This document shows positions 1 to 64,000 of a DNA stretch of 64,000 bases, piece by piece (positions within the stretch are counted from its first letter, which is position 1; the number at the start of each line of letters is the position of its first letter). A model generated the notes under the pieces. The model had not been told where the DNA came from and searched no databases. It saw only the letters and a program-made list of their open reading frames with translations. This DNA comes from an uncultured Acidobacteriota bacterium. Lineage in GTDB: Bacteria; Acidobacteriota; Thermoanaerobaculia; Multivoradales; JAHEKO01. The stretch covers positions 416,001 to 480,000 of the forward strand of contig CAVQNG010000005.1 in the NCBI GenBank assembly GCA_963713825.1. Reading direction: 5' to 3'. The position numbers and the translations under genes were made by a program.

Positions 1-85
1 CCCTGACCGTCTCTCTCGTCAGGCGCTCGTCGTCGCTGAGAAGAGAATCGAAGTCCAGAAAATCAACACCCGGGAACCGGCTCAA
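1..85 (-). CDS. 5' fragment of acyl-CoA dehydrogenase (glutaryl-CoA dehydrogenase-like), runs off the left edge
   Basis: Manual minus-strand translation from TTG at 85: (M)SRFPGVDFLDFDSLLSDDERLTRETVR, with GGAG SD upstream; resembles GcdH-type N-termini. Not in the ORF track. Confidence 0.65.
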   Translation of the reverse strand, partial: MSRFPGVDFLDFDSLLSDDERLTRETVR

Positions 86-206
86 ATGAGTTCTCCATCA
101 GCTGAGATTTGATCCAACGACGCTCTCGGGCTCGACCGAAGTTGTCGACACCCGGGGTGGCAGCGATGTTAGCACGCTGCTTCGGCGGGCCGCGGCTTGC
201 AGTAAG

Positions 207-1157
207 ATGCCGAGCTATGCTTCTCGAAGCCCGCTGGAGGGGCCGATCTTGTCGGTCCTGAGGTTCGCGATCCCACCGGTTCTAGCCCTGCTCACGGCGT
301 TCTACTTCGACCAGGAGTGTTGGCGCAGAGGCCTCTTGCCGCCTGGGTTCGGAGGTGCGTCAGACGTCGAAGGCCGGGTCTGGAATCCAGGCATCGTGCG
401 TCGTAGCCTGGCGCTCACTTGTTTGTGGGGTGTCTTTTGGATCGGGGTCTTTTCACCCCTGGCCACACTGGGGCAGGCCACCGAGTTGGATCTGTCGGCC
501 GTCAGCACTCCGCAGCTGTTCCTCCTGCATCTCCTCTTTGTCCTGGTCATGATGGTCTGGTACGTCCTGGGATTCGCCGGCCAACCGGGCTTCGGTATCG
601 CCGGCAAGAATGGTTGGGTTGCCCAGTTCGGTCTCAGAGCCACATCGGTGTGGCGTGAGATCGGTCTCGGGCTGGTCGTCGGAGTCGGGGCCTGGTTTGT
701 GGTGCTGGTCGCGATGACGCTCCTGGCGCTGATGTTGTGGTGGTTGGGAGGGGCCGAGCTCCTGCCGACCGAGCCCCCATCCGTGGTGCCTTGGATCGCG
801 GCCCTTCCCATTGCGGTCCGCTTGCTGGTCAGCCTTTCGGCGGGGGTAGTGGAGGAGTCCTTCTTTCGTGGCCTTCTCCAGCCACGGTTTGGGATCCTGA
901 TGTCCACAGCTCTCTTTGTTCTGGCCCACGCCAGCTATGAGCAGCCCTTGATGCTCGTCGGTATTACACTTCTATCCCTGATCTACGGCTTTCTCGTGGT
1001 GTGGCGGCAGTCGATCTGGGCGGCCATGGCGGCGCACACACTCTTCGATGCCATGCAGCTTCTCGTGATCATCCCGTGGGCCTTGCAGATGCTCGAGGAA
1101 GGCGGTCCGGGTATCCCCATACCGGTTGCGGCGGCCCTTGCTGCGCTGGGATCCTGA
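207..1157 (+). CDS. CPBP (CAAX protease/Abi) family intramembrane metalloprotease
   Basis: Multi-TM; motifs EESFFRG, FVLAH, HTLFD. True start may be TTG at 249 (GGAGG upstream). Confidence 0.85.
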   Translation: MPSYASRSPLEGPILSVLRFAIPPVLALLTAFYFDQECWRRGLLPPGFGGASDVEGRVWNPGIVRRSLALTCLWGVFWIGVFSPLATLGQATELDLSAVSTPQLFLLHLLFVLVMMVWYVLGFAGQPGFGIAGKNGWVAQFGLRATSVWREIGLGLVVGVGAWFVVLVAMTLLALMLWWLGGAELLPTEPPSVVPWIAALPIAVRLLVSLSAGVVEESFFRGLLQPRFGILMSTALFVLAHASYEQPLMLVGITLLSLIYGFLVVWRQSIWAAMAAHTLFDAMQLLVIIPWALQMLEEGGPGIPIPVAAALAALGS

Positions 1158-1198
1158 AGCCGGGCCCCATCTGCTAGACTGCGCCGCGGATCAAAATC

Positions 1199-1666
1199 AT
1201 GATGAAGTCGGAACCCAAGGTTCACGTCGAGGTCGAGAGCCGTCTGGAGAACGTCGAGTTGGTCCAGATTGCGATCGAGTCCTCGCTGGCACAGCTCGAC
1301 CTGAGCGAGGACGATGCTCACCAGATTGGCACTTCGATTCGGGAGGCCGTGGCCAACGCCATCAAGCACGGCAACCGCGGCGACGTCAGCAAGCTGGTCA
1401 AAGTGGAACTGGGTATCGACAACGGAGATCTGCTGATCCGCGTCCACGATCAGGGTGTCGGATTCGACGAGGACGGAGTGCCGAATCCTCTCGAGCCCGA
1501 AAACCTGCTGCGGCGCAATGGCCGAGGCATACTCCTGATGAAGCAGTACATGGATCAAATCGAGTACACTTTTCAGCCAGAGAACGGCACCGTCTTGGAG
1601 ATGCGCAAGGAGTTGGCGGTGCTGCGATCGAATTCCGCAAAGCAACAAGAGGAGGAGAAGCAATGA
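1199..1666 (+). CDS. Anti-sigma factor Ser/Thr kinase (RsbW-like, HATPase_c)
   Basis: EAVANAIKHG, DQGVGFD and GRGILLM boxes; ATGA-coupled to the STAS gene. Confidence 0.9.
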   Translation: MMKSEPKVHVEVESRLENVELVQIAIESSLAQLDLSEDDAHQIGTSIREAVANAIKHGNRGDVSKLVKVELGIDNGDLLIRVHDQGVGFDEDGVPNPLEPENLLRRNGRGILLMKQYMDQIEYTFQPENGTVLEMRKELAVLRSNSAKQQEEEKQ

Positions 1667-2004
1667 AGATTCCGGCCCGACATCGACAAGGCATCACAAT
1701 TCTCGAGCCGAAGGGCAAGATCACGATCGGCGTAGGAGATGTGGCGCTTCGCGAAGCGGTGCATGAAGCCCTCGAGGCGGGGTCCACCAAGATCCTCATC
1801 AATCTGAAAGATGTGAGCACCATCGATTCTTCGGGCATCGGAGAGTTGGTCTCGGCCTACACTTCGGTGACCAACCGTGGCGGCGCCCTGCGACTACTGC
1901 ACCTGCCGCCCAAGGTCCAGGACATCCTGCAGATCACCCAGCTGGTAACGGTCTTCGAGGTGCTGGACGACGAAGAGGAAGCGGTCGCGAGCTTCGCTGA
2001 CTGA
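1663..2004 (+). CDS. STAS-domain anti-anti-sigma factor (RsbV/SpoIIAA-like)
   Basis: Real start ATG 1663 (GGAGGAG SD), not 1126; IDSSGIGEL phospho-Ser motif. Confidence 0.9.
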   Translation: MKIPARHRQGITILEPKGKITIGVGDVALREAVHEALEAGSTKILINLKDVSTIDSSGIGELVSAYTSVTNRGGALRLLHLPPKVQDILQITQLVTVFEVLDDEEEAVASFAD

Positions 2005-2062
2005 GAGGTCGCTGGTTCCGAGCCGGCGGACTCTTCCCAGGCTGTGGAGCTCATCGCTCGAC

Positions 2063-3247
2063 ATGCCTTTTTGTAGCTTCGACAGGCCCCACGACAGGCG
2101 GTGCTCACCTGCTTTCGGCAGGTGGCCATTCAGGCGGTGGTGCACCTGCCTGATCGTGGTGTCGTTCTGCCTCGCGTCGGCTACCCTGCTGGGTGCACAG
2201 GTACCTGACAGGGAAGCCGAGCTGGAGGCCATTCGGGACCAGATCATGGTCCTGCAATCGAGGCTCAATCGAGTCAGCCAGGAGGAACAGGGTCTGCGCG
2301 GCGAGGTGGAGCGAACAGTAGTAGCCCTGGCGCTCCAGGAGAAGCGAGTCGAAGAGGCGCGAACGGCTCGCTTGTTGGCCGCAGACTCTCTCGCAGCAGT
2401 TGGGGAAGAAGTCGCGACCCTGGAAGCCTCGCTCGAGAAGCTCCGGGCGGAGCTGAAGCAGAGCCTGGCCGATCTTTATCGGCTGGGTCAGCAAGGTTAC
2501 GTAAGGCTCTTCCTGTCAATTCGTTCGACGGACGATCTGCTACCTGGGATACGACATATGCGCTTTTTTGTGCGGCGGGACAGTGAGTTGCTGAACGCCT
2601 ATCTCGAGACCCATACCGAACTGGCATTCCAGCAGGAGCAGGCGTCGGAGCACCGAGCCGAGGTCGAAGACTGGTTGGGCCGTGAGTCGACGCGACTCGA
2701 TGAGCTCGGCCGGCTCCAGAAGCGGCAGAAGATCCTTCTCGCCCGCCTCGAGACGGAGCGGCAGAGCCTTACAGTCCAGACCGCAGAGCTGAGCGACAAG
2801 GAACGAAAGCTGTCGAACTTTCTGGATTTCTTGTACGGCCGCACGCCAACGCCGTTGAGCGGAGCGCCAGTGCAGAACTTCAAGGGTGTGCTGGACTGGC
2901 CGATCAAGGCCAGGGTCGAGCGTGGTTTCGGGCCGCGGCTGGACCCGATGTACGGTACTCGGGTACCCCACAACGGCCTCGACCTGGCGACCGCTATGGG
3001 CGCCGAGGTGAGGGTGGTCTACCCCGGCAAGGTGTTGTTCGCGGCTCCCTTTCAGGGCTATGGCCTGACGGCCGTCGTCCACCATCCAGGGCGTGTTTTT
3101 TCGCTCTATGCCGGCCTCGAGGCGCTCAAGGTCGGCACCGGCGATGTGCTATCGTTGGGCCAGGTCATCGGCATCGCCACAGATTCTCTCTACTTCGAGA
3201 TCCGCGAAGAAAACCGGCCGGTCGACCCAGCGCAATGGCTGCGCTGA
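2063..3247 (+). CDS. EnvC-like murein hydrolase activator (coiled coil + degenerate M23 domain)
   Basis: Signal/TM, long coiled coil, HNGLD retained but YAGL and SLYFEIR replace YAHL and HLHFE; start uncertain. Confidence 0.8.
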   Translation: MPFCSFDRPHDRRCSPAFGRWPFRRWCTCLIVVSFCLASATLLGAQVPDREAELEAIRDQIMVLQSRLNRVSQEEQGLRGEVERTVVALALQEKRVEEARTARLLAADSLAAVGEEVATLEASLEKLRAELKQSLADLYRLGQQGYVRLFLSIRSTDDLLPGIRHMRFFVRRDSELLNAYLETHTELAFQQEQASEHRAEVEDWLGRESTRLDELGRLQKRQKILLARLETERQSLTVQTAELSDKERKLSNFLDFLYGRTPTPLSGAPVQNFKGVLDWPIKARVERGFGPRLDPMYGTRVPHNGLDLATAMGAEVRVVYPGKVLFAAPFQGYGLTAVVHHPGRVFSLYAGLEALKVGTGDVLSLGQVIGIATDSLYFEIREENRPVDPAQWLR

Positions 3248-3270
3248 CCGGTATCGGGTGAGGATTTCCC

Positions 3271-4449
3271 ATGAATCGAAGTCGCATTCTCTTCTTTCTC
3301 TTCTCGCTGGCAGTGCTGCTGCCGATCATCTCTGGGACTCTGTCCCGGGCTGCAACCGACCAGCCGGCGGACGACGACGCGCTGTCGAAGCACCTCTCGG
3401 TGTTCTCCGAGGTGATGTCTCTCATTCGCCGGGCCTATGTCGAAGAGACCTCGATCGACGAGCTGCTGGCAGGGGCTCTGGAAGGCGCCACCGACGCGCT
3501 GGATCCGCTCTCCACCTTTGTGCCGGCGGACTCCCTCGGAGCGTACAGGGAAGTCCGCGAGATCGGGCGCGACCACAGCGGCTTGACGGTCGGCAAGGAG
3601 AGGGGAATCGCTTTCGTGATCGCTGTCGAGTCGGGCAGTCCTGGGGCAGCAGCGGGTCTGGAAGTAGGCGACATCCTGGCCGAGATCGATGGCCGGTCGA
3701 CGCGTGGCATCCCCCTGTGGGAGCTGCAGTCGGTCCTGGCGCAAGACCCGGGCTCCGAGTTGAATCTGGAGATTCTGCGGCGAGGACAATCCCGAGAGTT
3801 GACCCTGAACCTCGAGACCTATGAACCGTCAGAGCCGACCCTCGAAGACCTCGAGGGTGTGGCCGTGTTGCGGCTGAGTCGAATCGAGCCGGAAACAGTC
3901 GAAACCTTACGGGAAGTTCTTCAAGACCTCACTCAGTCGGGCCAGAGCAAACTACTGATCGATTTGCGCGGGCTGGCCGGGGGCAGCAGTGAAGCCGCCT
4001 ATGCCATCGCCGGTCTGTTCGCCAGCGGCGAGCTGGGCCATCTGCAGGGTGGCGAAGGCGCGGAGGTGCGTTTCGAAGGCCTCGAGACCTCTGCCTGGGC
4101 TGGCGACACCGTGGTGCTGGTCAATGCGGGGACTCAGGGTCCGGCGGAGATTCTGGCCGCTGTCCTGCGGCAGCGGTCCGAAGCCCAATTGGTTGGGCAG
4201 CGCAGCTTCGGCCTGGCTGGGCATCAGAGGCTCGTACCTCTGTCCGATGGTTCGGGTGTCCTCCTCACGGATGCCTACTACACCGGACCGGACGGCGAGC
4301 CGATCTCGACGAGCCTGGTCCCGGACGTTGTGGTCACCGACCTGTTCCGAGCCGCCTCCGAGGATGACGAGGAAGCCGAGGACAAAACGCTGCAGCGCGG
4401 ACTCGAGGTGCTGGGCGAGGAAGAAATCGCGACCGAAGAAGTGGCCTGA
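3271..4449 (+). CDS. S41 (CtpA-like) PDZ protein, probably catalytically inactive
   Basis: LDPLS, PDZ (GSPGAAAGLEVGD), IDLRG; Ser and Lys catalytic motifs are substituted. Confidence 0.8.
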   Translation: MNRSRILFFLFSLAVLLPIISGTLSRAATDQPADDDALSKHLSVFSEVMSLIRRAYVEETSIDELLAGALEGATDALDPLSTFVPADSLGAYREVREIGRDHSGLTVGKERGIAFVIAVESGSPGAAAGLEVGDILAEIDGRSTRGIPLWELQSVLAQDPGSELNLEILRRGQSRELTLNLETYEPSEPTLEDLEGVAVLRLSRIEPETVETLREVLQDLTQSGQSKLLIDLRGLAGGSSEAAYAIAGLFASGELGHLQGGEGAEVRFEGLETSAWAGDTVVLVNAGTQGPAEILAAVLRQRSEAQLVGQRSFGLAGHQRLVPLSDGSGVLLTDAYYTGPDGEPISTSLVPDVVVTDLFRAASEDDEEAEDKTLQRGLEVLGEEEIATEEVA

Positions 4450-4476
4450 AGATCTCTCAGTGGGTCGGCAACCTGT

Positions 4477-7014
4477 TCAGTCCGCCCGCAGGACTGCAAG
4501 AGGTCGGCGCTGCAGGGCTCCCCAGCTGGCCACGATCCCTGTCAGCGCGGTCAAGATGACACTCAAAGCAAGCGATGTCAGGATGAGCCGTGGGTAGGGC
4601 TGCCAGGAGAGCTCCATGCTGCGGGTCAGGACGAACCAGGACAGCAGAACCCCTCCCGCCGTGCCGATGATGCCGGCGACCACGCCGATGAGCGCGTACT
4701 CGGTAGCCATCATGGCGGCGACTTCCTGTCGCGTCATGCCGAGAGTCTTCAGCAGAGCTACGCGCTGACCTCTTTGCACCGAGCCGGCGCTGATGCCCCC
4801 AGCCAGGATCAAGATGCCGGCCAGAATGGAGAAGCTGCCCAGAAAGCGGATGCCGCTCGTCATCCGCTCCAGGCCGCGCGCGATCTTGTCGAGCAGGTCG
4901 CGGATCTTCAGCAGCGTGACGTTGGGAAACTCGGCGGCCAATACGTCCTGGGTCGATTGCTCCCCTTGCTCTGGGAACCGGGCTGTAGCGATGCGCACCT
5001 GGGGAGCGTCTTCGAGAATCCCCGGCTCGACCACCAGAAAGAAATTGATTCCGAAAGTCCGCCAATCGACCGTGCGTATGGTCGATACGGTGAGATCGAG
5101 AGGTATTCCCTGGATGTCGAAGCCGAGGCGTGAACCGAGCTCGACGCCCAATTCGGTGGCGAAGTCCTCTTCGACGCTGACTTCCCAGGCTTCGGGGTCG
5201 CTCCAGAGCTCGCCCTCGATGATCGAGTTATCGGCTGGGAGCTCGTCGAGGTAGGTCAGGCGCTGCTCCCGTGTCAGCGCCCATCGTCGGTCTTCGTCGT
5301 CGGGGCTGTCTTTAGCCAACTCACTGACCGTCTTCCCATCGACCGTCCGCAGCCTCGCCGTCACCACGGCAACGGAGTCGATGTGCGAGGAGCCCTGCTC
5401 GACAAGGAGTCTCTCGACCGCGGGCCACTGATCGGGCTGGATGTCGATCAGGAACGCGGTGGGCGCCCCGGTAGGCAGCTCGCCACGAAGCTCGTCCGAT
5501 AAGCCTTTCTCGACGAAAGCCAGTGCGGTGACGAGAATGACGCCGAGTCCGACCGCCACCACGCTGCCCAGCGTCGCCGCCCCGGGCTGGGCTAGAGATG
5601 CGACGCCATGGCGCGCCCAGACGGGGCCGAGGTGGCGGCCGAGTGGGGTCAATGATCGCATCAGGACAAATGCCGCCAGAGACAGAAGGCCGGCTGCGAT
5701 TACGATGCCGACAGTGAACTGAGAACCCAGCTTGGCATCTTGGGCCTGTAGCGCCGCCGCCGACCAGATGCCCAGCAGAAGGACGCCGTAAAGCAACAGC
5801 AAGACTCCACGCCCCTGCGGGACGGGCTCGACATCCTTGCGGAGCACACGCAGAGGCGAGACTCTGCGGGTGGCGAGCAAGGGCGCAAGGGTGAACAAGA
5901 GCGCCAGGCCGATGCCGAGACCCATCCCCTTGGCCACCGCGCCAGGACTCCACCAGGCCAGGTCGGAGACTGGGAGCAGGTCGCCGATCAATATCGGCAC
6001 GAAGCGTTGGATCAGACTGCCGGCGGCCGCCCCGAGTATGCCGCCTGTCAGTCCCAGGAGGACGGCGTGTCCGAGGTAGAGCTTCGTAACGTCGTTGGGT
6101 CGCAATCCAAGGCAGCGATAGATTGCGATGGCGTCGATTCGACTGGCCAGCCAGGCACGAGTCGTCTGGGCCACTCCGAGACCTCCCAGGAGGAGGGACA
6201 GGAGCGCTACGAGGCCGAGGAACTTCTCGACACGGTGAATAGCCTGCTGGAGAGTTTCCTGGGCGTCTTTGTAGGTGCGAACCCGGATTCCTTCGAACTC
6301 GCCGACCCGCTCTCGCACCTCGGTAGCGAGTCGTTCAACACTCTCTCCTGCCGTGCCGGCCGGTAGCTTGACCAGCAGACGATGCATGACCCGGCTGCCA
6401 CGCTGGTCGAGATCGGCACGACGAAACCCGTCGCCGTTCAGTAGCACTCTTGGCCCGAGTCGGAAGGGACCCGCCCCTTGATCGGGTTCCGAGTGGACCA
6501 CGCCAGCGATGCGGAAGGCTTGGCCCCCGAGAAGGATGTCGCTGCCGACCTCGAGCTCGAGGCGGGTGAGCAGATCGGGGGCAACCACGACCGCCTCCGA
6601 CGACAACTTGGGCCCCAAGGGTCCTGGCGGGTCGACTTCCAGAATGCCGTAGAAGGGGTACACGCCATCCACCACCTTGAGCTCGACGATCTGGCTGGTG
6701 CCAGGGCTGCCCGTAGGGTGTGCCACCGCCGCCATGGTCACCAGCTCCTTGATCTCGGTCAGCTGCAGCTCGGGCCGCTCGGTGAGGAGCTCGTGAAGAT
6801 CGGGGGGAAGCGGTTGCAGGGAAGAGATCGTAAGGTCGGCTGCCAGCAGCTGTCGGGCCTCTCTTCGAACGCCTTCCGACAAGGCCGCCGAAAGCCCGGC
6901 AACGCTGACGACAGCGGCGACACCGACCGCCAGGCAAGCGACAAAGAACGCGAACCGCTTCAGCGAGCCACGGGACTCTCGGGCCAGCAAACGGAAGTAC
7001 AGGGCGACGTTCAT
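4477..7014 (-). CDS. ABC transporter permease, YbbP/FtsX-like (duplicated)
   Basis: 845 aa with two FtsX-type halves; LLAADL, FLIDIQPDQ, NFFLV typical of the YbbP family. Confidence 0.85.
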   Translation of the reverse strand: MNVALYFRLLARESRGSLKRFAFFVACLAVGVAAVVSVAGLSAALSEGVRREARQLLAADLTISSLQPLPPDLHELLTERPELQLTEIKELVTMAAVAHPTGSPGTSQIVELKVVDGVYPFYGILEVDPPGPLGPKLSSEAVVVAPDLLTRLELEVGSDILLGGQAFRIAGVVHSEPDQGAGPFRLGPRVLLNGDGFRRADLDQRGSRVMHRLLVKLPAGTAGESVERLATEVRERVGEFEGIRVRTYKDAQETLQQAIHRVEKFLGLVALLSLLLGGLGVAQTTRAWLASRIDAIAIYRCLGLRPNDVTKLYLGHAVLLGLTGGILGAAAGSLIQRFVPILIGDLLPVSDLAWWSPGAVAKGMGLGIGLALLFTLAPLLATRRVSPLRVLRKDVEPVPQGRGVLLLLYGVLLLGIWSAAALQAQDAKLGSQFTVGIVIAAGLLSLAAFVLMRSLTPLGRHLGPVWARHGVASLAQPGAATLGSVVAVGLGVILVTALAFVEKGLSDELRGELPTGAPTAFLIDIQPDQWPAVERLLVEQGSSHIDSVAVVTARLRTVDGKTVSELAKDSPDDEDRRWALTREQRLTYLDELPADNSIIEGELWSDPEAWEVSVEEDFATELGVELGSRLGFDIQGIPLDLTVSTIRTVDWRTFGINFFLVVEPGILEDAPQVRIATARFPEQGEQSTQDVLAAEFPNVTLLKIRDLLDKIARGLERMTSGIRFLGSFSILAGILILAGGISAGSVQRGQRVALLKTLGMTRQEVAAMMATEYALIGVVAGIIGTAGGVLLSWFVLTRSMELSWQPYPRLILTSLALSVILTALTGIVASWGALQRRPLAVLRAD

Positions 7015-7724
7015 CCGGAAGGGGCCAGAAGCCCGTCGGTGTCGCTCGTGGCCGGTACCAGCTGGCCGTCTTCCAGGGCCAGTCGACGGTCGGCCAGCTG
7101 TGCGGCGGCACTGTCATGGGTCACCAGAACGAGCGTCGTACCGAATCTCCGGCGCAGCGAGGCGATCAGGTCGAGGACTGTTCGGCCCGTCCGTCGGTCG
7201 AGGTTTCCGGTTGGCTCGTCGGCCAGGAGGATTGCCGGACTGGGTGCGAAGGCTCGAGCCAGCGCCACCCGCTGCTGCTCTCCTCCTGACAGTTGGGTGG
7301 GGTAGTGGTGGGCGCGGTCGGTCAGGCCCACCAGATCCAGGAGCTCCGAGGCCCGGTCCTGAGCCCGCGAGTCGCTCAGGAGCTCGAGGGGCAGCTGGAC
7401 ATTCTCCAAAGCGGTCATATTCGGCAACAGCTGGAAGGACTGAAAGACGAAGCCGATCTTGTGACGGCGAAGCAGCGCCAGCTCACTCTCGGAGAGCGTT
7501 TGAATCGATTGGCCGTCGATGAGAATCTCGCCCGAGGTCGGTCTGTCCAACCCCGCAACGAGGGCCAGGAGCGTCGATTTGCCGGAACCGGACGGGCCCA
7601 GGATGGCGACAGACTCCTCGGCAGAGATCTCGAGGTCGACTTCGTTCAGGACCGAAAGGTCGGCACTTCCCGAGTGGAAAACCTTGGTGAGCTTCCGAAG
7701 CTCGATGCGGGGCGATGCGCTCAT
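7011..7724 (-). CDS. ABC transporter ATP-binding protein (YbbA/LolD-like)
   Basis: GPSGSGKST, LSGGEQQR, LLADEPTGNLD, VTHD. Confidence 0.93.
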   Translation of the reverse strand: MSASPRIELRKLTKVFHSGSADLSVLNEVDLEISAEESVAILGPSGSGKSTLLALVAGLDRPTSGEILIDGQSIQTLSESELALLRRHKIGFVFQSFQLLPNMTALENVQLPLELLSDSRAQDRASELLDLVGLTDRAHHYPTQLSGGEQQRVALARAFAPSPAILLADEPTGNLDRRTGRTVLDLIASLRRRFGTTLVLVTHDSAAAQLADRRLALEDGQLVPATSDTDGLLAPSG

Positions 7725-7818
7725 GGATCAGTGATACGGCGGAAAGTGGAAAGAGTTCCTCGGCGTGGCGGCCGGCTGGCAGCCTATCACCGCCTTTGCG
7801 GCCGCTTCCGGCGCTTTT

Positions 7819-9378
7819 CTAGTTCAAGTACCCGAGCGCGCGAAGCTCCTCGAGGAGCTCTTCGTCAGACTGCGACTGCGGTGCTTCGCGGGCTTCCATC
7901 TGGCCCCAGCTCGGGATCGTTCGGAGTGGGAACCGTTCGCGGAACTGCGCTTGGAAAAGCTCGGTTCTGGCATGGCCGTCGAAGTCGTCGGCCACAGGCA
8001 GCCCCAGGGCATAGAGCAGGGTCGGGGTGATATCGAGGCTGTGGATCTTGTCGAGCTCGAAGCTCGAGTCGATGTCGGGTCCAGCGGCGATGAAGATTCC
8101 TTCGGTGCTCTTGGAGTGCGTGCCAGAAATTTTCTCGATCTGCCCGATGGCGCCTGGGATCGGCTGGCCGTCGAGGTAGAGCTTTGGCGACACTCCCTGG
8201 TAGCGCACGATCACTAACATGTCGCCGCCCCGGGATCGCTCGCTTGCCTTGAGATCGCGGAACCGAAATGCCGGTGAGCCGTCCTCGTAGGTGACTTTCT
8301 CGAGAGCGGCTTGCAGGCTGCGCCGAGTTCCGTCCGGATCGTCTGGCCACTCCTCGTTTCCGGGTCGCTCGAATGGGTGGAAGCGAATCAGCTTCGTGCG
8401 GGTGAAAGGAGGCGAGTTCCAGGTTCGTGCCAGGCTCCTGTCGGGATTGATCTGCTCCTGATCTCGCACCAGGATTCCGAGATGCTCGAGGACCCGATCC
8501 AAGTGCAGTTGGATTCTGTACCGCTCCCCTTTGGCGGCTTGGAAGCCATGGTCGGAAACCACGAAGAAGTTGGTGTCAGAGGAGGCGTTGGCCAGCAGAG
8601 CTCCGAGAGTTGCGTCCACCTGGGCGTAGGCGTCGGGAATGCGGTTGCCGAACCGCTGCAGGCTTTGCTCATCGACTTCCGACTCGAATCCCTGAGATCT
8701 GAAGTACTTCCAGTGATGGTGACTCTCGATATCGACGGACCGCAGGTAAAGCATGATCAGGTCGAAGTCCTGGCTCGCCAAGCGCTGGCCGATCGAAGCC
8801 AGCAAGCGGTCCCCCCGGGTAACGACATCCTCCACCGTCACCGCACCTTCATCGGGAGGCGAGCTTTCGGTCAGGAGTCTTGGGTCGAGGTCGGGTGGGT
8901 AGAAGCGGTCCTTGCTTTCCCTGAAGAATCGATCAGAGACGACGATGCCATTGACGGCCTCGGCCGGCCAGGAGGCCCACCATCCCAGCAAAGCGACCCG
9001 AAGCTGCGAGGAGGAAACCATGTTCCAGAGGGCGGGCACGCGTCGGTCCACCGAGGAGACAGGTGCCTCGCCGTAGTCGGTTCGCACCGTGAAACCTCGA
9101 ATGCCATGTCTCGATGGCTCGACGCCGGTGGCGATCGAGGTCCAGATCACGGGTGAGGCGTGGGCGATCGGTTGCAGCTGTGCTGAGACACCACGCTCGG
9201 CCAGATCCTTCAGATGGGGCAGCTGACCGCGGCTCCAGAGCTCCCGAATGACGTTCCAGGAGCCACCATCCACCCCCAGGAGGACGACAGGGGGTGGAGG
9301 TGTAGAGCTGGGTTCACCGCAGCCCGCCAGCAATGCAAGGCAGCCGACCACGAGCCATCGATGAGCGACGGGGATCAT
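7819..9378 (-). CDS. Alkaline phosphatase superfamily (nucleotide pyrophosphatase/phosphodiesterase) lipoprotein
   Basis: Lipobox LAGC; LGVDG, SPVIWTSIATG, DIESH, VSDHGF; C-terminal LRALGY. Confidence 0.85.
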   Translation of the reverse strand: MIPVAHRWLVVGCLALLAGCGEPSSTPPPPVVLLGVDGGSWNVIRELWSRGQLPHLKDLAERGVSAQLQPIAHASPVIWTSIATGVEPSRHGIRGFTVRTDYGEAPVSSVDRRVPALWNMVSSSQLRVALLGWWASWPAEAVNGIVVSDRFFRESKDRFYPPDLDPRLLTESSPPDEGAVTVEDVVTRGDRLLASIGQRLASQDFDLIMLYLRSVDIESHHHWKYFRSQGFESEVDEQSLQRFGNRIPDAYAQVDATLGALLANASSDTNFFVVSDHGFQAAKGERYRIQLHLDRVLEHLGILVRDQEQINPDRSLARTWNSPPFTRTKLIRFHPFERPGNEEWPDDPDGTRRSLQAALEKVTYEDGSPAFRFRDLKASERSRGGDMLVIVRYQGVSPKLYLDGQPIPGAIGQIEKISGTHSKSTEGIFIAAGPDIDSSFELDKIHSLDITPTLLYALGLPVADDFDGHARTELFQAQFRERFPLRTIPSWGQMEAREAPQSQSDEELLEELRALGYLN

Positions 9379-9434
9379 GCCTTGAACTCTATCAACGGTC
9401 GATCACGGCCTGCGAAGCCATACAATGCCACGGT

Positions 9435-10178
9435 ATGAGAGTGCAATGGCATGGGTCGAAGCTGCTGGCCATGACCCTTCTTTTGGCCTGCAATGGGCCG
9501 GCAGGTGATCCGCCAGGTGATCCGCCAGGCGCGAACGGTACGAGGCAGTCCGAGAAGAGGTCGGTGGTAAGTGAGAGCCCTGCCGACGACGCTGAAGAGT
9601 CGATTCGCATCGTGTTTCTGGGAGATAGCCTCAGCGCCGGCATGGGCGTCAATGAAGACGAGGCCTTCCCGGCGGTGGTCGAGGGCCACTTGCGCCACCG
9701 CGGATGGGACGTCCAGGTCTTCAACGCCGGTATCAGTGGGGACACGACCGCTGGTGGCGTCAGTCGCCTCGATTGGATCCTGTCGCAGAATCCGCAGATC
9801 GTCGTGGTCGAGCTGGGGGCGAATGACGGCCTTCGAGGCATGTCGGTCCAGATGACAGAGGCGAATCTCAGAGCGATGATATCCAAGACGCAGCAGGCGG
9901 GTATTCGCGTCCTGTTGGCGGGGATGATGGTGCCTCCCAACTACGGAGCCGACTACTCAGAGCGTTTCAACGACGTCTTCCCGGGGCTGGCCGAGGAGCT
10001 CGACGTGCCCCTTGTCCCCTTCCTGCTGGAGGGAGTTGCCGCAGAGCCCGATCTCAATCTGATCGATGGCATCCACCCCAACCCAGCGGGCCACCAACGG
10101 GTCGCCGAAACCGTATTGCCCTTTCTAGAGACGATCTTGAAGGAATTAGAAGCTAGCGATTCTTCTCCCGACGCTTGA
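9435..10178 (+). CDS. Arylesterase/acyl-CoA thioesterase I (TesA-like SGNH hydrolase), lipoprotein
   Basis: GDSL, NAGISGDTT, ELGAND, DGIHP; LLAC lipobox from ATG 9435; 12-nt tandem duplication (GDPP x2) at about 9502-9529. Confidence 0.88.
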   Translation: MRVQWHGSKLLAMTLLLACNGPAGDPPGDPPGANGTRQSEKRSVVSESPADDAEESIRIVFLGDSLSAGMGVNEDEAFPAVVEGHLRHRGWDVQVFNAGISGDTTAGGVSRLDWILSQNPQIVVVELGANDGLRGMSVQMTEANLRAMISKTQQAGIRVLLAGMMVPPNYGADYSERFNDVFPGLAEELDVPLVPFLLEGVAAEPDLNLIDGIHPNPAGHQRVAETVLPFLETILKELEASDSSPDA

Positions 10179-10959
10179 CCTCCTGCCACGCCGCTTCCAT
10201 TTCCTCGAGCGTCGCGTCAGCCAACCCTGACGGGTCCTTGTCGAGCTCTTCCTCCAAAGCATGAAATCGTCGCCGGAACTTTCGGTTGGCGCTGGCCAGG
10301 GCCGCCTCGGGATCGACGTCGAGTCGCCGCGCCAGATTCGCGATCGTCAACAGCAGGTCGCCGACCTCCTCGAAGACGGCCTCTTTTCGACCTTCTCGCG
10401 CCTCGCCTTCGTCGAGCTCCTGGCGCAGCTCTTTCAGCTCTTCGTCGACCTTGTCGAGAACGGCGGTCGCGTCGGGCCAATCGAATCCAACTCCAGCGAC
10501 CTTCTGAGTCATACGGTAGGCGGTCAGCAGGCTCGGGAGAGATGTGGGGAGGCCGTCCAAAACGGAAGACCTGGCTTCCTTGATCTCGGAGAGCTTGCGC
10601 TTTTCCCAGGCGCGGTGAACCTCGGCCACGCTCGACAACCGCTCGGAGCCAAAGACGTGGGGGTGACGAGCCACCATCTTGGCCTCGATGTCGCGGCTCA
10701 CCTGCCCGAGGTCGAAGGCCGAGGCCTCATCGGCCAGGGTAGCGATGAACACGATCTGGAAGAGCAGGTCGCCCAGTTCGGCCTGCAGCTCGGTCCAGTC
10801 GCCAGCGTCGATGGCGGCAGCGACTTCGTGCGCTTCTTCCAGGAGGTAGGCCCGCAAGTCCACGAGTCGCTGTTCACGGTCCCACGGGCAGCCGTCAGGA
10901 CTCCGGAGCTTTCGAACCAGAGCTGACAGGTCGGCGATCGAGTTGTGGAATTCGTTCAT
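10153..10959 (-). CDS. mazG: Nucleoside triphosphate pyrophosphohydrolase MazG
   Basis: LRSPDGCPWDREQ, EEAHE, ELGDLL, RHPHVF, GFDW, EEVGDLL. Confidence 0.95.
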   Translation of the reverse strand: MNEFHNSIADLSALVRKLRSPDGCPWDREQRLVDLRAYLLEEAHEVAAAIDAGDWTELQAELGDLLFQIVFIATLADEASAFDLGQVSRDIEAKMVARHPHVFGSERLSSVAEVHRAWEKRKLSEIKEARSSVLDGLPTSLPSLLTAYRMTQKVAGVGFDWPDATAVLDKVDEELKELRQELDEGEAREGRKEAVFEEVGDLLLTIANLARRLDVDPEAALASANRKFRRRFHALEEELDKDPSGLADATLEEMEAAWQEVKRREKNR

Positions 10960-11145
10960 CGGTAAGCCTCGGTTGGTCGATTCTTCGGATCATTCTTCGA
11001 GCGTGACGTGTTTAATTTCCGGATTGGCCCACGATGCATAAGATAGCGTGTGGCGGGCGTTTCCCGAGTCGAGGGGGTCCTTGCTACGATACCGGCTGGT
11101 TCGATCCGAGTCAGTGGGGTTTATTGTCCAAGGGAGTGTGTAGTT

Positions 11146-11655
11146 GTGACAGACGAAGAGATGAAGGTTACCGATAAGAGGATGTTCACGCCGGATGGTG
11201 AGCTGAAGGAAGAGTTTCAGCACCTCGATGAGGCTAAGGCCGAGGCCCCGGCCGCGCCAGAGCCCGTGGCCGAAGAGGAGCCTGGCGCCAGTCGACAGGA
11301 ACCGGCGCCACCTGTCGAGCCCGAGGTTACACCGGTCGCGTCTGAGGTCCCGCCGGTCGCCGAGCCGGAGGAAGGTCGAGGGCGGGTCGAGATTCCTCTA
11401 GGCGACGAGGGGCTCGGCGAGTTGAGTTTTCTCGACCTGGTGGGTCTGGTGGCTCAGCCGGTCGCCATCTACCTCGGCGATGCCAAGCTGCCAGGAGACG
11501 AATCGGCCGAGAACCTCGATATGGCGCGGCTGCATATCGACCTCCTGGAGGTCTTGAAAAGCAAGACCGCCGGCAATCTGACAGCCCAGGAGCACACGTT
11601 CTTGGAAGATCTGTTGTACCAACTGAGGCTGCGCTACGTTCAGAAGCGCGGCTAG
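11146..11655 (+). CDS. DUF1844 domain protein
   Basis: KVTDKRMF N-terminus, acidic/Pro linker, C-terminal IDLLEVLKSKTAGNLTAQE..LLYQLRLRYV; GTG start after AGGGAG. Confidence 0.8.
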   Translation: MTDEEMKVTDKRMFTPDGELKEEFQHLDEAKAEAPAAPEPVAEEEPGASRQEPAPPVEPEVTPVASEVPPVAEPEEGRGRVEIPLGDEGLGELSFLDLVGLVAQPVAIYLGDAKLPGDESAENLDMARLHIDLLEVLKSKTAGNLTAQEHTFLEDLLYQLRLRYVQKRG

Positions 11656-11674
11656 GGCGATCGAACGACGGACC

Positions 11675-13471
11675 ATGGATCATGGGAGATCGGGAGCAGA
11701 CTTCATGAGCGCGACGCGGCCAACAGTGGTCCAGAGAGCGCAGTGGGGTCGTGGGTCGCTCCTGTTCGTGCTTCTTTGGGTAGCGATTGTCTCTGCCGCA
11801 CCGACCGGCGCCGTCGAGCAATCGGTTGCCGATGACTTGAAGCTGAGTCTCGAATCGAGAAACACCTTTGCCAGGCTGCAGGACCAGTGGCTGGAGTGGC
11901 TGGCCGCCTCCTACCAGGCTGATGCGGAGCGCGCCGAGGCGGCTCTGGGTGCGCTGCTGTCGGATGCCGACCAGCTGGACATGAGGCGGCTTCCCGACCT
12001 CAGCCTCGGAGCCGCTGGGCGGGCTGTCGAGTTCGCCGCGCGAGGCGACTTCGAGGTGGCGGCCTGGTGCCTGAGCGCTGCCGAAAGGCTCGATCCGGAC
12101 CGTCCCGAGGTCGCATTCGCCGCCGCTCGTGTGGCGCGCATGGAAGGCGAGTACTTCGAGATGGTGCGGCGGACAGCCAGCGCCTTCTCGAGGCTGCTCG
12201 AGGTGCCGCTCTACCGATCCCTCTGGTTGAGCAACTTGTCGCTGTGGGGTCTGGTGGTGTTGCTGGCCACCGGGGCGCTCTTTGTCGGTCTCTTGATGGC
12301 GACGCGCGGCGCCGAGCTGCTGCATGATGTGCTGGGATTCAATGAGCGTTTCCTACCTGGCCCCGTGGCCATGGTGCTGACCGCCGCGTTTCTCTTGTGG
12401 CCTGTGCTGCTGCCGGCTGGCCTCCTCTGGCTGGTGGTCTACTGGTCCATCCTGCTCTGGAGCTATGGCTCTGTTGCCGAGAGGGCCGTGCTGATCGGTC
12501 TCTGGGTCGTTCTTGGCGTCACACCGCTGTTGTTGAATGAGCAGCGACAGAGAGTGCGGATCGAGCTGGCTCCGGCGACGATCTCGATGGAAAACCTCGA
12601 GGAGGGCCGGCTCAAGGGCACCTTGCTTCGAGATCTCACGTCGCTTCAGGCCGCGTTGCCTGACAACAATGCCGTGACGCACCTTTTGGCCGATCTCTAC
12701 TGCAGGCTCGGCGAATGGGACCTGGCGCGAGGGCTCTATCTCGATGTCCTGGAGGAAGAGCCCAGGAACACCACGGCCCTGAACAACACGGGAGTCTGTT
12801 TCTTTCACGACGGTGACCACATTCAAGCGGTGGAGTACTTTCAACAGGCCACTGCGACGGATGGACCCTCGGCCGCCGCCCATTTCAATCTCAGCCAGAT
12901 CTACTCCGACCACTATCGCTTCCGCCAGGCTGGTCGTGAGCTGCAGACAGCCCGAACCTTGAACAGTGCCATGGTGGGGGAGTGGTTGAGTCGAGCCGCC
13001 ACGGAGAAGGTCATCGTCCAGAGCGGCGGTATCAGCCGTTCGGACGAGGTGCGCGCCGAGCTGCGCTCTGTGTGGCGTAGCGGTGAGGCCGATTCCCGGT
13101 GGTCCGCCTTGTGGCCCAGTACACTGCCTTTACCGTTGGCGCTGGCCTTCCTGGCGATCGCGGCCGGTCTGTATCTGATCGTGCGGCGGGGGCGAAAGAA
13201 CAAGCCGGATTTACAGTTCGTGGATCGGGACCGAAGCGGTCGCTGGCTCACCATGTTGCTACCGGGGTACGCCGAAGCCGAGGCCGGTCAATCTCTGCGC
13301 GCTTTCCTGGCGGTGCTGGTGCCCGTCGCATTGGTGACGCTTCCTCTGATCGACAAGCTGGGCTACCGCCAGCCGATTCTCTTTGCGCCGGGTGGCACGC
13401 TGCTCCTCGCAGTTTCAGTTGTCTTGCTGGCGATCTATTTCGGAGCCCGACTGTGGCGGCTGAGAGTCTAG
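11675..13471 (+). CDS. Membrane protein with TPR repeats
   Basis: Signal peptide, TM clusters, TPR-like helices (ALNNTGVCFF, AHFNLSQIY). Confidence 0.7.
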   Translation: MDHGRSGADFMSATRPTVVQRAQWGRGSLLFVLLWVAIVSAAPTGAVEQSVADDLKLSLESRNTFARLQDQWLEWLAASYQADAERAEAALGALLSDADQLDMRRLPDLSLGAAGRAVEFAARGDFEVAAWCLSAAERLDPDRPEVAFAAARVARMEGEYFEMVRRTASAFSRLLEVPLYRSLWLSNLSLWGLVVLLATGALFVGLLMATRGAELLHDVLGFNERFLPGPVAMVLTAAFLLWPVLLPAGLLWLVVYWSILLWSYGSVAERAVLIGLWVVLGVTPLLLNEQRQRVRIELAPATISMENLEEGRLKGTLLRDLTSLQAALPDNNAVTHLLADLYCRLGEWDLARGLYLDVLEEEPRNTTALNNTGVCFFHDGDHIQAVEYFQQATATDGPSAAAHFNLSQIYSDHYRFRQAGRELQTARTLNSAMVGEWLSRAATEKVIVQSGGISRSDEVRAELRSVWRSGEADSRWSALWPSTLPLPLALAFLAIAAGLYLIVRRGRKNKPDLQFVDRDRSGRWLTMLLPGYAEAEAGQSLRAFLAVLVPVALVTLPLIDKLGYRQPILFAPGGTLLLAVSVVLLAIYFGARLWRLRV

Positions 13472-13478
13472 GACCTGA

Positions 13479-14819
13479 ATGATGAGCGCTAAAGATCCAG
13501 TGCAGGTGCGAGGCTTGGTGGATGTCCTGCTGACGATCGGTCGGCAGCACGGGACCGGCATTCTCACCGTCCAGAACGAGGACGGTACGGTCGGCATCAC
13601 CTTCAAGGCCGGGGAGATCGTGTCGGCCGACTCCATGAACCAGAGCGAGGCCGAGGGCCTGGGCCAGATCCTCACCGAGAAAGGCCTGGTGCTGCAGGCA
13701 GAGCTGGCGGAGATGAAAGCCGAGCACGAGCGAGGTGGGCGGCGCATCATCGATTTGCTGGTGGACCGACATCTCCTGGAGCGCGATCAGCTGCTGGAGA
13801 TTCTCCGACTTCGTTTCTTCGATCTCAGTCGGCAGGTGCTGACCTGGTCGAGTGGTGAGTTCCGGTTCTACCGGGTCGAGGAGGTCGCCTTCGAGAAAGG
13901 AATCCGCCCCCTGTCGGTAGAAGAGCTGCTGGTGCGAGCGGCGGAGGAGCTGGGCCCTGCAGGGCCGCTTCCAGGCAGGGTGCCCACGCCCCAGGCGGTC
14001 TATGCGAAGGTGGAGGAATCCGAGACGGGGCAGGTCACTCCCCAGGCCTCGCCGTTCGAGTTGGACCTCGAGGAGGGGAGCGAAGTTCTCGATCTGCTGC
14101 ATTGGCTCAATGGCGAGCGTTCCGCCGCCGACGTGTCCATCGAAAGCGGCATACCGCAGTACAAGATTCTTTTTGACATCTATGCTCTCCAGCAGGGCGG
14201 CCGAGCCCTGGCGGTCGACCACGACACGGCGGAGCCGTTGACGACAGGCAGCCCGTGGTTGGCTGATCTGGAGGGTGGCGCAGGCCAGGGCTCGAAGATC
14301 TCCAACGTCACTGCCAAAGCGACCGAGTGGTGGCAATCCCGCCTGGATCGGCTGCCGGATTCCGAGGAGCGGTGGCGTACCTGGCCCCACAAAGCTTTCG
14401 GTGTCGGGTTGATTGTGGCGCTGGTCGCCGCGCTCTTGGTGGATCCGGGCCGATTCCTCCTACCATTTCCCTGGCAAGGGGGGCTGCGACAAGCCCTGTT
14501 GGATGAGCAGACCTCGGCGGCGTATCTCAAGGTCGACCGCGCCGCCAAGACCTGGTTCCTGTTGGAAGGTCAGTTCCCCGAGGAGTTCTCGGAGCTCGCT
14601 TCCTACGGCTCCCTGATTGGGGCCGACATGGTCGATCCTGCGGGTCGTCCTTTGGGTTATGCGGCCCAGATCGCCAGCTATCTGGTCTATCCCCTGGGAG
14701 AAGGGGATCCTGCTCCAGGTAGCTCCAGGACAGAGCCGATTACGGGTGATTTCCTGCTGGATCCGGAGTTCATCACTCCCCCTACCGAGCCGATAACACC
14801 CCTGATACTGCTGGAATAG
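13479..14819 (+). CDS. DUF4388 (PatA-N-like) domain membrane protein
   Basis: TGILTV..GEIVSA..LGQIL..WSSGEFRF pattern; a single TM segment. Confidence 0.75.
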   Translation: MMSAKDPVQVRGLVDVLLTIGRQHGTGILTVQNEDGTVGITFKAGEIVSADSMNQSEAEGLGQILTEKGLVLQAELAEMKAEHERGGRRIIDLLVDRHLLERDQLLEILRLRFFDLSRQVLTWSSGEFRFYRVEEVAFEKGIRPLSVEELLVRAAEELGPAGPLPGRVPTPQAVYAKVEESETGQVTPQASPFELDLEEGSEVLDLLHWLNGERSAADVSIESGIPQYKILFDIYALQQGGRALAVDHDTAEPLTTGSPWLADLEGGAGQGSKISNVTAKATEWWQSRLDRLPDSEERWRTWPHKAFGVGLIVALVAALLVDPGRFLLPFPWQGGLRQALLDEQTSAAYLKVDRAAKTWFLLEGQFPEEFSELASYGSLIGADMVDPAGRPLGYAAQIASYLVYPLGEGDPAPGSSRTEPITGDFLLDPEFITPPTEPITPLILLE

Positions 14820-14866
14820 GCCCAGTTGCAGGGTCTTGTCGTCCGGATACCTGTGTCCGGGAATAA

Positions 14867-14926
14867 ATCTTAGTGAAAAATTGTAAGATATAGTGAGTGA
14901 GCAAGTTGACAAGGCTCCGCTAAACT
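14867..14926. promoter_or_regulatory. Putative HspR (HAIR-like) operators upstream of dnaK
   Basis: TCTTAGT-N7-TGTAAGA (14868-14888) and GTTGACA-N7-GCTAAAC (14905-14925) share the 7-7-7 geometry of CTTGAGT-N7-ACTCAAG; AT-rich; hspR lies in the same operon. Confidence 0.5.
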
Positions 14927-15009
14927 TTGAGAACAGTTTTTGGCCGCCGCCGGCAGAACCACCGGCACAAAGCCACTGAAATTGCAGGAAAAACTCAGGA
15001 GGAAAAAGG

Positions 15010-16908
15010 ATGAGCAAGATTATCGGAATCGATCTGGGTACCACCAATAGTGTGGTGGCCCTGATGGAAGGAACCGAGCCCAAGGTGGTCGCCAATGCCG
15101 AAGGGAACAGAACGACGCCGTCCGTGGTGGCTTTCACCAAGAGCGGTGAGCGTCTGGTCGGTCAGGTCGCGAAGCGGCAGAGTGTGACCAATCCCGAGAA
15201 CACCATCTACTCCATCAAGCGATTCATGGGTCGTCGCTACGACGAGGTGAGCGAAGAGATGAAGATGGTGCCCTTCAAGGTCACTGACGGAGACGGTGGC
15301 GTCCGAATCGTCGTCGAGGGGAAAGAGTACACCCCGGAGGAGATATCGGCGATGGTCCTGCAGAAGCTCAAGCAGGCGGCCGAGGACTATCTGGGCGAAG
15401 AGGTGACGAAAGCCGTCATCACCGTGCCGGCCTACTTCAACGATGCGCAGAGGCAGGCCACCAAGGATGCGGGCCGGATCGCCGGCCTGGAGGTCGAACG
15501 TCTGGTCAATGAGCCGACTGCGGCAGCCCTGGCCTACGGCCTCGACAAGAAGAAGGATCAGTTGATCGCCGTTTACGACTTCGGTGGAGGCACGTTCGAC
15601 ATCTCCATTCTCGAGGTTGGAGAGGGAGTCGTCGAAGTCAAGGCGACCAATGGTGACACGCACCTGGGAGGCGACAACATCGACCAGCGGATCATCGACT
15701 GGTTGCTGGAGGAGTTCAAGAAGGACCAGGGTATCGACCTGGCCAAGGATCCGATGGCGGTCCAGCGTCTCAGAGAGGCGGCGGAGAAGGCCAAGATCGA
15801 GCTCTCGAGCGCCCAGGAGACCGAGATCAATCTACCCTTCATCACGGCCGATGCCTCGGGCCCGAAGCATCTCAACATCAAGCTGACTCGCAGCAAGCTC
15901 GAGCAGCTGGTCGAGGATCTGATTCAGCGTTCCGTCGAGCCCTGTAAGCAGGCGTTGAAGGACGCAGGTGTCGACAAGGACGCTATCGACGAAGTGGTGC
16001 TGGTCGGTGGTCAGACCCGCATGCCGGCAGTCCAGAAGGTCGTCCAGGAAGTCTTCGGTCGCGAGCCGCACAAGGGTGTGAACCCCGACGAGGTGGTGTC
16101 GATCGGCGCAGCGGTTCAGGGCGGCGTCCTGCGAGGCGATGTGACAGACGTTCTGCTCCTGGATGTCACCCCCCTGTCCCTGGGCATCGAAACCCTGGGA
16201 GGGGTGTTCACCAAGCTGATCGACCGCAACACGACCATCCCGACGCGCAAGAACGAGGTTTTCTCGACCGCGGCGGACAGTCAGACCTCGGTCGAGGTGC
16301 ATGTGCTGCAAGGTGAGCGCGAAATGGCGAAGGACAATCGAACGCTGGGACGATTCCACCTGGTGGGAATCCCGTCGGCGCCACGAGGCGTGCCTCAGAT
16401 CGACGTCATCTTCGACATCGACGCCAACGGCATTCTCAACGTATCGGCCAAGGACCTGGGTACCGGCAAGGAGCAGAAGATCACTATCAGCGGCTCCGGT
16501 GGCCTGGGCGAAGACGAGATCCAGCGCATGGTGAAGGACTCCGAGTCCAATGCCGAAGAGGACAAAGACCGACGGCAACGGGTGGAGGCGCGAAATCGTC
16601 TCGATCAGCTGATCTACTCGACAGAGAAGACTCTCGAGGAGCACAAGGACAAGTTGGGCTCCGACGATCAGGCCAACCTCGGTCGTTCCCTGGAGGAAGC
16701 GAAGCAAGCCCTCGAGTCCGACGACCTGGCGAAGCTCGAGAAGGCCGTCGCCGACCTGACCGAGGCCTCGCACAAGCTGGCCGAGGCCATGTACAAGGAC
16801 ACTCAGGCTGGAGCTCCGGGAGCCGCACCAGAGAGTGCGCCGAGTCCCGAAGCGGATGACTCCGAAGTGATCGACGCCGAGTTCGTCGACGTCGACGAGG
16901 CCAACTAA
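15010..16908 (+). CDS. dnaK: Chaperone DnaK (Hsp70)
   Basis: [42 protein letters not shown]. Confidence 0.99.
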
Positions 16909-16931
16909 GCACTGAGTAGCGATTGAATCCG

Positions 16932-16977
16932 CGCCCCATCGCTGGCCCTGGCCAAACCGGGTGACAGCGATGGGGCG
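16932..16977 (+). terminator. GC-rich intercistronic hairpin without a U-tract (mRNA stabiliser/partial terminator)
   Basis: Perfect 13-bp arms CGCCCCATCGCTG / CAGCGATGGGGCG. Confidence 0.6.
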
Positions 16978-17004
16978 AGGCTACACCCCTCGGGAGATCG
17001 AACC

Positions 17005-17469
17005 ATGCCGCGAAAACAGAAGCAGCGAAAGTACCTGATGATCAGCGCTGTGGCGGAGCGTTTCGAGATCCATCCCCAGACGCTGCGCCTTTATGAGCGG
17101 GAGGGCCTCATTGCCCCGCAACGAAGCCAAGGCAACACCCGCCTCTACGATGAAGAGACCCTGCAGCGTCTCGAGACGATTCTCACCCTGACAAGGGACC
17201 TGGGAGTCAACCTCGCCGGGGTCGAAGTCATCCTCAACATGCGCCAGCAGATGGAGAGCATGCAGATCGAGGTCGATCGTCTGTTGGCCTTCGTCAAGCA
17301 GGAAATCCTGGATCGTCGAACCGGTGTGGACCGCCGGTACGCATTGGTCAGGGTGGGAAGAGGGCCCTTGACGCGATCGACTCTCGCCGAACAGGAAGCC
17401 ACGGATCGCGAACCCCAGCGACGTCGCGGCTCCCGGTCATCCACCAAGCCCAAATCCCGCCGCCGCTGA
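17005..17469 (+). CDS. hspR: MerR-family heat-shock repressor HspR
   Basis: YLMISAVAE..IHPQTLRLYEREGL..RSQGNTRLY..LGVNLAGVEVIL; directly after dnaK. Confidence 0.9.
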   Translation: MPRKQKQRKYLMISAVAERFEIHPQTLRLYEREGLIAPQRSQGNTRLYDEETLQRLETILTLTRDLGVNLAGVEVILNMRQQMESMQIEVDRLLAFVKQEILDRRTGVDRRYALVRVGRGPLTRSTLAEQEATDREPQRRRGSRSSTKPKSRRR

Positions 17470-17508
17470 GAGACTGCTGTCGCCCTGCCCCCATGCTACG
17501 ATTCGTGG

Positions 17509-18312
17509 ATGCCATTGGAGGCTGGACAAGAGGACATCTGCCCGGAGTGTGAAGGCCGGGGATGGGTCATCGAGCAGGACAACGGTGCCGGTACGGCCCG
17601 CCGCTGTGACTGCCGGTTCCAGAATCTGGCACCGCGCCTCCTCGAAGCAGCCGGGATTCCATCCCGCTATCGCAACTGCTCGTTCAAGAACTTCGACATC
17701 AACGCACCCAGCCCAGCAGACAAAGACCAGCTGCTGCAGGCCAAGACCGTCAGCGACCACTACGTCGAGGGCTTCCTGAAGCCCGAAGGCGGTTTCACGG
17801 AGTCTGGCCTCCTCTATATCGGCTCACCAGGTGTGGGCAAGACCCACCTGGCCGTGGCGGTACTGAAATCCTTGATCGAGCGCTACCGGGTCCGTGGCCT
17901 ATTCGTGGACTTCACGGCGCTCATTCATCAGATTCAATCGACGTTCGATCCCGGTTCGCCGGAGTCGAAACGAGATGTCCTCGACCCGGTCGTCAAGGCC
18001 GAAGTCCTGGTACTCGACGAATTGGGCGCGCAAAAGCCCACACCCTGGGTGAACGAGATCCTCTACCTGATCATGAACAGTCGCTACACGCAGCGGCTAC
18101 CGACCCTGTTTACGACCAACTTCCGACTCGAGTCGGACTCTGTGGCGGCCCACGACAATCTCGATCGAACTCCTTCGAGCCCGAGCTTCCAGCTGCTGTC
18201 TTCCCGCATCTCTGCCAACCTTTTGAGCAGGCTGTACGAGATGGCGCGCCCAGTGGCCATCGAGGCGGAGGATTTTCGGCGGGAAGTCCAGATGCAGAAG
18301 CATCGATTCTAG
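17509..18312 (+). CDS. DnaC/IstB-like AAA+ ATPase with N-terminal Zn finger
   Basis: CPECEGRG..CDC; GSPGVGKTHLA; VLDELG; TTN; SRLYEM. Confidence 0.85.
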   Translation: MPLEAGQEDICPECEGRGWVIEQDNGAGTARRCDCRFQNLAPRLLEAAGIPSRYRNCSFKNFDINAPSPADKDQLLQAKTVSDHYVEGFLKPEGGFTESGLLYIGSPGVGKTHLAVAVLKSLIERYRVRGLFVDFTALIHQIQSTFDPGSPESKRDVLDPVVKAEVLVLDELGAQKPTPWVNEILYLIMNSRYTQRLPTLFTTNFRLESDSVAAHDNLDRTPSSPSFQLLSSRISANLLSRLYEMARPVAIEAEDFRREVQMQKHRF

Positions 18313-18332
18313 AGCTCGCCCCGACCTCGGCA

Positions 18333-19295
18333 ATGGCACTCTCGGCGGTCAGCTGCATTCAACGCGGTGTCACCAACCTGCGAGCCAATTGGGAGTTGGT
18401 CTTCATCTCCTGGTTGCAGGGCTTCCTATCGGCCTCTTTGGTCGTCGTGGGTTTCGCTCCGCCCCTTGCGGTCCTGGGGTTCGCATCGCTCGACTGGATG
18501 AACACGACCCCGGTGGAGTGGGCCGAGTTCCTGGCCCAAATGGGTCAGTTGATGAATCGAGGCTCGGAAGCCTGGTTGCTGCTGGGAACCTCGCTTCTAG
18601 TGTCGTGTGCCATATGGCTAGCGGCATTTCTGGTTTACTGTTTCTTTCAAGGTGGAATTTTCGGCATCCTCATGACTGGCGACCGGCAGGCACCCCAAGG
18701 ACGACTCCATGGCTGGGAGTGGTTCCGGACCTACAGCGGGCGAGACCTGCGGGGCTGGGGTGGACGGTATCTGTGGAGGTACTTCTGGTTGCTCAACCTG
18801 ATTGCCTCGCTCGCCCTGCTCTGGGTGCTGATCTTCGCAGTCGTGATCGGTCTGACCGCACTGGGTGGCGAGCAATGGGGAGCGACGGCGGCATTCGGCA
18901 TCGGCTGCGGGGCCTCGATTCCACTCTTCTTCGGTTTGCTGCTGCTGGCTCTCTGGGCGAACGTGGCGCAGGTCGACCTGGCTCGAGAGGATTCGAGTGT
19001 CGGTACGGCGCTGCGTCGATCGCTGGGATTGGTAGGGCGGCGGTTGGGTGCGGTCACGATCCTCTTCCTCGTCGCACTGGTCCTGGCCATCGTGATCGGT
19101 GTCGGGTTCTCGATCCTGTCGTTCGCCTCGGGTCTCTTCCTGCCCGAGACCGGTTCCGGCCAATGGGCGGGTATGTTGGTCCAACTCGTTCTCAGTGGCA
19201 TCGAGATGATCCTGGGTAGCATGGTTGCCATTGGTCTCTCCGCTTCTCTCGTCAGCCTGGTGCGAAGTGAAGTGGCACTGGAGCACCAGGGTTGA
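18333..19295 (+). CDS. Hypothetical multi-pass membrane protein
   Basis: About six hydrophobic segments; operon-like spacing. Confidence 0.7.
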   Translation: MALSAVSCIQRGVTNLRANWELVFISWLQGFLSASLVVVGFAPPLAVLGFASLDWMNTTPVEWAEFLAQMGQLMNRGSEAWLLLGTSLLVSCAIWLAAFLVYCFFQGGIFGILMTGDRQAPQGRLHGWEWFRTYSGRDLRGWGGRYLWRYFWLLNLIASLALLWVLIFAVVIGLTALGGEQWGATAAFGIGCGASIPLFFGLLLLALWANVAQVDLAREDSSVGTALRRSLGLVGRRLGAVTILFLVALVLAIVIGVGFSILSFASGLFLPETGSGQWAGMLVQLVLSGIEMILGSMVAIGLSASLVSLVRSEVALEHQG

Positions 19296-21484
19296 GCATC
19301 TTTCGCCCGAATCTGCGAACAGCATTCCTGGCGCTCGTTCTCATCGGCGCGCTGTGGGCCGCTGTCAGCCCTGGTGGCCAGGATCGACTTCTGGCAGCGG
19401 ATTCCGCGGCGACTTCTAGTCGGGGAAGCCAGCCGGCTGCAGGACCGGCCAGGGCAGTCCAGGCGAGTCCGCGGCTTGCGGTTCCGAGTCGACTGCGTGT
19501 CGGGCTGGCGACCGACCTCGAGGAGTTGGTGCTGCCCTGTTGTGACGGCGACCTGATTGCCGAGGCGAATGGTCGGGTCGTGGCGCAGGTGAGCTCTTTG
19601 AAGGTCGAGCCTGGAGTCGAGATCAAGACACCAGCCGTGTACCGATTGCAGGCGGCGGCGCTCAAGGACGAATCACAGGCACAGGGACTGGCGAAACAGC
19701 TGGGCAGTCGGTTCGGCTTGCCCGCCGACGTTGTTTTCGATGCCGGGATCGATCTCTACCGGGTGCGGGTCGGACGCTTTCCAACTCGCGATGAGGCCGT
19801 TGCTGGACAGCGCAGGTTGATCGGCGCCGGGCTCAGTGGTGCGTGGATCGTCAGCGAGCAGGCCGACCTGGGAGAGGCCGAGCTGCGGATGACGCTGGGC
19901 GGGAAGACCTATCATTCGCCAGGGCGTTGGCTGACAGTGCGCAGCGGTTCGGGTAACGGGATCCGATTCAAGAACGCGCGGTACCGCGGCGATCTGCTCG
20001 TCTATCTGAACGATCGGGGCCTGCTCAACGTCATCAACGAGCTACCCGTGGAGGAGTATCTGAGAGGGGTCGTGCCGCGGGAAATGGGCCCTGGGGAGTA
20101 TGGGCAGATCGAGGCTCTCAAAGCTCAGACGGTGGCGGCCCGAACCTACACCCTGAAGAACCTCGGCGAGTTCCAGGCAGAGGGTTACGACATCTGCGCG
20201 ACGCCGCGATGTCAGGTCTATGGTGGGATGTCCGTTGAACACCCCCTGACGGATCGGGCGATCGCTGAGACTGCTGGCGAAGTACTGGTCTGGAATGAGG
20301 AGCTGGTCGAGGCCCTCTACAGCTCCACCTGTGGCGGGCACACCGAGAACGTCAGCCTCATCTTTCCCCAGAAGGACGCGCCCTATTTGAAGGGCGTCTC
20401 TTGTCTGGAAGCCGGCGTCGATCGTGTCGACTCGCGGTTGCCTCGCGGTATGGAGTTTCCTGCCGGGCTCCTGGATCAGCTGATGCCGCCCAGCGGCACG
20501 AGGCTGACGGCGGAGGTCGTCGGGGCGCGACTCGAGCACCTGGCCCTGATGGCCGGGCTGCCGATTCCCCGGGATCGTCTGGCCTCTCTGGAGCGACAGG
20601 AGGTGCAACGCTTCATCGCCTCGATCTTCGATCTGGCTTTGGATGCGCGCCTGTTTGTCTCGCCTGCGGACCTGCCCTACCTCTTGGACGAGCCACCGGC
20701 CGATTGGTCGGAGGAAGACCTGCAGCTGGCGGCCTATCTGATGAAGAGTGGTCTGTTGGCCGGTGACCTCAACGAGCCACTGACGGCGGCGGAGATCGAC
20801 GAGACGCTGTACAGGCTGGCCATCTACTTGCGGGTGGTTGAGATGATCGAGGCGCGGTACCTCGGGCTCGAAGGGGGACAGCTTCAGGTTCGACTGGCCG
20901 AGGAAGATGCCTCGTATGTCGTCGGTGATCGGCTGGCGACCTTTCGCCAGTTTGGTTCGAGCACAGTCAGCTCTTCGCTGGCGCTGCTGGCTGGCGACTG
21001 GATGGAGCTCTACCTTCACAACGACCAGCTAGTGGCCCTGGTGCACCAGGTCGAGACTGCTGGGGCGACCTATGACCGGAGCAGCAAACGCAGTTCGTGG
21101 ACTCGATTTCGCAGCGATCGGCAGCTGACGGAAATGGTCAACGATCGCTACCCGGGGCTCGGGTTTCAGGGTCTCGAGATTCTCGAGCGGGGAGTGTCGG
21201 GACGGGTAGGCAGAATGAAGGTGCTGGGCGACGGTGGGCGGTCCGAGGTCATCGAAGGACTGGCGGTGCGCTGGACGCTGGATGTGCCCGACACCCTGTT
21301 CACCGCCAAGCGTCTGACACCTCCCGACAAGTCGCCCGGCTGGCTTTTCACGGGACGAGGCTGGGGACATGGCGTCGGAATGTGCCAGATCGGGGCCTTC
21401 GGGATGGCGATCCGCGGCCACTCCTATCAGGACATTCTGCGACACTACTACACCGGAATCGACATCGTACGCACAACGCCTTGA
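19292..21484 (+). CDS. SpoIID/LytB domain protein with SPOR domain
   Basis: YRVRVGRF (SPOR); EEYLRGVVPREM, EALKAQTVAARTY, CQVYGG, GWGHGVGMCQ. Confidence 0.92.
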   Translation: MSIFRPNLRTAFLALVLIGALWAAVSPGGQDRLLAADSAATSSRGSQPAAGPARAVQASPRLAVPSRLRVGLATDLEELVLPCCDGDLIAEANGRVVAQVSSLKVEPGVEIKTPAVYRLQAAALKDESQAQGLAKQLGSRFGLPADVVFDAGIDLYRVRVGRFPTRDEAVAGQRRLIGAGLSGAWIVSEQADLGEAELRMTLGGKTYHSPGRWLTVRSGSGNGIRFKNARYRGDLLVYLNDRGLLNVINELPVEEYLRGVVPREMGPGEYGQIEALKAQTVAARTYTLKNLGEFQAEGYDICATPRCQVYGGMSVEHPLTDRAIAETAGEVLVWNEELVEALYSSTCGGHTENVSLIFPQKDAPYLKGVSCLEAGVDRVDSRLPRGMEFPAGLLDQLMPPSGTRLTAEVVGARLEHLALMAGLPIPRDRLASLERQEVQRFIASIFDLALDARLFVSPADLPYLLDEPPADWSEEDLQLAAYLMKSGLLAGDLNEPLTAAEIDETLYRLAIYLRVVEMIEARYLGLEGGQLQVRLAEEDASYVVGDRLATFRQFGSSTVSSSLALLAGDWMELYLHNDQLVALVHQVETAGATYDRSSKRSSWTRFRSDRQLTEMVNDRYPGLGFQGLEILERGVSGRVGRMKVLGDGGRSEVIEGLAVRWTLDVPDTLFTAKRLTPPDKSPGWLFTGRGWGHGVGMCQIGAFGMAIRGHSYQDILRHYYTGIDIVRTTP

Positions 21485-21996
21485 GGGGTTGAGGCGGCTG
21501 TCGCTTGCTCCAGCCGATCTTTGCGGGCTTGGGGATGAGGAGCCCGGTCGTACCTCCGGTCTATCTTTGGGGCAGTGGGGCCCCCGACCATGCCCCTCCG
21601 ACGATGGAGGCCTCTGACCCGATCTGCCGCCTTCGAGGCGCATCGAGATTCCGACTACTGACTCACCCCTGACGCCCCTAAGCCCCTACACCCCTAGGCC
21701 CTCAACGGTGAAAGAGGTTCGTTCGGGTGGTTCGACAGGGGGCGCCGAGTCGAGCGCGGCGCAAGGCCCTTGATAGGGCACAGGAGATGGGGCGCGATGA
21801 CGAGACGAGGTGGCGGCCACCCATTGCAGTCTGAGTAGACGACGCCGTCCCCCGGCGAGCCACCCGGACGGACCTCTACGAGAAGAGAATCCAAGCCAGG
21901 TTCCAGGCCGGTCAGGGGCCGGTTGGAGCTAGCGACAGCCGCCCCAACCTCAAGTCCTCAGAGATCGGCCGAAGGAACGACGGCCGCTTCAACCCC
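21485..21996 (+). repeat. Modular non-coding repeat, copy A (T-T-X(degenerate)-microsatellite-Y-T'-T')
   Basis: Starts GGGGTTGAGGCG right after a TGA stop and ends CGCTTCAACCCC; Y hairpin 21714-21876; similar to five other loci. Confidence 0.85.
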
Positions 21997-22044
21997 CAGA
22001 GCCAATTGCCCTCGCCAGGTGGGCGCGATAGCATCCGGGACGTC

Positions 22045-23235
22045 ATGACCATAGCCAGCGAGCAAACTACAAGCACGAGCGTGTGCGATTTTTCCCTGAC
22101 TTCAGACCAGAAGGTCGTTCGGGAGGCCGCCCGAGACTTTGCCAGGCAGGAAATCGATCCTCTGGTCGAAGAGCTAGACGAGAGTCAGCATTTTCCGCTC
22201 GAGCTCTTCGCCAAAGCTGGAGAGCTGGGCTTCCTTGGAGTGATCTTTCCCGAGGAGTATGGCGGCTCCGGCCTGGGATACGTGGACTACGTGCTGGTCA
22301 TCACCGAGATCTCCAAGGTCGATCCTGCCATCGGTCTGAGTGTTGCAGCCCACAATTCCCTGTGCAGCAACCACATCTACAAGTTCGGCGACGAGGAGCA
22401 ACGACAGCGTTGGCTGGTGCCTCTAGCCAGCGGCACGAAGATCGGAGCGTGGAGCCTCACCGAGCCGGACGCCGGGTCGGACGCCGCCGGCACTCGGACC
22501 CGAGCCGAGCGAGTCGAGGGTGGCTGGATCCTCAATGGCTCCAAAACCTTCATCACCCATGGTTCGGTGGGCGACATCTGCGTGGTCATGGCGGTGACGG
22601 ATCCAGAGGGTCCTCGCCATCACAATCTTTCGGCCTTCGTGCTCGAGAAGGGGATGAAGGGCTTTCGCCCTGGCAAGAAGGAGAACAAGCTGGGAAGCAG
22701 GGCCTCCGATACGTCGGAAGTCATTATGGAAGACTGCTTCGTGCCCGATGGGCACCTTCTCGGCGAGCGTGGAGAGGGCTTCATTCAGGCCGTGAAGATC
22801 CTCGATGGAGGTCGCATTTCCATTGCCGCTCTCGGCCTGGGTACGGCAATCGGTGCCTATGAAACAGCACTGGCCTACGCCAAGGAGCGTGTGCAGTTCG
22901 GCAAGCCGATCGCGGAGTTCCAGGCGATCCGCTTCCATCTGGCGGAGATGGCGACGCGCATTGCGGCTGCCGAGGCGCTGACCATGGCGGCGGCGCTGAA
23001 AATGGACCAGGGCAAAAGGGTGACGCGGCTTGCCGCCGAGGCCAAGCTCTACACCGGCGAGACCGCCGTCTTCTGCGCCGAGCGGGGGGTCCAGATTCAC
23101 GGCGGCTATGGATACATCAAAGACTACAGGGCCGAGAAGTTCTACCGGGATTGCAAGATCTGCACGATCGGCGAGGGCACGAGCGAGATCCAGAGGCTGG
23201 TCATCGCCCGCCAGCTGTTGCGTGAACGTCGGTAG
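22045..23235 (+). CDS. Acyl-CoA dehydrogenase
   Basis: LTEPDAGSDAA, NGSKTFIT, GGRISIAA, QIHGGYGY, IGEGTSEIQR. Confidence 0.95.
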   Translation: MTIASEQTTSTSVCDFSLTSDQKVVREAARDFARQEIDPLVEELDESQHFPLELFAKAGELGFLGVIFPEEYGGSGLGYVDYVLVITEISKVDPAIGLSVAAHNSLCSNHIYKFGDEEQRQRWLVPLASGTKIGAWSLTEPDAGSDAAGTRTRAERVEGGWILNGSKTFITHGSVGDICVVMAVTDPEGPRHHNLSAFVLEKGMKGFRPGKKENKLGSRASDTSEVIMEDCFVPDGHLLGERGEGFIQAVKILDGGRISIAALGLGTAIGAYETALAYAKERVQFGKPIAEFQAIRFHLAEMATRIAAAEALTMAAALKMDQGKRVTRLAAEAKLYTGETAVFCAERGVQIHGGYGYIKDYRAEKFYRDCKICTIGEGTSEIQRLVIARQLLRERR

Positions 23236-23263
23236 AGCCGGGACCTACCTGCCGAGTGAAACC

Positions 23264-23686
23264 ATGATCGAAGGCATCGACCACATCGGCATCGCTGTGC
23301 GGTCGATCGAGGAGGCTCGGGCCTTCTACGAGGCTCTTGGCCTGAAGGTGGAGGCCGTCGAGGAAGTGCCTCACGAAGGCGTTCGCGTCGCTCTCATCCC
23401 TTGCGGCAATGTCCGCATCGAGTTGCTGGAGTCGACTGCCGAGGAGTCACCTGTTGGAAAGTTCCTTGCGAAACGGGGCCCCGGGCTGCACCATTTGTGC
23501 TTGACCACCGACGACGTCAAGGCGGATGACGCAGCCCTTCGGCAGTCCGGCTTCCGAGTTCTGCGACCTCAGCCAACTCGAGGAGCGGGTGGCTGTTGGG
23601 TGCAGTTCGTGCACCCCGAGAGCACCGGCGGTGTGCTTCTCGAGCTCTCGCAGCAGGCCGACGACGAGACTGACGAGACTGAATAG
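23264..23686 (+). CDS. mce: Methylmalonyl-CoA epimerase (VOC family)
   Basis: IDHIGIAV, IELLE, RGPGLHHLC, FVHPESTGGVLLEL; start ATG 23264. Confidence 0.88.
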   Translation: MIEGIDHIGIAVRSIEEARAFYEALGLKVEAVEEVPHEGVRVALIPCGNVRIELLESTAEESPVGKFLAKRGPGLHHLCLTTDDVKADDAALRQSGFRVLRPQPTRGAGGCWVQFVHPESTGGVLLELSQQADDETDETE

Positions 23687-23712
23687 AGCAGGCAACCGGG
23701 ACGGAGCATGCC

Positions 23713-24045
23713 ATGTTGCAACGAGACTCCATCGTCATCGTCCATTTGGTGAATCCGACCGAGAAGTTCTGGGGAGTCCTCCAGGACCTGGACCCGAGCG
23801 GCCTCATGCTGCGGGGCTTGAGCGTCACCAGTTTCGATGACTGGATGTTCCAGGTCGCGCGACAGGAGGATCAGGCGCTGGGTCTGTCCACCATGTTCGT
23901 GCCGTTGTTCCGGGTGGAGCGGATCTTTCTGGACGAGCAGATCGGCGAGGTCGAGAGCTATCGCCAACGCTTCCAGACCCAGGTCGGCGAACCAGTGGAG
24001 CGTTTCATCGGCATCGAGGCGCCCGAAACTGAAGTGCCCTCCTAA
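23713..24045 (+). CDS. Conserved hypothetical protein (possible Sm/LSm-like beta fold)
   Basis: 110 aa, SD present, NPTEKFWGVL..MFVPLFRVERIFLDE; fold is an inference. Confidence 0.7.
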   Translation: MLQRDSIVIVHLVNPTEKFWGVLQDLDPSGLMLRGLSVTSFDDWMFQVARQEDQALGLSTMFVPLFRVERIFLDEQIGEVESYRQRFQTQVGEPVERFIGIEAPETEVPS

Positions 24046-24055
24046 CGTCGGGCCA

Positions 24056-24329
24056 GACCTCTGGCACCGGTGAAAGCACTAGGGGCTTAGGAGCATAGTG
24101 GCGTAAGGGCTTAGGGCAGTAGGGGGAGAGGGGCCTAAGGGTGTAACAGGCGTGTCAGTAGCCGGATTCGTCATGTGTGTTGAAGGTGGTAGATCGGGCC
24201 AGGGAGACCCATGGCTCGATCGGCGGTCTCGATCCCCAAGCCCCAAAGGCCGGCCGAGACGAAGTGCGGCCGGTTCAACCCCCAAGCCCTCAAAGAGCGT
24301 CCGGGAGGCACGACCGGACGCCTCAACCC
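24056..24329 (-). repeat. Modular repeat, copy B (partial, reverse; Y lost, X internally deleted)
   Basis: TAGGGGC microsatellite, GATCGGGCCAGGGAGACCCATGGCTCGATC, then two inverted T units ending CGCCTCAACCC. Confidence 0.75.
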
Positions 24330-24334
24330 TCAAA

Positions 24335-24360
24335 CCCTGACGCCCGTTCGGGCGTCGGGA
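24335..24360 (-). terminator. Hairpin at the 3' end of the minus-strand gene
   Basis: CCTGACGCCCG-TT-CGGGCGTCGGG. Confidence 0.55.
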
Positions 24361-25146
24361 CTAGAACTGCACGTGTTGGATGAAGAACTCGGAGGCGTCT
24401 AGCTGGTTGTCGGCCAGTGCCACCGCCACGGCTCGCGTCATGTGGAACTGCCCCGCGCGATCCCGGTCCGAGGTCGAGAGCAGTAGCTCGAAACTCTGGA
24501 TCTGATCCGGGTACCGGTTCAGCAGATGCAGCAGGGTGTCGGCCGCCGCATCGAGGCTGCGAAAGACGGCGGCTTCGGAATTGGTCGTCACTTCGAGGAA
24601 GGCCCGGGTCGGGTCGCTGCCCTGATGGATTTTGGCGCCTTCGATTCCCAGCGTGTGAAGGAAGCGGGTTGCTTCAGCCGAGATCTCCATCTCCGAATAG
24701 GGTGCTCGAGGGAACGTCGTCAAGTCGACGGCACCCGTCTCGATACGTTGGTGGGCAACGTCCGGTGTCGTAGTTGCCTGTCGACGAGCCTGCGGGCGGC
24801 TCAAGGCACTGGAATCGGGCTTCGACGCAACGTCGGTGAGTCGCTGCTCTTTCTGCTCGGTTGGTTTGATCTGAGCCTCGACGAGCTGACCATCCTCCAG
24901 AACGAGAGCCGTGCCGTAGTCGCCGATGTTTGCCTGCTTGGTGCGTGGGATGTCGATCTCGGAAGCTTCGATGAACGTCCGCGTGCCGTTCTGCAGAACG
25001 ATGATGGCTTTGCCTTCCTCGATAAGGTGCTTCTCCTTGGCGATGAGTCGCGAGCCATCCTTGAGATAGATCGTGTAGGCGTTGGCCGGAATCGCCATGA
25101 TGGCGACCATCAGTATGCTGAGCAGAATCGTTAGCTGTCGATGCAT
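24361..25146 (-). CDS. Secreted hypothetical protein
   Basis: Signal peptide MHRQLTILLS..ANA followed by YTIYLKDGS. Confidence 0.75.
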   Translation of the reverse strand: MHRQLTILLSILMVAIMAIPANAYTIYLKDGSRLIAKEKHLIEEGKAIIVLQNGTRTFIEASEIDIPRTKQANIGDYGTALVLEDGQLVEAQIKPTEQKEQRLTDVASKPDSSALSRPQARRQATTTPDVAHQRIETGAVDLTTFPRAPYSEMEISAEATRFLHTLGIEGAKIHQGSDPTRAFLEVTTNSEAAVFRSLDAAADTLLHLLNRYPDQIQSFELLLSTSDRDRAGQFHMTRAVAVALADNQLDASEFFIQHVQF

Positions 25147-25333
25147 GATCTCTTTCGCGGGCCTGGTTGTCGGCTCGCTCTCCTTGTCTCTTGTTCTATT
25201 CTCGGACACTCTGCCTGGAATCACTGGCGGAATTTGTCACCAACTCGCCTGTCTTTAGCTCTGCTATGATAGCGCGTCCCTGGCCCGGCCGCGAAACCAA
25301 CGGAGCTCGGAAACCTCTCCAGAAAGACAACTT

Positions 25334-26374
25334 ATGCTCGTAGTCATGCGCATGGATGCCTCGCCCGATGAGATCGAGGGCGTGGTGAGCCGGGTCGAGT
25401 CCCACGGTCTGAAGGCGAATGCAATCGCCGGTGCCCAGCGGACGGCCGTCGGCATTACGGGCAATATCGGCGTTGTCGAGCCGGGTTTGTTCGAGTCTCT
25501 GCCCGGCGTGCTCGAGGTCATTCAGGTCTCGCACCCTTACAAGCTCGTGTCGCGGGAATTTCGGGCCGAGAACACGATTCTCGAGGTCGGTGGTGTGGCG
25601 ATCGGTGGTCGGGATCTTCTGATCATAGCCGGTCCCTGTTCTGTGGAGAGTTTCGAGCAGACGCTCCGCATTGCCGAGATCGTCAAGAATTGCGGCGGCC
25701 ATCTCTTGCGTGGTGGGGCCTTCAAGCCGCGCACCAGCCCCTACAGCTTTCAGGGCCTGGGGCTCGAAGCTTTGAAGATACTAGCCAGAGTGCGGGATGC
25801 GACGGGGCTGCCGGTGGTAACCGAGGCTCTGGACATCGACGTGCTGGACGATGTGGCCGAGTATGCCGATATCGTCCAGATCGGAGCCCGCAACATGCAG
25901 AACTACACGCTGCTGCGGCGGGCCGGGCGTTGCGGGCGCCCCGTCCTCCTGAAGCGGGGCATGAATGCGACCGTGACAGAGTTGATGCTGGCTGCCGAGT
26001 ACATCCTCGACCAGGGCAACGAGCAGGTCATTCTGTGTGAGCGGGGCATTCGGACCTTTGCCGATCACACACGCAATACGCTGGATGTCGCCGCGATACC
26101 GGCCGTCAAGAGGCTCAGCCACCTGCCGATCATCGCCGATCCGAGCCATGCCGCCGGCCAGCGTGACAAGGTCCTTCCTCTAGCACGAGCCTCCATCGCA
26201 GTGGGAGCCGACGGCTTGATGGTCGAGGTTCACGACCAGCCGAACGAAGCTCTTTCCGACGGTAATCAGGCTCTCCTGCCCGAACAGTTCATCGAGCTCA
26301 TGGAGGAGATTCGCCTCTTGGCTCCGGTTCTGGACCGCCAAGTTCCGAGCCAGGCGAGTCGACGACCGGTTTGA
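25334..26374 (+). CDS. aroF: DAHP synthase, class I-beta with N-terminal regulatory domain
   Basis: [42 protein letters not shown]. Confidence 0.95.
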
Positions 26375-27474
26375 AGTCGTCCCCCAGCGCTCTACTCGTG
26401 CTCGAAGATGGGTCAGCCTTCGAGGGCAGGGCAGTCGGGGAGGGGACGAGTTTTGGCGAGGTGGTGTTCAACACCTCGATGACCGGGTATCAGGAGATCC
26501 TCACCGATCCCTCGTACCGGGGGCAGATCGTCGTCATGACCCTGCCTCACATCGGCAACTACGGGGTCGCGAGCTCGGTCGCCGAATCGGCACGGCCGTG
26601 GGTCGAGGGTTTCGTGGCCCGTCAGTTCACCTCCCGCCCTTCCAGTCACGGCAGTGAAGAGGGACTGATCTCCTACCTCCGTCGCCATCACCTGCCGGCG
26701 ATCGACGGGGTCGATACCAGAGCCATTGTTCGCCGAGTGCGAGAACGTGGCGCTCTGCGTGGCGTTCTGACCTCGGAGCGCTCGGACGTCAGTGCCCTGG
26801 TGGCCGAGGTGCAGGAGTATCCCCTCATGGCTGGCCGAGCGCTGGTGGACGAAGTCACTTGCGCCGAGAGCTTCGAGTTGGCTCCCGAAGACCGAGACCC
26901 CGATTTCCACCTGGCGGTGTATGACTTCGGGGTCAAGAGCAACATCCTGAGATCGTTGGTTCGACGCGGGGCGCGGGTCACCGTGTTGCCGGCTCGCACA
27001 CCCTGGCGGCACTGCATCGACCTCGGAGTCGATGGGGTGCTGCTGTCCAACGGTCCTGGCGACCCCGAGCCTCTCGCGGAGGTGATCGAGAATGTGCGCG
27101 GTCTGGTCTCCTCGGGCGTGCCGCTGTTCGGCATCTGTCTCGGCCATCAGCTTCTGGGCCTGGGGGTTGGGGGACAGACCTTCAAGCTGAAGTTCGGCCA
27201 CCATGGCGGCAATCAGCCCGTCAAGGACTTGTCGACCGGGCGCGTTCTCATCACCAGCCAGAATCACGGCTTCGCGGTGGATCCCGATTCCCTGCCGGAC
27301 AACTGCCGAGTCAGCCAGGTGAATCTGAACGACGGTACCGTCGAGGCCTTCGTGGTCGAGAATCGGCCCGTGCTTTCGGCCCAGTATCATCCCGAGGCCG
27401 CGCCTGGACCCCACGACGCAGCCGAGCTTTTCGACAGCTTCTTGCAGACGGTGGTCGAGAGAGTAGCTAAGTAG
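26371..27474 (+). CDS. carA: Carbamoyl-phosphate synthase small subunit
   Basis: GEVVFNTSMTGYQE, SNGPGDP, GICLGHQ, QYHPEA. Confidence 0.97.
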   Translation: MKSSPSALLVLEDGSAFEGRAVGEGTSFGEVVFNTSMTGYQEILTDPSYRGQIVVMTLPHIGNYGVASSVAESARPWVEGFVARQFTSRPSSHGSEEGLISYLRRHHLPAIDGVDTRAIVRRVRERGALRGVLTSERSDVSALVAEVQEYPLMAGRALVDEVTCAESFELAPEDRDPDFHLAVYDFGVKSNILRSLVRRGARVTVLPARTPWRHCIDLGVDGVLLSNGPGDPEPLAEVIENVRGLVSSGVPLFGICLGHQLLGLGVGGQTFKLKFGHHGGNQPVKDLSTGRVLITSQNHGFAVDPDSLPDNCRVSQVNLNDGTVEAFVVENRPVLSAQYHPEAAPGPHDAAELFDSFLQTVVERVAK

Positions 27475-27476
27475 CC

Positions 27477-28733
27477 GTGAGCGCTAGAGGTCGAACATCA
27501 GCCCCGCTCTTGTGGTCCATTGCCTGGCGATTCCTACGCGGTAGGGAAAGCCAACTCTTGACCGGCACGGCTCGCGCGGCCCTGATTGCCACGCTCTTGG
27601 GGGTCATGGCGATGGTGATCGCCATGGCACTGATGACCGGCTACCGGAAGGACTTGCGCCGCAAGCTGGTGCGCGGCAATGCAGCCATCATCGCCTACCC
27701 GATGCTCGGCTCCGACGCGATGGTGGAGGAGGGCGATCGGGAGGCTTTGGAGGCTCTGCCCGGCGTCAACGATGTGCGAACTGTGGTCTACGGGCAAGGA
27801 GCACTGGTCGGAGGTCAGGCGCTCGACGGCCTGGAGGTCACGCTGCGGGGTGTCGATGCATCCACCAAGCTGGCCGACCTCGGTGCCGTCGAGCTCGTGT
27901 CGGATTTCAAGGACGGGGAGAGTCTGCTTCGCGATGGCAGACTGGGCGTCGTTCTCGGTAGCGAGTTGGCCCGCAGATTGGCGGCGGAGCCCGGGGAAAC
28001 CCTGCGCCTCATGGTCCTCGGACTTCATCAGGGGCGGCCGCGCTTCCGCTACCGCAGCGTCGAGCTGGCCGGTGTCTTCACGACCGGCTTCTCGGAGTTC
28101 GATCAGGCGTGGGTGGTGACCGACCGCGACGAGCTGATTCGACTGTCTGGGGGGGAGGCCGGATCTTCGTTGGTGGAGATTGCGCTGGATGATCCAGATC
28201 AGGCGGAGGAGGTGGCTGAGCAGGTGAGGGCTGTGCTGGAGTCGGAGTTTCTGGTCACCCACTGGCGAGATTTGAATCGCGAGCTGTTCACGGCGCTGCG
28301 GGTGCAGCAGATTGCACTGTTCTTCGTTCTGGGCTTGATCGTGGTGGTCTCCACCTTCAATGTCGCTTCGAGCCTGGTTGTCCTGGTACGAGAGAAGATG
28401 CGGGACATCGGTTCGCTGGCAGCGATCGGCCTGGCTCCAGGGGACCTGCGGACGATCTTCCTGCTCTATGGCCTGGGTCTCGGAGCTGTGGGTACGCTGG
28501 CCGGGATCGGCCTCGGAGCCCTTGCTTCCTGGGTCCTGACCCATTTCGAGCTGATCCGATTCGAGCCGGAGCTGGCGGCCATCTATTTCATCAGCTCGGT
28601 ACCCTTCCGAATCGAGCTGCATGACATCCTGGCGGTGACCCTGTTCTCGCTGACAGTCACCGTTGTTGCCTGTTGGGTCCCCGCCCGCCGTGCCGCCTCG
28701 GTCCTTCCTGCCACGGCGCTACGCTACGAGTAG
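27477..28733 (+). CDS. LolC/E-like ABC transporter permease
   Basis: IAWRFLR N-terminal TM, periplasmic MacB-like domain, FNVASSLVVLVREK, PARRAA..ALRYE. Confidence 0.88.
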   Translation: MSARGRTSAPLLWSIAWRFLRGRESQLLTGTARAALIATLLGVMAMVIAMALMTGYRKDLRRKLVRGNAAIIAYPMLGSDAMVEEGDREALEALPGVNDVRTVVYGQGALVGGQALDGLEVTLRGVDASTKLADLGAVELVSDFKDGESLLRDGRLGVVLGSELARRLAAEPGETLRLMVLGLHQGRPRFRYRSVELAGVFTTGFSEFDQAWVVTDRDELIRLSGGEAGSSLVEIALDDPDQAEEVAEQVRAVLESEFLVTHWRDLNRELFTALRVQQIALFFVLGLIVVVSTFNVASSLVVLVREKMRDIGSLAAIGLAPGDLRTIFLLYGLGLGAVGTLAGIGLGALASWVLTHFELIRFEPELAAIYFISSVPFRIELHDILAVTLFSLTVTVVACWVPARRAASVLPATALRYE

Positions 28734-28740
28734 AGCGGCA

Positions 28741-29210
28741 GGGGTTGAGGCGTCCGGTCGTTTCTCCCGGCCGATCTCTGGGGCTTGAGTCCCGGGTCCT
28801 GAACAGACGACTGTTTTCTTGAAGAGGTCCGTCCGGGTGGTCCGCAGGCGGACGGTGGCAGCTCATCAGACTGCGACGGGCTGGCCGCCACCTCGTCTCG
28901 TCATCGCGCCTCATCTGATGTGTTCTCTCGTGGCCCTTGCGCCGCGCTCGACGAGGCGCCCCCTTTCGCACCACCCGAACGAACCTCTGGCACCATCAGG
29001 GGCATAAGGGCATAGGGCAAATAGGGCGTAGGGGGCGATTCAGGAGCCGGATTCTTGATGTGTCTCGACGGTGGGTAGATCGGGCCATGGGTCTCCCTCG
29101 TCGGAGGGGCATGGTCGGGTGAGGCCGCAGACGAGGGAGATCCCTGGTTCGATCGGCCTCCTCAACCCCCGAGAGGACGCCGTCCCCCGGCGGACTACCC
29201 GGACGGACCT
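28741..29210 (-). repeat. Modular repeat, copy C (reverse: T-Y-microsatellite-X-T fragment-extra Y arm)
   Basis: Y 28824-28987, X 29078-29154; close inverted match to copy D. Confidence 0.88.
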
Positions 29211-29253
29211 TAGCTCACAGGTGGTCGAATTGGGGGAGTGTAGGATTCCTCCT

Positions 29254-30987
29254 GTGACGGAACAGCGAGACTCGGTCGAGATTCAGGGCGACGAGGGTGA
29301 CCGCGAGGCAACGTGGTTGCGCCTGCTGCCGTTGGTGGCGGTGCTGGTGGCCACGGGCCCGCTGTTGCTGTGGGGCTTCCCTGCAGGGCACGACTGGGGC
29401 TGGGAGCTCGTTCGGATCGTCGAGTACCAGGAGGCATTCTCCTCGGGGCAATGGCTGCCCTTTTGGGCTGCCGATCTCTACAGCGGCTGGGGATCCCCGC
29501 TCTTCCTCTTCTATGCGCCGTTGTTCTCGGCCCTCGCCAGTGCCGGATCGGCGACCTTCGGATCTCTCTTGACGGGTCCGACACTGACCCTCGTCGTCCT
29601 GACGATGATCTCCGCCTTTCTCGTCGTGCTCATGATGGAGGCGCTCCCCGAGACGGCAGGTGATCACAAGAAATCCGCAGCGCGAGTGGCCGCCTATGTT
29701 TACATCCTGCAGCCGTATCTGCTCGCCGATCTGTTGATCCGCAACGCCAACGCCGAGTACACGGCGCTCTGTTTGCTTCCGCTGGTCTTCTACGGCGTGT
29801 TTCGGCTACGCGACCAGCCTCTCGTGGGGGCACTGGCTCTGGCTGCGGGTCTGGGTCTCAGCATTCTGGCCCACAACTTGACGGCGCTCATCGCCATGGG
29901 CATGGCCCTGCTCTTGACGGTCGTTCTCTTCCTGCCGACTCGATCGCATCGCCAGCTCGCCTGGGCGGGTGGGGGAGTGGGTCTGGGCCTTCTGTTAGCT
30001 GCCTGGTTCTGGATCCCGGCGCTGACACTCACCGGCCTGGTTCGACCCGAGCTGCTGGTGGAGGGTCGCTACGATTTTCGCGTCAACTTCCTCGACTTCG
30101 GGACCCTATGGGGCTACGGGGAGTATTTCTCGGCCGGACTCATGATACCTGTGATTTTCGTCGCCGGAGTGGTGCTGGCGGCCTCCTCCCGGTTGCAGTT
30201 GAACCCTTGGAATCGCCGTCTCTTCTGGTGCTTCCTCGGTTGCGCCCTCCTCGCTCTGCTGTTTCAGATGGCGGTCAGTCGTCCCGTATGGGAGGTGCTT
30301 CCCTTACTGCCGCTGTTTCAGTTCCCGTGGCGATTGATGGGCCCTCTAGCACTCCTGACAGCGACCCTGGCAGGACTGCTCTTCCTCGGTCTTACGGGTG
30401 GAATGAGGCGGAGGAGCGTGGTGCTACTCGAGCTTCTGGTACTCACCCTGTGTGTTGCGAACGCGTTGCCTCAGCTGCGAGGAGTCCGGTCCTTTTCACC
30501 GCAGGGCAGGGCTTCGTTGGAGGAGAGTCTGACGGCGGAGGCCATTCGCCAAGGGAGACAGAGCGCAACCGGGGTCGACGAGTACCTGCCGGACGGCGCC
30601 GATTTCGCAGCCTGGAAAGAGACGCCCCCAGGAACGCTGCTGTTGAATCCCTCCACCGACCTGAAGGTGCTGGCGATCGAAGAGCAGGGTACCCATATTC
30701 GGCTCGATCTGGAGGCTCTGCGCGAGACGCGAGTGCGTCTGGCGCGATGGTACTTTCCTGGTTGGAGAGCGAGCCTGAATGGTGAGACCCTAGCAGTCGA
30801 ACCTGGTACTGGAGGGGAGATCTCGGTGCTGGTTCCCAAAGGGCGAGGCCATCTCGACATCCTTCTCGAGCCGCCGCGGGTTCGTCAAGTGGCCACCTGG
30901 ATCAGTGCGCTGGCCGTGGTACTGTTCGTGCTCGCTTTCGTCGGGGCGCGTATCCTGCCATGGTTCGAACCGCCTACATCCTCCTAG
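29254..30987 (+). CDS. PTPS-related/YfhO-like polytopic membrane protein (GT-C-like glycosyltransferase)
   Basis: GHD motif, GWGSPLFLFYAPL, LFQFPWRL, EYLP, YFPGW; the ORF-track start 29071 lies inside the repeat. Confidence 0.75.
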   Translation: MTEQRDSVEIQGDEGDREATWLRLLPLVAVLVATGPLLLWGFPAGHDWGWELVRIVEYQEAFSSGQWLPFWAADLYSGWGSPLFLFYAPLFSALASAGSATFGSLLTGPTLTLVVLTMISAFLVVLMMEALPETAGDHKKSAARVAAYVYILQPYLLADLLIRNANAEYTALCLLPLVFYGVFRLRDQPLVGALALAAGLGLSILAHNLTALIAMGMALLLTVVLFLPTRSHRQLAWAGGGVGLGLLLAAWFWIPALTLTGLVRPELLVEGRYDFRVNFLDFGTLWGYGEYFSAGLMIPVIFVAGVVLAASSRLQLNPWNRRLFWCFLGCALLALLFQMAVSRPVWEVLPLLPLFQFPWRLMGPLALLTATLAGLLFLGLTGGMRRRSVVLLELLVLTLCVANALPQLRGVRSFSPQGRASLEESLTAEAIRQGRQSATGVDEYLPDGADFAAWKETPPGTLLLNPSTDLKVLAIEEQGTHIRLDLEALRETRVRLARWYFPGWRASLNGETLAVEPGTGGEISVLVPKGRGHLDILLEPPRVRQVATWISALAVVLFVLAFVGARILPWFEPPTSS

Positions 30988-31763
30988 CTCTGCTACTGGC
31001 CCTTGTCGCCACGCCGTCGATGGCGGATTGGCAACAGGCTCCAGCCTTGGAATCGCTGGTCGGTGAGCGTCTGGACTTCACGCTCAAGTGGGGAATCATC
31101 TCAGCCGCCAAGGCGCGATTGGAGATTCTCGAGAGAGAGGACGGCGCCATCATTCTGCGAGCGAGTGCCCGCACCGTTCCCTTCCTGGATGCGATCTACC
31201 CGGTGCGCGAGACGGTGGAGTCGGCGGTGACACCTCCCGACATGCGGGTCCAGCGGTACTTCAAGAGCGGCAAGGAGGGCCGGGGCCCGACTGGCGAGGA
31301 CGAGATCCTGTTCGACTGGGAGCTGAAGACCGCAGTGCACACCCGAGACGGAGAGTCTCGAGACCCGATCGAAGTTCCCGCAGGAGTCCAGGACCCGCTA
31401 TCGAGCTTCTACGCCTATCGCGCGTCCAAGGTCCAGGACTATGGACCTGTGGTCCTCGAAGTTACCGATGGCAAGAAAGTCACGGCCGGAGAGGTTAGGG
31501 TGGTGGGGCGCGAGAAGGTCAAAGTGCCTGCTGGCACGTTCGATGCGGTCATCGTCGAACCCGAGATCGAAGGCGTCGGTGGGATCTTCAAGAAGAGTCC
31601 CAAGGCCAGCATTCGGATCTGGCTGACCGACGACGAATGGCGAACGCCCCTCAAGCTCAGGAGCAAGGTCTCCGTGGGGCACTTCACCGCCGTGCTGACC
31701 AAGATGAGCCGCGACCCGGCCCAAGGCGCCTGGGAAACCAGCGTCCCCCTCGCAGACGAATAA
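30960..31763 (+). CDS. DUF3108 domain exported protein
   Basis: Signal peptide; GERLDF..KWG, QDPLS, EKVKVPAGTFDA, IWLTDD..PLK. Confidence 0.8.
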   Translation: MVRTAYILLALLLALVATPSMADWQQAPALESLVGERLDFTLKWGIISAAKARLEILEREDGAIILRASARTVPFLDAIYPVRETVESAVTPPDMRVQRYFKSGKEGRGPTGEDEILFDWELKTAVHTRDGESRDPIEVPAGVQDPLSSFYAYRASKVQDYGPVVLEVTDGKKVTAGEVRVVGREKVKVPAGTFDAVIVEPEIEGVGGIFKKSPKASIRIWLTDDEWRTPLKLRSKVSVGHFTAVLTKMSRDPAQGAWETSVPLADE

Positions 31764-31783
31764 GCAGCCCCGTTGGGGCTGCT
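31763..31783 (+). terminator. Hairpin at the gene end, immediately before repeat copy D
   Basis: AGCAGCCCC-GTT-GGGGCTGCT. Confidence 0.55.
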
Positions 31784-32316
31784 GGGTTGAGGCGTCCGAC
31801 CCTGCCCACTCATCCGTCCTGGAGCTTGGGTCCTGGGTCCTGAGATGAGGTCCGTCCGAGTGGTCCGCCGGACGTTCTTTGAGGGCTTGCTGTGGAGGAG
31901 GGCGATCGAACCAGGGATCTCCCTCGTCTGCGGCCTCACCCGACCATGCCCCTCCGACGAGGGAGACCCATGGCCCGATCTACCGCTGTCGAGACACATC
32001 AAGAATCAGATTGGTGGCTCGCCCCCTACGCCCCTATTTCCCTAAGCCCTTATGCCTCTGATGGTGCCAGAGGTTCGTTCGGGTGGTTCGACAGGGGGCG
32101 CCTCGTCGAGCGCGGCGCAAGGGCCACGAAGGAACACTAAAGATGAGGCGCGATGACGAGACGAGGTGGCGGCCCCCCGTTGCAGTCTGAGTAGCCGACG
32201 CCGTCCCCCCGGCGAACCACCCGGACGGATCTCCCCGAGAAGATAGTCTGCCGTTCAGGACCCAGGACCCAAGGCCCAAAGATCGTCCGGAAGGGACGAC
32301 CGGACGCCTCAACCCC
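31784..32316 (+). repeat. Modular repeat, copy D (T-extra Y arm-X-microsatellite-Y-T')
   Basis: GGGTTGAGGCGTCCG ... CGGACGCCTCAACCCC terminal inverted repeats; X 31904-31980; Y 32070-32233. Confidence 0.9.
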
Positions 32317-32332
32317 TGGTTGGTTGGTGGGG

Positions 32333-32617
32333 TTACCGGAGGACGTCCACGTCCCAGGAGATCATCCGCAGCTCCTCACCGCAGGTCTTGCAGAAGTTGT
32401 CCATGCCCTCCTGGAGACTCTGCAGGGCTTCGTCGTCGAGGATCGTGAAGATCACTGCCGAAGACTTTGGAAAGGCGCTGGATCCGAGACGCGGACCCGT
32501 AAGACCCATTCCGGCAGCGTGGGAGATCTCGGTGTAGCCGGCAACGCCAGAGCGGTTCAAGAAGACCTCCAGCTCCTCGCGCTTCGACTGATCGATGATG
32601 ATCATGAGCATCTTCAT
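32333..32617 (-). CDS. P-II-like (PG0541-type) transporter-associated protein
   Basis: MKMLMII..GYTEI..GMGLTGPRLGSSAFP; last gene of the RND operon. Confidence 0.7.
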   Translation of the reverse strand: MKMLMIIIDQSKREELEVFLNRSGVAGYTEISHAAGMGLTGPRLGSSAFPKSSAVIFTILDDEALQSLQEGMDNFCKTCGEELRMISWDVDVLR

Positions 32618-32690
32618 GCGGGTTTCTCCGATTGCGTTGAATGTGCCTGCGACTCATCGAAGCTCAGCGGGCCCCGAGGCCCGGAGCGCC

Positions 32691-32879
32691 TCAGTCGGGT
32701 ACGCCAATCGCGCGAAGCGCGGAAATCATCGGGCATTTCTTCGTGAAGGCCGACTGCAAGAGGTTGAGACCGACGAAGGCCGTGAAGAGAAAGAACCCCG
32801 GGTGCACCCAGTAGCCGAGCGCCACCGACAGCAGGATAAGCAAGCCGGCGATGGCTCTGAGGTAGTCATTGACTGTCAT
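32691..32879 (-). CDS. DUF2892 (YgaP-like) small membrane protein
   Basis: Two TMs; FVGLNLLQSAFTKKCPM. Confidence 0.85.
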   Translation of the reverse strand: MTVNDYLRAIAGLLILLSVALGYWVHPGFFLFTAFVGLNLLQSAFTKKCPMISALRAIGVPD

Positions 32880-32903
32880 GATTCGGTTCCTTTTTTGCCG
32901 AAA

Positions 32904-35900
32904 CTAGTGGTCCTGGGGAACGATCTTCTCCAGGCCCACCGTCTTCAAATACATGTAGTACAGCAGCGGAATGACCATCAGGGTCAGGGCGGTGGAGACG
33001 ACGACCCCCGAGATGAGAGCGACAGCCAGGCCCTGGAAGATGGGGTCGAGCAGGATCACGAGCCCACCGACGACCAAGGCCGCGGCGGTGAGAAAGATCG
33101 GTCTGAATCGCACCACTCCCGCCTTGACGACCGCGGTCTCCAGTTTCTCTCCAGCCGCCAGCTCGAGGTTGATGAAGTCAACCAGCAGGATCGAATTGCG
33201 CACGATGATGCCCGCCAGGGCGATGAATCCGATCATGGAGGTGGCGGTGAAGAAGACTCCTCCGATGGCGTGGGCCGGGAGGATGCCGATCAGCGTCAGG
33301 GGAATCGGTGCCATGATGATGAGCGGCGTGATGAAGGAGCGGAACCAGCCCACCACCAGGACATAGATGAGGACCAGAACGACGGCGAAGGCGACTCCCA
33401 TGTCGCGAAAGACCTCGTAGGTGATCTGCCACTCGCCGTCCCACTTCATGGCGTAGCCGGTGGTGTCGTCCGGCATGCTCGAAGAGAGGATCGGGAGTGG
33501 CCCGCCGGTGGTGGGGTCTTGCAGCGCCTCGACGCGGTCTTGCATGTCGAGGATGCCGTAGATCGGTGATTCCTCGTTACCCGCCACTTCGCCGATCACG
33601 TACGTCAGCGGCTGCAGGTTCTTGTGGTAGATGAAGCGCTCGCGGGAGGTCGGGCGGACCTTGACCAACTCGCCGACGGGCACCATGCGGCCCTCCGAGC
33701 CGTGGACGGAGATCCCAAGCAGACCATCGATGCTGGAACGCTGCGATCGATCGAGCCGCAGGACCAGGGGTACCGACTCGCGGGCCGTCTCGTCACGCAG
33801 CAGACCGACTTCGGCGCCCTCGAGGGCGACGCGCAGAGTGCGCACGACGGCTTCGGGGGTCGTGCCGGCACGAACGGCCTTTTCCCGATCGACCTCGAAC
33901 TCGACCTGCGGTCCGGGATTTTCGACCCACCAATCGACATCTACGATGCCCGGTGTCGTCTCGAAGATGTCCCGCACCTGTTGGGCCAGCTCGAGTCGTT
34001 GATCGAGGTCGGGTCCGTAGATCTCCGCCACCATGGTGGAGAGTACCGGTGGTCCTGGTGGAACTTCGGTGACCTTGACGTTGGCTTGCGTGCCTTCGAC
34101 GACGGGAGCCAGCAGGTCCCGCAGCTCCTTGGCGAAGGGATGACTGGCGCGATCTCGATGATGCTTGGGCAAGAGGTTGATCTGCAGGTCGGCCACCAGA
34201 GGCCCGCTGCGCAGGAAGTAGTGGCGCACGAGGCCGTTGAAGTTGAACGGCGCCGAGGTGCCGACGTAGATCTGGACGTCCGTGACCTCTGGCAGCGTAC
34301 GGACCTTCTCGGCGAGGCTGCGAGCGATGCCGGCCGTCTCTTCGAGCGTGCTGCCCTCGGGCATGTCGATAACGACCTGCAGCTCGCTCTTGTTGTCGAA
34401 GGGCAGCATCTTGACCTTGACGACCCGTGCCGCCACCAGGCTCATGGAGAGCAAAAGGGCCACGACCACCGCGCCCAGAAGGGCCCAGCGTCGCCAGGCC
34501 TTGGCGAGCAGCGGACGAAACAGTCGTTCGTAGAGCTTCAGGAAACGTGTTTCGGAAGCGGTCTCGGCGTCGTGCTCGGCCGGTCCCTCAGCCAGCTTCT
34601 CGGCGGTGCGACGGAAGAGCTTGAAGGTCAGCCAGGGCGAGACCACAAAGGCGACGATCAAGGAAAACAACATGGCGGCCGAGGCGTTGATCGGAATCGG
34701 CCGCATGTACGGCCCCATCAGTCCCGACACGAAAGCCAGCGGTAGCAGAGCGCCGATGACCGTGAAAGTGGCCAGAATGGTCGGATTGCCGACCTCATCC
34801 GTGGCGTAGACGGTAGCGTGCCGGGGATTGGTCCAGCCCAACAGGTAGTGCCGATGGATGTTCTCGACGACTACGATCGCGTCGTCCACCAGGATGCCGA
34901 TGGCGAAGATCAGGGCGAACAGGGTGACACGATTCAGGGTGTAGCCGAACAGGTAGGAAGCCGCCAGGGTCAGCGCCAAGGTCGTTGGCACCGCGACGAG
35001 AACGACGATCGCTTCGCGTCGACCCAGGGCCAGAGCCATCAAGCCGACGACGGAGAGCGTCGCGATCCAGAGGTGCTTCATGAGCTCGGAGGACTTCTCC
35101 CCCGCCGTATAGCCGTAGTCCCGAGTCTTGGTGACGTGCACGTTGTCGGGAATCACCGGCCCCTTGAAAGCCTCCAGACGTTTCTCGAGGTCGGTAACGA
35201 GATCAACGGCGTTGGTGCCGGGTTTCTTGGCGATGGCAACGGTAACGGCCGGAGTGTCGAGGCCTGGTGGCAGGTCCTTCTCGCCACCGGCGGCGCCCCC
35301 CATCATCCAGACGTAGTCGGCGGGTTCGTCCGGCCCGTCGATGACTGTCGCCACATCACGCAGATAGACAGGATTGCCACCATAGATGCCGAGAACGGCG
35401 TTCTCGACGTCCTTTGCGGTGCGAAAGAAGCTACCGACTTCGACCACGGTCTCGGTGTCCGCGCTGGCGAACGAGCCCGCCGGCAATCTCCAGTTGAGCC
35501 CGGCCAGGGCCTGGTAGGCCTGCAAGAGCGAGACGTGATGGGATGACAACCGCTCGCGGTCGAACTGGACCTGGACCGCCCGCTTCTGACCGCCCAGGAT
35601 CGACACCTGCGCCACTCTGGGATGGCGAGTCAACTCGGTCTTGAGCTCCTGGGCGACCTGCCGCAGCTGCATGGAAGTGGCGTCATTCGACCAGAGAGTG
35701 AAGGCGACCACTGGTACGTCGTCGATGCTGCGGGGCGCCACCACCGGTGGCACGGTGCCTTCGGGGAGCGTTGCCGCGATCTCGGCAACCTTGGAGTGCA
35801 CCCTCACCACAGCCTGGTCGGGATCGGTGCCGACGAGAAAGCGGACGATGATCATGCCGCCCGAGGGTTGGGTGATGGAGTACACGTACTCGACATTGTC

Positions 35901-36221
35901 GATCTCGTAGATGGCCTTCTCGAGAGGAGAGATGACCCGTCGCTCCACCTCCTGAGCCGACGCCCCGGGCAGGCCGACGAACACATCGATCATCGGCACC
36001 TTGATCTGGGGCTCTTCCTCTCGTGGTGTGACCATGACGGCGAAGGCACCAACCAGGAGCGAGGCCACCACCAGCAGTGGCGTCAGCTTCGACTCCAGGA
36101 AGGCCTGGGCGACGCGGCCGGAAAAGCCGATCGGTCGGCGAGTCTGCTTGAGGCGCAGGGCCTCGCGGCGGGCTGCGTCGCCGCCATTCGACTGCGGTGT
36201 CTTGTTGTCGGCTGCCATCAC
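32904..36221 (-). CDS. RND efflux permease (AcrB/CzcA superfamily)
   Basis: TPREEEPQI, GILVDDAIVVVENI, RNSILLVDF, RFRPIFLT. Confidence 0.95.
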   Translation of the reverse strand: MMAADNKTPQSNGGDAARREALRLKQTRRPIGFSGRVAQAFLESKLTPLLVVASLLVGAFAVMVTPREEEPQIKVPMIDVFVGLPGASAQEVERRVISPLEKAIYEIDNVEYVYSITQPSGGMIIVRFLVGTDPDQAVVRVHSKVAEIAATLPEGTVPPVVAPRSIDDVPVVAFTLWSNDATSMQLRQVAQELKTELTRHPRVAQVSILGGQKRAVQVQFDRERLSSHHVSLLQAYQALAGLNWRLPAGSFASADTETVVEVGSFFRTAKDVENAVLGIYGGNPVYLRDVATVIDGPDEPADYVWMMGGAAGGEKDLPPGLDTPAVTVAIAKKPGTNAVDLVTDLEKRLEAFKGPVIPDNVHVTKTRDYGYTAGEKSSELMKHLWIATLSVVGLMALALGRREAIVVLVAVPTTLALTLAASYLFGYTLNRVTLFALIFAIGILVDDAIVVVENIHRHYLLGWTNPRHATVYATDEVGNPTILATFTVIGALLPLAFVSGLMGPYMRPIPINASAAMLFSLIVAFVVSPWLTFKLFRRTAEKLAEGPAEHDAETASETRFLKLYERLFRPLLAKAWRRWALLGAVVVALLLSMSLVAARVVKVKMLPFDNKSELQVVIDMPEGSTLEETAGIARSLAEKVRTLPEVTDVQIYVGTSAPFNFNGLVRHYFLRSGPLVADLQINLLPKHHRDRASHPFAKELRDLLAPVVEGTQANVKVTEVPPGPPVLSTMVAEIYGPDLDQRLELAQQVRDIFETTPGIVDVDWWVENPGPQVEFEVDREKAVRAGTTPEAVVRTLRVALEGAEVGLLRDETARESVPLVLRLDRSQRSSIDGLLGISVHGSEGRMVPVGELVKVRPTSRERFIYHKNLQPLTYVIGEVAGNEESPIYGILDMQDRVEALQDPTTGGPLPILSSSMPDDTTGYAMKWDGEWQITYEVFRDMGVAFAVVLVLIYVLVVGWFRSFITPLIIMAPIPLTLIGILPAHAIGGVFFTATSMIGFIALAGIIVRNSILLVDFINLELAAGEKLETAVVKAGVVRFRPIFLTAAALVVGGLVILLDPIFQGLAVALISGVVVSTALTLMVIPLLYYMYLKTVGLEKIVPQDH

Positions 36222-37309
36222 GACACCTCCACACGGGTGCCGGCCGAAGGGGGTGCTGGCAGGTCCAGAAGGACGCTCTCGCCGCCGGTCAGGCCGGAGA
36301 GAATCTCGACCCGGTCTCCGGGGAGACGCCGTCCTACCGTGACGACCCGGGTGCTGGCGAAGCCGTCGTTCGTGCGCACGACCACCATCTGAATGCCACC
36401 CCGGCGCAGGACGGCTGCGTCGGGAACGGCGATGAGCGTCTGCTCGTCGGTCGGGATGAATGCGCGGCCGGTGGCCCCACTGGGAAGCTCGGGTGCGTTC
36501 AAGGCCAGCTTGACCTGAAACGAGTGACTGGCCGGATCGGCCCCGGGCGGAATCTCCACGACGCTGCCGGTCATCTCGGTCAGGTCGGACTGCGAATCGA
36601 TGCCGACCCGCAGCTCGTCACCGTAGGCCAGCTTGGCCTGAGCCATCAGGGTTTCGGGGATCGACACGACGAGTCGCCGCCCCGCCGTGGACTCGATGAC
36701 CAGAAGGGGACGACCTGGCGCGGCCAGATCACCGACCTCGACCATCTTGCGACCTACCCGGCCGGAGAAGGGGGCGACGACGCGGGAGTCACCGGCGACC
36801 GACGAGGCCGAGGAAACGGCTCCCTGGGCCTGTTCGACGGCTGCCTTGGCCTGTTCGTACTGCATTCGAGCCATGTCCAGCTCGAGCTCGGACGCCGCGT
36901 TGCTCTCGGCCAGCGCTTGAAAGCGCTCGTAGTTCCGTGCGGCCAGCGCCAGGGCCGCGTCGGCCTGTCCGAGACCTCCCCTGGCTTGCGAGAGCTGCCC
37001 CTCGGAGGCCTGAGGATCGATCTCGAGTAGGAGCTGGCCCTTGGTGACCACATCGCCGGCTTTGACCCGGACGGCCGTTACCATGGCCATGACCCTGACC
37101 GAGATGGCGGCGGTCTGCTCGGCCTCGACCGTACCGAAGACCTGGACTTCCTGGGCCGCGTCGAGCCGCTCGACCGTAGCGACGGAAGCGCTGATCGTGC
37201 TGTGAGTGGTCTCGGGCTCGACGTCGTGCGAGCCGCCGCAGGCGAGCCCCAGCAAGGCTGTCGAGACCAGAACCAGGCTGGTCAGTCGGAAAGAGTCCTT
37301 GGCTATCAT
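36218..37309 (-). CDS. RND periplasmic adaptor (MFP), lipoprotein
   Basis: LACGG lipobox; VKAGDVVTKGQLL, APFSG, VEILSGL. Confidence 0.92.
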   Translation of the reverse strand: MIAKDSFRLTSLVLVSTALLGLACGGSHDVEPETTHSTISASVATVERLDAAQEVQVFGTVEAEQTAAISVRVMAMVTAVRVKAGDVVTKGQLLLEIDPQASEGQLSQARGGLGQADAALALAARNYERFQALAESNAASELELDMARMQYEQAKAAVEQAQGAVSSASSVAGDSRVVAPFSGRVGRKMVEVGDLAAPGRPLLVIESTAGRRLVVSIPETLMAQAKLAYGDELRVGIDSQSDLTEMTGSVVEIPPGADPASHSFQVKLALNAPELPSGATGRAFIPTDEQTLIAVPDAAVLRRGGIQMVVVRTNDGFASTRVVTVGRRLPGDRVEILSGLTGGESVLLDLPAPPSAGTRVEVS

Positions 37310-38679
37310 GATTCTGTCCTCGAGGAGGTTGTGGTCGCAGGGGTCGGAATGACGCTCTCAGGCCGGCGACCGGATCGGGCCGCCAGTTCCAGCGTGGCCA
37401 GATAGGCTTCGGCCGCCGCCACCAGTTGACGGGTCTCGGCTTCCTGCCGGGCCGTGGAGGCGTCGAGCAGATCGATCATCTTGACGACACCCTTCTTGAA
37501 TCTCTCTTCGGTGATGCGTTCGGCCTCGGAGGCCGCGTGTTGGGCAGCCAGTGCCGTGTCGTAGCGCTGACGGGCACTGGTCGCCGTTTCGTAGGCATCC
37601 TTGACACCGAGACGAATGCCGTCTTCGAACTGTTCGAGTTGTTGGCGGCCGGCTTCCAGGTCGGCCTCGGCGGCGGCCTTGGCGGCGCGATGCCGGTTGC
37701 CCGAGAAGATGTCGATGCTGGCCATCGCGGCGACCGAGCCTGAATGCGCGCCGGTCCCGAAAAGGTTCTGGTCGTAGAAGTCGTACTTGGCCTGCAGGCC
37801 GATCTTGGGGAGCAGAGCTGAGCGCTGCACCCGGACTTCGAGCTCGGCGGCCGATAGCAGGCGGCGGGCCGCTTCCAGATCGGCCCGGGTCTCGGCGGTC
37901 GCCAACCAGGGATCGATGCCCTCTTCGATCGGCTGCGGATCAGGCAGCTTGCGGAGCTCCCACGCCGATGAGGGGTCGGCGCCGAGGCGAAACGAAAGAT
38001 TGGCCTCGGCCACCTTGGCCTGGCCCCGGGCCTGGTAAAGCAGATCCTGAATTCGCGACAACTCCACTTCGGCCATCAGGAGCTCTGAGCGAACCAGCAT
38101 TCCCTGGTCGACGTAGGCCCTGGCGATACTCACGTGCGCATCGACGGTCTCCAGGGAACGCTCCAGTAGGATGAGATTTTCACGCACCTGGGCGAGACGA
38201 ATGTAAGCTTCGGCGGCGGCCAAGGCCGCACTGTCGGCTGCCCAGGAGGTCTTGATCTCGTCCGCTTCAGCGGCCAGCCTGGCCTGGTCGATGCGTCCAG
38301 ACAGGCCGCCGCCCATGTAGATGGGCAGCATGAGCTCGAATCGGCTCGTGGCGTTCTCGAACCAGTCCGGGTTGTTGGGGTCGCTCATGACGAAATCATC
38401 GAACGAGAACACCCCTTGATTGAGCTGTAGCGCGAAGACCTCGGCAGGCGTGTTGGTGGTCATCCAGATCTCCTGGAATCGCACCTGGGGCAGCCGATAG
38501 CCCTTGGCCTGCTTGAGGCGGGCGGCGCCCGCCTCGGCCTGCGCTTGTGCGGCGGTGACCTCGCGAGCCTGACTGCGAGCGGTAGACATGGCGTCGAGGA
38601 GGCTCAGCTCGTCGGCTTCGGCTGTAGCCAGGCACAGTGAGCCCAGCAACACCATACCCAAGGCAAGGTTGCGCGTCAT
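37306..38679 (-). CDS. TolC-family outer-membrane factor
   Basis: Signal peptide, coiled coils, LPQV/LPKI repeats; in an operon with MFP and RND. Confidence 0.9.
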   Translation of the reverse strand: MTRNLALGMVLLGSLCLATAEADELSLLDAMSTARSQAREVTAAQAQAEAGAARLKQAKGYRLPQVRFQEIWMTTNTPAEVFALQLNQGVFSFDDFVMSDPNNPDWFENATSRFELMLPIYMGGGLSGRIDQARLAAEADEIKTSWAADSAALAAAEAYIRLAQVRENLILLERSLETVDAHVSIARAYVDQGMLVRSELLMAEVELSRIQDLLYQARGQAKVAEANLSFRLGADPSSAWELRKLPDPQPIEEGIDPWLATAETRADLEAARRLLSAAELEVRVQRSALLPKIGLQAKYDFYDQNLFGTGAHSGSVAAMASIDIFSGNRHRAAKAAAEADLEAGRQQLEQFEDGIRLGVKDAYETATSARQRYDTALAAQHAASEAERITEERFKKGVVKMIDLLDASTARQEAETRQLVAAAEAYLATLELAARSGRRPESVIPTPATTTSSRTES

Positions 38680-38765
38680 TGTCTTGTATCCTCCCTAGCG
38701 CGGATGAGAGCCACACCTGTCGCAGCGGTTCGTGCAACGTCTTCAGCGACTCACAGCTCTAGATA

Positions 38766-39098
38766 CTAGTTCGTGAGGGTCGTATCAATCCACTGCTTGA
38801 GATGGCCTTTGGGCAGAGCACCGACGACGCGATCCACTTCGGCGCCATCCTTGAAGAGCACCATGGTCGGAATGCCCTGGACTCCGAGGCGTTGGGCGTA
38901 GATGGGATTCTGATCTGTGTTGACCTTGGCGATCACGACCTTGTCACCGAGCTCACCAGCCAGCTCTTCCAGAACGGGTGCGATCATCCTGCAGGGTCCG
39001 CACCAGGGTGCCCAGAAGTCCACCAGGACGGGTACGTCGGAGTTGACGACCGTCTCGTCGAACTGCTCGTCAGTGATCTGAAGGGGAGTTGTCGTCAT
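38766..39098 (-). CDS. trxA: Thioredoxin
   Basis: VDFWAPWCGPC, GIPT. Confidence 0.96.
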   Translation of the reverse strand: MTTTPLQITDEQFDETVVNSDVPVLVDFWAPWCGPCRMIAPVLEELAGELGDKVVIAKVNTDQNPIYAQRLGVQGIPTMVLFKDGAEVDRVVGALPKGHLKQWIDTTLTN

Positions 39099-39407
39099 TG
39101 CGGTATCTCCTTGAATATTCGAAGTTGGCTATGTGTTTGCGGCGCTGCGACCGTTTGATCGCCTTGCCTGCCCCTTGAGAGACACGAACTTTGGAGAAGG
39201 TTCCCGAAAGGGAGAAAACCCTGTGTATCGCTATATGGATATTCAATTATGAGTCCGTTTCTGTTACTATCCCTCCAGACGAAAAATAGCTGGGGGCCGT
39301 GTATCCGCACACAGGAGCGGTGCATTCAATGTCTCGTAGGCTATTGAAGAAACTAGAAAGGTACTGAAATTCTCGTTCAGAGAATCAATGTGAGGAGGAG
39401 GATCGTG

Positions 39408-41066
39408 ATGTCTAAGTTCAAGTCTCTTCGAGTTTCACTTGGAATCGGTCTGGCGCTGATCGCCTTGCAGGCGCTGTCAGTGGTTCCAGCCACGGCACAG
39501 GTGGATATCTATGTGCTGGGGCGGCCGGGCTCGACATTCTCGCCACATTCGGCCCGAAATCTGGAGGAGATGAAAGATCTCTTCGATCGCTTCGAGCCGG
39601 ACATCCGTGAAGTACTCGAAATCGGTGGCTGGGGTGGAAACGCCGATGACCTGTTCGCGACGATGCGCGCGGCCAAAGAGGGCGACGGTACGGTTACCAG
39701 GACCACCATCAACCCCGGTGACACGCTGAAGTGGATGGCCAACCGCAAGGGCGGAGAGCCGTCTGTCGTCGTGAATCCGCGCTGGGCGGCCAAGCAGTCC
39801 GTTCCGGCATGGCAGATCCTCGTGACCTCTGGCGACACCGAGTACACCTTCATCGTGCCCGAGACCTGCATGAACCTGGCTTACAAGAGCTCGCGTTCGG
39901 TTGCCAAGCCGAAGCCGACCTGCAATATCAAGGCTAGCTACGACCAGGGTACTGACACGATCACGGTCACCGGAAGCAGCGACGGCGAGTTCAAGATCAC
40001 CGACGCTGGCCTGCCGGGTGGCAAGGGCAGTGTTGCCGATCTGAAGAGCACCGGCCCGATGACCTGGACCTTCACACCGAAGACCGACGGCACCTACACC
40101 TTCAACGGTCAGTCGGTCAAGGATGGTCAGACGCAGACCTGCACGGCCAGCGTCCGCGTGGGCAAGGCCAAGGCAGCCTGCGCCATCGACGTGATCGTCG
40201 ATCCTGAGACGAAGGTCATCTCGGTCGACAGCAGCCGGACCACCGGCGATTTCGAGTTGACCAGTCTGACGCTGCCGGACGGCACCGCCGGTGACATGGC
40301 CATGATCGAGTCCGCTGGTGATTCCAAGTGGACGTACGATCCTGCCGGTTCGCTGAAGCGGCGGCCAGGTGACTACAACTACACCTTCGCTGGCAAGTCG
40401 ACCCTGTACGACACCGAGTCGACTTGCGACACGTCGGCCATCATTCGCATCGAAGGTCCGGATTATGCCTGGATCGGCCGTGGCTACTACATCCACAACT
40501 ACCCAGGCTCGGATACCCTGCACGTCGAGAACCCAACGGGTTTCGATCCGCCGATCTTCACGCAGTTCTGGGCTGATGGTGGCAATGGCTTTGGTGGTGA
40601 GGTCGAGTACATGTTCAAGCCGAACATGGGCATTTGGGGCGGTATCGCCTTCTCGAACATCAAGACCAGCCTGATGTACGACCGGGCCGATGTCTGGCTG
40701 ACCGGCACCGACAGAGTCGATCTGCGGCAGTTCAGCCTGGGTTACAACTACCACTTCACGCCGGACCGGCGCGCCGACATCTACGCTGGCGTGCTCGCGT
40801 CCTGGGTGAACTTCAGCTCCTCGACCTTCAACTTCTCAGAGATCCCGCCGGAGCTCGGTGGGCCTGTGGACTATCAGGTCAAGTACGATAACGAGCTGTC
40901 CGGTGGCCTCAACCTGGGTATCGACTACCCGTTCTCGGAAGGCGGCCCCTGGGTCCTCTCCGGTGGGCTGAGGTACATGTTCCTGGCGCTGGAGGGTGAT
41001 GCAAACGTCTACCACATCACCATCGATCCGCTGCAGTTGTTCATCGGCGTCGGCTACCGCTGGTAG
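39408..41066 (+). CDS. Exported protein: N-terminal domain + two Cys-bracketed beta-rich repeats + C-terminal OmpW-like barrel
   Basis: Strong SD, signal peptide; C-terminal ~200 aa paralogous to the next gene; ends GVGYRW. Confidence 0.8.
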   Translation: MSKFKSLRVSLGIGLALIALQALSVVPATAQVDIYVLGRPGSTFSPHSARNLEEMKDLFDRFEPDIREVLEIGGWGGNADDLFATMRAAKEGDGTVTRTTINPGDTLKWMANRKGGEPSVVVNPRWAAKQSVPAWQILVTSGDTEYTFIVPETCMNLAYKSSRSVAKPKPTCNIKASYDQGTDTITVTGSSDGEFKITDAGLPGGKGSVADLKSTGPMTWTFTPKTDGTYTFNGQSVKDGQTQTCTASVRVGKAKAACAIDVIVDPETKVISVDSSRTTGDFELTSLTLPDGTAGDMAMIESAGDSKWTYDPAGSLKRRPGDYNYTFAGKSTLYDTESTCDTSAIIRIEGPDYAWIGRGYYIHNYPGSDTLHVENPTGFDPPIFTQFWADGGNGFGGEVEYMFKPNMGIWGGIAFSNIKTSLMYDRADVWLTGTDRVDLRQFSLGYNYHFTPDRRADIYAGVLASWVNFSSSTFNFSEIPPELGGPVDYQVKYDNELSGGLNLGIDYPFSEGGPWVLSGGLRYMFLALEGDANVYHITIDPLQLFIGVGYRW

Positions 41067-41088
41067 ATCTCTGCGTTTGAATGACTCG

Positions 41089-41119
41089 CCGCTGCGCCTT
41101 CGGGCGCAGCGGGTTTTTT
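41089..41119 (+). terminator. Rho-independent terminator
   Basis: CCGCTGCGCC-TTCG-GGCGCAGCGG then GTTTTTT. Confidence 0.9.
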
Positions 41120-41310
41120 CACTCGAACGAACCTTCTGTACCGAAAGCTCGTAATACTTCTAGAGGATGGGATATGGAGATAGCAATATCCGTATCTTCT
41201 TTCAGTGGCATTCGGGGAATGGATTTCCGGATGCGTCCAGGTAGCGGATCTGTAGACAGGCCGGTTCCGCCTGGACAAATCGAAAAACATGTAAGAAAGG
41301 GAGAACCAAT

Positions 41311-42015
41311 ATGAGTCGTTTCATTGGGAAGAGAATGAGGTTCGCAATCGCCATCGGCGTTGCGTTCCTGGCCCTGCAGTTCATTGGAGTCGCCGACTCC
41401 TCCGCGCAGGATGCAGACTTTCGCTGGATTTCACGCCTCCACTATGTGCACGTCTGGCCGGGCTCGGATACGGTCACGTTCACCCCTCCCGGTGCGCCGG
41501 GCCCGGGACTTGTCACCAGCGATTTCTTTGTCGATGGCGGCAATGGATTCAATGCCGAATTGGAATACCTGGTGACGCCCAGGATCGGCACCTATTTCGG
41601 CCTGACTTTCGACAACATGAAGACCAACATGAGTTTCGATATTGTCGGAGACTCGACGCCCATTCTCTATTCGAATGACCGGGTCGACATGCGCGGGATA
41701 AACCTGGGTGCAAACTTCCACTTCACGCCGGAGAGTCGCTTTGACCTCTACGCGGGTGCTCTGCTGTCGTGGGTAGGCTACAGCTCGTCGACCTTCTACT
41801 TCCCCGAGTTCGACTACGACCTTCAGGTAAAGTACGACGACGAGCTGGCGTGGGGGGTCAACTTCGGAGGCGACTTCGCGTTCGGTGAGGACAGCCCGTG
41901 GTTTGCCTCTGTGCAAGTTCGGTACATGCTCCTGGCGTTGGAGGGAGACTCCAACGTCGAGAAGCTGACCGTCGACCCCGTGAAGGGCTTCTTCGGTTTC
42001 GGCTATCGCTGGTAG
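41311..42015 (+). CDS. OmpW-like outer-membrane beta-barrel
   Basis: Signal peptide; NFHFTP..FDLYAG, VDP..GFGYRW. Confidence 0.82.
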   Translation: MSRFIGKRMRFAIAIGVAFLALQFIGVADSSAQDADFRWISRLHYVHVWPGSDTVTFTPPGAPGPGLVTSDFFVDGGNGFNAELEYLVTPRIGTYFGLTFDNMKTNMSFDIVGDSTPILYSNDRVDMRGINLGANFHFTPESRFDLYAGALLSWVGYSSSTFYFPEFDYDLQVKYDDELAWGVNFGGDFAFGEDSPWFASVQVRYMLLALEGDSNVEKLTVDPVKGFFGFGYRW

Positions 42016-42037
42016 ATTCTGTTGGCTGCAACTCTTG

Positions 42038-42070
42038 GCCGCTGTGTCCTTTTGGGCACAGCGGCTTTTT
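42038..42070 (+). terminator. Rho-independent terminator
   Basis: GCCGCTGTGTCC-TTTT-GGGCACAGCGGC then TTTTT. Confidence 0.88.
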
Positions 42071-42084
42071 CGTTGCAGCGCAAA

Positions 42085-42554
42085 GGGGTTGAGGCGTCCG
42101 AGCGTAACTCTCGGCCGACCCTTGAGGGCTTGAGGGTTGAAGCGTCCGTCGTACCTCCGGCCGGCCTTTGGGGGCTTGGGGGTTGAGAAGGCCGACCGAA
42201 CCAGGGATCTCCCTCGTCTGCGGCCTCACCCGACCATGCCCCTCCGACGAGAGAGACCCATGGCCCGATCTACCACCTTCGAGACACATCAATCATCGGA
42301 TTGCTGACTCACCCCCTACGCCCCTATCGCCCTAGGCCTCTAAGCCCTTAAGCCCCTACTGCCCTAAGCCCTTACGCCCCATTGGTGCCAGAGGGTCGTT
42401 CGGGTGGTTCGACAGGGGGCGCCGAGTCGAGCGCAGCGCAAGGTCCCAGATAGGGCACAGGAGATGAAGCGCGATGACGAGACGAGGCGGCGGCCCGCCC
42501 GTCATAGTCTGAGTAGCCGCCGCCGTCCGCCTGCGAATCGCCCAGACGAACCTC
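42085..42554 (+). repeat. Modular repeat, copy E (T-T-T fragment-X-long microsatellite-Y)
   Basis: X 42194-42270; about nine CCCCTA-type units 42312-42380; Y 42391-42554. Confidence 0.88.
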
Positions 42555-42572
42555 CACGAAATGGGTAGCTGA

Positions 42573-43424
42573 TCAGAGGTCTTTGCGATCGTCCTGGAGA
42601 CGCTCGGCAGTGTCTGCAGCCCGTTGGGACCAGAAGCCGGCGATGGAGCCGGAGAGGTCGTGCCAACGGAGATGGCGTTCCTGCCAGGATCCAGCCTCAT
42701 TGGCGAGCCAATCCAGAGTGGACGCGGGATCCTGCCCGAGCAGGGCCTTGAGTGCATAGCGGCGCTCTGCCACGCGTGTTGCCAACTGCAGATCCCGGCC
42801 CGCCCTCACCAGATCGCTGCGCACCAGGAGGATGCCGCTACGGACTGGGCTGAGTAGTGAATCGAGCCATGCCTCTCCACCCTCAGCCGTCGGATCGAGC
42901 AGCGCCGGTGCCTCGCGCAGGTGGAGCGGTAGGATATTCGGCCGGCCGAGCTCGATAGCCTCAGACTGCAGAACCTCCCGGAGTAGCTCGCCCCAGGCCT
43001 GGTAGAACGGCGAGGCGAGCTCCTGCAGCTTCTCCAGGTATACGGGTACCCAGCTTACGATGTGCTCCCAGAGAAATGTCGTGCGGAGGTGTCTCCATCG
43101 GCTGGCAGTCTCAGCATCAGCGGTCTCTTCTTCGAGCTCACAGAGGCGGGCGTACAAAGCCAGCACGAGCGATAGATGGTCGGACTCGGGTGGGGGAGTC
43201 TGCTCGAGAACGCGCCAGAAGCCGGCGATCCGATCGCGGGCTTCGCCCCCCAACATCCCCTCGGGGCCAAGATAGACGGAGGCATACGGGTACAGCTGAA
43301 ACAGGAAGAGGTCGTCGTAATCGACGGGCTCTGGTGGAGTGCCGAGTCGGAGCAGCTCGGCGATGCCGGGCGTCTCGCGCCCCGGAGGCTCGGCCAGAGC
43401 GGCTAGTGATCGAAGCAGCTCCAC
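42573..43424 (-). CDS. TorD/DmsD family molybdoenzyme maturation chaperone
   Basis: YPYASVYL, ESDHLS, FLWEHIVSW, FY; downstream of the Mo enzyme. Confidence 0.85.
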   Translation of the reverse strand: MELLRSLAALAEPPGRETPGIAELLRLGTPPEPVDYDDLFLFQLYPYASVYLGPEGMLGGEARDRIAGFWRVLEQTPPPESDHLSLVLALYARLCELEEETADAETASRWRHLRTTFLWEHIVSWVPVYLEKLQELASPFYQAWGELLREVLQSEAIELGRPNILPLHLREAPALLDPTAEGGEAWLDSLLSPVRSGILLVRSDLVRAGRDLQLATRVAERRYALKALLGQDPASTLDWLANEAGSWQERHLRWHDLSGSIAGFWSQRAADTAERLQDDRKDL

Positions 43425-43469
43425 GACAGGAGTGCCAGGTCGGTGCGGCGGCAGGGCGGCGATTTGCCC

Positions 43470-46379
43470 CTACCGACGGGCCTCTTCCGGCAATAGATAG
43501 GCCTTCTTGACCGGCTTCACAGGCCGGATCAGCCAGCCAGGGCGACGGGTTCCGTCCGGCGAGTAGACCGCCGCCGAACGGGTCTTCTCGAGCCACGCGT
43601 TGAAGACCTCGTGGCTCTTTTCCGTGTCCACCCAGACTTCACCGTAACGGTCACCCATCTTGGCTCTTCGCACCCGGACTGCCTGATGCCAGCAATGCAT
43701 GCCGGAGATAGGGTCTGGGTGCACCGGGAAGGTCATGTTCTGATGGACGCCCGCGTCGGTCCACCAGATTCGACTCGTGTCCGGATCGCTCGAGGCATAG
43801 GGCTCGACGCCACGCTTGCGCTTGAGGGTCCACTCCGAGCCCTTGTGGTCCAGGCTCGCGGTGGTCATCATCTGCCGCTGGCCATGATCGTGGATCTTCC
43901 AGCGCCCCATGTGGTGGCTACAAGCCACGACGCCGGGTTTGATCCCTTCCGTCACCCAGGCCTTGAGCACGAAGTAGCCGATCTCGGTCTCGACCCGAAC
44001 CAGATCTCCGGTCTCCTTGATTCCCAGTCGCTTCGCATCGATGGGATGCAGCCAGAGAGGATTGGTGTGGGCGATCTCGTCCAGCCACTTGGAGTTGGCA
44101 CTTCGGGTGTGGATCTGCACCGGCAGACGGAACGTAGAGATGAGGACCATTTGGTCGTCATCCATGCTCTCCGGGTGGACGTGACTTCTGATGTAGGTCG
44201 GCAGGGCGTATTCCTTCCAGCCCCATTCAGCGATCGTCGTGGAGTAGAACTCCAGAAGCCCGCTAGGTGTGGGAAAGCCTCGCAGGACCTCGCCATCGAT
44301 GCGCACACCGGCCGGCCTTCGTCCTTCGGCGTCGCCATCGGGTGCGCCGATCGGTGCCATGTTCAAGGGTGGCGGAGCCGGAGACCTGGTGAAGACTCGG
44401 CCGAAACGATCCTCCGCGACATCTTCGAGCTCCTCGGAAGGGACCGGGTTCTCGTAGAGCGGTCCGACATCGGAGGCGACTTCGAAGGCACCGTAGCGTC
44501 GCATGAATTCGAGGGGCTTCAAGCCCTCCTTGGCGGCGGCTTCGGGCAGGCCGGGCACCGAATTGTCGAAGATCCAGCCGTAATACTCGTCGACTGTCAG
44601 AGGCTCGCCGGGCTTCTCCTTCGACTCCACGAACGGGCGGATTCCCAGACTGCCGTCAGGATCGATCCGCCAGGACAGATCCAGCCAGAACTCGTTCTCC
44701 TCCCAGACTTCACCGGGATTGCTGTGGCGGGTGTCGCTGATGGTCTCTCCCAGACGCTCTCTGGCAGCGCGCAGCACGGGTTGGCGGAAACCGATCCACT
44801 GGCCGGCGTAGGTCTCGTAGGAGTGGATGTCGTGGCGCTCGGAGGCCAGACCCATCGGCAGGATGTAGTCGGCGAAGTAGGCCGTCTCGTTCCAGGTCGG
44901 TGTCAGGGCGACGTGCAGCCCGACCTTTTCCTCGTCGGTGAGCATCTCGATCCACGAGAAGCCGTCCGGGTTGGTCCACACCGGGTTGTAGACCCGGCTG
45001 AAATAGACGTCGAGGCGTTTCTCCGACCGCTTGACCAGATGAGGCAACAGAAACGACAACTCGTTCATGGCCAGCGGGAACTCGATCGGCCAGGTCAGCT
45101 CGTTCCAATGCTCGGGATGACGTGGCAGGTGAATGGGTCTCGGGACGAATTTGTTCCAAGCGTTGGGATAGAGCCCTCCCGGAGTCGCCACCGCTCCCAT
45201 CAGGGCGTTGAGCATGAAGAGAGTACGCGATACCTGCCAACCACCTTCGTTGGCTGCTGCGGCGCTTCGCCAGTTGTGGGTCGAGAGGCGTGTGCCAGCG
45301 GTGGAGACGATCTCGGCCACCTGACGCAGAACCTCTGCCTCGATCCCCGACTCCTGCTCGGCGAACTCGAACGTGTAGCTCTCGTACTCTGCCTGCAACA
45401 GGCGCTCGAAGCTCTCGAAGGTCGGCTCGATGCCCGGATGCTCTTGGTCGAGATACTCCTGCCAGTTCCACCAGCGACGCACGTAGTCGCGGTTGTAGAG
45501 CTTCTTCTGGATCAGGTAGTTGGCGATCGCCAGGTGGATGGCAGCCTCGGAACCGGGCTGCGGTGCCAGCCAGAAGTCGGCATGCGTCGCGGTATTGGAG
45601 AGCCGCGTATCGAGCACGATCAGCTTGGCGCCCTGCTGTTTGGCTTCGATGATGCGCTGGGCATGCGGATTGAAGTAGTGGCCGGTCTCGAGATGGGCGC
45701 TGACCAAGAAGATGACTTTGGCTCGGGCGTGATCCGGGCTGGGCCGGTCGATTCCGGTCCAAAACTGGTAACCGGCTCGAGCGCCCGACGAACAGACGTT
45801 GGTATGGGAGTTGTGGGCGTCGCAGCCCCAGGCAGCCATCAACCGCTCTGTGAAGCCATCTTCACCGGGCCGGCCGACGTGGTACATGATCTCTTCCTGC
45901 CGCCCCTCTTGAATCGCTTTGCGAATGCGTCCCGCCACGTCGTTGAGAGCTTCCTCCCAGCCGACCCTCTCCCACTTGCCCGCACCCCTTTCGCCGACTC
46001 TCTTGAGCGGATGGAGGATGCGGTCGGGATCGGTCACCTGATTGAGTGTCGCCGGTCCCTTGGCACAGTTGCGGCCGCGCGAGCCGGGGTGCTCCGGGTT
46101 GCCCTCGAACTTGGCGATGTCGAGCGTGTTCTTGTCGATGTAGGCCAGCAGGCCGCAAGCCGACTCGCAGTTGAAGCACGTCGTGGGCACCAGCATGAAG
46201 CGTTTCTCGACGCGCTTCGGCCAGGCCTTCGAGTCGAGCTCTACCCAGTCGTCCCAGCGCTCCTTCGGAGGAAAGGAGGCCAGATGGATGCGGCTGGCTC
46301 CCGGGTAGAAGGTCTCGCCTCGCGCTTCCGTTTCCGCGCGAGCGGCGCTGACTCTCTCATTGAGGTCTTTGAGGCTCAT
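43470..46379 (-). CDS. Mo/W-bisPGD oxidoreductase catalytic subunit (Psr/Sre/Soe-like), no Tat signal
   Basis: CFNCESAC..CAKG FeS motif; HNSHTNVC (likely Cys ligand); ADYILP; HTRSAN; molybdopterin dinucleotide domain. Confidence 0.9.
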   Translation of the reverse strand: MSLKDLNERVSAARAETEARGETFYPGASRIHLASFPPKERWDDWVELDSKAWPKRVEKRFMLVPTTCFNCESACGLLAYIDKNTLDIAKFEGNPEHPGSRGRNCAKGPATLNQVTDPDRILHPLKRVGERGAGKWERVGWEEALNDVAGRIRKAIQEGRQEEIMYHVGRPGEDGFTERLMAAWGCDAHNSHTNVCSSGARAGYQFWTGIDRPSPDHARAKVIFLVSAHLETGHYFNPHAQRIIEAKQQGAKLIVLDTRLSNTATHADFWLAPQPGSEAAIHLAIANYLIQKKLYNRDYVRRWWNWQEYLDQEHPGIEPTFESFERLLQAEYESYTFEFAEQESGIEAEVLRQVAEIVSTAGTRLSTHNWRSAAAANEGGWQVSRTLFMLNALMGAVATPGGLYPNAWNKFVPRPIHLPRHPEHWNELTWPIEFPLAMNELSFLLPHLVKRSEKRLDVYFSRVYNPVWTNPDGFSWIEMLTDEEKVGLHVALTPTWNETAYFADYILPMGLASERHDIHSYETYAGQWIGFRQPVLRAARERLGETISDTRHSNPGEVWEENEFWLDLSWRIDPDGSLGIRPFVESKEKPGEPLTVDEYYGWIFDNSVPGLPEAAAKEGLKPLEFMRRYGAFEVASDVGPLYENPVPSEELEDVAEDRFGRVFTRSPAPPPLNMAPIGAPDGDAEGRRPAGVRIDGEVLRGFPTPSGLLEFYSTTIAEWGWKEYALPTYIRSHVHPESMDDDQMVLISTFRLPVQIHTRSANSKWLDEIAHTNPLWLHPIDAKRLGIKETGDLVRVETEIGYFVLKAWVTEGIKPGVVACSHHMGRWKIHDHGQRQMMTTASLDHKGSEWTLKRKRGVEPYASSDPDTSRIWWTDAGVHQNMTFPVHPDPISGMHCWHQAVRVRRAKMGDRYGEVWVDTEKSHEVFNAWLEKTRSAAVYSPDGTRRPGWLIRPVKPVKKAYLLPEEARR

Positions 46380-46400
46380 CGCGTAGCTCCTTGTGCTCCC

Positions 46401-47942
46401 TTAAGCGAGGGGTACGGCTTGACCGGCCTGGACGTAGGCGTGCTCGAAGGCGAGCAGGCCGATGAGGGCGAACGGTACGGCGATCGGAGCACCGATCAAG
46501 GGTGCTGCGACGGCCACCGCCGCCAAAGCCAGTCCGGTCCAGAAGTAGAGTTTGAAGCGGCCGCCGGTCATCTCGTGGGTTGCCGCTTTGGCGTGGGCTG
46601 TAGCGTGCGTCAGCGTGATCTCACCCAGGATCATCAGGACGTGGATGAAGCTGGCGGTCGCCAGGCCCCAGAGCAGGGGAGTTACGGCTCGCGGCTCCCA
46701 AAGCAGTGCGAAGGGCAGCAACACGGCCGACCCCGCCAAGAGGGTCTGCACCAGGAGGTGCGGCGGCAACAGGGGACTCTGCCATAGGTCGCGCGCCTTG
46801 GCCTGGGCAAACAGATAGGCGGTATAGACGGCGGTCATGGTGGCCAGCGGGATGCCCGGCCAGAGCAGCATCTGGTGCCAGTCGCCCTTGGCGAGCAGGC
46901 TGGCCAGGAAATGCAGCCCCAGAATGGCCGAGTAGCCTCCGATGATGTAGGACCCCCGCACCAGCCAGCTGCGCCAGTGTGATTTCGTGAAGATCATGTA
47001 GAAGCGGGTGGGATGGTCGAGGTCCCAGATCAGCAGAACGCCGGTCAGACCCAGGAAGGCTCCCGCCACGACGGGGGCGGTCCACTGCCAGAGGCTGCTG
47101 CTCGCATCGATCATTCCGAACAGCACCAGCAGCGCCGCCACCAGGTAGGCACCGGCGGCGATCCCCTTGGTCAGCGTGTAGAGGCTCACCCGCCAGTCCC
47201 AGGGTGCCTTGTGAGGCACGTCGTAGGCCAGCACGGCAGCAGCGGAGGAGTTGCTGGCGTCCGGGCTTCCCGATACGACACTCTGTCCGCCCTGCTTCTG
47301 CTGGCTCCAGATGAAGATGCCGCCGGGCGGTCTCTGGGCAGCCAGGGGATCGAGAGTGGCCTGATGGGCGCCCCGGTAGTAGAGCTTCGGATGCGTCTCC
47401 TTCTCGGGCCGCCGCACGGCTACAGGCTGTCGATTGACCATCTGGGCGACCCGGGTGTTGGGGTCGTTCATGTCGCCTATCATGATGGCCTCGGTGGGGC
47501 AGACGACCACGCAGGCCGGTTCCAGCCCGACATCGAGGCGGTGAGCGCAGAAGTTGCACTTCTCCGCTGAATGATCTTCTGGGTTGATGAAGATGGCGTC
47601 GTAAGGGCACGAGGCGATGCAGGCCTTGCATCCGATGCAAATTGACTTGTCGAAGTCGACGATGCCGTCCGCTCGCTGGTGCATGGCCTGGGTGGGGCAG
47701 GCGGCGACGCAGGGCGGGTCTTCACACTGATTGCAGCGGGTCACCTGATAGGCGCGGCGGGCCGCCGGGAACTTGCCGACATCGACATACTTGACGTAGG
47801 TTCGCGTCACCGACAGCGGGACGTCGTTCTCTGATTTGCAGGCCGTGGTGCAAGCATGGCAACCGATGCAACTGGCATGATCGACTACCTTGCCCCACTT
47901 GAGCGGGTCGGTGCGGGTTTGAGCTGGTAGCGGCTCGGCCAT
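46401..47942 (-). CDS. Fused 4x[4Fe-4S] (NrfC/PsrB) + NrfD/PsrC membrane anchor
   Basis: CIGCHAC, CNQCEDPPC, CIGCKAC, CNFC..PACVVVCP, then ~8 TMs with DLDHPTRF, SWLVRG. Confidence 0.9.
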   Translation of the reverse strand: MAEPLPAQTRTDPLKWGKVVDHASCIGCHACTTACKSENDVPLSVTRTYVKYVDVGKFPAARRAYQVTRCNQCEDPPCVAACPTQAMHQRADGIVDFDKSICIGCKACIASCPYDAIFINPEDHSAEKCNFCAHRLDVGLEPACVVVCPTEAIMIGDMNDPNTRVAQMVNRQPVAVRRPEKETHPKLYYRGAHQATLDPLAAQRPPGGIFIWSQQKQGGQSVVSGSPDASNSSAAAVLAYDVPHKAPWDWRVSLYTLTKGIAAGAYLVAALLVLFGMIDASSSLWQWTAPVVAGAFLGLTGVLLIWDLDHPTRFYMIFTKSHWRSWLVRGSYIIGGYSAILGLHFLASLLAKGDWHQMLLWPGIPLATMTAVYTAYLFAQAKARDLWQSPLLPPHLLVQTLLAGSAVLLPFALLWEPRAVTPLLWGLATASFIHVLMILGEITLTHATAHAKAATHEMTGGRFKLYFWTGLALAAVAVAAPLIGAPIAVPFALIGLLAFEHAYVQAGQAVPLA

Positions 47943-48068
47943 CGATACTCCCTCCCGTATGTCGGGCCCCATGTTAAGAGATGGGAGGACCGACCGCAAT
48001 CCTCATTTCGAGCCCTTTGACAGGACCCGCTCGTTGCAGCAAACTGGTCGCTCGGAGGGGCGAAGAGA

Positions 48069-49139
48069 ATGACAGCGGAGAGTCGGCAGGAATCCACGGC
48101 ATCTGATGGTGAGACGGCGACCAGCAGGGGTTGGCTGGACCCTGGCAGCCTTTCCACGAGCGAAGGCACGACTGCCCTGGTGCACCTCTATCGAGGCGAG
48201 GTGACTCGATCCAATACTTGGCGCACTCGACTCGACGCGACAACCAACTGGGCCGTGGTGACCACGGGCATCGCGCTGTCCTATGCCTTCGGCGCCGCCG
48301 ACAACACTCCGGTGGTCATCCTCATCGTCAGCCTCCTGGTGCTGCTGTTTCTTTTCATCGAGGCTCGTCGGTATCGCTACTACGAGCTTTGGACCCATCG
48401 AGTTCGTCTCATGGAGATGAACTTTTACTCCGGCCTACTATCGGCCAACTTCAAGCCGGAAGTAGGGTGGGCACAGGAAATCGTCGACACCCTGCAGCAC
48501 CCATCCTTCCCTATCGGGCTGCTGGAAGCTCTGGGTCGGCGCTACCGACGCAACTATGCCCTGCTGTTCTTCATCCTTACCTTGAGCTGGCTTGCCAAGA
48601 TCGTCATTCATCCGACGTCGGTCGAGAGCTGGAGTCAGTTTCTCGAGCGTGCCTCGGTGGGTCCCGTCCCAGGCTGGGTAGTCCTGATCGGTGGGGTCCT
48701 CTTCAATGGTGGGCTGCTAGCGTTAGGCCTCTTTACTGTAGGCCTGCGTCGTACCGATGCCGAGGTCTTCGACCGCACGCCGCGCTTCTATCGCAGGCTT
48801 TGGGCCAGGATACGAGCCGCGACGCGAGAGTCCCTGGAAATCGACCTGGGGTCCTTCAAGCCCCATCTCGGGGGTGGCCGCAAGCTCGTCTTCGTCATCT
48901 CGGACGAGGTCGAGGCGGTGAGCAGGCCGCTGATGAATGAGCTCGACCGAGGAGTGACCCTCATCAAGGGACAAGGCATGTACAGCGGCAGGGAGCACGG
49001 CATCCTGATGTGCGTGGTGCGGAGCCGCCAGGTGGAGCCACTGAAGGAGATCGTGCACCAGGCCGACCCGAACGCCTTCGTGGTCATCAGTGCGGCCCAG
49101 GATGTCCGCGGCGAGGGCTTTCGCCCGCTGGAAGCCTAG
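48069..49139 (+). CDS. DUF2270 membrane domain fused to DUF2179 (P-II-like) C-terminal domain
   Basis: HLYRGE..WRTRLDATTNWAV, IEARRYRYY; C-terminal RGVTLIKGQGMYSG..DPNAFV..GEGF. Confidence 0.82.
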   Translation: MTAESRQESTASDGETATSRGWLDPGSLSTSEGTTALVHLYRGEVTRSNTWRTRLDATTNWAVVTTGIALSYAFGAADNTPVVILIVSLLVLLFLFIEARRYRYYELWTHRVRLMEMNFYSGLLSANFKPEVGWAQEIVDTLQHPSFPIGLLEALGRRYRRNYALLFFILTLSWLAKIVIHPTSVESWSQFLERASVGPVPGWVVLIGGVLFNGGLLALGLFTVGLRRTDAEVFDRTPRFYRRLWARIRAATRESLEIDLGSFKPHLGGGRKLVFVISDEVEAVSRPLMNELDRGVTLIKGQGMYSGREHGILMCVVRSRQVEPLKEIVHQADPNAFVVISAAQDVRGEGFRPLEA

Positions 49140-49140
49140 G

Positions 49141-49430
49141 GAGGTTGAGGTGCTCGGCGACTTCGCCGATCGGTCCTTGAGGGCTTGGGGTTGAGGCAGT
49201 CGGTCGTGCCATCCGGCTGTTCTTCTGGGTCCTGGGCAAAAGACCGAAAACTTGTTGAGGTCCGTCCGGGTGGTTCGCAGGGGGACGGCGACGGCTACTC
49301 AGACTGTGACGGATGGGCCGCCACCTTGTCTCGTCATCGCGCCTCATCTGTCTTGCCCTTCGATGGACCTTGCGCTGCACTCGACTCGGCACCCCCTATC
49401 GGACCACCCGAACGGGCCTCCAATCATCAG
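49141..49430 (-). repeat. Modular repeat, copy F (partial, reverse: T-T-Y)
   Basis: Starts 1 nt after a TAG stop; Y 49257-49420. Confidence 0.82.
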
Positions 49431-49471
49431 CGATCAAGTGTTCTCGGGCGAGATCAGGTGTGGCGCGAAAG

Positions 49472-49502
49472 AAAAACGGCCGACCCGAGGGTCGGCCGTT
49501 TT
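49472..49502. terminator. Bidirectional intrinsic terminator
   Basis: AAAAACGGCCGACC-CGAG-GGTCGGCCGTTTT. Confidence 0.9.
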
Positions 49503-49522
49503 GGAACGTCGAGGGCCTTGCA

Positions 49523-50791
49523 CTAGAAGCCCCAGGAGTAGCTGATCTCGATGTCCCACTGACTCATGGCCAGGGTGATGTCCTGCAGGCCAGGAACCTC
49601 GAGCATATTGGGTCCGGTGACCTCGACCTCGGGGGCGTACATCAGCGAGAAATTGAGACCGCTGCTGTCGCCGAAAGCCCTGGTGAAGCCGAAGGTGAAG
49701 TGGTCTTCCATGACGCCGGGGGCGAGGATGTTGAACAGCACCTCGCTCTCCGGGATCGGCTGGTCGGTGAACGAATAGCCGAAGCGCCACGCCCAGGCGT
49801 TCTCGGGGTCGTATTGCAGACCGAACTTCCAGACGGACATATCCTGCCAGCCGAAGCCGGCGCCGCCGTCGTCTCCCAGCCGTGCCGTCTGCAGGTTGGG
49901 CAGCAGTGGGTTGCTGATCGACTTGATGTTGCTGTAGTAGATGTCCTGATAGTCGACGAGCAGGCTCATGGCCGGCGTTGCGTGGATGGCGATGCCAGCG
50001 GTCAGGCTAGCCGGGATGTTGAACCCGCCCCGCTCGGCGAACAGGCCCGCATAGTCGGTGAACTCGTCCATGCTCATCTCGGTCTCGTAGGAGATACCGA
50101 ACGAGAACCGGTCGGTGAACCGCCCCAGGTAGCCTACCTTGGCGCCGTAGCCGGTGGAGGTGGACTTGCCGTTGTCTGAGAGCTTGGTGGGATCGGAGGA
50201 GAAAGGCGCGAAACTGCCGACGCCCTGGGCCTCGAAGGTCTGGTAGACAAAGATCGGCATGATGCCGATGGAGTGTTTGTCCGCGAACTCGACAGCCCAG
50301 GGAATGCCTACGAAGAGCTGCTCGAGATTCACGCCAGTGGGCTGGCCGGCATAGAAGGTCGCAGCAGGGTAGTCGGTGTTCATTCCACCATGACCATAGA
50401 GGTTGACGCCCAGGGTCATGTTGTCACCGATTCGCCAGCTGCCGCCGAAGTAGGGGATGTAGAAGTAGTTGGAATCGCTCTCCACCTTTCCGGGTGTCAA
50501 GCCAAAGGTGCCGGGGAAACCAGAGGGGTTGCCCGTTACCGTGTAAGACCGGTCGGGGCTGAAGACCCCGATTCCGGCATCGTAGCGCTTGCCCACGACC
50601 ACCATTCCAGCCGGGTTGGTCGCCGCTGCCATGGTGTCCTGAGGCATGGCCACGCCGGCGCCCGCAAGCGCTTTGGCGATGGTGCCGTAACCATGAGCGA
50701 AGTAGCCGTTGGTGGCCTGAGCGGGCGAGACCATCGCCAGAGCCAGGAGAACGGCCAATGATCCGAAGAGGATCCTGTGAAACTTGGTCAT
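49523..50791 (-). CDS. FadL/TodX/OmpP1 family outer-membrane channel (copy 1)
   Basis: ATNGYFAHGYG..LAGAGVA..NPAG hatch motif; GFGWQD; C-terminal YSWGF. Confidence 0.88.
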   Translation of the reverse strand: MTKFHRILFGSLAVLLALAMVSPAQATNGYFAHGYGTIAKALAGAGVAMPQDTMAAATNPAGMVVVGKRYDAGIGVFSPDRSYTVTGNPSGFPGTFGLTPGKVESDSNYFYIPYFGGSWRIGDNMTLGVNLYGHGGMNTDYPAATFYAGQPTGVNLEQLFVGIPWAVEFADKHSIGIMPIFVYQTFEAQGVGSFAPFSSDPTKLSDNGKSTSTGYGAKVGYLGRFTDRFSFGISYETEMSMDEFTDYAGLFAERGGFNIPASLTAGIAIHATPAMSLLVDYQDIYYSNIKSISNPLLPNLQTARLGDDGGAGFGWQDMSVWKFGLQYDPENAWAWRFGYSFTDQPIPESEVLFNILAPGVMEDHFTFGFTRAFGDSSGLNFSLMYAPEVEVTGPNMLEVPGLQDITLAMSQWDIEISYSWGF

Positions 50792-51102
50792 TTGAATCTG
50801 CCTCCCTTGTTATCGGTCTTGCTTGGTACAACCAACAACACGATTCTCGGTACTGCTGATACGCAGCTTCCCAAGTTGGCGCGATCTCATGATGTGGGGT
50901 CGACAAACAAGTGGAAAGCTCAGCCGACAAACAGCCGAGCAATCGATCTGGCTTGGGTATGGTGCCACGCAGGTCCTTTTCGGACCACGGTCAACGGGAT
51001 GGCTCTGTCGCCCCTGCAGGGTGGGATTCGAGCCCTGAAATAGGGTGGTTGGATCGAGCGAGCCTACTCTTTTGGGTAGGTAGCGTGATTGGATTGTCAG
51101 TG

Positions 51103-51138
51103 GAAACAAAGAGGCCCCTCTCCGTAGAAAGGGGCCTG
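51103..51138 (-). terminator. Intrinsic terminator of the tusA-dsrE2-cstR operon
   Basis: Minus strand AGGCCCCTTTCTACGGAGAGGGGCCT then CTTTGTTT. Confidence 0.75.
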
Positions 51139-51163
51139 TACTCGATTCGTGGCTAGCGGACGA

Positions 51164-51463
51164 TCAACCGTAACGATTCAGGAGGCTCAGGACCTCCGAG
51201 ACTTCCTCTCGAACTTCGGGTGTGTCGCAGGCGTGGCCGGCCAGCCGGCGGGAGACAGCACAGGAGATCTGGTCGCTGAAGGCCTTGTTGAGCGCCCCGC
51301 GGGCCGCAGCCAGCTGCTGGGCGATCTTCTCGCAGTCTTCGTCGTCAGAGATCATCTTCTGGATGCCGCGAAGCTGACCCTCGACCCGTGCCAGTCGGGC
51401 CAGTAGGCGCTTCTTGTCCTCGATCGGCACGACCGCTTTCTTGATCGGTGCTACAGAAGCCAT
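51164..51463 (-). CDS. CsoR/RcnR-family repressor, CstR-like (persulfide-sensing)
   Basis: RLARVEGQLRGIQKM..DCEKIAQQLAA; second Cys (DQISC) lacks the CsoR His; sulfur-gene context. Confidence 0.85.
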   Translation of the reverse strand: MASVAPIKKAVVPIEDKKRLLARLARVEGQLRGIQKMISDDEDCEKIAQQLAAARGALNKAFSDQISCAVSRRLAGHACDTPEVREEVSEVLSLLNRYG

Positions 51464-51495
51464 GGTGTTCCTTCCTGGCGCGCAAAAAGAGAGAA

Positions 51496-52074
51496 TCAAA
51501 TAAAGAGATTCGTTCGGGACCTGAGGGACTCACCCAGGAACGCGGCCACGCCAGCGGGCTCGAGACCGTCCATGAGCTCCTCGTCCGCGATCCCCATCAC
51601 ATCCTTGGACATCTCGCAGGCCAGCATCTTCACACCCATCTCTCTGGCCATTTCGATCATTTCCTCGAGCGAGGAAACGTTGTTGTCCTTCATCATCTGG
51701 CGCAGCATCTTGGCGCCGACACCGAAGTAGTTCATCTTGGAGACGGGCAGTTGCGTGGAATTGCTCGGGCTCATGACCGACATCATCTTCTCGAACAGGC
51801 CCTTGCCAGCCAGGTTGCTGTCCTTCTTGAGAACACTCAAGCCCCAGAAGGTGAAGAACATGCTGACTTCCTGGCCCAGGGCGGCGGCGCCCGTGGCGAT
51901 GACGAAAGCAGCCAGGACGCGGTCCAGGTCGCCGGAGAAGACGATCAGGGCGACCATGTCCTCAGGCTGTGATTCCTCGAGGCTCTGTACACGCTGCTCG
52001 ACGGCGGATAGCCGCTCCAGCAGCTCGTTCACGTCGACTTTGCCGCTTGGGGTCGTGACATCACTTACCGACAT
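51496..52074 (-). CDS. DsrE2 (DsrE/DsrF/DrsH-like, YrkE-type) sulfur carrier
   Basis: FSGDLD, MFFTFWGL, ACEMSKDVMG. Confidence 0.9.
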   Translation of the reverse strand: MSVSDVTTPSGKVDVNELLERLSAVEQRVQSLEESQPEDMVALIVFSGDLDRVLAAFVIATGAAALGQEVSMFFTFWGLSVLKKDSNLAGKGLFEKMMSVMSPSNSTQLPVSKMNYFGVGAKMLRQMMKDNNVSSLEEMIEMAREMGVKMLACEMSKDVMGIADEELMDGLEPAGVAAFLGESLRSRTNLFI

Positions 52075-52086
52075 CGTGGTGCTCCT

Positions 52087-52341
52087 TTAGCTGGTCTTCT
52101 GGATGAAGTGGAGGAAAAGCTCGGTACCGTCTTCTTCGACGGTCTCCTGGCCCAGAAGCTCGACGTTCTTGCCGATCTTGGCCCAGCCCTGAAAGTCCTT
52201 GATGGAGCCGCGGTCTGTGCTGATGATCCTGAGGACCTGTCCCTCAGTCAGCTCGCCGATTTTCTTGCGGGCCTTGACCACGGGCATGGGGCAGTTGAGG
52301 CCTTTGGTGTCGAGAGTCTCGTCGTAGTGGACTTCATTCAT
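52087..52341 (-). CDS. tusA: TusA family sulfurtransferase
   Basis: LDTKGLNCPMPVV, STDRGS. Confidence 0.92.
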   Translation of the reverse strand: MNEVHYDETLDTKGLNCPMPVVKARKKIGELTEGQVLRIISTDRGSIKDFQGWAKIGKNVELLGQETVEEDGTELFLHFIQKTS

Positions 52342-52432
52342 GATTCGCGTCCTCTTCTGCCGCTGATGCGGCTGCCGAATCCAAGGTAGATGTGCTTCCC
52401 TGTAATCACAAGTAAGGTCCGTTGAATCTAGG

Positions 52433-52448
52433 ATACCCCTGGTGGTAT
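52433..52448. promoter_or_regulatory. CsoR/CstR-type operator in the divergent promoter
   Basis: ATACC-CCTGGT-GGTAT palindrome with C/G tracts, typical of CsoR-family operators. Confidence 0.75.
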
Positions 52449-52550
52449 TGTCAAGCGGCCTTTGATTCAGTAGAAGGAGGGGGACCTTGTCGCCGAGGCG
52501 AGCCGATCTCGGGCTCGTCGGGAAATGAAGCCATCGAGGAGGAAGAAACC

Positions 52551-53783
52551 ATGACGTCAGCCGATTCCTCAGCCATGGAGTGGCAGCCAGGGCAGCTGCT
52601 GGAGCACCTGGAGCGGGAAGACGACCTGTTCATCTTCGACGTTCGGAACGAAGACGAATACGAGAGTTGGAAGATCGAGGGGAAGAAGAAGATCCCCATG
52701 GTCAACGTGCCTTACTACGAGATGCTCGAAGTCGATGAGCACGACGACGTGGTCGACACCTTCGTCGACTATCTCGAAGGTGCATGGATGGACAAGCTGC
52801 CCAAGGAGACGCCGATTCTGGCCGTCTGCGCCAAGGGTGACACCTCGGAGTACGTTGCCGAGGCCATGCGACGACTGGGTTTCGATGCTTTCAACATGGC
52901 GGGTGGCACCAAGGCCTGGGGCGACTACTACCACGTGCGCGCCATCGAGGAGACGGAGCATCGCAGTGTGTACCAGATCAGTCGTCCGGCGCGGGGTTGC
53001 CTGAGCTATCTCATCGGCAGTGCTGGTAAGGCCGCGCTCATCGACCCGCTGCGGCACGAACAGCACTATCTCGACCTGGCAGCCGAGAAAGGTCTCGAGA
53101 TCGTTCTGGTTCTGGATACCCACGGGCATGCGGATCACATCAGTGGCGGTCCGGCGATCGCCGAGCATTCTGGAGCGCCTTACTACCTGCACCCCTACGA
53201 TGGGATTCACCCCATCGACGTCCTGCCGGCCAAGATCCCGTACCTGTTCGTCCGTGACGAGCAGGAATTCAAGGTGGGGGAGTGCACGATCCACACGTTT
53301 CACATTCCAGGTCATACGCTGGGTAACCTGGCGTACCTGTTGGACGGCAAGTATCTGTTCACCGGTGACAGCATCTTCATCAAGTCCATCGCACGACCCG
53401 ATCTAGGCGGCCACGGCGACACCTGGGCGCCGATCCACTATCAGTCGCTGCGTAGGTTGCTGGAGCTGTCGGAGGATGTGATCGTCTTGCCGGCCCACTT
53501 CGCCACGCTCGCCGAGGAGAATGGACAGGGACTGTTTGCGGATTCTCTCGGCGAGCTGAAGAAGGTCAATGACGGCCTGCTGATGGTCCAGAAGGGCGAG
53601 GAGGCGTTCGTCAGCTACATCCTCGCGAGTCTGCCCAAGTTCCCGGAGGAATACATCGAGATCAAGCGCGTTAACGCGGGCCTGGTCGAAGTGGGTGAGG
53701 CAAAGGCCTCGGAGCTCGAGCTGGGCAAGAACATCTGCGCGCTCTCAGAAGCCTACGAAGACGACGAAGCGGCGGCCGGCTGA
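52551..53783 (+). CDS. Rhodanese + MBL-fold persulfide dioxygenase-like fusion (YrkH-type order)
   Basis: DVR..VCAKGDTS rhodanese; GCLSY, THGHADH, PGHT, TGD, ARPDL, PAH; C-terminal GKNICA. Confidence 0.9.
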   Translation: MTSADSSAMEWQPGQLLEHLEREDDLFIFDVRNEDEYESWKIEGKKKIPMVNVPYYEMLEVDEHDDVVDTFVDYLEGAWMDKLPKETPILAVCAKGDTSEYVAEAMRRLGFDAFNMAGGTKAWGDYYHVRAIEETEHRSVYQISRPARGCLSYLIGSAGKAALIDPLRHEQHYLDLAAEKGLEIVLVLDTHGHADHISGGPAIAEHSGAPYYLHPYDGIHPIDVLPAKIPYLFVRDEQEFKVGECTIHTFHIPGHTLGNLAYLLDGKYLFTGDSIFIKSIARPDLGGHGDTWAPIHYQSLRRLLELSEDVIVLPAHFATLAEENGQGLFADSLGELKKVNDGLLMVQKGEEAFVSYILASLPKFPEEYIEIKRVNAGLVEVGEAKASELELGKNICALSEAYEDDEAAAG

Positions 53784-53891
53784 GCCCGGGCCACGAGCTC
53801 TTTTCGAGTTGGCTCCCCGTCTTGAATCCAAGACGGCCCGAGGTCGTGAGACCTCGAGCCGCTCGGGTTGTCCGATCACCACTTCTGGCAA

Positions 53892-54284
53892 TCAGTCTGC
53901 GTCGTCGGGCTGCTCCGGATCCACCCCCGGCGGTTCCGGATGAGGCGCCATGAGGTACTCTCGCAGACCTTCCATGTCGGTGGCGAGTGACTGATACTGC
54001 TTGCCCTGCTTGGTCAGCTTGGCAGAGCCAGGCTTGCGTACATGGCAGGCTGTGCACTTACCGAAGTCCTGCGTTACGTGGTCATACCCGTCGAATGAGC
54101 CCATGAGCTCGTAGTATTTGCCCTCGTCGGTCATCAATTTGCTGCCGGGCTTGTCATGGCAGACCGTGCAGGCGGCGTCTTCCTTGTTGGCGATCGCCTT
54201 GGTGGCAAAAGCCGAGCCGGCGGGAATCAGCTGTGCAGCCAACGCTATGGCAGTGATACCAGCGATGATCCATAGTTTCTTCAT
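53892..54284 (-). CDS. Small periplasmic diheme c-type cytochrome (internal duplication)
   Basis: Signal peptide; CTVCHDKPGSKLMTDEGKYY and CTACHVRKPGSAKLTKQGKQY. Confidence 0.85.
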   Translation of the reverse strand: MKKLWIIAGITAIALAAQLIPAGSAFATKAIANKEDAACTVCHDKPGSKLMTDEGKYYELMGSFDGYDHVTQDFGKCTACHVRKPGSAKLTKQGKQYQSLATDMEGLREYLMAPHPEPPGVDPEQPDDAD

Positions 54285-54327
54285 GATCTTGGTCTCCTGA
54301 GGAGCCTAGGTGGCGCCTCGCTTGTCC

Positions 54328-55647
54328 TCATTTCCTCGCCCAGGCCCACGAAATACCGAAAGCGGCCGTCCACTGACTGTGCTCGACTGTCGTTCCCGGA
54401 CCGAAGGGATTCACCTGGGGATTGGGGTTGTTGTTGGTCTGTGATGTGTTGAAGGCGTGCTCGATCCCGAACTCATAGGAGATGCTGCCCGCCAGGTAGC
54501 TGAAGCCGAAGGAGAGGTGGTCTTCGACGGTGGCGGGAAACAGCGGGTTGAGGGTGTCATCGGGAACCGGATTCTCACCGTAGTTGTAGCCGGCCCTCAG
54601 GGTCAGCGTGTCGTTCACCCGGTAGTCGGCGCCGAAAGCGTAGACCCATTGATCCTTCCAGTTGAAGACGAAGGGCAGGACCACCTCATCGAATGGCGGC
54701 GGTAGGGGTGCGTCTGGGTTCTTGCCCGTTACCGTGATGGTGTCAATGGCGTCATCCCAGTAGTTCTTCTTGATATCGAGCGCCAGTATCCATCGGTCGT
54801 TGGGTCGCAGGGCGAAGCCGACGCCGGCTTGAGCCGCGAACGTGAATCCGTCCACCTCAGCTTCGTACCCGACCTTCTGTCCGATGAACGGGAATCCGTT
54901 GTAGTTGACCGCCAGGTCACCTCCGGTGAAATCGCTCTTGGTCTCGGTCTGGTAAATGGCGCCGACCGAGAACTTTGGCGTCGCTCGCCACATCCATCCC
55001 AGTCGGAAGTTGTATTGCAGACCGCCAGCCGTACCCATTTCCACTCCGGGAAAGCTGAAGGCGGGGTTGTCGGTGTTGAAGAACGAGGTTTCGGGCCAGA
55101 ACGCGAACGCGACATCCGCATAACCGACATTGGCTGCAAGTCCAATCGACATGTCTTCGTTGATGGCGTACGAGACGGTTGGAACGAGTGTTCCGAAGCG
55201 GACCTCGCTGTCCGTCTTGTCCTGGGTGCCGAAGAAGGTGTTCGTGTTCTTGAACGTGGCACCCATTCCTCCCTGGGCGACCATTCCGATCCCCCAGGAC
55301 CATGGCGAATCTTTGCCGGCACGCACATAGGCGAAGGAGGGCAGCGGGAAGTAGCTGCTCTCGGAGTCGATAGGCGACGGATTGACCATGTTCTCGAAGG
55401 TCAGCGATGGAACCAATACTGCGAGGTTGGCCGTAAAGTGGTTTCCCTGGAGTTGAGAGATGCCGGCCGGGTTGAAGTTGATCGCCAGGCTCCGGTCCGA
55501 GATGGCGAGATTGGCGCCACCTCGACCCAGGGTCTCTGCTCCATAGGCGGTGAGGTACATGCCGTTGGTGGCGGGCAGTTGAGCCGGGGCCACCAGAACC
55601 ATGACCATAAATGCCAGTGGCCAGGCGCGAATTATTCGGGTGTACAT
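54328..55647 (-). CDS. FadL/TodX/OmpP1 family outer-membrane channel (copy 2)
   Basis: ATNGMYLTAYG..GRGG..NPAG; WKDQW, LRAGYNYGENP. Confidence 0.88.
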   Translation of the reverse strand: MYTRIIRAWPLAFMVMVLVAPAQLPATNGMYLTAYGAETLGRGGANLAISDRSLAINFNPAGISQLQGNHFTANLAVLVPSLTFENMVNPSPIDSESSYFPLPSFAYVRAGKDSPWSWGIGMVAQGGMGATFKNTNTFFGTQDKTDSEVRFGTLVPTVSYAINEDMSIGLAANVGYADVAFAFWPETSFFNTDNPAFSFPGVEMGTAGGLQYNFRLGWMWRATPKFSVGAIYQTETKSDFTGGDLAVNYNGFPFIGQKVGYEAEVDGFTFAAQAGVGFALRPNDRWILALDIKKNYWDDAIDTITVTGKNPDAPLPPPFDEVVLPFVFNWKDQWVYAFGADYRVNDTLTLRAGYNYGENPVPDDTLNPLFPATVEDHLSFGFSYLAGSISYEFGIEHAFNTSQTNNNPNPQVNPFGPGTTVEHSQWTAAFGISWAWARK

Positions 55648-55709
55648 GATTGTCTCCTGAAAAATCCGGTGCTCGATGAGTTGGGAAGGTCCCAATCAGG
55701 GCATCGGGA

Positions 55710-56246
55710 TCAGATAAAGATGATCTGTGCTCCAGCGCTCTTCTCGTAGAAGTCCATTACAGTCAGGACCTCATCGACCTGAGGCAACAGGTCCGTTTCT
55801 TCGAGCTTGAACATGTCCATGGCCATGCGGCAGGCATAGAGCTCTGCGCCGGCGTCGGAGAGCATCTCGATGAACTCCCGTACTGGTGGGATGTCGAGAT
55901 CCTCCATCTGCTTCTTCATCATCTTGCTGGCCACGGCTTCCATGCCCGGCAGTCCACCGACCATCGTCGGCATCATGGGCAGGGCGGGATTGCCGACGGT
56001 CGCCACGTGAAGGTTGTCGACCTTCTTCTCGGTAATCATGTCGAGGCCCCAGAAGGTGAAGAACACCATGGCCTCGATGCCCATCATCCGGGCGCCGTTG
56101 GCCATCACCAGCCCGGGATAGGCCATGTCCAGAGAGCCTTTCGAGCAGATGATGCTGACCCTCTCTATCGGTTCTCGTTGGGGCTCCTCGTCCGCTACCG
56201 TGGGCTGTCCACTGATGACGGGTTCGTTGATTGTTGTCGTTGTCAT
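55710..56246 (-). CDS. DsrE2-family protein
   Basis: ICSKGSLDMAYP, FFTFWGL, YACRMAMD. Confidence 0.9.
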   Translation of the reverse strand: MTTTTINEPVISGQPTVADEEPQREPIERVSIICSKGSLDMAYPGLVMANGARMMGIEAMVFFTFWGLDMITEKKVDNLHVATVGNPALPMMPTMVGGLPGMEAVASKMMKKQMEDLDIPPVREFIEMLSDAGAELYACRMAMDMFKLEETDLLPQVDEVLTVMDFYEKSAGAQIIFI

Positions 56247-56323
56247 GATCGTCTCTCAGTTCCTTGATAGATCGAGCTCGATTGCCAGATCGATGCTCGG
56301 TTTTGTTTGGTTTTTCGATGGCC

Positions 56324-56641
56324 TCAGATGCAGCCTTGGGGCTTCGGCAGACCGGACACCATGGCGGCAAGCTTGCCGGGGCCCTTTGGAAACAACTGGT
56401 AGAGGTCCTTCATGTTGACACCCGAGTTTTTGGAGATCCGACGCAGCCCCGGGGGCGTTCCCTGCTTGGCCGCATCCTCCCGGCAGAAGGTGATGACCTT
56501 CCAATGCTGGTCGTTGAGCTCGTCGATGCCGATTTCTTTGGCGATGGCCTCGGCTACCTCGGGTGTCCACTGACTGCTATCCATCAGAAAGCCCTCGTCG
56601 TTGACCTCGATGGACTGTCCGGCGTACTCGACTACTGGCAT
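56324..56641 (-). CDS. tusE: TusE/DsrC-family sulfur relay protein (single C-terminal Cys)
   Basis: DEGFL..W..HWKVI..LYQLFPKGP..GLPKPQGCI. Confidence 0.88.
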   Translation of the reverse strand: MPVVEYAGQSIEVNDEGFLMDSSQWTPEVAEAIAKEIGIDELNDQHWKVITFCREDAAKQGTPPGLRRISKNSGVNMKDLYQLFPKGPGKLAAMVSGLPKPQGCI

Positions 56642-56712
56642 GTTGGTGCCTCCTTTCAACAACTTGTTTGGCAGTAATTTCGATCAATGCGAATTCGAAG
56701 AATCTGGGTCTC

Positions 56713-57975
56713 TCAAGAGGTCAACTCTGCATCCGCTGCGAGCTTGCCCGGGCGCTTCTTCCCAACCATCGACATCTGGTTCGGAACCGGAATCGGATGG
56801 CCGGGCAGCAGCGCGTGCCAGTAAACGTGCCGGAACATGAGCTTGCCCCAGTGGTTGAACCGGCTTTCCTTGAGGAGCGGGAAGGGGCCCACGGTCGGGA
56901 GAGGGTAGACGCCCGGCAGCGGCTCCTGCTCGTAGTTGAAATCGATCAGCATGGCCCTGCCGTAGCCGCTCTCGATGAAGCAGTTGGCGTGGCCGTCGAA
57001 GACCGCCTTGGGAGTCTCGCCCTTGATGAGGTGCAGAACGTTGTCCACGACCACTTCGGCCTGGAAGTGCGCCACCGAGCCGGCCTTCGAGGTCGGCAGG
57101 TCCGTAGCGTCGCCAAGCACGAAAATGTTGTCGTAGTTGTTGGCGATCAGGCTGTGTCGGTCGGTCGGAATGAAGGCCAGGTCGTCGCCCAAGCCTGAAT
57201 CTTGGATGAACTGGGCACCCATGTGCGTCGGGATGGTGATCAACATGTCGAAGGGGACTTCGCGCTCGTCGTAGGAGCGCAGCACCTTGCGATCGACATC
57301 CACTTCGCTGGCGTTGTACTCGGCCTCGACCTTGATGCCGCGGTCGTCGAGGATGCCGCCCAGGGCTTTCGCGGCGATGGGCTTGGTGAAGGCGCCGTCG
57401 AGGGGTGTGACGTAGGTCAGCTCGACGTTGTCCCGGATGCCCTTCTCGGTGAAGAAAGACTCTGCGAGGAACGTGATCTCCAAGGGTGCGACGGGGCACT
57501 TGATGGGCATCTCGACGGTGTTCACGACCACCCTGCCGCCTTCGAACGTCTTCAGGGCATCGCGCATGGCAACCGAGCCCTCGAGTGTGTAGAAGTCGAA
57601 AATGCTCTTCTGCCACTCGTCGCCGAGAAGCCCAGGAGTCTCTTCCGGGCGAATATGGGAGCCGGTGGCGATCACGAGAAGGTCGTATGGGACCTTGTCG
57701 TCGCCGTCGAGAATGACTTGATTGTTGTCGGCATCGACCTGCTGGACCTGGCGCTGGATCCACTCGATTCCCTTGCCGAGAGTGCTCTTCCGCGGCCGAA
57801 TGGTCTTTTCCGGAGTCTGCATCTCGAACGGGATGAAGATGAGATCCGGCTGAAACAGGTGGTCGGTGTCCGGGTCGATGATCTTCAACGCCCAATCCGA
57901 GGGCAACTTCTTGCGGAGCATGTTGGCGACGGTCGTGCCCGCCGTACCAGCTCCCAGGATGACGAAGTTCTTCAT
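56713..57975 (-). CDS. sqr: Sulfide:quinone oxidoreductase, type III-like
   Basis: GAGTAG, KCPVAPLE, LGDATDLPTSKAGSVAH, GHANCFIE, NHWGK. Confidence 0.85.
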   Translation of the reverse strand: MKNFVILGAGTAGTTVANMLRKKLPSDWALKIIDPDTDHLFQPDLIFIPFEMQTPEKTIRPRKSTLGKGIEWIQRQVQQVDADNNQVILDGDDKVPYDLLVIATGSHIRPEETPGLLGDEWQKSIFDFYTLEGSVAMRDALKTFEGGRVVVNTVEMPIKCPVAPLEITFLAESFFTEKGIRDNVELTYVTPLDGAFTKPIAAKALGGILDDRGIKVEAEYNASEVDVDRKVLRSYDEREVPFDMLITIPTHMGAQFIQDSGLGDDLAFIPTDRHSLIANNYDNIFVLGDATDLPTSKAGSVAHFQAEVVVDNVLHLIKGETPKAVFDGHANCFIESGYGRAMLIDFNYEQEPLPGVYPLPTVGPFPLLKESRFNHWGKLMFRHVYWHALLPGHPIPVPNQMSMVGKKRPGKLAADAELTS

Positions 57976-58017
57976 GAAAGTTCCTTTCTCTAGAATCGTT
58001 GCTCGCTCATATTGAGT

Positions 58018-58034
58018 AGCATTGAGCGTGCCAA
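58018..58034 (-). promoter_or_regulatory. Sigma-54 (-24/-12) promoter of the sqr operon
   Basis: Minus strand TTGGCACGCTCAATGCT = GG-N10-GC with TGGCAC, about 43 nt upstream of the ATG. Confidence 0.85.
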
Positions 58035-58102
58035 CATTGTAACTACTGGTTTCAAAGGGGTTAAGGTGATACCACTCGGATCAGCGGAGTGCTACGAGAC
58101 CT

Positions 58103-58132
58103 AACGTTTCACTGAAACGTTTCATTTGAAAC
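58103..58132. promoter_or_regulatory. Tandem palindromic enhancer (UAS) for a sigma-54 activator
   Basis: AACGTTTCACTGAAACGTTTCATTTGAAAC: two GTTTCA-N1/2-TGAAAC dyads about 70-100 bp upstream of -24. Confidence 0.7.
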
Positions 58133-58252
58133 TTTATGTTGCAACGCAAAGTTCCGTGATGCCCCACAGGAGCGCCGAGAAAAGGGTGGCACCTCGAGAG
58201 AGCGTCGAGGCAGTGAGGCTATGTGGCGGGAAAAAAACGGGTGGCACCCGGG

Positions 58253-59674
58253 TTACTTGAGGAGGCCGTGTTCGCGCATCTTCCGCCACAGGGTCGTACG
58301 GCTCATGCCCAGAGCCTCGGCCGCTTCGGCGCGTCGCCATTGATGGGCTTCGAGGGCAGCGCGAAGGCGCTCGTGCTCCGGGTCGCTGTCGAGCGGAACT
58401 TCGACGCGGCGCTCGGGTTCCGACTGCGGCTCGGGGCTCGGCCGGAAGGGCCGGGTGACGGTCACTGGCAGGGGTTCGGCGCCTGAGATCTCCAGTGGCA
58501 GGTCCCGTGGATGGAGGGTCTGGCTTCGGCTGACCGCTATCGCGTACTCGAGGGCGTTCTCCAACTCGCGGACATTGCCGGGCCAGGAGTAGCGCAGCAG
58601 AGCCCGCATCGCATCGGGTGAGAGCCTGACCGAGCGATCATGCCGGGCACCGACGCGGGCCAGGAGGTGACGGGCCAGGGGCTCGATGTCCTCACGCCTC
58701 TTGCGCAGAGGCGGTACTTCGATGGGTACGACACGCAAGCGGTAGTAGAGATCTTCACGAAAGGAGTCGTCGAGGATGGCCTGCCGAAGGTCCTTGTTAG
58801 TCGCCGCGATGATCCTGGCGTCCGAGCTTCGGCTCTCGCTCTCACCAACGCGCTCGAAGGTCCTCTCCTGCAGCACGCGCAAGAGCTTCACCTGCAAATG
58901 AACGGGAATGTCGCCCACCTCGTCGAGGAAAATGGTGCCGCTCGAAGCGAGCTCGAAACGACCTACCCGGTCCCGCACGGCTCCTGTAAAGGCACCTCGT
59001 ACATGGCCGAAGAGCTCACTCTCGAGCAGGTCCTGCGGGATGGCTCCCGAATTGACAGCCACGAAAGGGCCCTTGCTGCGAGGTGAGTGCACATGGATGG
59101 CCCGTGCGACGAGCTCCTTGCCGGTACCGCTCTCGCCAGTGATGAGAACCGTGGCATCGCTTCCTGCCAGGTGCTCGATCAGCCCGAAGATGCGCAGCAT
59201 CGAGGCTGACCTCGCCACCAGCCCAGAGAACACCGTCGGAGCGGCCGAGCCCGCCTGGTGATCCTCCTGGCTGGGTCGGACGACGACAACGTAGGCCACT
59301 CTGGGGTCGCATACCTCGGAGTCGGCGTGGATCACAGGCGCCGTGCTGATCGAGACGAGGTGAGGCTGAAATCCTTCAATCTGCAGGTTGCCGCCCCAGC
59401 CTTCGCGACGGTCACCGGCCGCGAGGGCCCTACGCAGCGACCCTTCGTTGCCGAACAGCTCACTCCCCAGGATGGATTCGATCGGCAGTCCGAGAATGGA
59501 TTTGGCTGCTCCCGGACCCATGATCCGATCCAGGCCTTTGGAGGCGTGAACGACATGGAACTGGCGATTGACGCAGATCAGAGCCCGGCCGAGCGACTCG
59601 AAGAGAGTGCTGACGCCGTCGAGGATGTCGTCGGCACCGAGCCCGGCAGGGGGCCACTCCTCTAGGGGAGGCAC
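58253..59674 (-). CDS. Sigma-54-dependent activator (PAS-like + AAA+ + Fis HTH)
   Basis: GESGTGKE, ESELFGH, GAFTGA, FLDEVG, WPGNVRELEN, LGMSRTTLWRK; likely GTG start at 59674. Confidence 0.93.
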   Translation of the reverse strand: MPPLEEWPPAGLGADDILDGVSTLFESLGRALICVNRQFHVVHASKGLDRIMGPGAAKSILGLPIESILGSELFGNEGSLRRALAAGDRREGWGGNLQIEGFQPHLVSISTAPVIHADSEVCDPRVAYVVVVRPSQEDHQAGSAAPTVFSGLVARSASMLRIFGLIEHLAGSDATVLITGESGTGKELVARAIHVHSPRSKGPFVAVNSGAIPQDLLESELFGHVRGAFTGAVRDRVGRFELASSGTIFLDEVGDIPVHLQVKLLRVLQERTFERVGESESRSSDARIIAATNKDLRQAILDDSFREDLYYRLRVVPIEVPPLRKRREDIEPLARHLLARVGARHDRSVRLSPDAMRALLRYSWPGNVRELENALEYAIAVSRSQTLHPRDLPLEISGAEPLPVTVTRPFRPSPEPQSEPERRVEVPLDSDPEHERLRAALEAHQWRRAEAAEALGMSRTTLWRKMREHGLLK

Positions 59675-59702
59675 GGGTTCATCCTCAGAGCAGGCACGGC
59701 TT

Positions 59703-60215
59703 TCACTCCCACCAGATATCCAGCTCTTCCGGTGGATTGAGCTTTTCGGGCTCGAAGCCCAGACGGCGCAGCTCGGTGATAACGGCTTCTTCCACCTCGG
59801 GTATCGCCGCCATGACCGGCTCGCTGAGCGTAGTCTGTAGCTCGACCTGGGAGGGGATGACTCCGACCAGAAGTACGTCGTCCGGCGCCTCGCCGATGAA
59901 ATCACCAGCCAGCAGCGCGTCTCGCAAGCTGGGATCGTGGGGTGACAGGCGCAAAGCGGGAAGGATCTTGGCGATATCCTGTTGCCGGTAGAGACGCACC
60001 TCGCCCGGCTCTCCCTTGGCTTTCACGGCATCCAGAACGATCACAGCGTCGAACTGGGCCATGTAGTTGACGAACTCCGGCCCTGGCGTGCCGAGATCGA
60101 GAAGCTCGATCTCCGACGGGAAGATGTAGTTGGCCTTAAGGAATTGGAGGACGTACGCACCGAAGGCGTCGTCCCCCATGATGATGCTGCCCAATGAGAT
60201 GATTCCAACTTTCAT
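59703..60215 (-). CDS. Hydrogenase maturation protease (HyaD/HybD family)
   Basis: GSIIMGDDAFG, DLGT, LDAV, SPHD. Confidence 0.88.
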   Translation of the reverse strand: MKVGIISLGSIIMGDDAFGAYVLQFLKANYIFPSEIELLDLGTPGPEFVNYMAQFDAVIVLDAVKAKGEPGEVRLYRQQDIAKILPALRLSPHDPSLRDALLAGDFIGEAPDDVLLVGVIPSQVELQTTLSEPVMAAIPEVEEAVITELRRLGFEPEKLNPPEELDIWWE

Positions 60216-60242
60216 GGGCTGCAAGTATATGCGCGTTCTCGG

Positions 60243-60368
60243 CTATTCCTTGCCTCCAGGCTCGCGGAGATAGCGCACGAAGTAGATCAGCAGCACGAGG
60301 AAGCACATCAGCAGCAGGTACTCGAGGCCTTTGGTCTCGAAGATGTTGACGTAGGTGTAGGTTTCCAT
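60243..60368 (-). CDS. 41-aa single-TM peptide, HmcD-like (not in the ORF track)
   Basis: METYTYVNIFETKGLEYLLLMCFLVLLIYFVRYLREPGGKE*; GGGAG SD; follows the HmcC/HybB gene. Confidence 0.75.
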   Translation of the reverse strand: METYTYVNIFETKGLEYLLLMCFLVLLIYFVRYLREPGGKE

Positions 60369-60384
60369 GGGTTCAGACTCCCTT

Positions 60385-61638
60385 CTACAGGCTGGCCGCA
60401 ATGGGTGGACGCGCGGTTTTCCTCTGCTCTTGCTCGGGCAACTCGTGAGCCTCGCGGAGTACCGGCATGCGCAGAACGATCCAGCGGAAGACCCAGATCT
60501 CGGCCGAGACCACCATCATCGTGACCACGATCTCCTGCCAGGAGGGGTAGTAGCGGACGGCCGCGTTCCAGTTGTAGGCGATCACCGAGATGTTGAGGCG
60601 ATTGACGACGATACCGAGGAGTGTGAGCACCGCGGCGGCTCGGATGATGCCGATGTGCCGGTGGCGCGCTCCGTAGGCGAACATGATGCAGGGAATCAGG
60701 ACGAGACCGATGATCTCGAGCAGATACCAGGCTCCCCAGCCGCCCCGGACCATCGTCCACTGCTTGTCGTGGAGAAAGATCAGCGCCCGGAAGAAGTAGT
60801 ACACGAACATGGAGATGGCGGCGCCCTTCGCCAGACCGATCACGATGTCGTCAAAGGAACCGTGCTTCTTCGGGTCGATCTGGTCCTTGAAGACCCGATG
60901 GCTGATGGTGCCTTCGAAGATGATCATGGAGAGTCCTGCGAAGATGCTCGAGACGAGGAAGAAGATGGGAATGAACTCGGAGTACCAGAGTGGGTGGATC
61001 TTGGGCTTGGCCATCAGGTAGAGGGCGCCGAGACCCGACTGGTGCAAGCTGGACAGGGTGACACCAAAGATCACCGCGGCCAGCGTCAGGGAGGAGAGGA
61101 TTCTTCGGGCTCGGCGGGCTCCCAGCCACTCGGCTACAACGGGAGAGAATTCGAGCAATTCCGTGAGCATGTAGAGCAGGAAATGCCAGGAAACCAGAAA
61201 GAGGACCGAGTTGAATCCGAAGCTATTGCCGATGATGGGGTTGATGATGTTCCAGGGCCGGCCCAGGTCGAGGGCCAGAGCGCCGGCGTAGAAGACATAC
61301 GCCAAAAGGCCGTTCAGGACCGTGGCACGGACGATGGGGTGGTATTTCTCCATACGCATGATGTAGACGGCGAACGTGATCGTGTAGGCGCCCCCGGCGA
61401 AGGCGACGCCAGTGACGACGTCGAATCCGATCCAGAAACCCCAGGGATACTCCTGTGAGAGATTGGTGACCGCACCCAGGCCCTTGGTGAAACGGACGAC
61501 CAGGATCCCCAGCCCGAGGAGCATGATGGGCACCGAGATCACGTTGAAGGGCGTGAAGATTTTGCCCCGTGGGCGCAGCTGGGAACGGACGAAGTTCCAG
61601 AATCCACCCTGGTCACGGACGACAGTCATCGAAGTCAT
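60385..61638 (-). CDS. HybB/HmcC (NrfD-family) membrane subunit
   Basis: YPWGFWIGFDV, DLGRPW, LSSLHQSGLG, NRLN, YYPSWQE. Confidence 0.9.
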   Translation of the reverse strand: MTSMTVVRDQGGFWNFVRSQLRPRGKIFTPFNVISVPIMLLGLGILVVRFTKGLGAVTNLSQEYPWGFWIGFDVVTGVAFAGGAYTITFAVYIMRMEKYHPIVRATVLNGLLAYVFYAGALALDLGRPWNIINPIIGNSFGFNSVLFLVSWHFLLYMLTELLEFSPVVAEWLGARRARRILSSLTLAAVIFGVTLSSLHQSGLGALYLMAKPKIHPLWYSEFIPIFFLVSSIFAGLSMIIFEGTISHRVFKDQIDPKKHGSFDDIVIGLAKGAAISMFVYYFFRALIFLHDKQWTMVRGGWGAWYLLEIIGLVLIPCIMFAYGARHRHIGIIRAAAVLTLLGIVVNRLNISVIAYNWNAAVRYYPSWQEIVVTMMVVSAEIWVFRWIVLRMPVLREAHELPEQEQRKTARPPIAASL

Positions 61639-61672
61639 GGTCGTGCTCCGTAATTCTGGTCTGTCATGACCG

Positions 61673-62518
61673 TCAGTCCTCCTCGTCCGAACCGGACATC
61701 TGATTGAGTCCATAGAGCAGGGCAGGTACCCCGAACAGCACTAGAGGAACGCCGTAGAGGAAGTCGCGTGTGTACTCTGGATAGGGAGTCGTTCCCAGGT
61801 CGGTCCGGAAGCCCAACTCCTCGAAGGGCACGGCCGACAGATAGAGCCAGCCGGTGCCACCCACTTCGTGCTCGCCGTAGATCTTGTGCACGTAGCGGTC
61901 GGGGTGGTTGTAGATCCGCACCCGGGCAATCTCCATGAGATCCCTCTTCTTGCCGAACATGAGGGCATCGGTGGGGCAGGAATCGACGCAGGCTGGTTTC
62001 TTGCCCTCTTGAAGGCGATCGAAGCAGAGGTTGCATTTCTGGATTTTGGGGTTCCATTCGTTGTACTCGAACTTGGGGATGTCGAAGGGGCAAGAGACCA
62101 TGCAGAATCGACACCCCATGCATTTCGACGAGCGCCAGATGACCGGACCCTCCTGGGTCTTGTACATGGCGTTGGTGAGGCAGGCAGCGGTACATGCGGG
62201 CTGCCAGCAGTGCATGCACTGGGTTTTGACGAAGACCTCGCCTCGGGTCGTGTCGTAGCGATTGACGACGGTCCAGGCAGACTCGCTGGTCTTACGCGGC
62301 GTCTCGAGAGCCTCGTCGTTGACAGTGTCTGGGACGGGGAAGCCGTGCTCGGTCGCACAGGCCTTCTCGCAGGCCCTGCACCCGATGCAACGGGTGGTGT
62401 CGACCAGCACGCCGGAGAACTCCGGCGAGGGTGCCGCGCTCTCGGACCCCCGTGCGTCGGTGCCGGTCAAGGCCATTCCGGCGACTCCTGTGACCTTCAG
62501 GAAATCCCTCCGATTCAT
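61673..62518 (-). CDS. HybA/HmcB Tat-exported 4x[4Fe-4S] protein
   Basis: MNRRDFLK Tat signal; CIGCRAC, CMHCWQPAC, CMGCRFC, CNLC..PACVDSCP; YGEHEVGGT; C-terminal TM. Confidence 0.92.
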   Translation of the reverse strand: MNRRDFLKVTGVAGMALTGTDARGSESAAPSPEFSGVLVDTTRCIGCRACEKACATEHGFPVPDTVNDEALETPRKTSESAWTVVNRYDTTRGEVFVKTQCMHCWQPACTAACLTNAMYKTQEGPVIWRSSKCMGCRFCMVSCPFDIPKFEYNEWNPKIQKCNLCFDRLQEGKKPACVDSCPTDALMFGKKRDLMEIARVRIYNHPDRYVHKIYGEHEVGGTGWLYLSAVPFEELGFRTDLGTTPYPEYTRDFLYGVPLVLFGVPALLYGLNQMSGSDEED

Positions 62519-63045
62519 CCTGCGACCTCCTTCTCAGGCGACAGCCGGTTGTGCCTTGCGCTTTCCTGCGAAGACGGGTTCGCTGCTCCCTGATGGCAGG
62601 TGCCGCAATTGCGGCTCGCATCGGGACCTTTGGCGACCTCGTGGCACTTCCAGCAGCTTTGATGAATGACGACCTTGGCGCTCATGGTCTCGTCGGCGAC
62701 GGTGTGTGGCGCGCTGTGGTGGCAGGTGGAACAGGCCTGTGGACAGGCCGGGGTCTCACTCTCGTGATGACAGGTCGTGCAGTCGATCCAGAAGTCCTGT
62801 AGGTAGTCCTCATGGGGCATCTGCAGCCTGACGGCATTGGTTTCGTGATGGCAGTCCGCACAGGGGATCTCGAAGTCCTCGCTGTGCATCTGGTGTGCGA
62901 AGGTCACCTCGCCGACCGAGGAAGGCGACACGATGACGTCTGGGGGCGCGGGTGAGAGGCAGCGATCCTCGGCTGGTTGGCCTGCGGCGGTGGTCGCGAC
63001 CAGGCCGAGAGCCAGCACGAAGAGAAAAAGGGTGGCACCTTTCAT
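62515..63045 (-). CDS. Class III (c3-like) multiheme cytochrome, five CxxCH
   Basis: Signal peptide; VTFAHQMH; CADCH, CTTCH, CSTCH, CWKCH, CGTCH. Confidence 0.88.
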   Translation of the reverse strand: MKGATLFLFVLALGLVATTAAGQPAEDRCLSPAPPDVIVSPSSVGEVTFAHQMHSEDFEIPCADCHHETNAVRLQMPHEDYLQDFWIDCTTCHHESETPACPQACSTCHHSAPHTVADETMSAKVVIHQSCWKCHEVAKGPDASRNCGTCHQGAANPSSQESARHNRLSPEKEVAG

Positions 63046-63106
63046 GCTTCGGTCCTCCAGGGTTCAGACTCACTCGAGTCAGAGTAGAAACTTCAGTCCA
63101 ATCGGC

Positions 63107-64000
63107 TCAAGAAACCGGCGCGGCGGTGTTGCTGGAGCCTACGAATGTGTCGCCGAAGACGGACCAGGTGATCTCGACGCCCTTCATCTTGGCTTCTTCA
63201 GGAGTCAGCGCCGTGGCCCGCTCGCCTTCTTCCTCCGCTTGCCTCAGAGTCGTCAATCGACTCCAGAAGTCACGAATCTCGCCCTCGTACCAGGGCAGGG
63301 CGTCGGCGCCGATCCTGAGGTCACCGAGCTCCTGGCTGAGCCTGGCCGGCTCCATGCAGCAGATCCACCCCAGGGCGAACGGCCGCCGGGTAACCAGTTC
63401 CAGGTAGTAGGTGAGGTCGTGGTTGACTCCAGTGACCTTGCCGGTGAGCGGCGAGGGGAAGGTCAGAAGGGTATCGCCCCGCCGTAGGGAGAAGAGTGGC
63501 TCTCCCTTGCGAACCTGGCTGCCTTGCGCCGGAAACTCGATGTCCTTGATGTCTTCGAGCGTCTTCAGGGCGAAGTCATCGAGGCCGATTCGCGCTTCGC
63601 CGGTGATGTCGATGCCGACCCAGGTGTGCTCGGGCGAGACGTAGATTCCACCCGGTACGTTGATGACGTTGGGCGAATGGGACTCTTCGACGGCAGCGGT
63701 CACCAGCTGGACCCGGGGAGCGATCTCCTTCTCGATGCGGTCCCGACGCCGAATCAGGCATTTGTTGGTGAAGGCGCCCAGCTCGTCTGGCGTGAAGGGC
63801 TTCTCCACGTAGTCCATGGCGCCGAATCGCATCGTCGACACCGCGGTCTCGATGGTTCCGTAGCCGGTGATCATGACGACGTCGATGTCGGGCCGGAGGT
63901 GCTTGACCGCCTTGGTCAAGTCCATACCGTCCATGCCGGGCATCTTCAGATCGGTGAAGACGAAGTCGTAGTCGTGCTTACGGACGAGTCCCAGCGCCTC
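63107..64000 (-). CDS. Response-regulator receiver fused to a GcvH-like domain (5' truncated by the window edge)
   Basis: ..FVFTDLKMPGMDG..MITGY..YVEKPF; then YVSPEHTWV..RIGLDDFA..SPLTGKV..VN..GWI. Confidence 0.85.
   Translation of the reverse strand, partial: EALGLVRKHDYDFVFTDLKMPGMDGMDLTKAVKHLRPDIDVVMITGYGTIETAVSTMRFGAMDYVEKPFTPDELGAFTNKCLIRRRDRIEKEIAPRVQLVTAAVEESHSPNVINVPGGIYVSPEHTWVGIDITGEARIGLDDFALKTLEDIKDIEFPAQGSQVRKGEPLFSLRRGDTLLTFPSPLTGKVTGVNHDLTYYLELVTRRPFALGWICCMEPARLSQELGDLRIGADALPWYEGEIRDFWSRLTTLRQAEEEGERATALTPEEAKMKGVEITWSVFGDTFVGSSNTAAPVS

Follow-up and report, generated by a model that had tools for sequence, protein, structure and literature searches.

Lineage-restricted, probably REP-like hairpin repeats forming intergenic mosaics in an uncultured sediment member of the Acidobacteriota

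Introduction

Most of what is known about REP, BIME, NIME and BOX mosaics of hairpin repeats comes from a small number of cultured Proteobacteria and Firmicutes, and both their spread and their benefit to the host are still debated. In Neisseria, NIMEs lie between genes as arrays of longer units, with dRS3, a short hairpin-type repeat, on either side of each, and these arrays are hot spots for insertion sequences (IS) and other insertions; no conserved multi-helix junction is known among NIME units. The repeats described here likewise form intergenic arrays with bracketing short hairpin repeats, but are unrelated to NIMEs in sequence. BOX of Streptococcus pneumoniae is modular (boxA-boxB(n)-boxC), with a variable number of modules and a predicted stable structure; to our knowledge it has no known transposase and no REP-like arrays anchored at stop codons. 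Our repeats share its modularity, variable module number, predicted stable structure and lack of a known transposase, but differ from it in sequence and host.

REPs and BIMEs of Enterobacteria and Pseudomonas are portrayed, in the parts of PMC2817692, PMC3333891 and PMC3733652 that concern them, as short, GC-rich hairpins outside genes that number more than 100 copies and group into mosaics containing conserved linker motifs; they lie downstream of genes and in convergent gaps, are specific in sequence to a species or genus and serve as landing sites for insertion sequences. The present repeats resemble them in each of these respects. They also resemble REPIN-RAYT systems, which excerpts of PMC3116915 and bioRxiv 10.1101/2021.07.10.451892 present as non-autonomous, long-lived and mostly vertically inherited hairpin populations of one lineage, whose structure is kept by compensatory change, and the CGTC-type REPs, a REP class without a dedicated transposase according to part of Di Nocera 2013 (PMC3733652). 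Acidobacteria are not among the phyla listed for either REP type in the passages of PMC3733652 on them, and among the 10 titles listed, out of 11 papers, for Acidobacteria and repetitive extragenic palindromic sequences, none concerned such a repeat family. Here we describe six stretches of DNA that are probably lineage-restricted REP-like hairpin repeats forming intergenic mosaics, comparable to the BIMEs of E. coli and the NIMEs of Neisseria.

Results

We analysed a stretch of 64 kb (the window), in which a first-pass annotation had pointed to six copies of an undescribed repeat. Repeat search, alignment and a module map show that all six are real (Table 1), and scanning the window with the module map revealed no true copy beyond them. 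The repeat had further been described as non-coding, modular, present in both orientations and probably abundant genome-wide, and all of this is supported; the genome has 172 merged loci. These loci amount to 39 kb (~0.7% of the DNA), are nearly all intergenic and lie by preference between convergent genes. The nhmmer matches in the genome number 97 for Y, 53 for X and 56 for the right-hand T, numbers well beyond chance; more than 20% overlap with called genes was seen for 5 of the Y, 2 of the X and 4 of the T matches, the T figure referring to right-hand matches only. No reading frame is open across Y, the best being stop-free in 50 of 76 copies, which agrees with the reported lack of a conserved ORF. 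The family also matches no named one in Rfam, as had been supposed: the 64-kb window gave 0 matches at gathering score, copy D gave matches at chance level only at E up to 10, and six divergent Y loci gave 0 matches at E up to 0.5.

Table 1. Copies of the repeat in the window and positions of their modules
Copy	Coordinates	Strand	Composition	Module positions
A, complete mosaic	21485..21996	+	T, T/X, m, Y, linker, inverted T	T 21485-21527; T/X 21531-21664; m 21675-21698 (3 units); Y 21707-21879, sense +; inverted T 21955-21995
B, partial and reversed, without Y	24056..24336	-		m 24102-24125; X 3' half 24154-24207; T 24240-24281 and 24287-24336
C	28741..29212	-	T, linker, Y, m, X, Y-arm fragment	T 28742-28784, sense +; Y 28821-28995, sense -; m 29003-29018; X- 29037-29169; Y-arm fragment 29172-29212
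D, complete mosaic	31784..32316	+	degenerate T through to inverted T	degenerate T from 31784; Y-arm fragment and T 3' box 31842-31885; X unit 31891-32020; m 32023-32054 (4 units); Y 32062-32234, sense +; linker; inverted T 32273-32315
E, without right-hand T	42085..42556	+	two T, X, m, Y	T 42086-42128 and 42134-42174; X 42179-42310; m 42313-42376 (8 units); Y 42383-42556, sense +
F, without X and m	49141..49430	-	T units, linker, Y	T 49142-49183 and about 49186-49229, sense +; Y 49255-49423, sense -

The modules are collinear, in the order T>(n) X> m> Y> <T(n), and each of them is optional. The first sketch of the element gave this order; its sizes and shapes needed correction. Y is not a simple 163-nt hairpin but a three-way junction of ~175 nt; the microsatellite, here called m, is (CCCCTANN)n, an array with an 8-nt period (repeat family D4) instead of the period first given; and X, sketched as a ~77-nt hairpin, is a T-type box carrying a long hairpin (25-bp) that spans ~80-90 nt within a unit of ~125 nt. 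We find m directly 5' of nearly every Y, and X upstream of Y in 31 of 33 cases. Genome-wide, 46 clusters hold only T and 18 only Y, and T-only clusters are arranged directly (T> T> or <T <T) in 46 instances, as T> <T in 5 and as <T T> in 1. BIMEs are clusters of REPs that alternate in orientation around conserved linker motifs; here linkers are conserved and module order is fixed, and the units of one array all point the same way, with inversion seen only from one side of the mosaic to the other. Each module was shown to carry its wobble pairs on one defined strand, and in 30 of 33 cases it is the opposite strand of X that folds better.

X is essentially confined to the genus, with matches in 6/6 genus genomes and one weak 32-nt match in 1/39 others. 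Many near-identical X hairpins occur in this genome (G000) and few copies in four relatives, showing an amplification of X in this genome's lineage. Since the modules differ in age and in distribution across genomes, we regard them as separate elements that assemble in a fixed order. The proposal of a single MITE-like element bounded by terminal inverted repeats thus gives way to separable modules, and the alternative label of the first-pass annotation, a BIME-like mosaic, describes the copies best.

Y folds better on its sense strand in 68 of 76 copies, and its pairs are strand-specific (G·U 52 vs A·C 8). Among 28 sequences from five genera, in an alignment (A4) that was fitted to the model and so leans towards the structure, pairing holds in 96.6% of cells, both partners have changed in 38 of 41 pairs, and the covariation score reaches 0.752, compared with 0.18 after shuffling (0/500) and 0.06-0.12 with slid partners. 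An independent MAFFT alignment recovers P3, inner P2 and inner P1. Between genera P1 is rewritten, but the motifs of junction and loops stay the same. At the blastn level Y is found in 6/6 genus genomes and 0/35 others; the covariance model detects it in 27/45 genomes and in 12/20 genera of the family, patchily across the order, at ~10 to ~100 copies per genome including truncated, split and flipped ones. A hammerhead or kink-turn in Y was considered and rejected: just one copy has CUGAUGAG, and other genera do not keep the GAUGA/CUGA pair.

Copies of Y at the same site are 75-88% identical between species, against only 58-62% at four-fold degenerate sites. This conservation suggests that Y copies may be selected in place. 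Rare variants within Y are as frequent per column in paired (1.06) as in unpaired (1.08) positions, with 16 pair-keeping transitions vs 7 pair-breaking; because paired columns are no poorer in rare variants, in-place selection on each Y copy is unsupported by this test.

Could Y be something other than a module of a REP-like mosaic? It is possible, though less likely than not, that Y, with its range across much of an order, conserved motifs and freely covarying 26-bp closing stem, represents a new strand-specific class of structured nucleic acid. It would be either an RNA with a role in the cell or a single-stranded substrate for a mobilising enzyme other than the known transposases, with T and X forming a second, REP-like family that would use the same machinery. 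Another reading, which we consider rather doubtful, takes Y and perhaps X as a functional structured RNA, either acting in cis as part of a 3'-UTR or as antisense, or made from a small RNA gene. Selection on the RNA would then maintain the many copies, with T arrays as accessory 3'-end hairpins and mobility as secondary. The deep compensatory change, the wobble bias, the motifs kept while P1 is rewritten, the identity between species far above the neutral level and the patchy order-wide distribution all point this way, as do a 307-nt metatranscriptome contig that covers the gene next to copy D and that copy's T units with 0 differences, and a few Y-like contigs in RNA libraries. However, the fit of the A4 alignment to its model favours the structure, rare variants are not depleted in Y stems, no promoter-like or terminator-like signal stood out in a scan, and Y shows no orientation bias towards neighbouring genes in co-directional gaps (16 same, 20 opposite). 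Its ~10 to ~100 copies per genome, with truncated, split and flipped ones among them, display a pattern typical of mobile DNA. The RNA support consists of contigs without strand or ends, from libraries that DNA can contaminate: the public runs (18 DNA runs containing the stretch and two RNA runs with small shares) are kept as contigs only, and therefore give no strand, ends or ranking, and parts of the stretch uncovered by RNA carry no information.

T is a 46-nt REP-like unit made of a 5' box GGGGTTGAGRCG, a GC hairpin of varying sequence in which pairing is kept, and a 3' box TCTTTGAGGGCTTG. It has the hallmarks of a REP, being a short imperfect palindrome, high in copy (170 strict units vs 12 in the reversed-genome control) and extragenic (4/56 overlapping genes). 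The inner hairpin has an MFE of -9.6 vs -5.2 for shuffled sequence. Some units, but not most of the family, start with CGTC; what precedes the hairpin in the consensus is the box itself. Strict T occurs in 6/6 genus genomes and 0/35 others, and at least 10 matches to the T core were found in 14/45 family genomes of several genera (controls 0-1). Units stand head to tail with a tandem period of 46 nt. The first lies -7..+10 nt from a stop codon and the second at about +46. Part of this agreement with ORF ends comes from the unit itself, which has two TGA triplets. In the window, copy A begins at the first base past a gene that ends in TGA at 21484, the T unit of copy C starts 7 nt past the stop of gene 27477..28733, the T units of copy F directly follow the stop of gene 48069..49139, and those of copy B point towards gene 24361..25224(-). 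The upstream neighbour is a same-sense gene for 124/170 T units, a count in which units of one array are not independent, and the sense strand folds better in 139/170. The arrays are oriented so that an incoming transcript reads the better-folding strand.

This placement invites the explanation that T arrays and the surrounding mosaics are host 3'-end signals for termination, insulation or mRNA stabilisation, spread by duplication, gene conversion and slippage instead of transposition. Besides the position of arrays at stop codons and their orientation towards the gene that runs into them, it can call on Y being concentrated in convergent gaps (45 of 95 placeable copies vs 18% of all gaps), on sites conserved across species, and on orthologous T units that keep the hairpin with differing stems and conserve their boxes while linkers drift; part of bioRxiv 10.64898/2026.03.23.713779 reports E. 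coli REPs as 3'-UTR regulators. We nevertheless judge it unlikely. Only one T unit passes a canonical terminator scan, the others having too short a T-tract, and shuffled sequence gives as many terminator-like hits as the region does. A terminator would need no conserved boxes of 12-14 nt, 46/170 units have no preceding same-sense gene, the TGA triplets account for part of the stop-codon coincidence, and the lineage-specific expansion of X to dozens of sites requires a copying process.

We compared the sites among six species. Sites are mostly inherited vertically at the same positions, and change takes the form of gain, loss, truncation or flipping of whole modules. At site C, Y has the same orientation in 6/6 genomes and T precedes it in 4/6; site A, of which G003 keeps only a 62-nt relic, carries Y+ in G000 and a Y- of the long form in G004 and G005; at site B, G000 lacks the Y that relatives have. 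Comparing filled with empty sites gave no clean allele, as the 'empty' site A of G003 retains a T box and an m-like relic. A 1.9-kb difference of G004 at site D, considered as a mobile gene, proved to be an ordinary 495-aa oxidoreductase-like gene. No clean deletion joint was seen in the DNA contigs of two sediment runs; joints in public-run contigs lie between different copies of the repeat. The suggestion that the element is mobile therefore stands in part: modules are gained, lost and flipped at the same site and X has expanded, but most sites are occupied in several species.

We found no transposase inside or beside the six copies, as the first reading had it. The genome encodes four RAYT/TIRYT-like Y1 proteins; the 6 kb around each of these Y1_Tnp genes contain no T, X or Y, and the flanks are unrepeated in the genome. 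RAYT-like proteins occur in 38/41 relatives, with or without repeats, whereas strict T plus blastn-level Y occur in 6/41. Y1_Tnp matches were found in 37/45 genomes, and G017 (99% complete) has Y with no Y1_Tnp match. The RAYT-like gene of L011 has a 29-nt flanking inverted repeat, reminiscent of TIRYTs, RAYT-like genes with inverted repeats of their own in place of flanking REPs, among which PMC3733652 describes a distinct Acidobacteria group. Profile searches of the 96%-complete genome for the TnpB zinc ribbon (PF07282), DDE_Tnp_1 and RVT_1 gave 0 matches. Y orientation is independent of the replication strand (50 vs 47 relative to GC-skew replichores), not as IS200/IS605-type single-strand insertion would give, and this, along with the 0 PF07282 matches, sets the repeats apart from IS200/IS605-derived PATEs and omega-RNA relics. 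No mobilising gene is linked to the repeats, which counts against enzyme-driven spread.

Genes for rve-type and IS110-type transposases are present and three adjoin element loci, but as candidates for the element's own transposases they were rejected, both having proved to be insertions into repeats. Two insertion sequences landed inside copies, one splitting Y (model positions 2-117 and 132-174), and the IS110 insertion site is uninterrupted in two paralogous copies. REPs are known as insertion-sequence targets (PMC1525189, in part), and the insertions seen here match that behaviour. Over 16 closed elements the longest flank repeat averaged 2.69 vs 2.49 in the control, with no fixed length; there is no systematic target-site duplication, and none had been clear by eye either. 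It is highly improbable that we are dealing with classic MITEs, arisen by deletion from a DDE-type IS whose transposase would move them through 12-nt terminal inverted repeats, even though copies A and D do carry the inverted ends first described (GGGGTTGAGGCG..CGCYTCAACCCC) and IS genes adjoin some loci, given that there is no fixed-length duplication, no autonomous IS with the same ends was seen, DDE_Tnp_1 is among the profiles with 0 matches, the adjacent ISs are insertions, and the 'terminal repeats' are outward-facing T units also found alone in arrays. Integron attC sites were likewise rejected; the T box resembles the GTTRRRY core, but the order of the two cores is reversed and the loci are dispersed among conserved housekeeping genes.

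Discussion

Our best reading is that these are new BIME/NIME-like mosaic repeats, non-autonomous and inherited mostly vertically with turnover of modules. They depart from the described systems in several ways. Measured against the REP definition in PMC3733652, T lacks a GTAG or CGTC tag and has 12-14-nt boxes on both sides; its arrays run head to tail, whereas the same paper (Di Nocera 2013) describes classical REPs as paired by like ends, either both heads or both tails, and no RAYT gene is flanked by T, X or Y units. The CGTC REPs described there have 8-9-bp stems, 4-5-nt loops and a CCA tail, and T differs in box, loop size and arrangement. REPINs, as characterised in portions of PMC3116915 and bioRxiv 10.1101/2021.07.10.451892, are inverted REP doublets flanking a single-copy RAYT; T units are not doublets, and the four RAYT-like genes here are without physical or phyletic link to the repeats. 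The mosaic also includes a 175-nt three-way junction and an 8-nt array, neither of which belongs to BIMEs.

We propose that T, X, m and Y are separate elements with separate histories that join as T(n)-X-m-Y-inverted T(n). Their spread may be non-autonomous, through a trans-acting enzyme that recognises box and hairpin while the nucleic acid is single-stranded. No enzyme candidates were seen besides the four RAYT/TIRYT-like Y1 proteins, whose link to the repeats is weak; recombination and slippage between copies probably contribute too. The repeats may persist because hairpins do no harm at the 3' ends of genes, or are of use there, candidate benefits being protection of mRNA 3' ends and insulation between convergent genes.

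Together these data describe a rich mosaic-repeat system in uncultured sediment Acidobacteriota that departs from several usual rules: the units have no tag and no RAYT linked to them, their arrays are direct and start from stop codons, and one large junction module keeps its structure across genera. Y can now be searched for by covariance model, as a concrete candidate for a new element of structured RNA or single-strand DNA. As Y is old and widespread and X has expanded recently, modules of different age can serve as a natural time series of how repeats are copied and retained.

Repeat modules and their abundance

Repeat searches and alignment confirm the claim of the first-pass annotation that the window holds six mutually repeated stretches in both orientations (copies A-F), and a scan of the window for modules found no true copy beyond these six. 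The repeats had been expected to be abundant genome-wide, and they are. Blastn of the studied genome (G000; 5.42 Mb, 38 contigs, ~62% GC) with the six copies gave 172 merged loci, 39 kb in total; nhmmer profiles gave 97 matches for module Y, 53 for X and 56 for the right-hand T, and a strict T pattern found 170 units, compared with 12 in a reversed-genome control. The absence of a conserved ORF likewise stood: Y copies share no open frame, and the best one lacks stops in 50 of 76. Window positions 21485-49430 carry six loci in 28 kb, where genome-wide density predicts about one, and the other 36 kb of the window has none; contig C5, of which the window is 416001-480000, has ~2x the genome-average repeat density overall. 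None of the 172 loci falls on contig C1 (414 kb) or C34 (156 kb), for which genome-wide density predicts ~13 and ~5. GC is slightly lower in C1 (60.4% vs about 61.7%), and the two contigs may represent a replicon of their own, DNA acquired recently or contigs binned in error.

The modules and order described previously were retained, with three details corrected. Y, taken for a ~163-nt hairpin, is instead a three-way junction of about 175 nt; the microsatellite m, read as CCCCTA, has a true period of 8 nt (CCCCTANN); and X, read as a ~77-nt hairpin, is a 25-bp-stem hairpin within a ~125-nt unit that opens with a T-type box. The T unit spans 46 nt and consists of the box GGGGTTGAGRCG, a GC hairpin whose sequence varies between units with pairing kept, and the box TCTTTGAGGGCTTG; T arrays run head to tail. 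Over 165 clusters the modules follow one another collinearly as T>(n), X>, m>, Y>, inverted T(n), and each module may be absent, 46 clusters being T-only and 18 loci Y-only. X lies upstream of Y in 31 of 33 cases, an m array sits immediately 5' of nearly all Y, a conserved linker joins Y to inverted T, and some copies display a symmetric m> Y <m arrangement. A "long form" of Y (226-228 nt), with an additional ~45-nt GC hairpin (GGGGAGCCCC..GGGGCTCCC-type) within one arm, is common in the congeneric genome G005 and found also in G003 and G004; none was seen among the window copies.

Y is a strand-specific, covarying three-way junction

Across the six genomes of the genus, Y is predicted to fold into a three-way junction with a closing stem of ~26 bp. 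A covariance model built on the Y alignment from these genomes found full-length (175-185 nt), multi-copy matches in other genera. In 28 Y sequences from five genera, placed in a model-fitted alignment that hence leans towards the model, 96.6% of cells were paired, both sides had changed in 38 of 41 pairs, and the covariation score reached 0.752, compared with 0.18 for shuffled alignments (0/500) and 0.06-0.12 with slid partners. An independent MAFFT alignment analyzed with RNAalifold recovered P3 with compensatory changes, inner P2 and inner P1. Between genera the closing stem is rewritten, and junction and loop motifs are kept.

Among Y cells, G·U pairs outnumber A·C 52 to 8, exceeding them in 21 of 28 sequences and falling below in none (0/28). 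In the studied genome the sense strand of Y folds better in 68 of 76 copies, the opposite strand of X in 30 of 33, and the gene-facing sense of T in 139 of 170. Together these preferences and the G·U excess indicate that each module was shaped as a single strand, RNA or single-stranded DNA. Y, a strand-specific three-way junction covarying across genera, is the most unusual module; it is absent from Rfam, in line with the earlier failure to match a named family.

A 307-nt metatranscriptome contig covers, with 0 differences, the Y end and inverted T units of copy D and extends into the neighbouring gene, and RNA libraries yielded a few Y-like contigs; all usable public runs are assembled contigs without readable strand or transcript ends, and DNA carry-over is possible. 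In a scan for canonical terminators T units mostly failed.

The modules differ in their distribution

By blastn, Y occurs in all six genus genomes (own included) and in 0/19 other family genera searched, and the strict T pattern in 6/6 genus genomes and 0/35 others, with 0 control matches. X by blastn is limited to the genus save one weak 32-nt match, with 3 matches in G004, 5 in G003, 1 in G001 and 4 in G005; G002 has a distinct, homogeneous X subfamily with about 83% identity to that of the studied genome, where many X hairpins are 92-100% identical to that of copy D and whole X units have a median identity of 0.89. The covariance model detected Y in 27 of 45 family genomes (12/20 genera) and, order-wide at E ≤ 1e-6, in 21/121 genomes and 17/58 genera, four other families among them, these E-values being rough and the extra-family matches made by score alone. 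A T-core pattern (TGARGCGNCCGG, 4-10 nt, CCGGNCG) gave at least 10 matches in 14/45 family genomes (controls 0-1), with frequent tandem arrays and counts of 258 and 117 in the family genomes G016 and G023. It spans six genera plus g2, the latter on the unpublished genome G006 alone. This genome is included in the tallies for blastn Y, strict T, RAYT-like protein, covariance-model Y, T-core, Y1_Tnp and X, and g2 for T-core is the sole entry hanging on it.

Many genomes carry Y without T-core, and some T-core without Y. These separate occurrences and differing distributions show that the modules are separable elements of different age and not parts of one transposon; because their ranges differ across genomes, the earlier idea of one mobile-element unit was abandoned.

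Two long, regular T-core arrays of G016, a genome of another genus, differ in architecture from the 46-nt T arrays of the studied genome. In other genera, inverted pairs of Y-type elements of differing subtypes, <100 to about 260 nt apart, are reminiscent of a doublet arrangement.

Placement relative to genes

Rough gene calling of the studied genome (4142 genes, 86% coding) placed few matches within genes; overlap by >20% was found for 5/97 Y, 2/53 X and 4/56 T. Convergent gaps hold 45 of 95 placeable Y, compared with 18% of all gaps. Y orientation showed no preference in co-directional gaps (16 same vs 20 opposite) and no replication-strand bias (50 vs 47; GC skew delimits the replichores cleanly). 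The gene upstream has the same sense as T for 124 of 170 units, those within one array not being independent. Counted from the stop codon, the first unit begins at -7 to +10 nt, and the next follows after about 46 nt. As each T unit holds two TGA triplets, part of this coincidence with ORF ends is built in. The preceding stop codon falls within the T box at site A (the orthologous place of copy A) in G003 and G005, and is independent of T at site C.

A 234-aa gene of the window is absent at this place in G003 and G004, where the nearest counterparts, 74-75% identical, are found on different contigs. A 135-nt repeat (72%) is common to this gene and the 3' end region of its neighbour (39390..41066), so that the 234-aa gene looks like a local paralogue.

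Candidate mobilisers and insertion sequences

The first-pass annotation reported no transposase and proposed a check for adjoining RAYT/HUH, TnpB or RT genes. The studied genome encodes four Y1_Tnp proteins (313-363 aa), whose best NCBIfam match is the REP-associated tyrosine transposase at 51-59 bits (cut-off 80). No T, X or Y lies less than 6 kb from any of the four genes, whose flanks are unique in the genome. Profiles for the TnpB zinc ribbon, DDE_Tnp_1 and RVT_1 gave 0 matches in this genome, and the original statement holds. One Y1 gene has a 29-nt flanking inverted repeat, similarly to the TIR-flanked tyrosine transposases reported for Acidobacteria in PMC3733652. Among relatives, a RAYT-like protein family occurs in 38/41 and Y1_Tnp in 37/45 genomes; the family genome G017 (99% complete) yielded 8 matches for Y and none for Y1_Tnp.

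Three IS110-type and nine rve-type matches were found in the studied genome, three of them adjoining element loci. Insertion sequences landing within the repeats (see table) recall REPs, which serve as IS targets according to PMC1525189. The IS110 site is uninterrupted in ~87-90% identical paralogues (C27:~21324-21357 and C3:~974466-974499), indicating that a segment at least 4 kb long is present in the assembly in three diverged versions, on C26, C27 and C3. The rve IS has two relatives of about 68% identity, one at C3:~216 kb, next to a T-T array, and one at C3:~1065 kb.

Coordinates of insertion sequences, genes and repeat variants (L-numbers, extracted loci)
Feature	Location	Remarks
rve-type IS (343-aa gene)	G000:C3:766596-767935	splits Y copy: model positions 2-117 left, 132-174 right
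IS110-family element, ~1.4 kb (327-aa gene, PF01548 64.7 bits)	G000:C26:~21300-22730	inserted in T/m cluster
234-aa gene	window 41311-42015 (+)	
495-aa gene	L111:11911-13398 (-)	G004, site D
T-core tandem arrays	G016:C1:1571433-1572993 and 1678870-1679430	period about 88-89 nt, 7 or more units
Long-form Y	L116:1482-1695, L111:975-1185, L112:2453-2669	examples; others exist
Inverted Y-type pairs	L129:1292-1683, L130:1501-1939, L140:1063-1683	other genera

Class assignment

The proposed class, a MITE/REPIN/BIME-like mosaic, survives in its BIME-like part. Unlike MITEs, the repeats have neither a target-site duplication, none being found at closed T>...<T elements as previously noted by eye, nor a parent IS. 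T units appear REP-like in working, by analogy, but differ from REP/REPIN-RAYT systems in defining features, having no tag, no doublet arrangement and no linked RAYT. The best reading is a BIME/NIME-like mosaic repeat system not described before.

Turnover and constraint at orthologous sites

Identical occupancy in all relatives had been named as evidence against mobility. Most sites are shared by several species, but modules differ among genomes at A, B, C and F. At site A the studied genome has the full mosaic with Y+, G004 and G005 have long-form Y in the opposite orientation, and G003 retains a 62-nt relic (T box and m-like remnant). At site B, Y is present in G003, G004 and G005 and missing in the studied genome. 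At site C, Y has the same orientation in 6/6 genomes, truncated in G003 and G004, and a T unit precedes it in 4/6; Y+ occupies site E in the studied genome, G003 and G004, and site F has full Y in the studied genome and an arm alone in G003. Site D of the studied genome is taken up by the 566-nt copy D alone; in G004 it contains an additional gene whose product looks, by eye, like a pyridine-nucleotide-disulfide oxidoreductase.

Between species, Y copies at the same site are 75-88% identical, no closer mutually than to Y at other sites; within the studied genome, nearest-neighbour identity has a median of 0.886. In flanking orthologues, identity at four-fold degenerate sites is only 62% (G004) and 58% (G003), a comparison indicating that Y is held far above the neutral level. 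Rare variants of Y within the studied genome show no depletion in stems (1.06 vs 1.08 per column), and pair-keeping transitions exceed pair-breaking ones by only 16 to 7. Orthologous T units have conserved boxes, stems that differ yet pair, and drifting linkers. The site turnover and Y conservation together do not fit one old burst with neutral decay afterwards. The site comparisons are consistent with continuing low-rate copying, in which conserved sources would supply modules to pre-existing repeat sites, with some constraint on the resident copies perhaps contributing.

Follow-up and report, generated by a model that had tools for sequence, protein, structure and literature searches.

A sigma-54-dependent type III SQR operon of a sediment acidobacterium encodes a FadL-family channel paired with a diheme cytochrome

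In the genome of a sediment acidobacterium (96% complete), five minus-strand genes in the order SQR-TusE-DsrE2-FadL1-Cyt2h, with a sigma-54 activator gene upstream, constitute a real, expressed and sigma-54-dependent operon in the window, the whole 64-kb stretch of DNA that was analyzed. Across relatives, the invariant unit is not sqr-fadL but FadL1-Cyt2h, the pair of a FadL/TodX-family outer-membrane channel and a secreted diheme c-type cytochrome. We propose, with a probability of about one half for this as the whole explanation, that the operon comprises two modules and that FadL1-Cyt2h handles hydrophobic zero-valent sulfur at the outer membrane. A preliminary description of this DNA, which had suggested a FadL-based route for S8 or organic polysulfanes coupled to a sulfur relay, is partly supported in its overall interpretation.

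The claimed −24/−12 promoter, dyads, upstream activator gene and five co-oriented genes are all present on the minus strand. The promoter element (TGGCACgctcaATGCT, 58018..58033), which has one mismatch to TGGCAC-N5-TTGCW, places its GG at 58032-58031 and its GC at 58020-58019, approximately 45 nt 5′ of the sqr ATG. It is among only three sites with at most one mismatch in the 64 kb, and since sites with at most two mismatches occur at chance level (27 vs 24.2 expected), this single site is not significant by itself. A sigma-54-like element was found at the same position in 19 of 20 orthologous intergenic regions, and an rpoN gene was found in the genome. Further upstream, six GTTKCA/TGMAAC half-sites form a putative upstream activator site (58106..58145, minus strand). 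The tandem GTTTCA..TGAAAC dyads described earlier do exist, but the GTTKCA-type dyads number three: GTTTCAgTGAAAC at 58106-58118, GTTTCAaaTGAAAC at 58119-58132, and a third, previously overlooked palindrome, GTTGCAAC, at 58138-58145. GTTTCAaaTGAAAC is the sole exact match in the window, where allowing up to two mismatches gave 5 matches vs 1.18 expected. In the 20 orthologous intergenic regions, 97 GTTKCA half-sites were counted vs 4.3 expected from mononucleotide shuffles, and within the 5.4-Mb genome the half-site cluster is one of only two, a sigma-54 element following this one alone. The same upstream motif, together with homologous activators, also precedes DsrC-like-FadL1-Cyt2h units that have no SQR.

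The activator ORF (58253..59905, minus strand; Pfam Sigma54_activat 2e-69, AAA_lid_14, HTH_8) encodes a protein whose N-terminal sensor is followed by a GAFTGA-bearing AAA+ domain and a Fis-type HTH (HTH_8). The listed ORF extends into the HycI gene (59703-60224), so that translation probably begins further downstream than listed; 3′ of the ORF, a consensus scan and the sequence revealed a terminator-like hairpin followed by TTTTTTT (58238..58250, minus strand). The earlier assignment as a PAS-AAA+ protein holds for the AAA+ part, while the sensor gives no more than a weak PAS_4 match (E 0.0049; 17.5 bits vs a cut-off of 23.1). Two sensor cysteines, C111 and C199, 88 residues apart, are invariant in all 21 aligned activators. 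By domain layout, as given in the consulted portions of a report on FisR-controlled sqr/pdo operons of Cupriavidus and Acinetobacter baumannii (PMC7315123), those operons likewise combine a sensor, AAA+ and Fis-type HTH activator beside sqr with a −24/−12 promoter. However, the gene set there is PDO, SQR and TauE with a divergent activator, whereas here it is type III SQR, TusE, DsrE2, FadL1 and Cyt2h with a co-oriented one.

Contigs from four RNA libraries of three studies map on 53812-57967. The SQR-TusE junction is bridged by a contig of library X16 (56260-56999), TusE-DsrE2 by one of X15 (56163-56651), DsrE2-FadL1 by contigs of X16 (54377-56070) and X15 (55450-56073), and FadL1-Cyt2h by contigs of X15, X16 and X17. 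Co-transcription with sqr, as anticipated, is therefore supported at all four gene junctions, although bridging contigs are no proof of a single transcript and RNA libraries may contain DNA. The operon likely ends at a G+C-rich hairpin obtained by RNA folding (53828..53868, minus strand) between the Cyt2h stop and a convergent rhodanese-MBL gene; the fold of 53780-53895 has z = −5.56 vs shuffles, and one RNA-library contig extends to 53812. A true tusA-dsrE2-cstR-like cluster with a divergent rhodanese-MBL gene adjoins the operon at 51164-53783.

Most of the earlier protein calls stand. The first gene (56713..57975, minus strand) encodes a 420-aa type III SQR (NF049943, 601.9 bits vs a cut-off of 525) of the Cys form, with no signal peptide and no stop within the profile match. 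It is followed on the same strand by a TusE-type DsrC-family sulfur carrier (56324..56662; PF04358, E 7.9e-32; TIGR03342, 88.7 bits vs a cut-off of 53.5), whose ATG start likely lies at 56641 and whose C-terminus, ...GLPKPQGCI, has the penultimate Cys only. The third gene (55710..56246, minus strand) was less well named: its product belongs to the DrsE_2 family (PF13686, E 1.8e-37) and is DsrE2-like, but at 106.5 bits to NF047629 it falls below the DsrE2 equivalog cut-off of 210; it lacks a signal peptide and is presumably cytoplasmic. Neither a Sulf_transp/YedE gene nor dsrA/DsrAB was found in this 96% complete genome. With rhd-tusA-dsrE2 and cst-type relay clusters the operon shares the use of DsrE-family and TusE/TusA-type carriers, but here the carriers are tied to a type III SQR in a genome in which DsrAB was not found. 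A type III SQR was found in 19 of 401 sampled Acidobacteriota genomes. Downstream sequence is available for 18 of these, and in 17 the SQR is accompanied by DsrC-like and DsrE2 genes; the eighteenth locus (L133) holds SQR3, TusE, TusA, a second DsrE2 type and CsoR. This trio does not need the envelope genes, since G003, a congeneric genome, encodes sqr-tusE-dsrE2 but lacks FadL1-Cyt2h, and eight of the sampled trios are followed by no FadL. In two further lineages (G133 and G315), a different FadL-family gene lies directly 3′ of DsrE2 (PF03349, 107.6 and 69.3 bits), representing independent recruitment of this family to the SQR trio.

FadL1 (54328..55647, minus strand; PF03349, 129 bits vs a cut-off of 29.7) has a signal peptide, an N-terminal hatch with a conserved NPAG motif and no cysteine in the listed sequence. 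Its AF2 model (pTM 0.71) superimposes on TodX, TbuX, CymD and FadL with Foldseek TM scores of 0.73-0.77, and the Pfam match, signal peptide and NPA hatch are likewise shared with these channels. In profile comparisons its best matches were CymD (7.5e-29), TbuX and TodX, channels for small-ring hydrocarbons, with a weaker match to E. coli FadL (about 2e-9). FadL1 differs from them in its identity, about 15-21% to solved relatives and only ~20% to the aromatic-hydrocarbon channels CymD, TbuX and TodX, and in forming its own clade (48 rows, SH-aLRT 96 in a quick tree). The outcome that would have spoken against a sulfur role, a FadL grouped with fatty-acid or aromatic transporters and not co-transcribed with sqr, was not observed. 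Three other FadL paralogues of the genome and the nearest outgroup loci (G011, G020) lie outside sulfur contexts, and the sulfur query genes were absent from all 27 distant FadL loci.

The last gene (53892..54284, minus strand) encodes Cyt2h, 130 aa with a signal peptide and two CXXCH motifs, which matched no curated family in Pfam and NCBIfam profile searches. Of the 82 clusters of its family, none bears a specific or curated name and a minority carry generic cytochrome labels only; 22 representatives among 1.84 billion are related at E ≤ 1e-30. Cyt2h is thus a small new family without a Pfam model. Its invariant residues include CxxCHDKPGSK, the second CTxCH, M104 and H115, and from these its hemes appear to be six-coordinate, with M104 and H115 as candidate distal ligands, a state that fits electron transfer and gives no pointer to sulfur chemistry. 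Since neither the listed FadL1 sequence nor that of mature Cyt2h shows a free cysteine, the thiol-activation model proposed for acidophiles is inapplicable.

Complex prediction places Cyt2h at the periplasmic mouth of FadL1 with a median score of 0.80, contact agreement of at least 87% between runs and partner pLDDT of at least 80. Among solved complexes, 116 of 157 attain the score mark, compared with 2 of 215 mismatched pairs; these rates are only rough here because our own alignments were used and the hemes were included. Even with FadL1 replaced, the best control reached 0.45, which indicates some tendency of the prediction model to dock Cyt2h indiscriminately. The predicted contacts involve short periplasmic turns, the end of the C-terminal strand and hatch residues 51-52 and 65-70 of FadL1, and the invariant DKPGSK loop after heme 1 of Cyt2h; the side on which Cyt2h sits in the model agrees with the topology expected of a periplasmic protein. 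At the predicted interface, invariant residues are only weakly enriched (FadL1, 13/24 vs 163/413, p 0.097; Cyt2h, 8/18 vs 26/103, p 0.043). In classic FadL, cargo exits laterally into the membrane, bypassing the hatch; a cap at the periplasmic mouth is therefore not predicted by that model. To our knowledge, there is no solved FadL-cytochrome complex, nor do we know of a cytochrome partner for any FadL.

The gene order SQR-TusE-DsrE2-FadL1-Cyt2h is kept between genera, between families and throughout the order, with FadL1 identities of 63-95%. Cyt2h lies directly 3′ of FadL1 in 48 of the 49 related loci with at least 450 nt downstream of FadL1, and SQR3, a DsrC-like gene, DsrE2 or Psr lies upstream in 40 of the 42 with at least 2.5 kb upstream. 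The full SQR trio is present in 17 of these 40, and in 14 the DsrC-like gene is the only one of SQR3, DsrC-like and DsrE2. A second context of the pair consists of PsrA-PsrB-NrfD, half-size Sulf_transp (YedE-like) ORFs and a rhodanese, a third of an octaheme Cytochrome_cB, cytochrome b561, Sulf_transp and a DsrC-like gene, and another of DUF302 with a distant SQR; at two loci (L039, L041) the flanking genes are unrelated. These architectures are interleaved on the FadL1 tree, and the pair stays with sulfur genes as the context changes. Fatty-acid, aromatic or organosulfur catabolic genes were not seen in the annotated FadL1 contexts, which sets FadL1, with its obligatory cytochrome partner, apart from FadL, TodX, TbuX and CymD. 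The co-occurrence of this FadL subfamily, as its own clade, with sulfur genes is thus borne out, but its constant partner is Cyt2h and not sqr, as the trio of G003 without the pair illustrates.

In the arrangement we propose, the two invariant cysteines in the PAS-like domain of the activator would serve, in the manner of FisR, to sense sulfane sulfur arising from sulfide, and the activator would bind the GTTKCA dyads at 58106-58145 and open the −24/−12 promoter. In the first module, at the cytoplasmic face, the type III SQR would oxidize sulfide to sulfane sulfur and reduce quinone, and the DsrE2-like and TusE-type proteins would accept the sulfane sulfur as protein persulfides. In the envelope module, FadL1 would be the FadL/TodX-type channel by which a small hydrophobic molecule crosses the outer membrane, with Cyt2h docked against the hatch domain at its periplasmic mouth, where it could move electrons to or from sulfur at the channel exit, for example in reductive opening of the S8 ring to soluble polysulfide. 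We infer that the cargo is most likely hydrophobic zero-valent sulfur (S8, neutral or organic polysulfanes), because this is the sole chemical species common to all FadL1-Cyt2h contexts: SQR produces it, Psr-type reductases use it as substrate, and the split YedE importer is reported to carry it. The direction of transport may be either uptake or exit.

A scheme built on exit, in which the two modules are unchanged but the pair releases zero-valent sulfur made by SQR or in the periplasm as S8 or polysulfane, averting sulfane-sulfur build-up at high sulfide while Cyt2h oxidizes polysulfide or sulfide at the channel entrance, is in our view rather unlikely. It accords with the predicted induction of the operon by a sulfide signal together with SQR, the maker of sulfane sulfur, with a genome in which neither a YedE importer nor a Dsr system was found, and with Cyt2h at the predicted periplasmic mouth; however, in many relatives FadL1-Cyt2h stands beside proteins that consume zero-valent sulfur (Psr-type reductases) or bring it into the cell (YedE-like importers), and known FadL-family channels act in uptake. 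Import by FadL1 of a hydrophobic organic cargo, either organosulfur (thiols, dimethyl polysulfides) or aromatic, with Cyt2h as a plain periplasmic electron carrier and sulfur genes that use the released sulfur or are co-regulated otherwise, is unlikely: the nearest solved relatives are indeed the monoaromatic channels and two loci have unrelated flanking genes, yet identity to those channels is low, matching catabolic genes were not seen in the annotated contexts, and inorganic-sulfur genes accompany the pair in 40 of 42 loci. We regard as improbable that the operon is a FisR-type unit of plain sulfide detoxification with FadL1-Cyt2h as passengers of unrelated envelope role. SQR trios without FadL occur in many genomes, and FisR-controlled sqr operons detoxify sulfide in Cupriavidus and Acinetobacter according to the portions consulted (PMC7315123), but the pair is kept with sulfur genes in three different contexts, and the same motif and homologous activators drive units without SQR. 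MtrAB and Cyc2 are outer-membrane electron conduits for iron that likewise combine a barrel with a c-type cytochrome, and although Cyt2h is an obligatory partner with predicted binding and carries a fused extra monoheme cytochrome c domain in one relative (L047), a miniature conduit exchanging electrons with solid sulfur or minerals outside the cell is very improbable, given only two hemes, a cytochrome predicted outside a barrel whose lumen the conserved NPAG hatch should fill, and no outer-face cytochrome gene seen nearby in the annotated contexts.

The idea that FadL-family proteins could pass hydrophobic sulfur chains has been put forward before: in the consulted part of a 2017 preprint (bioRxiv 10.1101/172254), transport of such chains is suggested for CT2230 of Chlorobaculum tepidum, a FadL-family gene of a sulfide-repressed regulon. 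Likened by description rather than sequence, both are FadL-family outer-membrane proteins with a regulatory tie to sulfur metabolism, but the CT2230 case, as presented there, concerns the sulfide-repressed transcripts of one organism and a hypothetical protein as partner, whereas the partner of FadL1 is a cytochrome. Among sulfur genes, the FadL1-Cyt2h pair may move insoluble sulfur across the outer membrane. Split YedE1E2 is described, in the portion consulted, as a zero-valent-sulfur importer of the cytoplasmic membrane (PMC10812762), and half-size Sulf_transp genes, not found in this genome, lie directly 5′ of FadL1-Cyt2h in many relatives; together, Sulf_transp and FadL1-Cyt2h would form a two-membrane route for zero-valent sulfur.

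At 53892-58145, the minus strand carries a run of five genes, all in the same orientation, which lie downstream of a sigma-54 activator gene (58253..59905, minus) and are separated by intergenic gaps of 43-77 nt. A terminator scan found no terminator-like site on the minus strand inside this operon, and a strong hairpin follows the stop codon of its last gene, which encodes a cytochrome (RNA fold z −5.56). The first gene (57975..56713, minus) matched the NCBIfam model NF049943 for type III sulfide:quinone oxidoreductase (SQR), scoring 601.9 bits where the cut-off is 525, and it is a single copy in the genome, the second match being weak (195.8 bits). The name of this model specifies a selenoprotein subtype, and because no in-frame stop was found in the SQR ORF or match, the enzyme was read as the probable Cys form. 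The second gene (56662..56324, minus) belongs to the DsrC family (PF04358, 7.9e-32; TIGR03342, 88.7 bits against 53.5) and encodes a protein ending in ...GLPKPQGCI, whose penultimate cysteine is the sole cysteine of the C-terminal pair. DsrC proper has a second cysteine approximately 10-11 residues before the penultimate one; the operon protein has an alanine there, and dsrA had no match in the 96%-complete genome. An assignment as DsrC proper or DsrAB partner was therefore rejected, and the presence of only the penultimate cysteine indicates a TusE-type protein. The third gene (56246..55710, minus) was filed as DsrE2-like because its product meets the broad Pfam model DrsE_2 (129.2 bits against a cut-off of 25) and misses the NCBIfam equivalog cut-off of NF047629 (106.5 bits against 210). 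The last two genes encode a FadL-family porin (FadL1) and a secreted diheme cytochrome (Cyt2h).

The three cytoplasmic genes form a conserved trio of their own. Type III SQR occurred in 19 genomes of a 401-genome Acidobacteriota sample, and in 17 of the 18 having DNA downstream of it, SQR was found with DsrC-like and DsrE2 genes; the remaining genome combines it with TusE, TusA, a second DsrE2 type and CsoR (locus L133). The trio is followed by FadL1 in four genomes, by no FadL in eight, and by a different FadL-family gene in two genomes from other Acidobacteriota families, G133 (L153:1073-2473) and G315 (L154:4298-5755). In partial tblastn matches, the G133 gene was 33% identical to FadL2, a second FadL gene of the window, and the G315 gene 25% identical to FadL1, while no cytochrome gene was found after either. 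As FadL-type genes from three lineages seem to have been recruited to the same trio, gene order argues for a functional link between them.

Scanning one genome for each prokaryote species with a motif yielded 52 FadL1 loci (identity of 46% or more) and 27 distant FadL loci; genes in G+C-rich loci were called with a third-position-GC filter, and three low-G+C loci were called separately. The 52 loci belong to Thermoanaerobaculia, 'Multivoradales' and Candidatus Eisenbacteria, and the closest relatives are MAGs labelled Thermoanaerobaculia (Acidobacteriota), with a nearest FadL1 identity of 95%. Of the 49 loci whose DNA extends far enough past FadL1, 48 have Cyt2h as the very next gene; L073 alone has an AhpD/CMD-family gene in its place. 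Sulfur genes precede FadL1 in 40 of the 42 loci having at least 2.5 kb of upstream DNA, in several arrangements: activator, SQR, TusE, DsrE2, FadL1 and Cyt2h (architecture A, 17 loci); activator, Cys-less DsrC-like gene, FadL1 and Cyt2h (architecture B); and PsrA, PsrB, NrfD, half-size YedE-like ORFs, rhodanese, FadL1 and Cyt2h (architecture C). One further FadL1-Cyt2h locus has a set made up of octaheme Cytochrome_cB, cytochrome b561 and YedE-like genes, and another carries DUF302 with a distant SQR. None of the architecture B loci (L041, L043-L046, L048-L050, L052, L057 and L067) has an SQR, and their DsrC-like proteins, one ending in ...KIAGLPRPPE, lack the C-terminal cysteine, which rules them out as persulfide carriers of TusE/DsrC type; they may be regulators.

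None of the queried sulfur genes was found at the 27 distant FadL loci, and none around the three other FadL paralogues of the genome or the nearest outgroups. FadL1 formed one clade (48 rows, SH-aLRT 96) with the architectures interleaved inside it on a maximum-likelihood tree, which was a quick IQ-TREE run with long-branch warnings for the outgroups. Moreover, in G003, a genome of the same genus, the trio is joined straight to the rhodanese-metallo-beta-lactamase (MBL) gene and FadL1-Cyt2h is missing at the locus in that assembly (L033). The changing contexts, the interleaved tree and the G003 trio without the pair together indicate, at the level of gene order and phylogeny, that FadL1-Cyt2h is a separable two-gene module moving between sulfur gene sets. 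Pairing of SQR with Cyt2h in the manner of flavocytochrome c sulfide dehydrogenase was dropped, since SQR has no signal peptide, and it is further contradicted by the three genes that separate SQR from Cyt2h and by Cyt2h travelling with FadL1 rather than with SQR.

The species common to these contexts is zero-valent sulfur, which is the product of SQR, the substrate of polysulfide-reductase-type (Psr) enzymes and the reported cargo of split YedE proteins, described as zero-valent-sulfur importers (PMC10812762). A module serving zero-valent sulfur could work in either direction, and a less probable rival to uptake is that FadL1 is an exit route for sulfur: the SQR of architecture A, which would make sulfane sulfur, speaks for it, and the Psr-type genes of architecture C, which would consume zero-valent sulfur, speak against it. 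A second, improbable rival gives FadL1-Cyt2h a passenger role; trios without the pair, as in G003, would favour it, and the presence of sulfur genes beside the pair in nearly all loci with sufficient upstream DNA, even as the context changes, speaks against it.

Sequence, fold and motif all place FadL1 (55647..54328, minus) in the FadL/TodX family. The protein matched PF03349 (FadL/TodX/OmpP1) with 129 bits against a gathering cut-off of 29.7, and it has a signal peptide and the NPAG hatch motif, in which N59, P60, A61 and G62 are invariant in all nine rows of the FadL1 alignment; the NPA motif has a role in the N-terminal hatch domain of FadL-family proteins. In channels of this family, hydrophobic substrates leave laterally through a kink in a strand. 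The AF2 single-chain model has a pTM of 0.71 with a low-confidence hatch (pLDDT <50 for residues 1-57), and Foldseek aligned it to TodX, TbuX, CymD and FadL with TM 0.73-0.77, E about 1e-26 and about 20% identity. In a profile search with the FadL1 alignment, CymD (7.5e-29), TbuX (1e-26) and TodX (4e-25) were found much nearer than E. coli FadL (about 2e-9), which places the FadL1 profile with the small-ring hydrocarbon channels. These relatives would favour a third, less probable rival, that FadL1 carries an organic hydrophobic cargo, against which stands its neighbourhood of sulfur genes. The FadL1 subfamily comprises 390 clusters (E≤1e-40), most of them unnamed; where a source name is given, it is that of a fatty-acid transporter or of an unspecific outer-membrane transport protein.

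Cyt2h (54284..53892, minus) is a secreted protein of 130 aa with two CXXCH motifs and has no curated family among the Pfam and NCBIfam models. Its family comprises 82 clusters at 90% identity, a minority of which bear generic cytochrome labels and none a specific or curated name, and 22 representatives were found at E≤1e-30 among 1.84 billion. Strong matches in the 401-genome sample were confined to the four genomes with FadL1. In an alignment with rows up to L062, the invariant residues are CxxCHDKPGSK, CTxCH, G86, S87, M104 and H115, which suggests two six-coordinate hemes. The single-chain model was poor (pLDDT 65.6, pTM 0.31), the profile gave nothing credible against PDB sequences (best E 0.05), and the look-alikes in the protein atlas are generic small cytochromes. 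At L047:8275-9093 (genome G025), Cyt2h is fused to a C-terminal monoheme cytochrome c-like domain with a third CXXCH, giving a 273-aa protein. Many single-heme proteins of about 70 aa match the first half of Cyt2h only (E 1e-10 to 1e-3), with no FadL1 within 1.5 kb of those at loci L117-L119, and as the pattern CxxCH..KPGS..LT..GK occurs twice, Cyt2h seems to have arisen from such a unit by tandem duplication.

When FadL1 and Cyt2h in their mature forms were submitted with two hemes to complex prediction, a median score of 0.80 was obtained against 0.45 for the best control. Of 157 solved complexes, 116 attained the mark for this score, as did 2 of 215 mismatched pairs, counts that apply only roughly here because author-made alignments were used and ligands included. 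At least 87% of contacts agreed across runs, and the partner pLDDT was at least 80. On the strand map of the single-chain model, the FadL1 contact residues (112, 164, 223-224, 284, 343-347 and 385-390) are short turns on one face, joined by the end of the C-terminal strand (433-437) and hatch residues 51-52 and 65-70, while Cyt2h makes contact through its invariant DKPGSK loop beside heme 1. The modelled contact face is periplasmic and accessible to a secreted cytochrome, and invariant positions are weakly enriched at the interface (p 0.097 and 0.043). This prediction supports binding of Cyt2h to FadL1 and does not show it. A miniature porin-cytochrome electron conduit, with a multiheme chain in or across the barrel, is improbable given only two hemes, the predicted position of Cyt2h at the periplasmic mouth and the conserved hatch.

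Upstream of the operon, a sigma-54 promoter TGGCACgctcaATGCT (58033..58018, minus) with one mismatch to the consensus is preceded by the sites GTTGCAAC, GTTTCAaaTGAAAC and GTTTCAgTGAAAC (58106-58145, minus). Sigma-54 matches with at most two mismatches occurred at chance level in the window (27 against 24.2 expected), so the weight of this motif rests on its conserved position: a sigma-54-like element was found at the same place in 19 of 20 orthologous regions. These 20 regions hold 97 GTTKCA/TGMAAC half-sites against 4.3 expected, clustering about 70-110 nt upstream. The 5.4-Mb genome has two clusters of at least four half-sites and only that of the operon is backed by a sigma-54 element, and the predicted regulon is therefore the operon alone. 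A second one-mismatch sigma-54 match, TGGCACCTTTCATGCT (63033-63048, plus), lies at the start of a cytochrome c3-like gene region. The genome encodes rpoN, and the activator has Sigma54_activat, AAA lid and HTH_8 (Fis-type HTH) domains with a GAFTGA loop. It shares with FisR-type activators the AAA+ domain with GAFTGA, the Fis-type HTH and a position adjoining an sqr operon with a −24/−12 promoter; its sensor domain, a candidate counterpart of the FisR sensor, shows a weak PAS match (PAS_4, E 0.0049) and two cysteines invariant in 21 of 21 aligned activators. By analogy to FisR, for which thiol-based sensing of sulfane sulfur has been described (PMC7315123), these features fit a thiol-based sulfane-sulfur sensor.

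Contigs of four RNA libraries from three studies (sediment and other metagenomes) cover 53812-57967 and bridge all four gene junctions; contigs of this kind neither prove a single transcript nor exclude DNA in the libraries. Two stretches had no contig cover in any of the four runs, 53300-53661 (the convergent rhodanese-MBL gene) and 58006-58548 (intergenic DNA and the activator 3′ end); a gap proves nothing, so they count neither as operon ends nor against DNA carry-over. Fourteen DNA runs were indexed with 68-85% of the sampled words; those bearing an organism label are metagenomes of sediment or salt marsh.

The operon is part of a sulfur island spanning about 25 kb; housekeeping genes occupy the first half of the window. 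At 43470-47999 (minus) the island encodes a molybdopterin oxidoreductase of the Psr/Phs kind (969 aa) together with a 532-aa membrane subunit in which Fe-S and NrfD parts are fused, next to a gene for a NarJ-type chaperone (42573-43424); in relatives, the B and C subunits fused here are encoded separately. FadL2 (49523-50791, minus; PF03349, 2.5e-22), which shares 27-29% identity with FadL1, is a solitary gene located between the Psr-like genes and a cstR-like cluster and flanked on either side by terminator-like sites; at this place it was seen only in the same genus (G003), and it has no cytochrome partner. The next unit (51164-53783) contains tusA (52341..52087), dsrE2 (52074..51496) and a CsoR-family repressor gene (51499..51164), all minus, from which the rhodanese-MBL (persulfide-dioxygenase-like) gene diverges on the plus strand; the palindrome ATACCCCTGGTGGTAT (52433-52448) in the divergent region is similar to CsoR/CstR operators. 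Two cysteines are present in the repressor, and its copper-ligand position lacks a histidine, a pattern which we take to be CstR-like and which points to a persulfide sensor of that kind. Beyond the operon, the island holds an Hmc-like complex (59703-63045, minus) with genes for a HycI-type protease, an HmcC-like NrfD protein, a cytochrome c3-like protein and an Fe-S protein. The NrfD protein, at 415 bits, is below the equivalog cut-off of 550, and its gene lies upstream of that for the HycI-type hydrogenase maturation protease; these neighbours could constitute a quinone-linked periplasmic electron module adjoining the operon.

How water-insoluble elemental sulfur passes the Gram-negative outer membrane is a long-standing question. 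Our best reading, in which the substrate, direction and chemistry of FadL1-Cyt2h are inferred, has two modules. The cytoplasmic module would be induced by sulfide or sulfane sulfur; SQR would make sulfane sulfur, which the DsrE2-like and TusE-type carriers would take up. In the envelope, small hydrophobic sulfur species would pass through FadL1, and Cyt2h docked at the hatch would exchange electrons with them. A bolder and less probable reading, with a probability of roughly 0.3, is that the pair is a dedicated outer-membrane machine for elemental sulfur, in which the barrel admits S8 or polysulfane and, where the channel ends, a hatch-clamped cytochrome opens the ring by reduction or closes it by oxidation.

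New here are the gene context of FadL1, the cytochrome that obligatorily accompanies it and the docking predicted between the two. In the openly accessible literature we found no description of the operon or of a FadL-cytochrome pair, the nearest being an earlier suggestion of a FadL-sulfur link for Chlorobaculum CT2230 (bioRxiv 10.1101/172254). OprD-like porins have been suggested for S0 in Sulfurovum, in a 2023 study that also describes S0 membrane transport proteins as experimentally unconfirmed in acidophilic or neutrophilic sulfur oxidisers (PMC10045233). If the bolder reading is true, no outer-membrane passage for zero-valent sulfur would have been identified before FadL1-Cyt2h, nor any FadL channel coupled to redox chemistry. 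Along with a conserved SQR III-TusE-DsrE2 trio across Acidobacteriota and a sigma-54 regulator, marked by two invariant cysteines, together with its predicted DNA site, the analysis provides in FadL1-Cyt2h a concrete, testable candidate for the passage of S0 across the outer membrane, with a predicted docking geometry, tied to sulfide-oxidation or sulfur-reduction gene sets and present in sediment RNA libraries.
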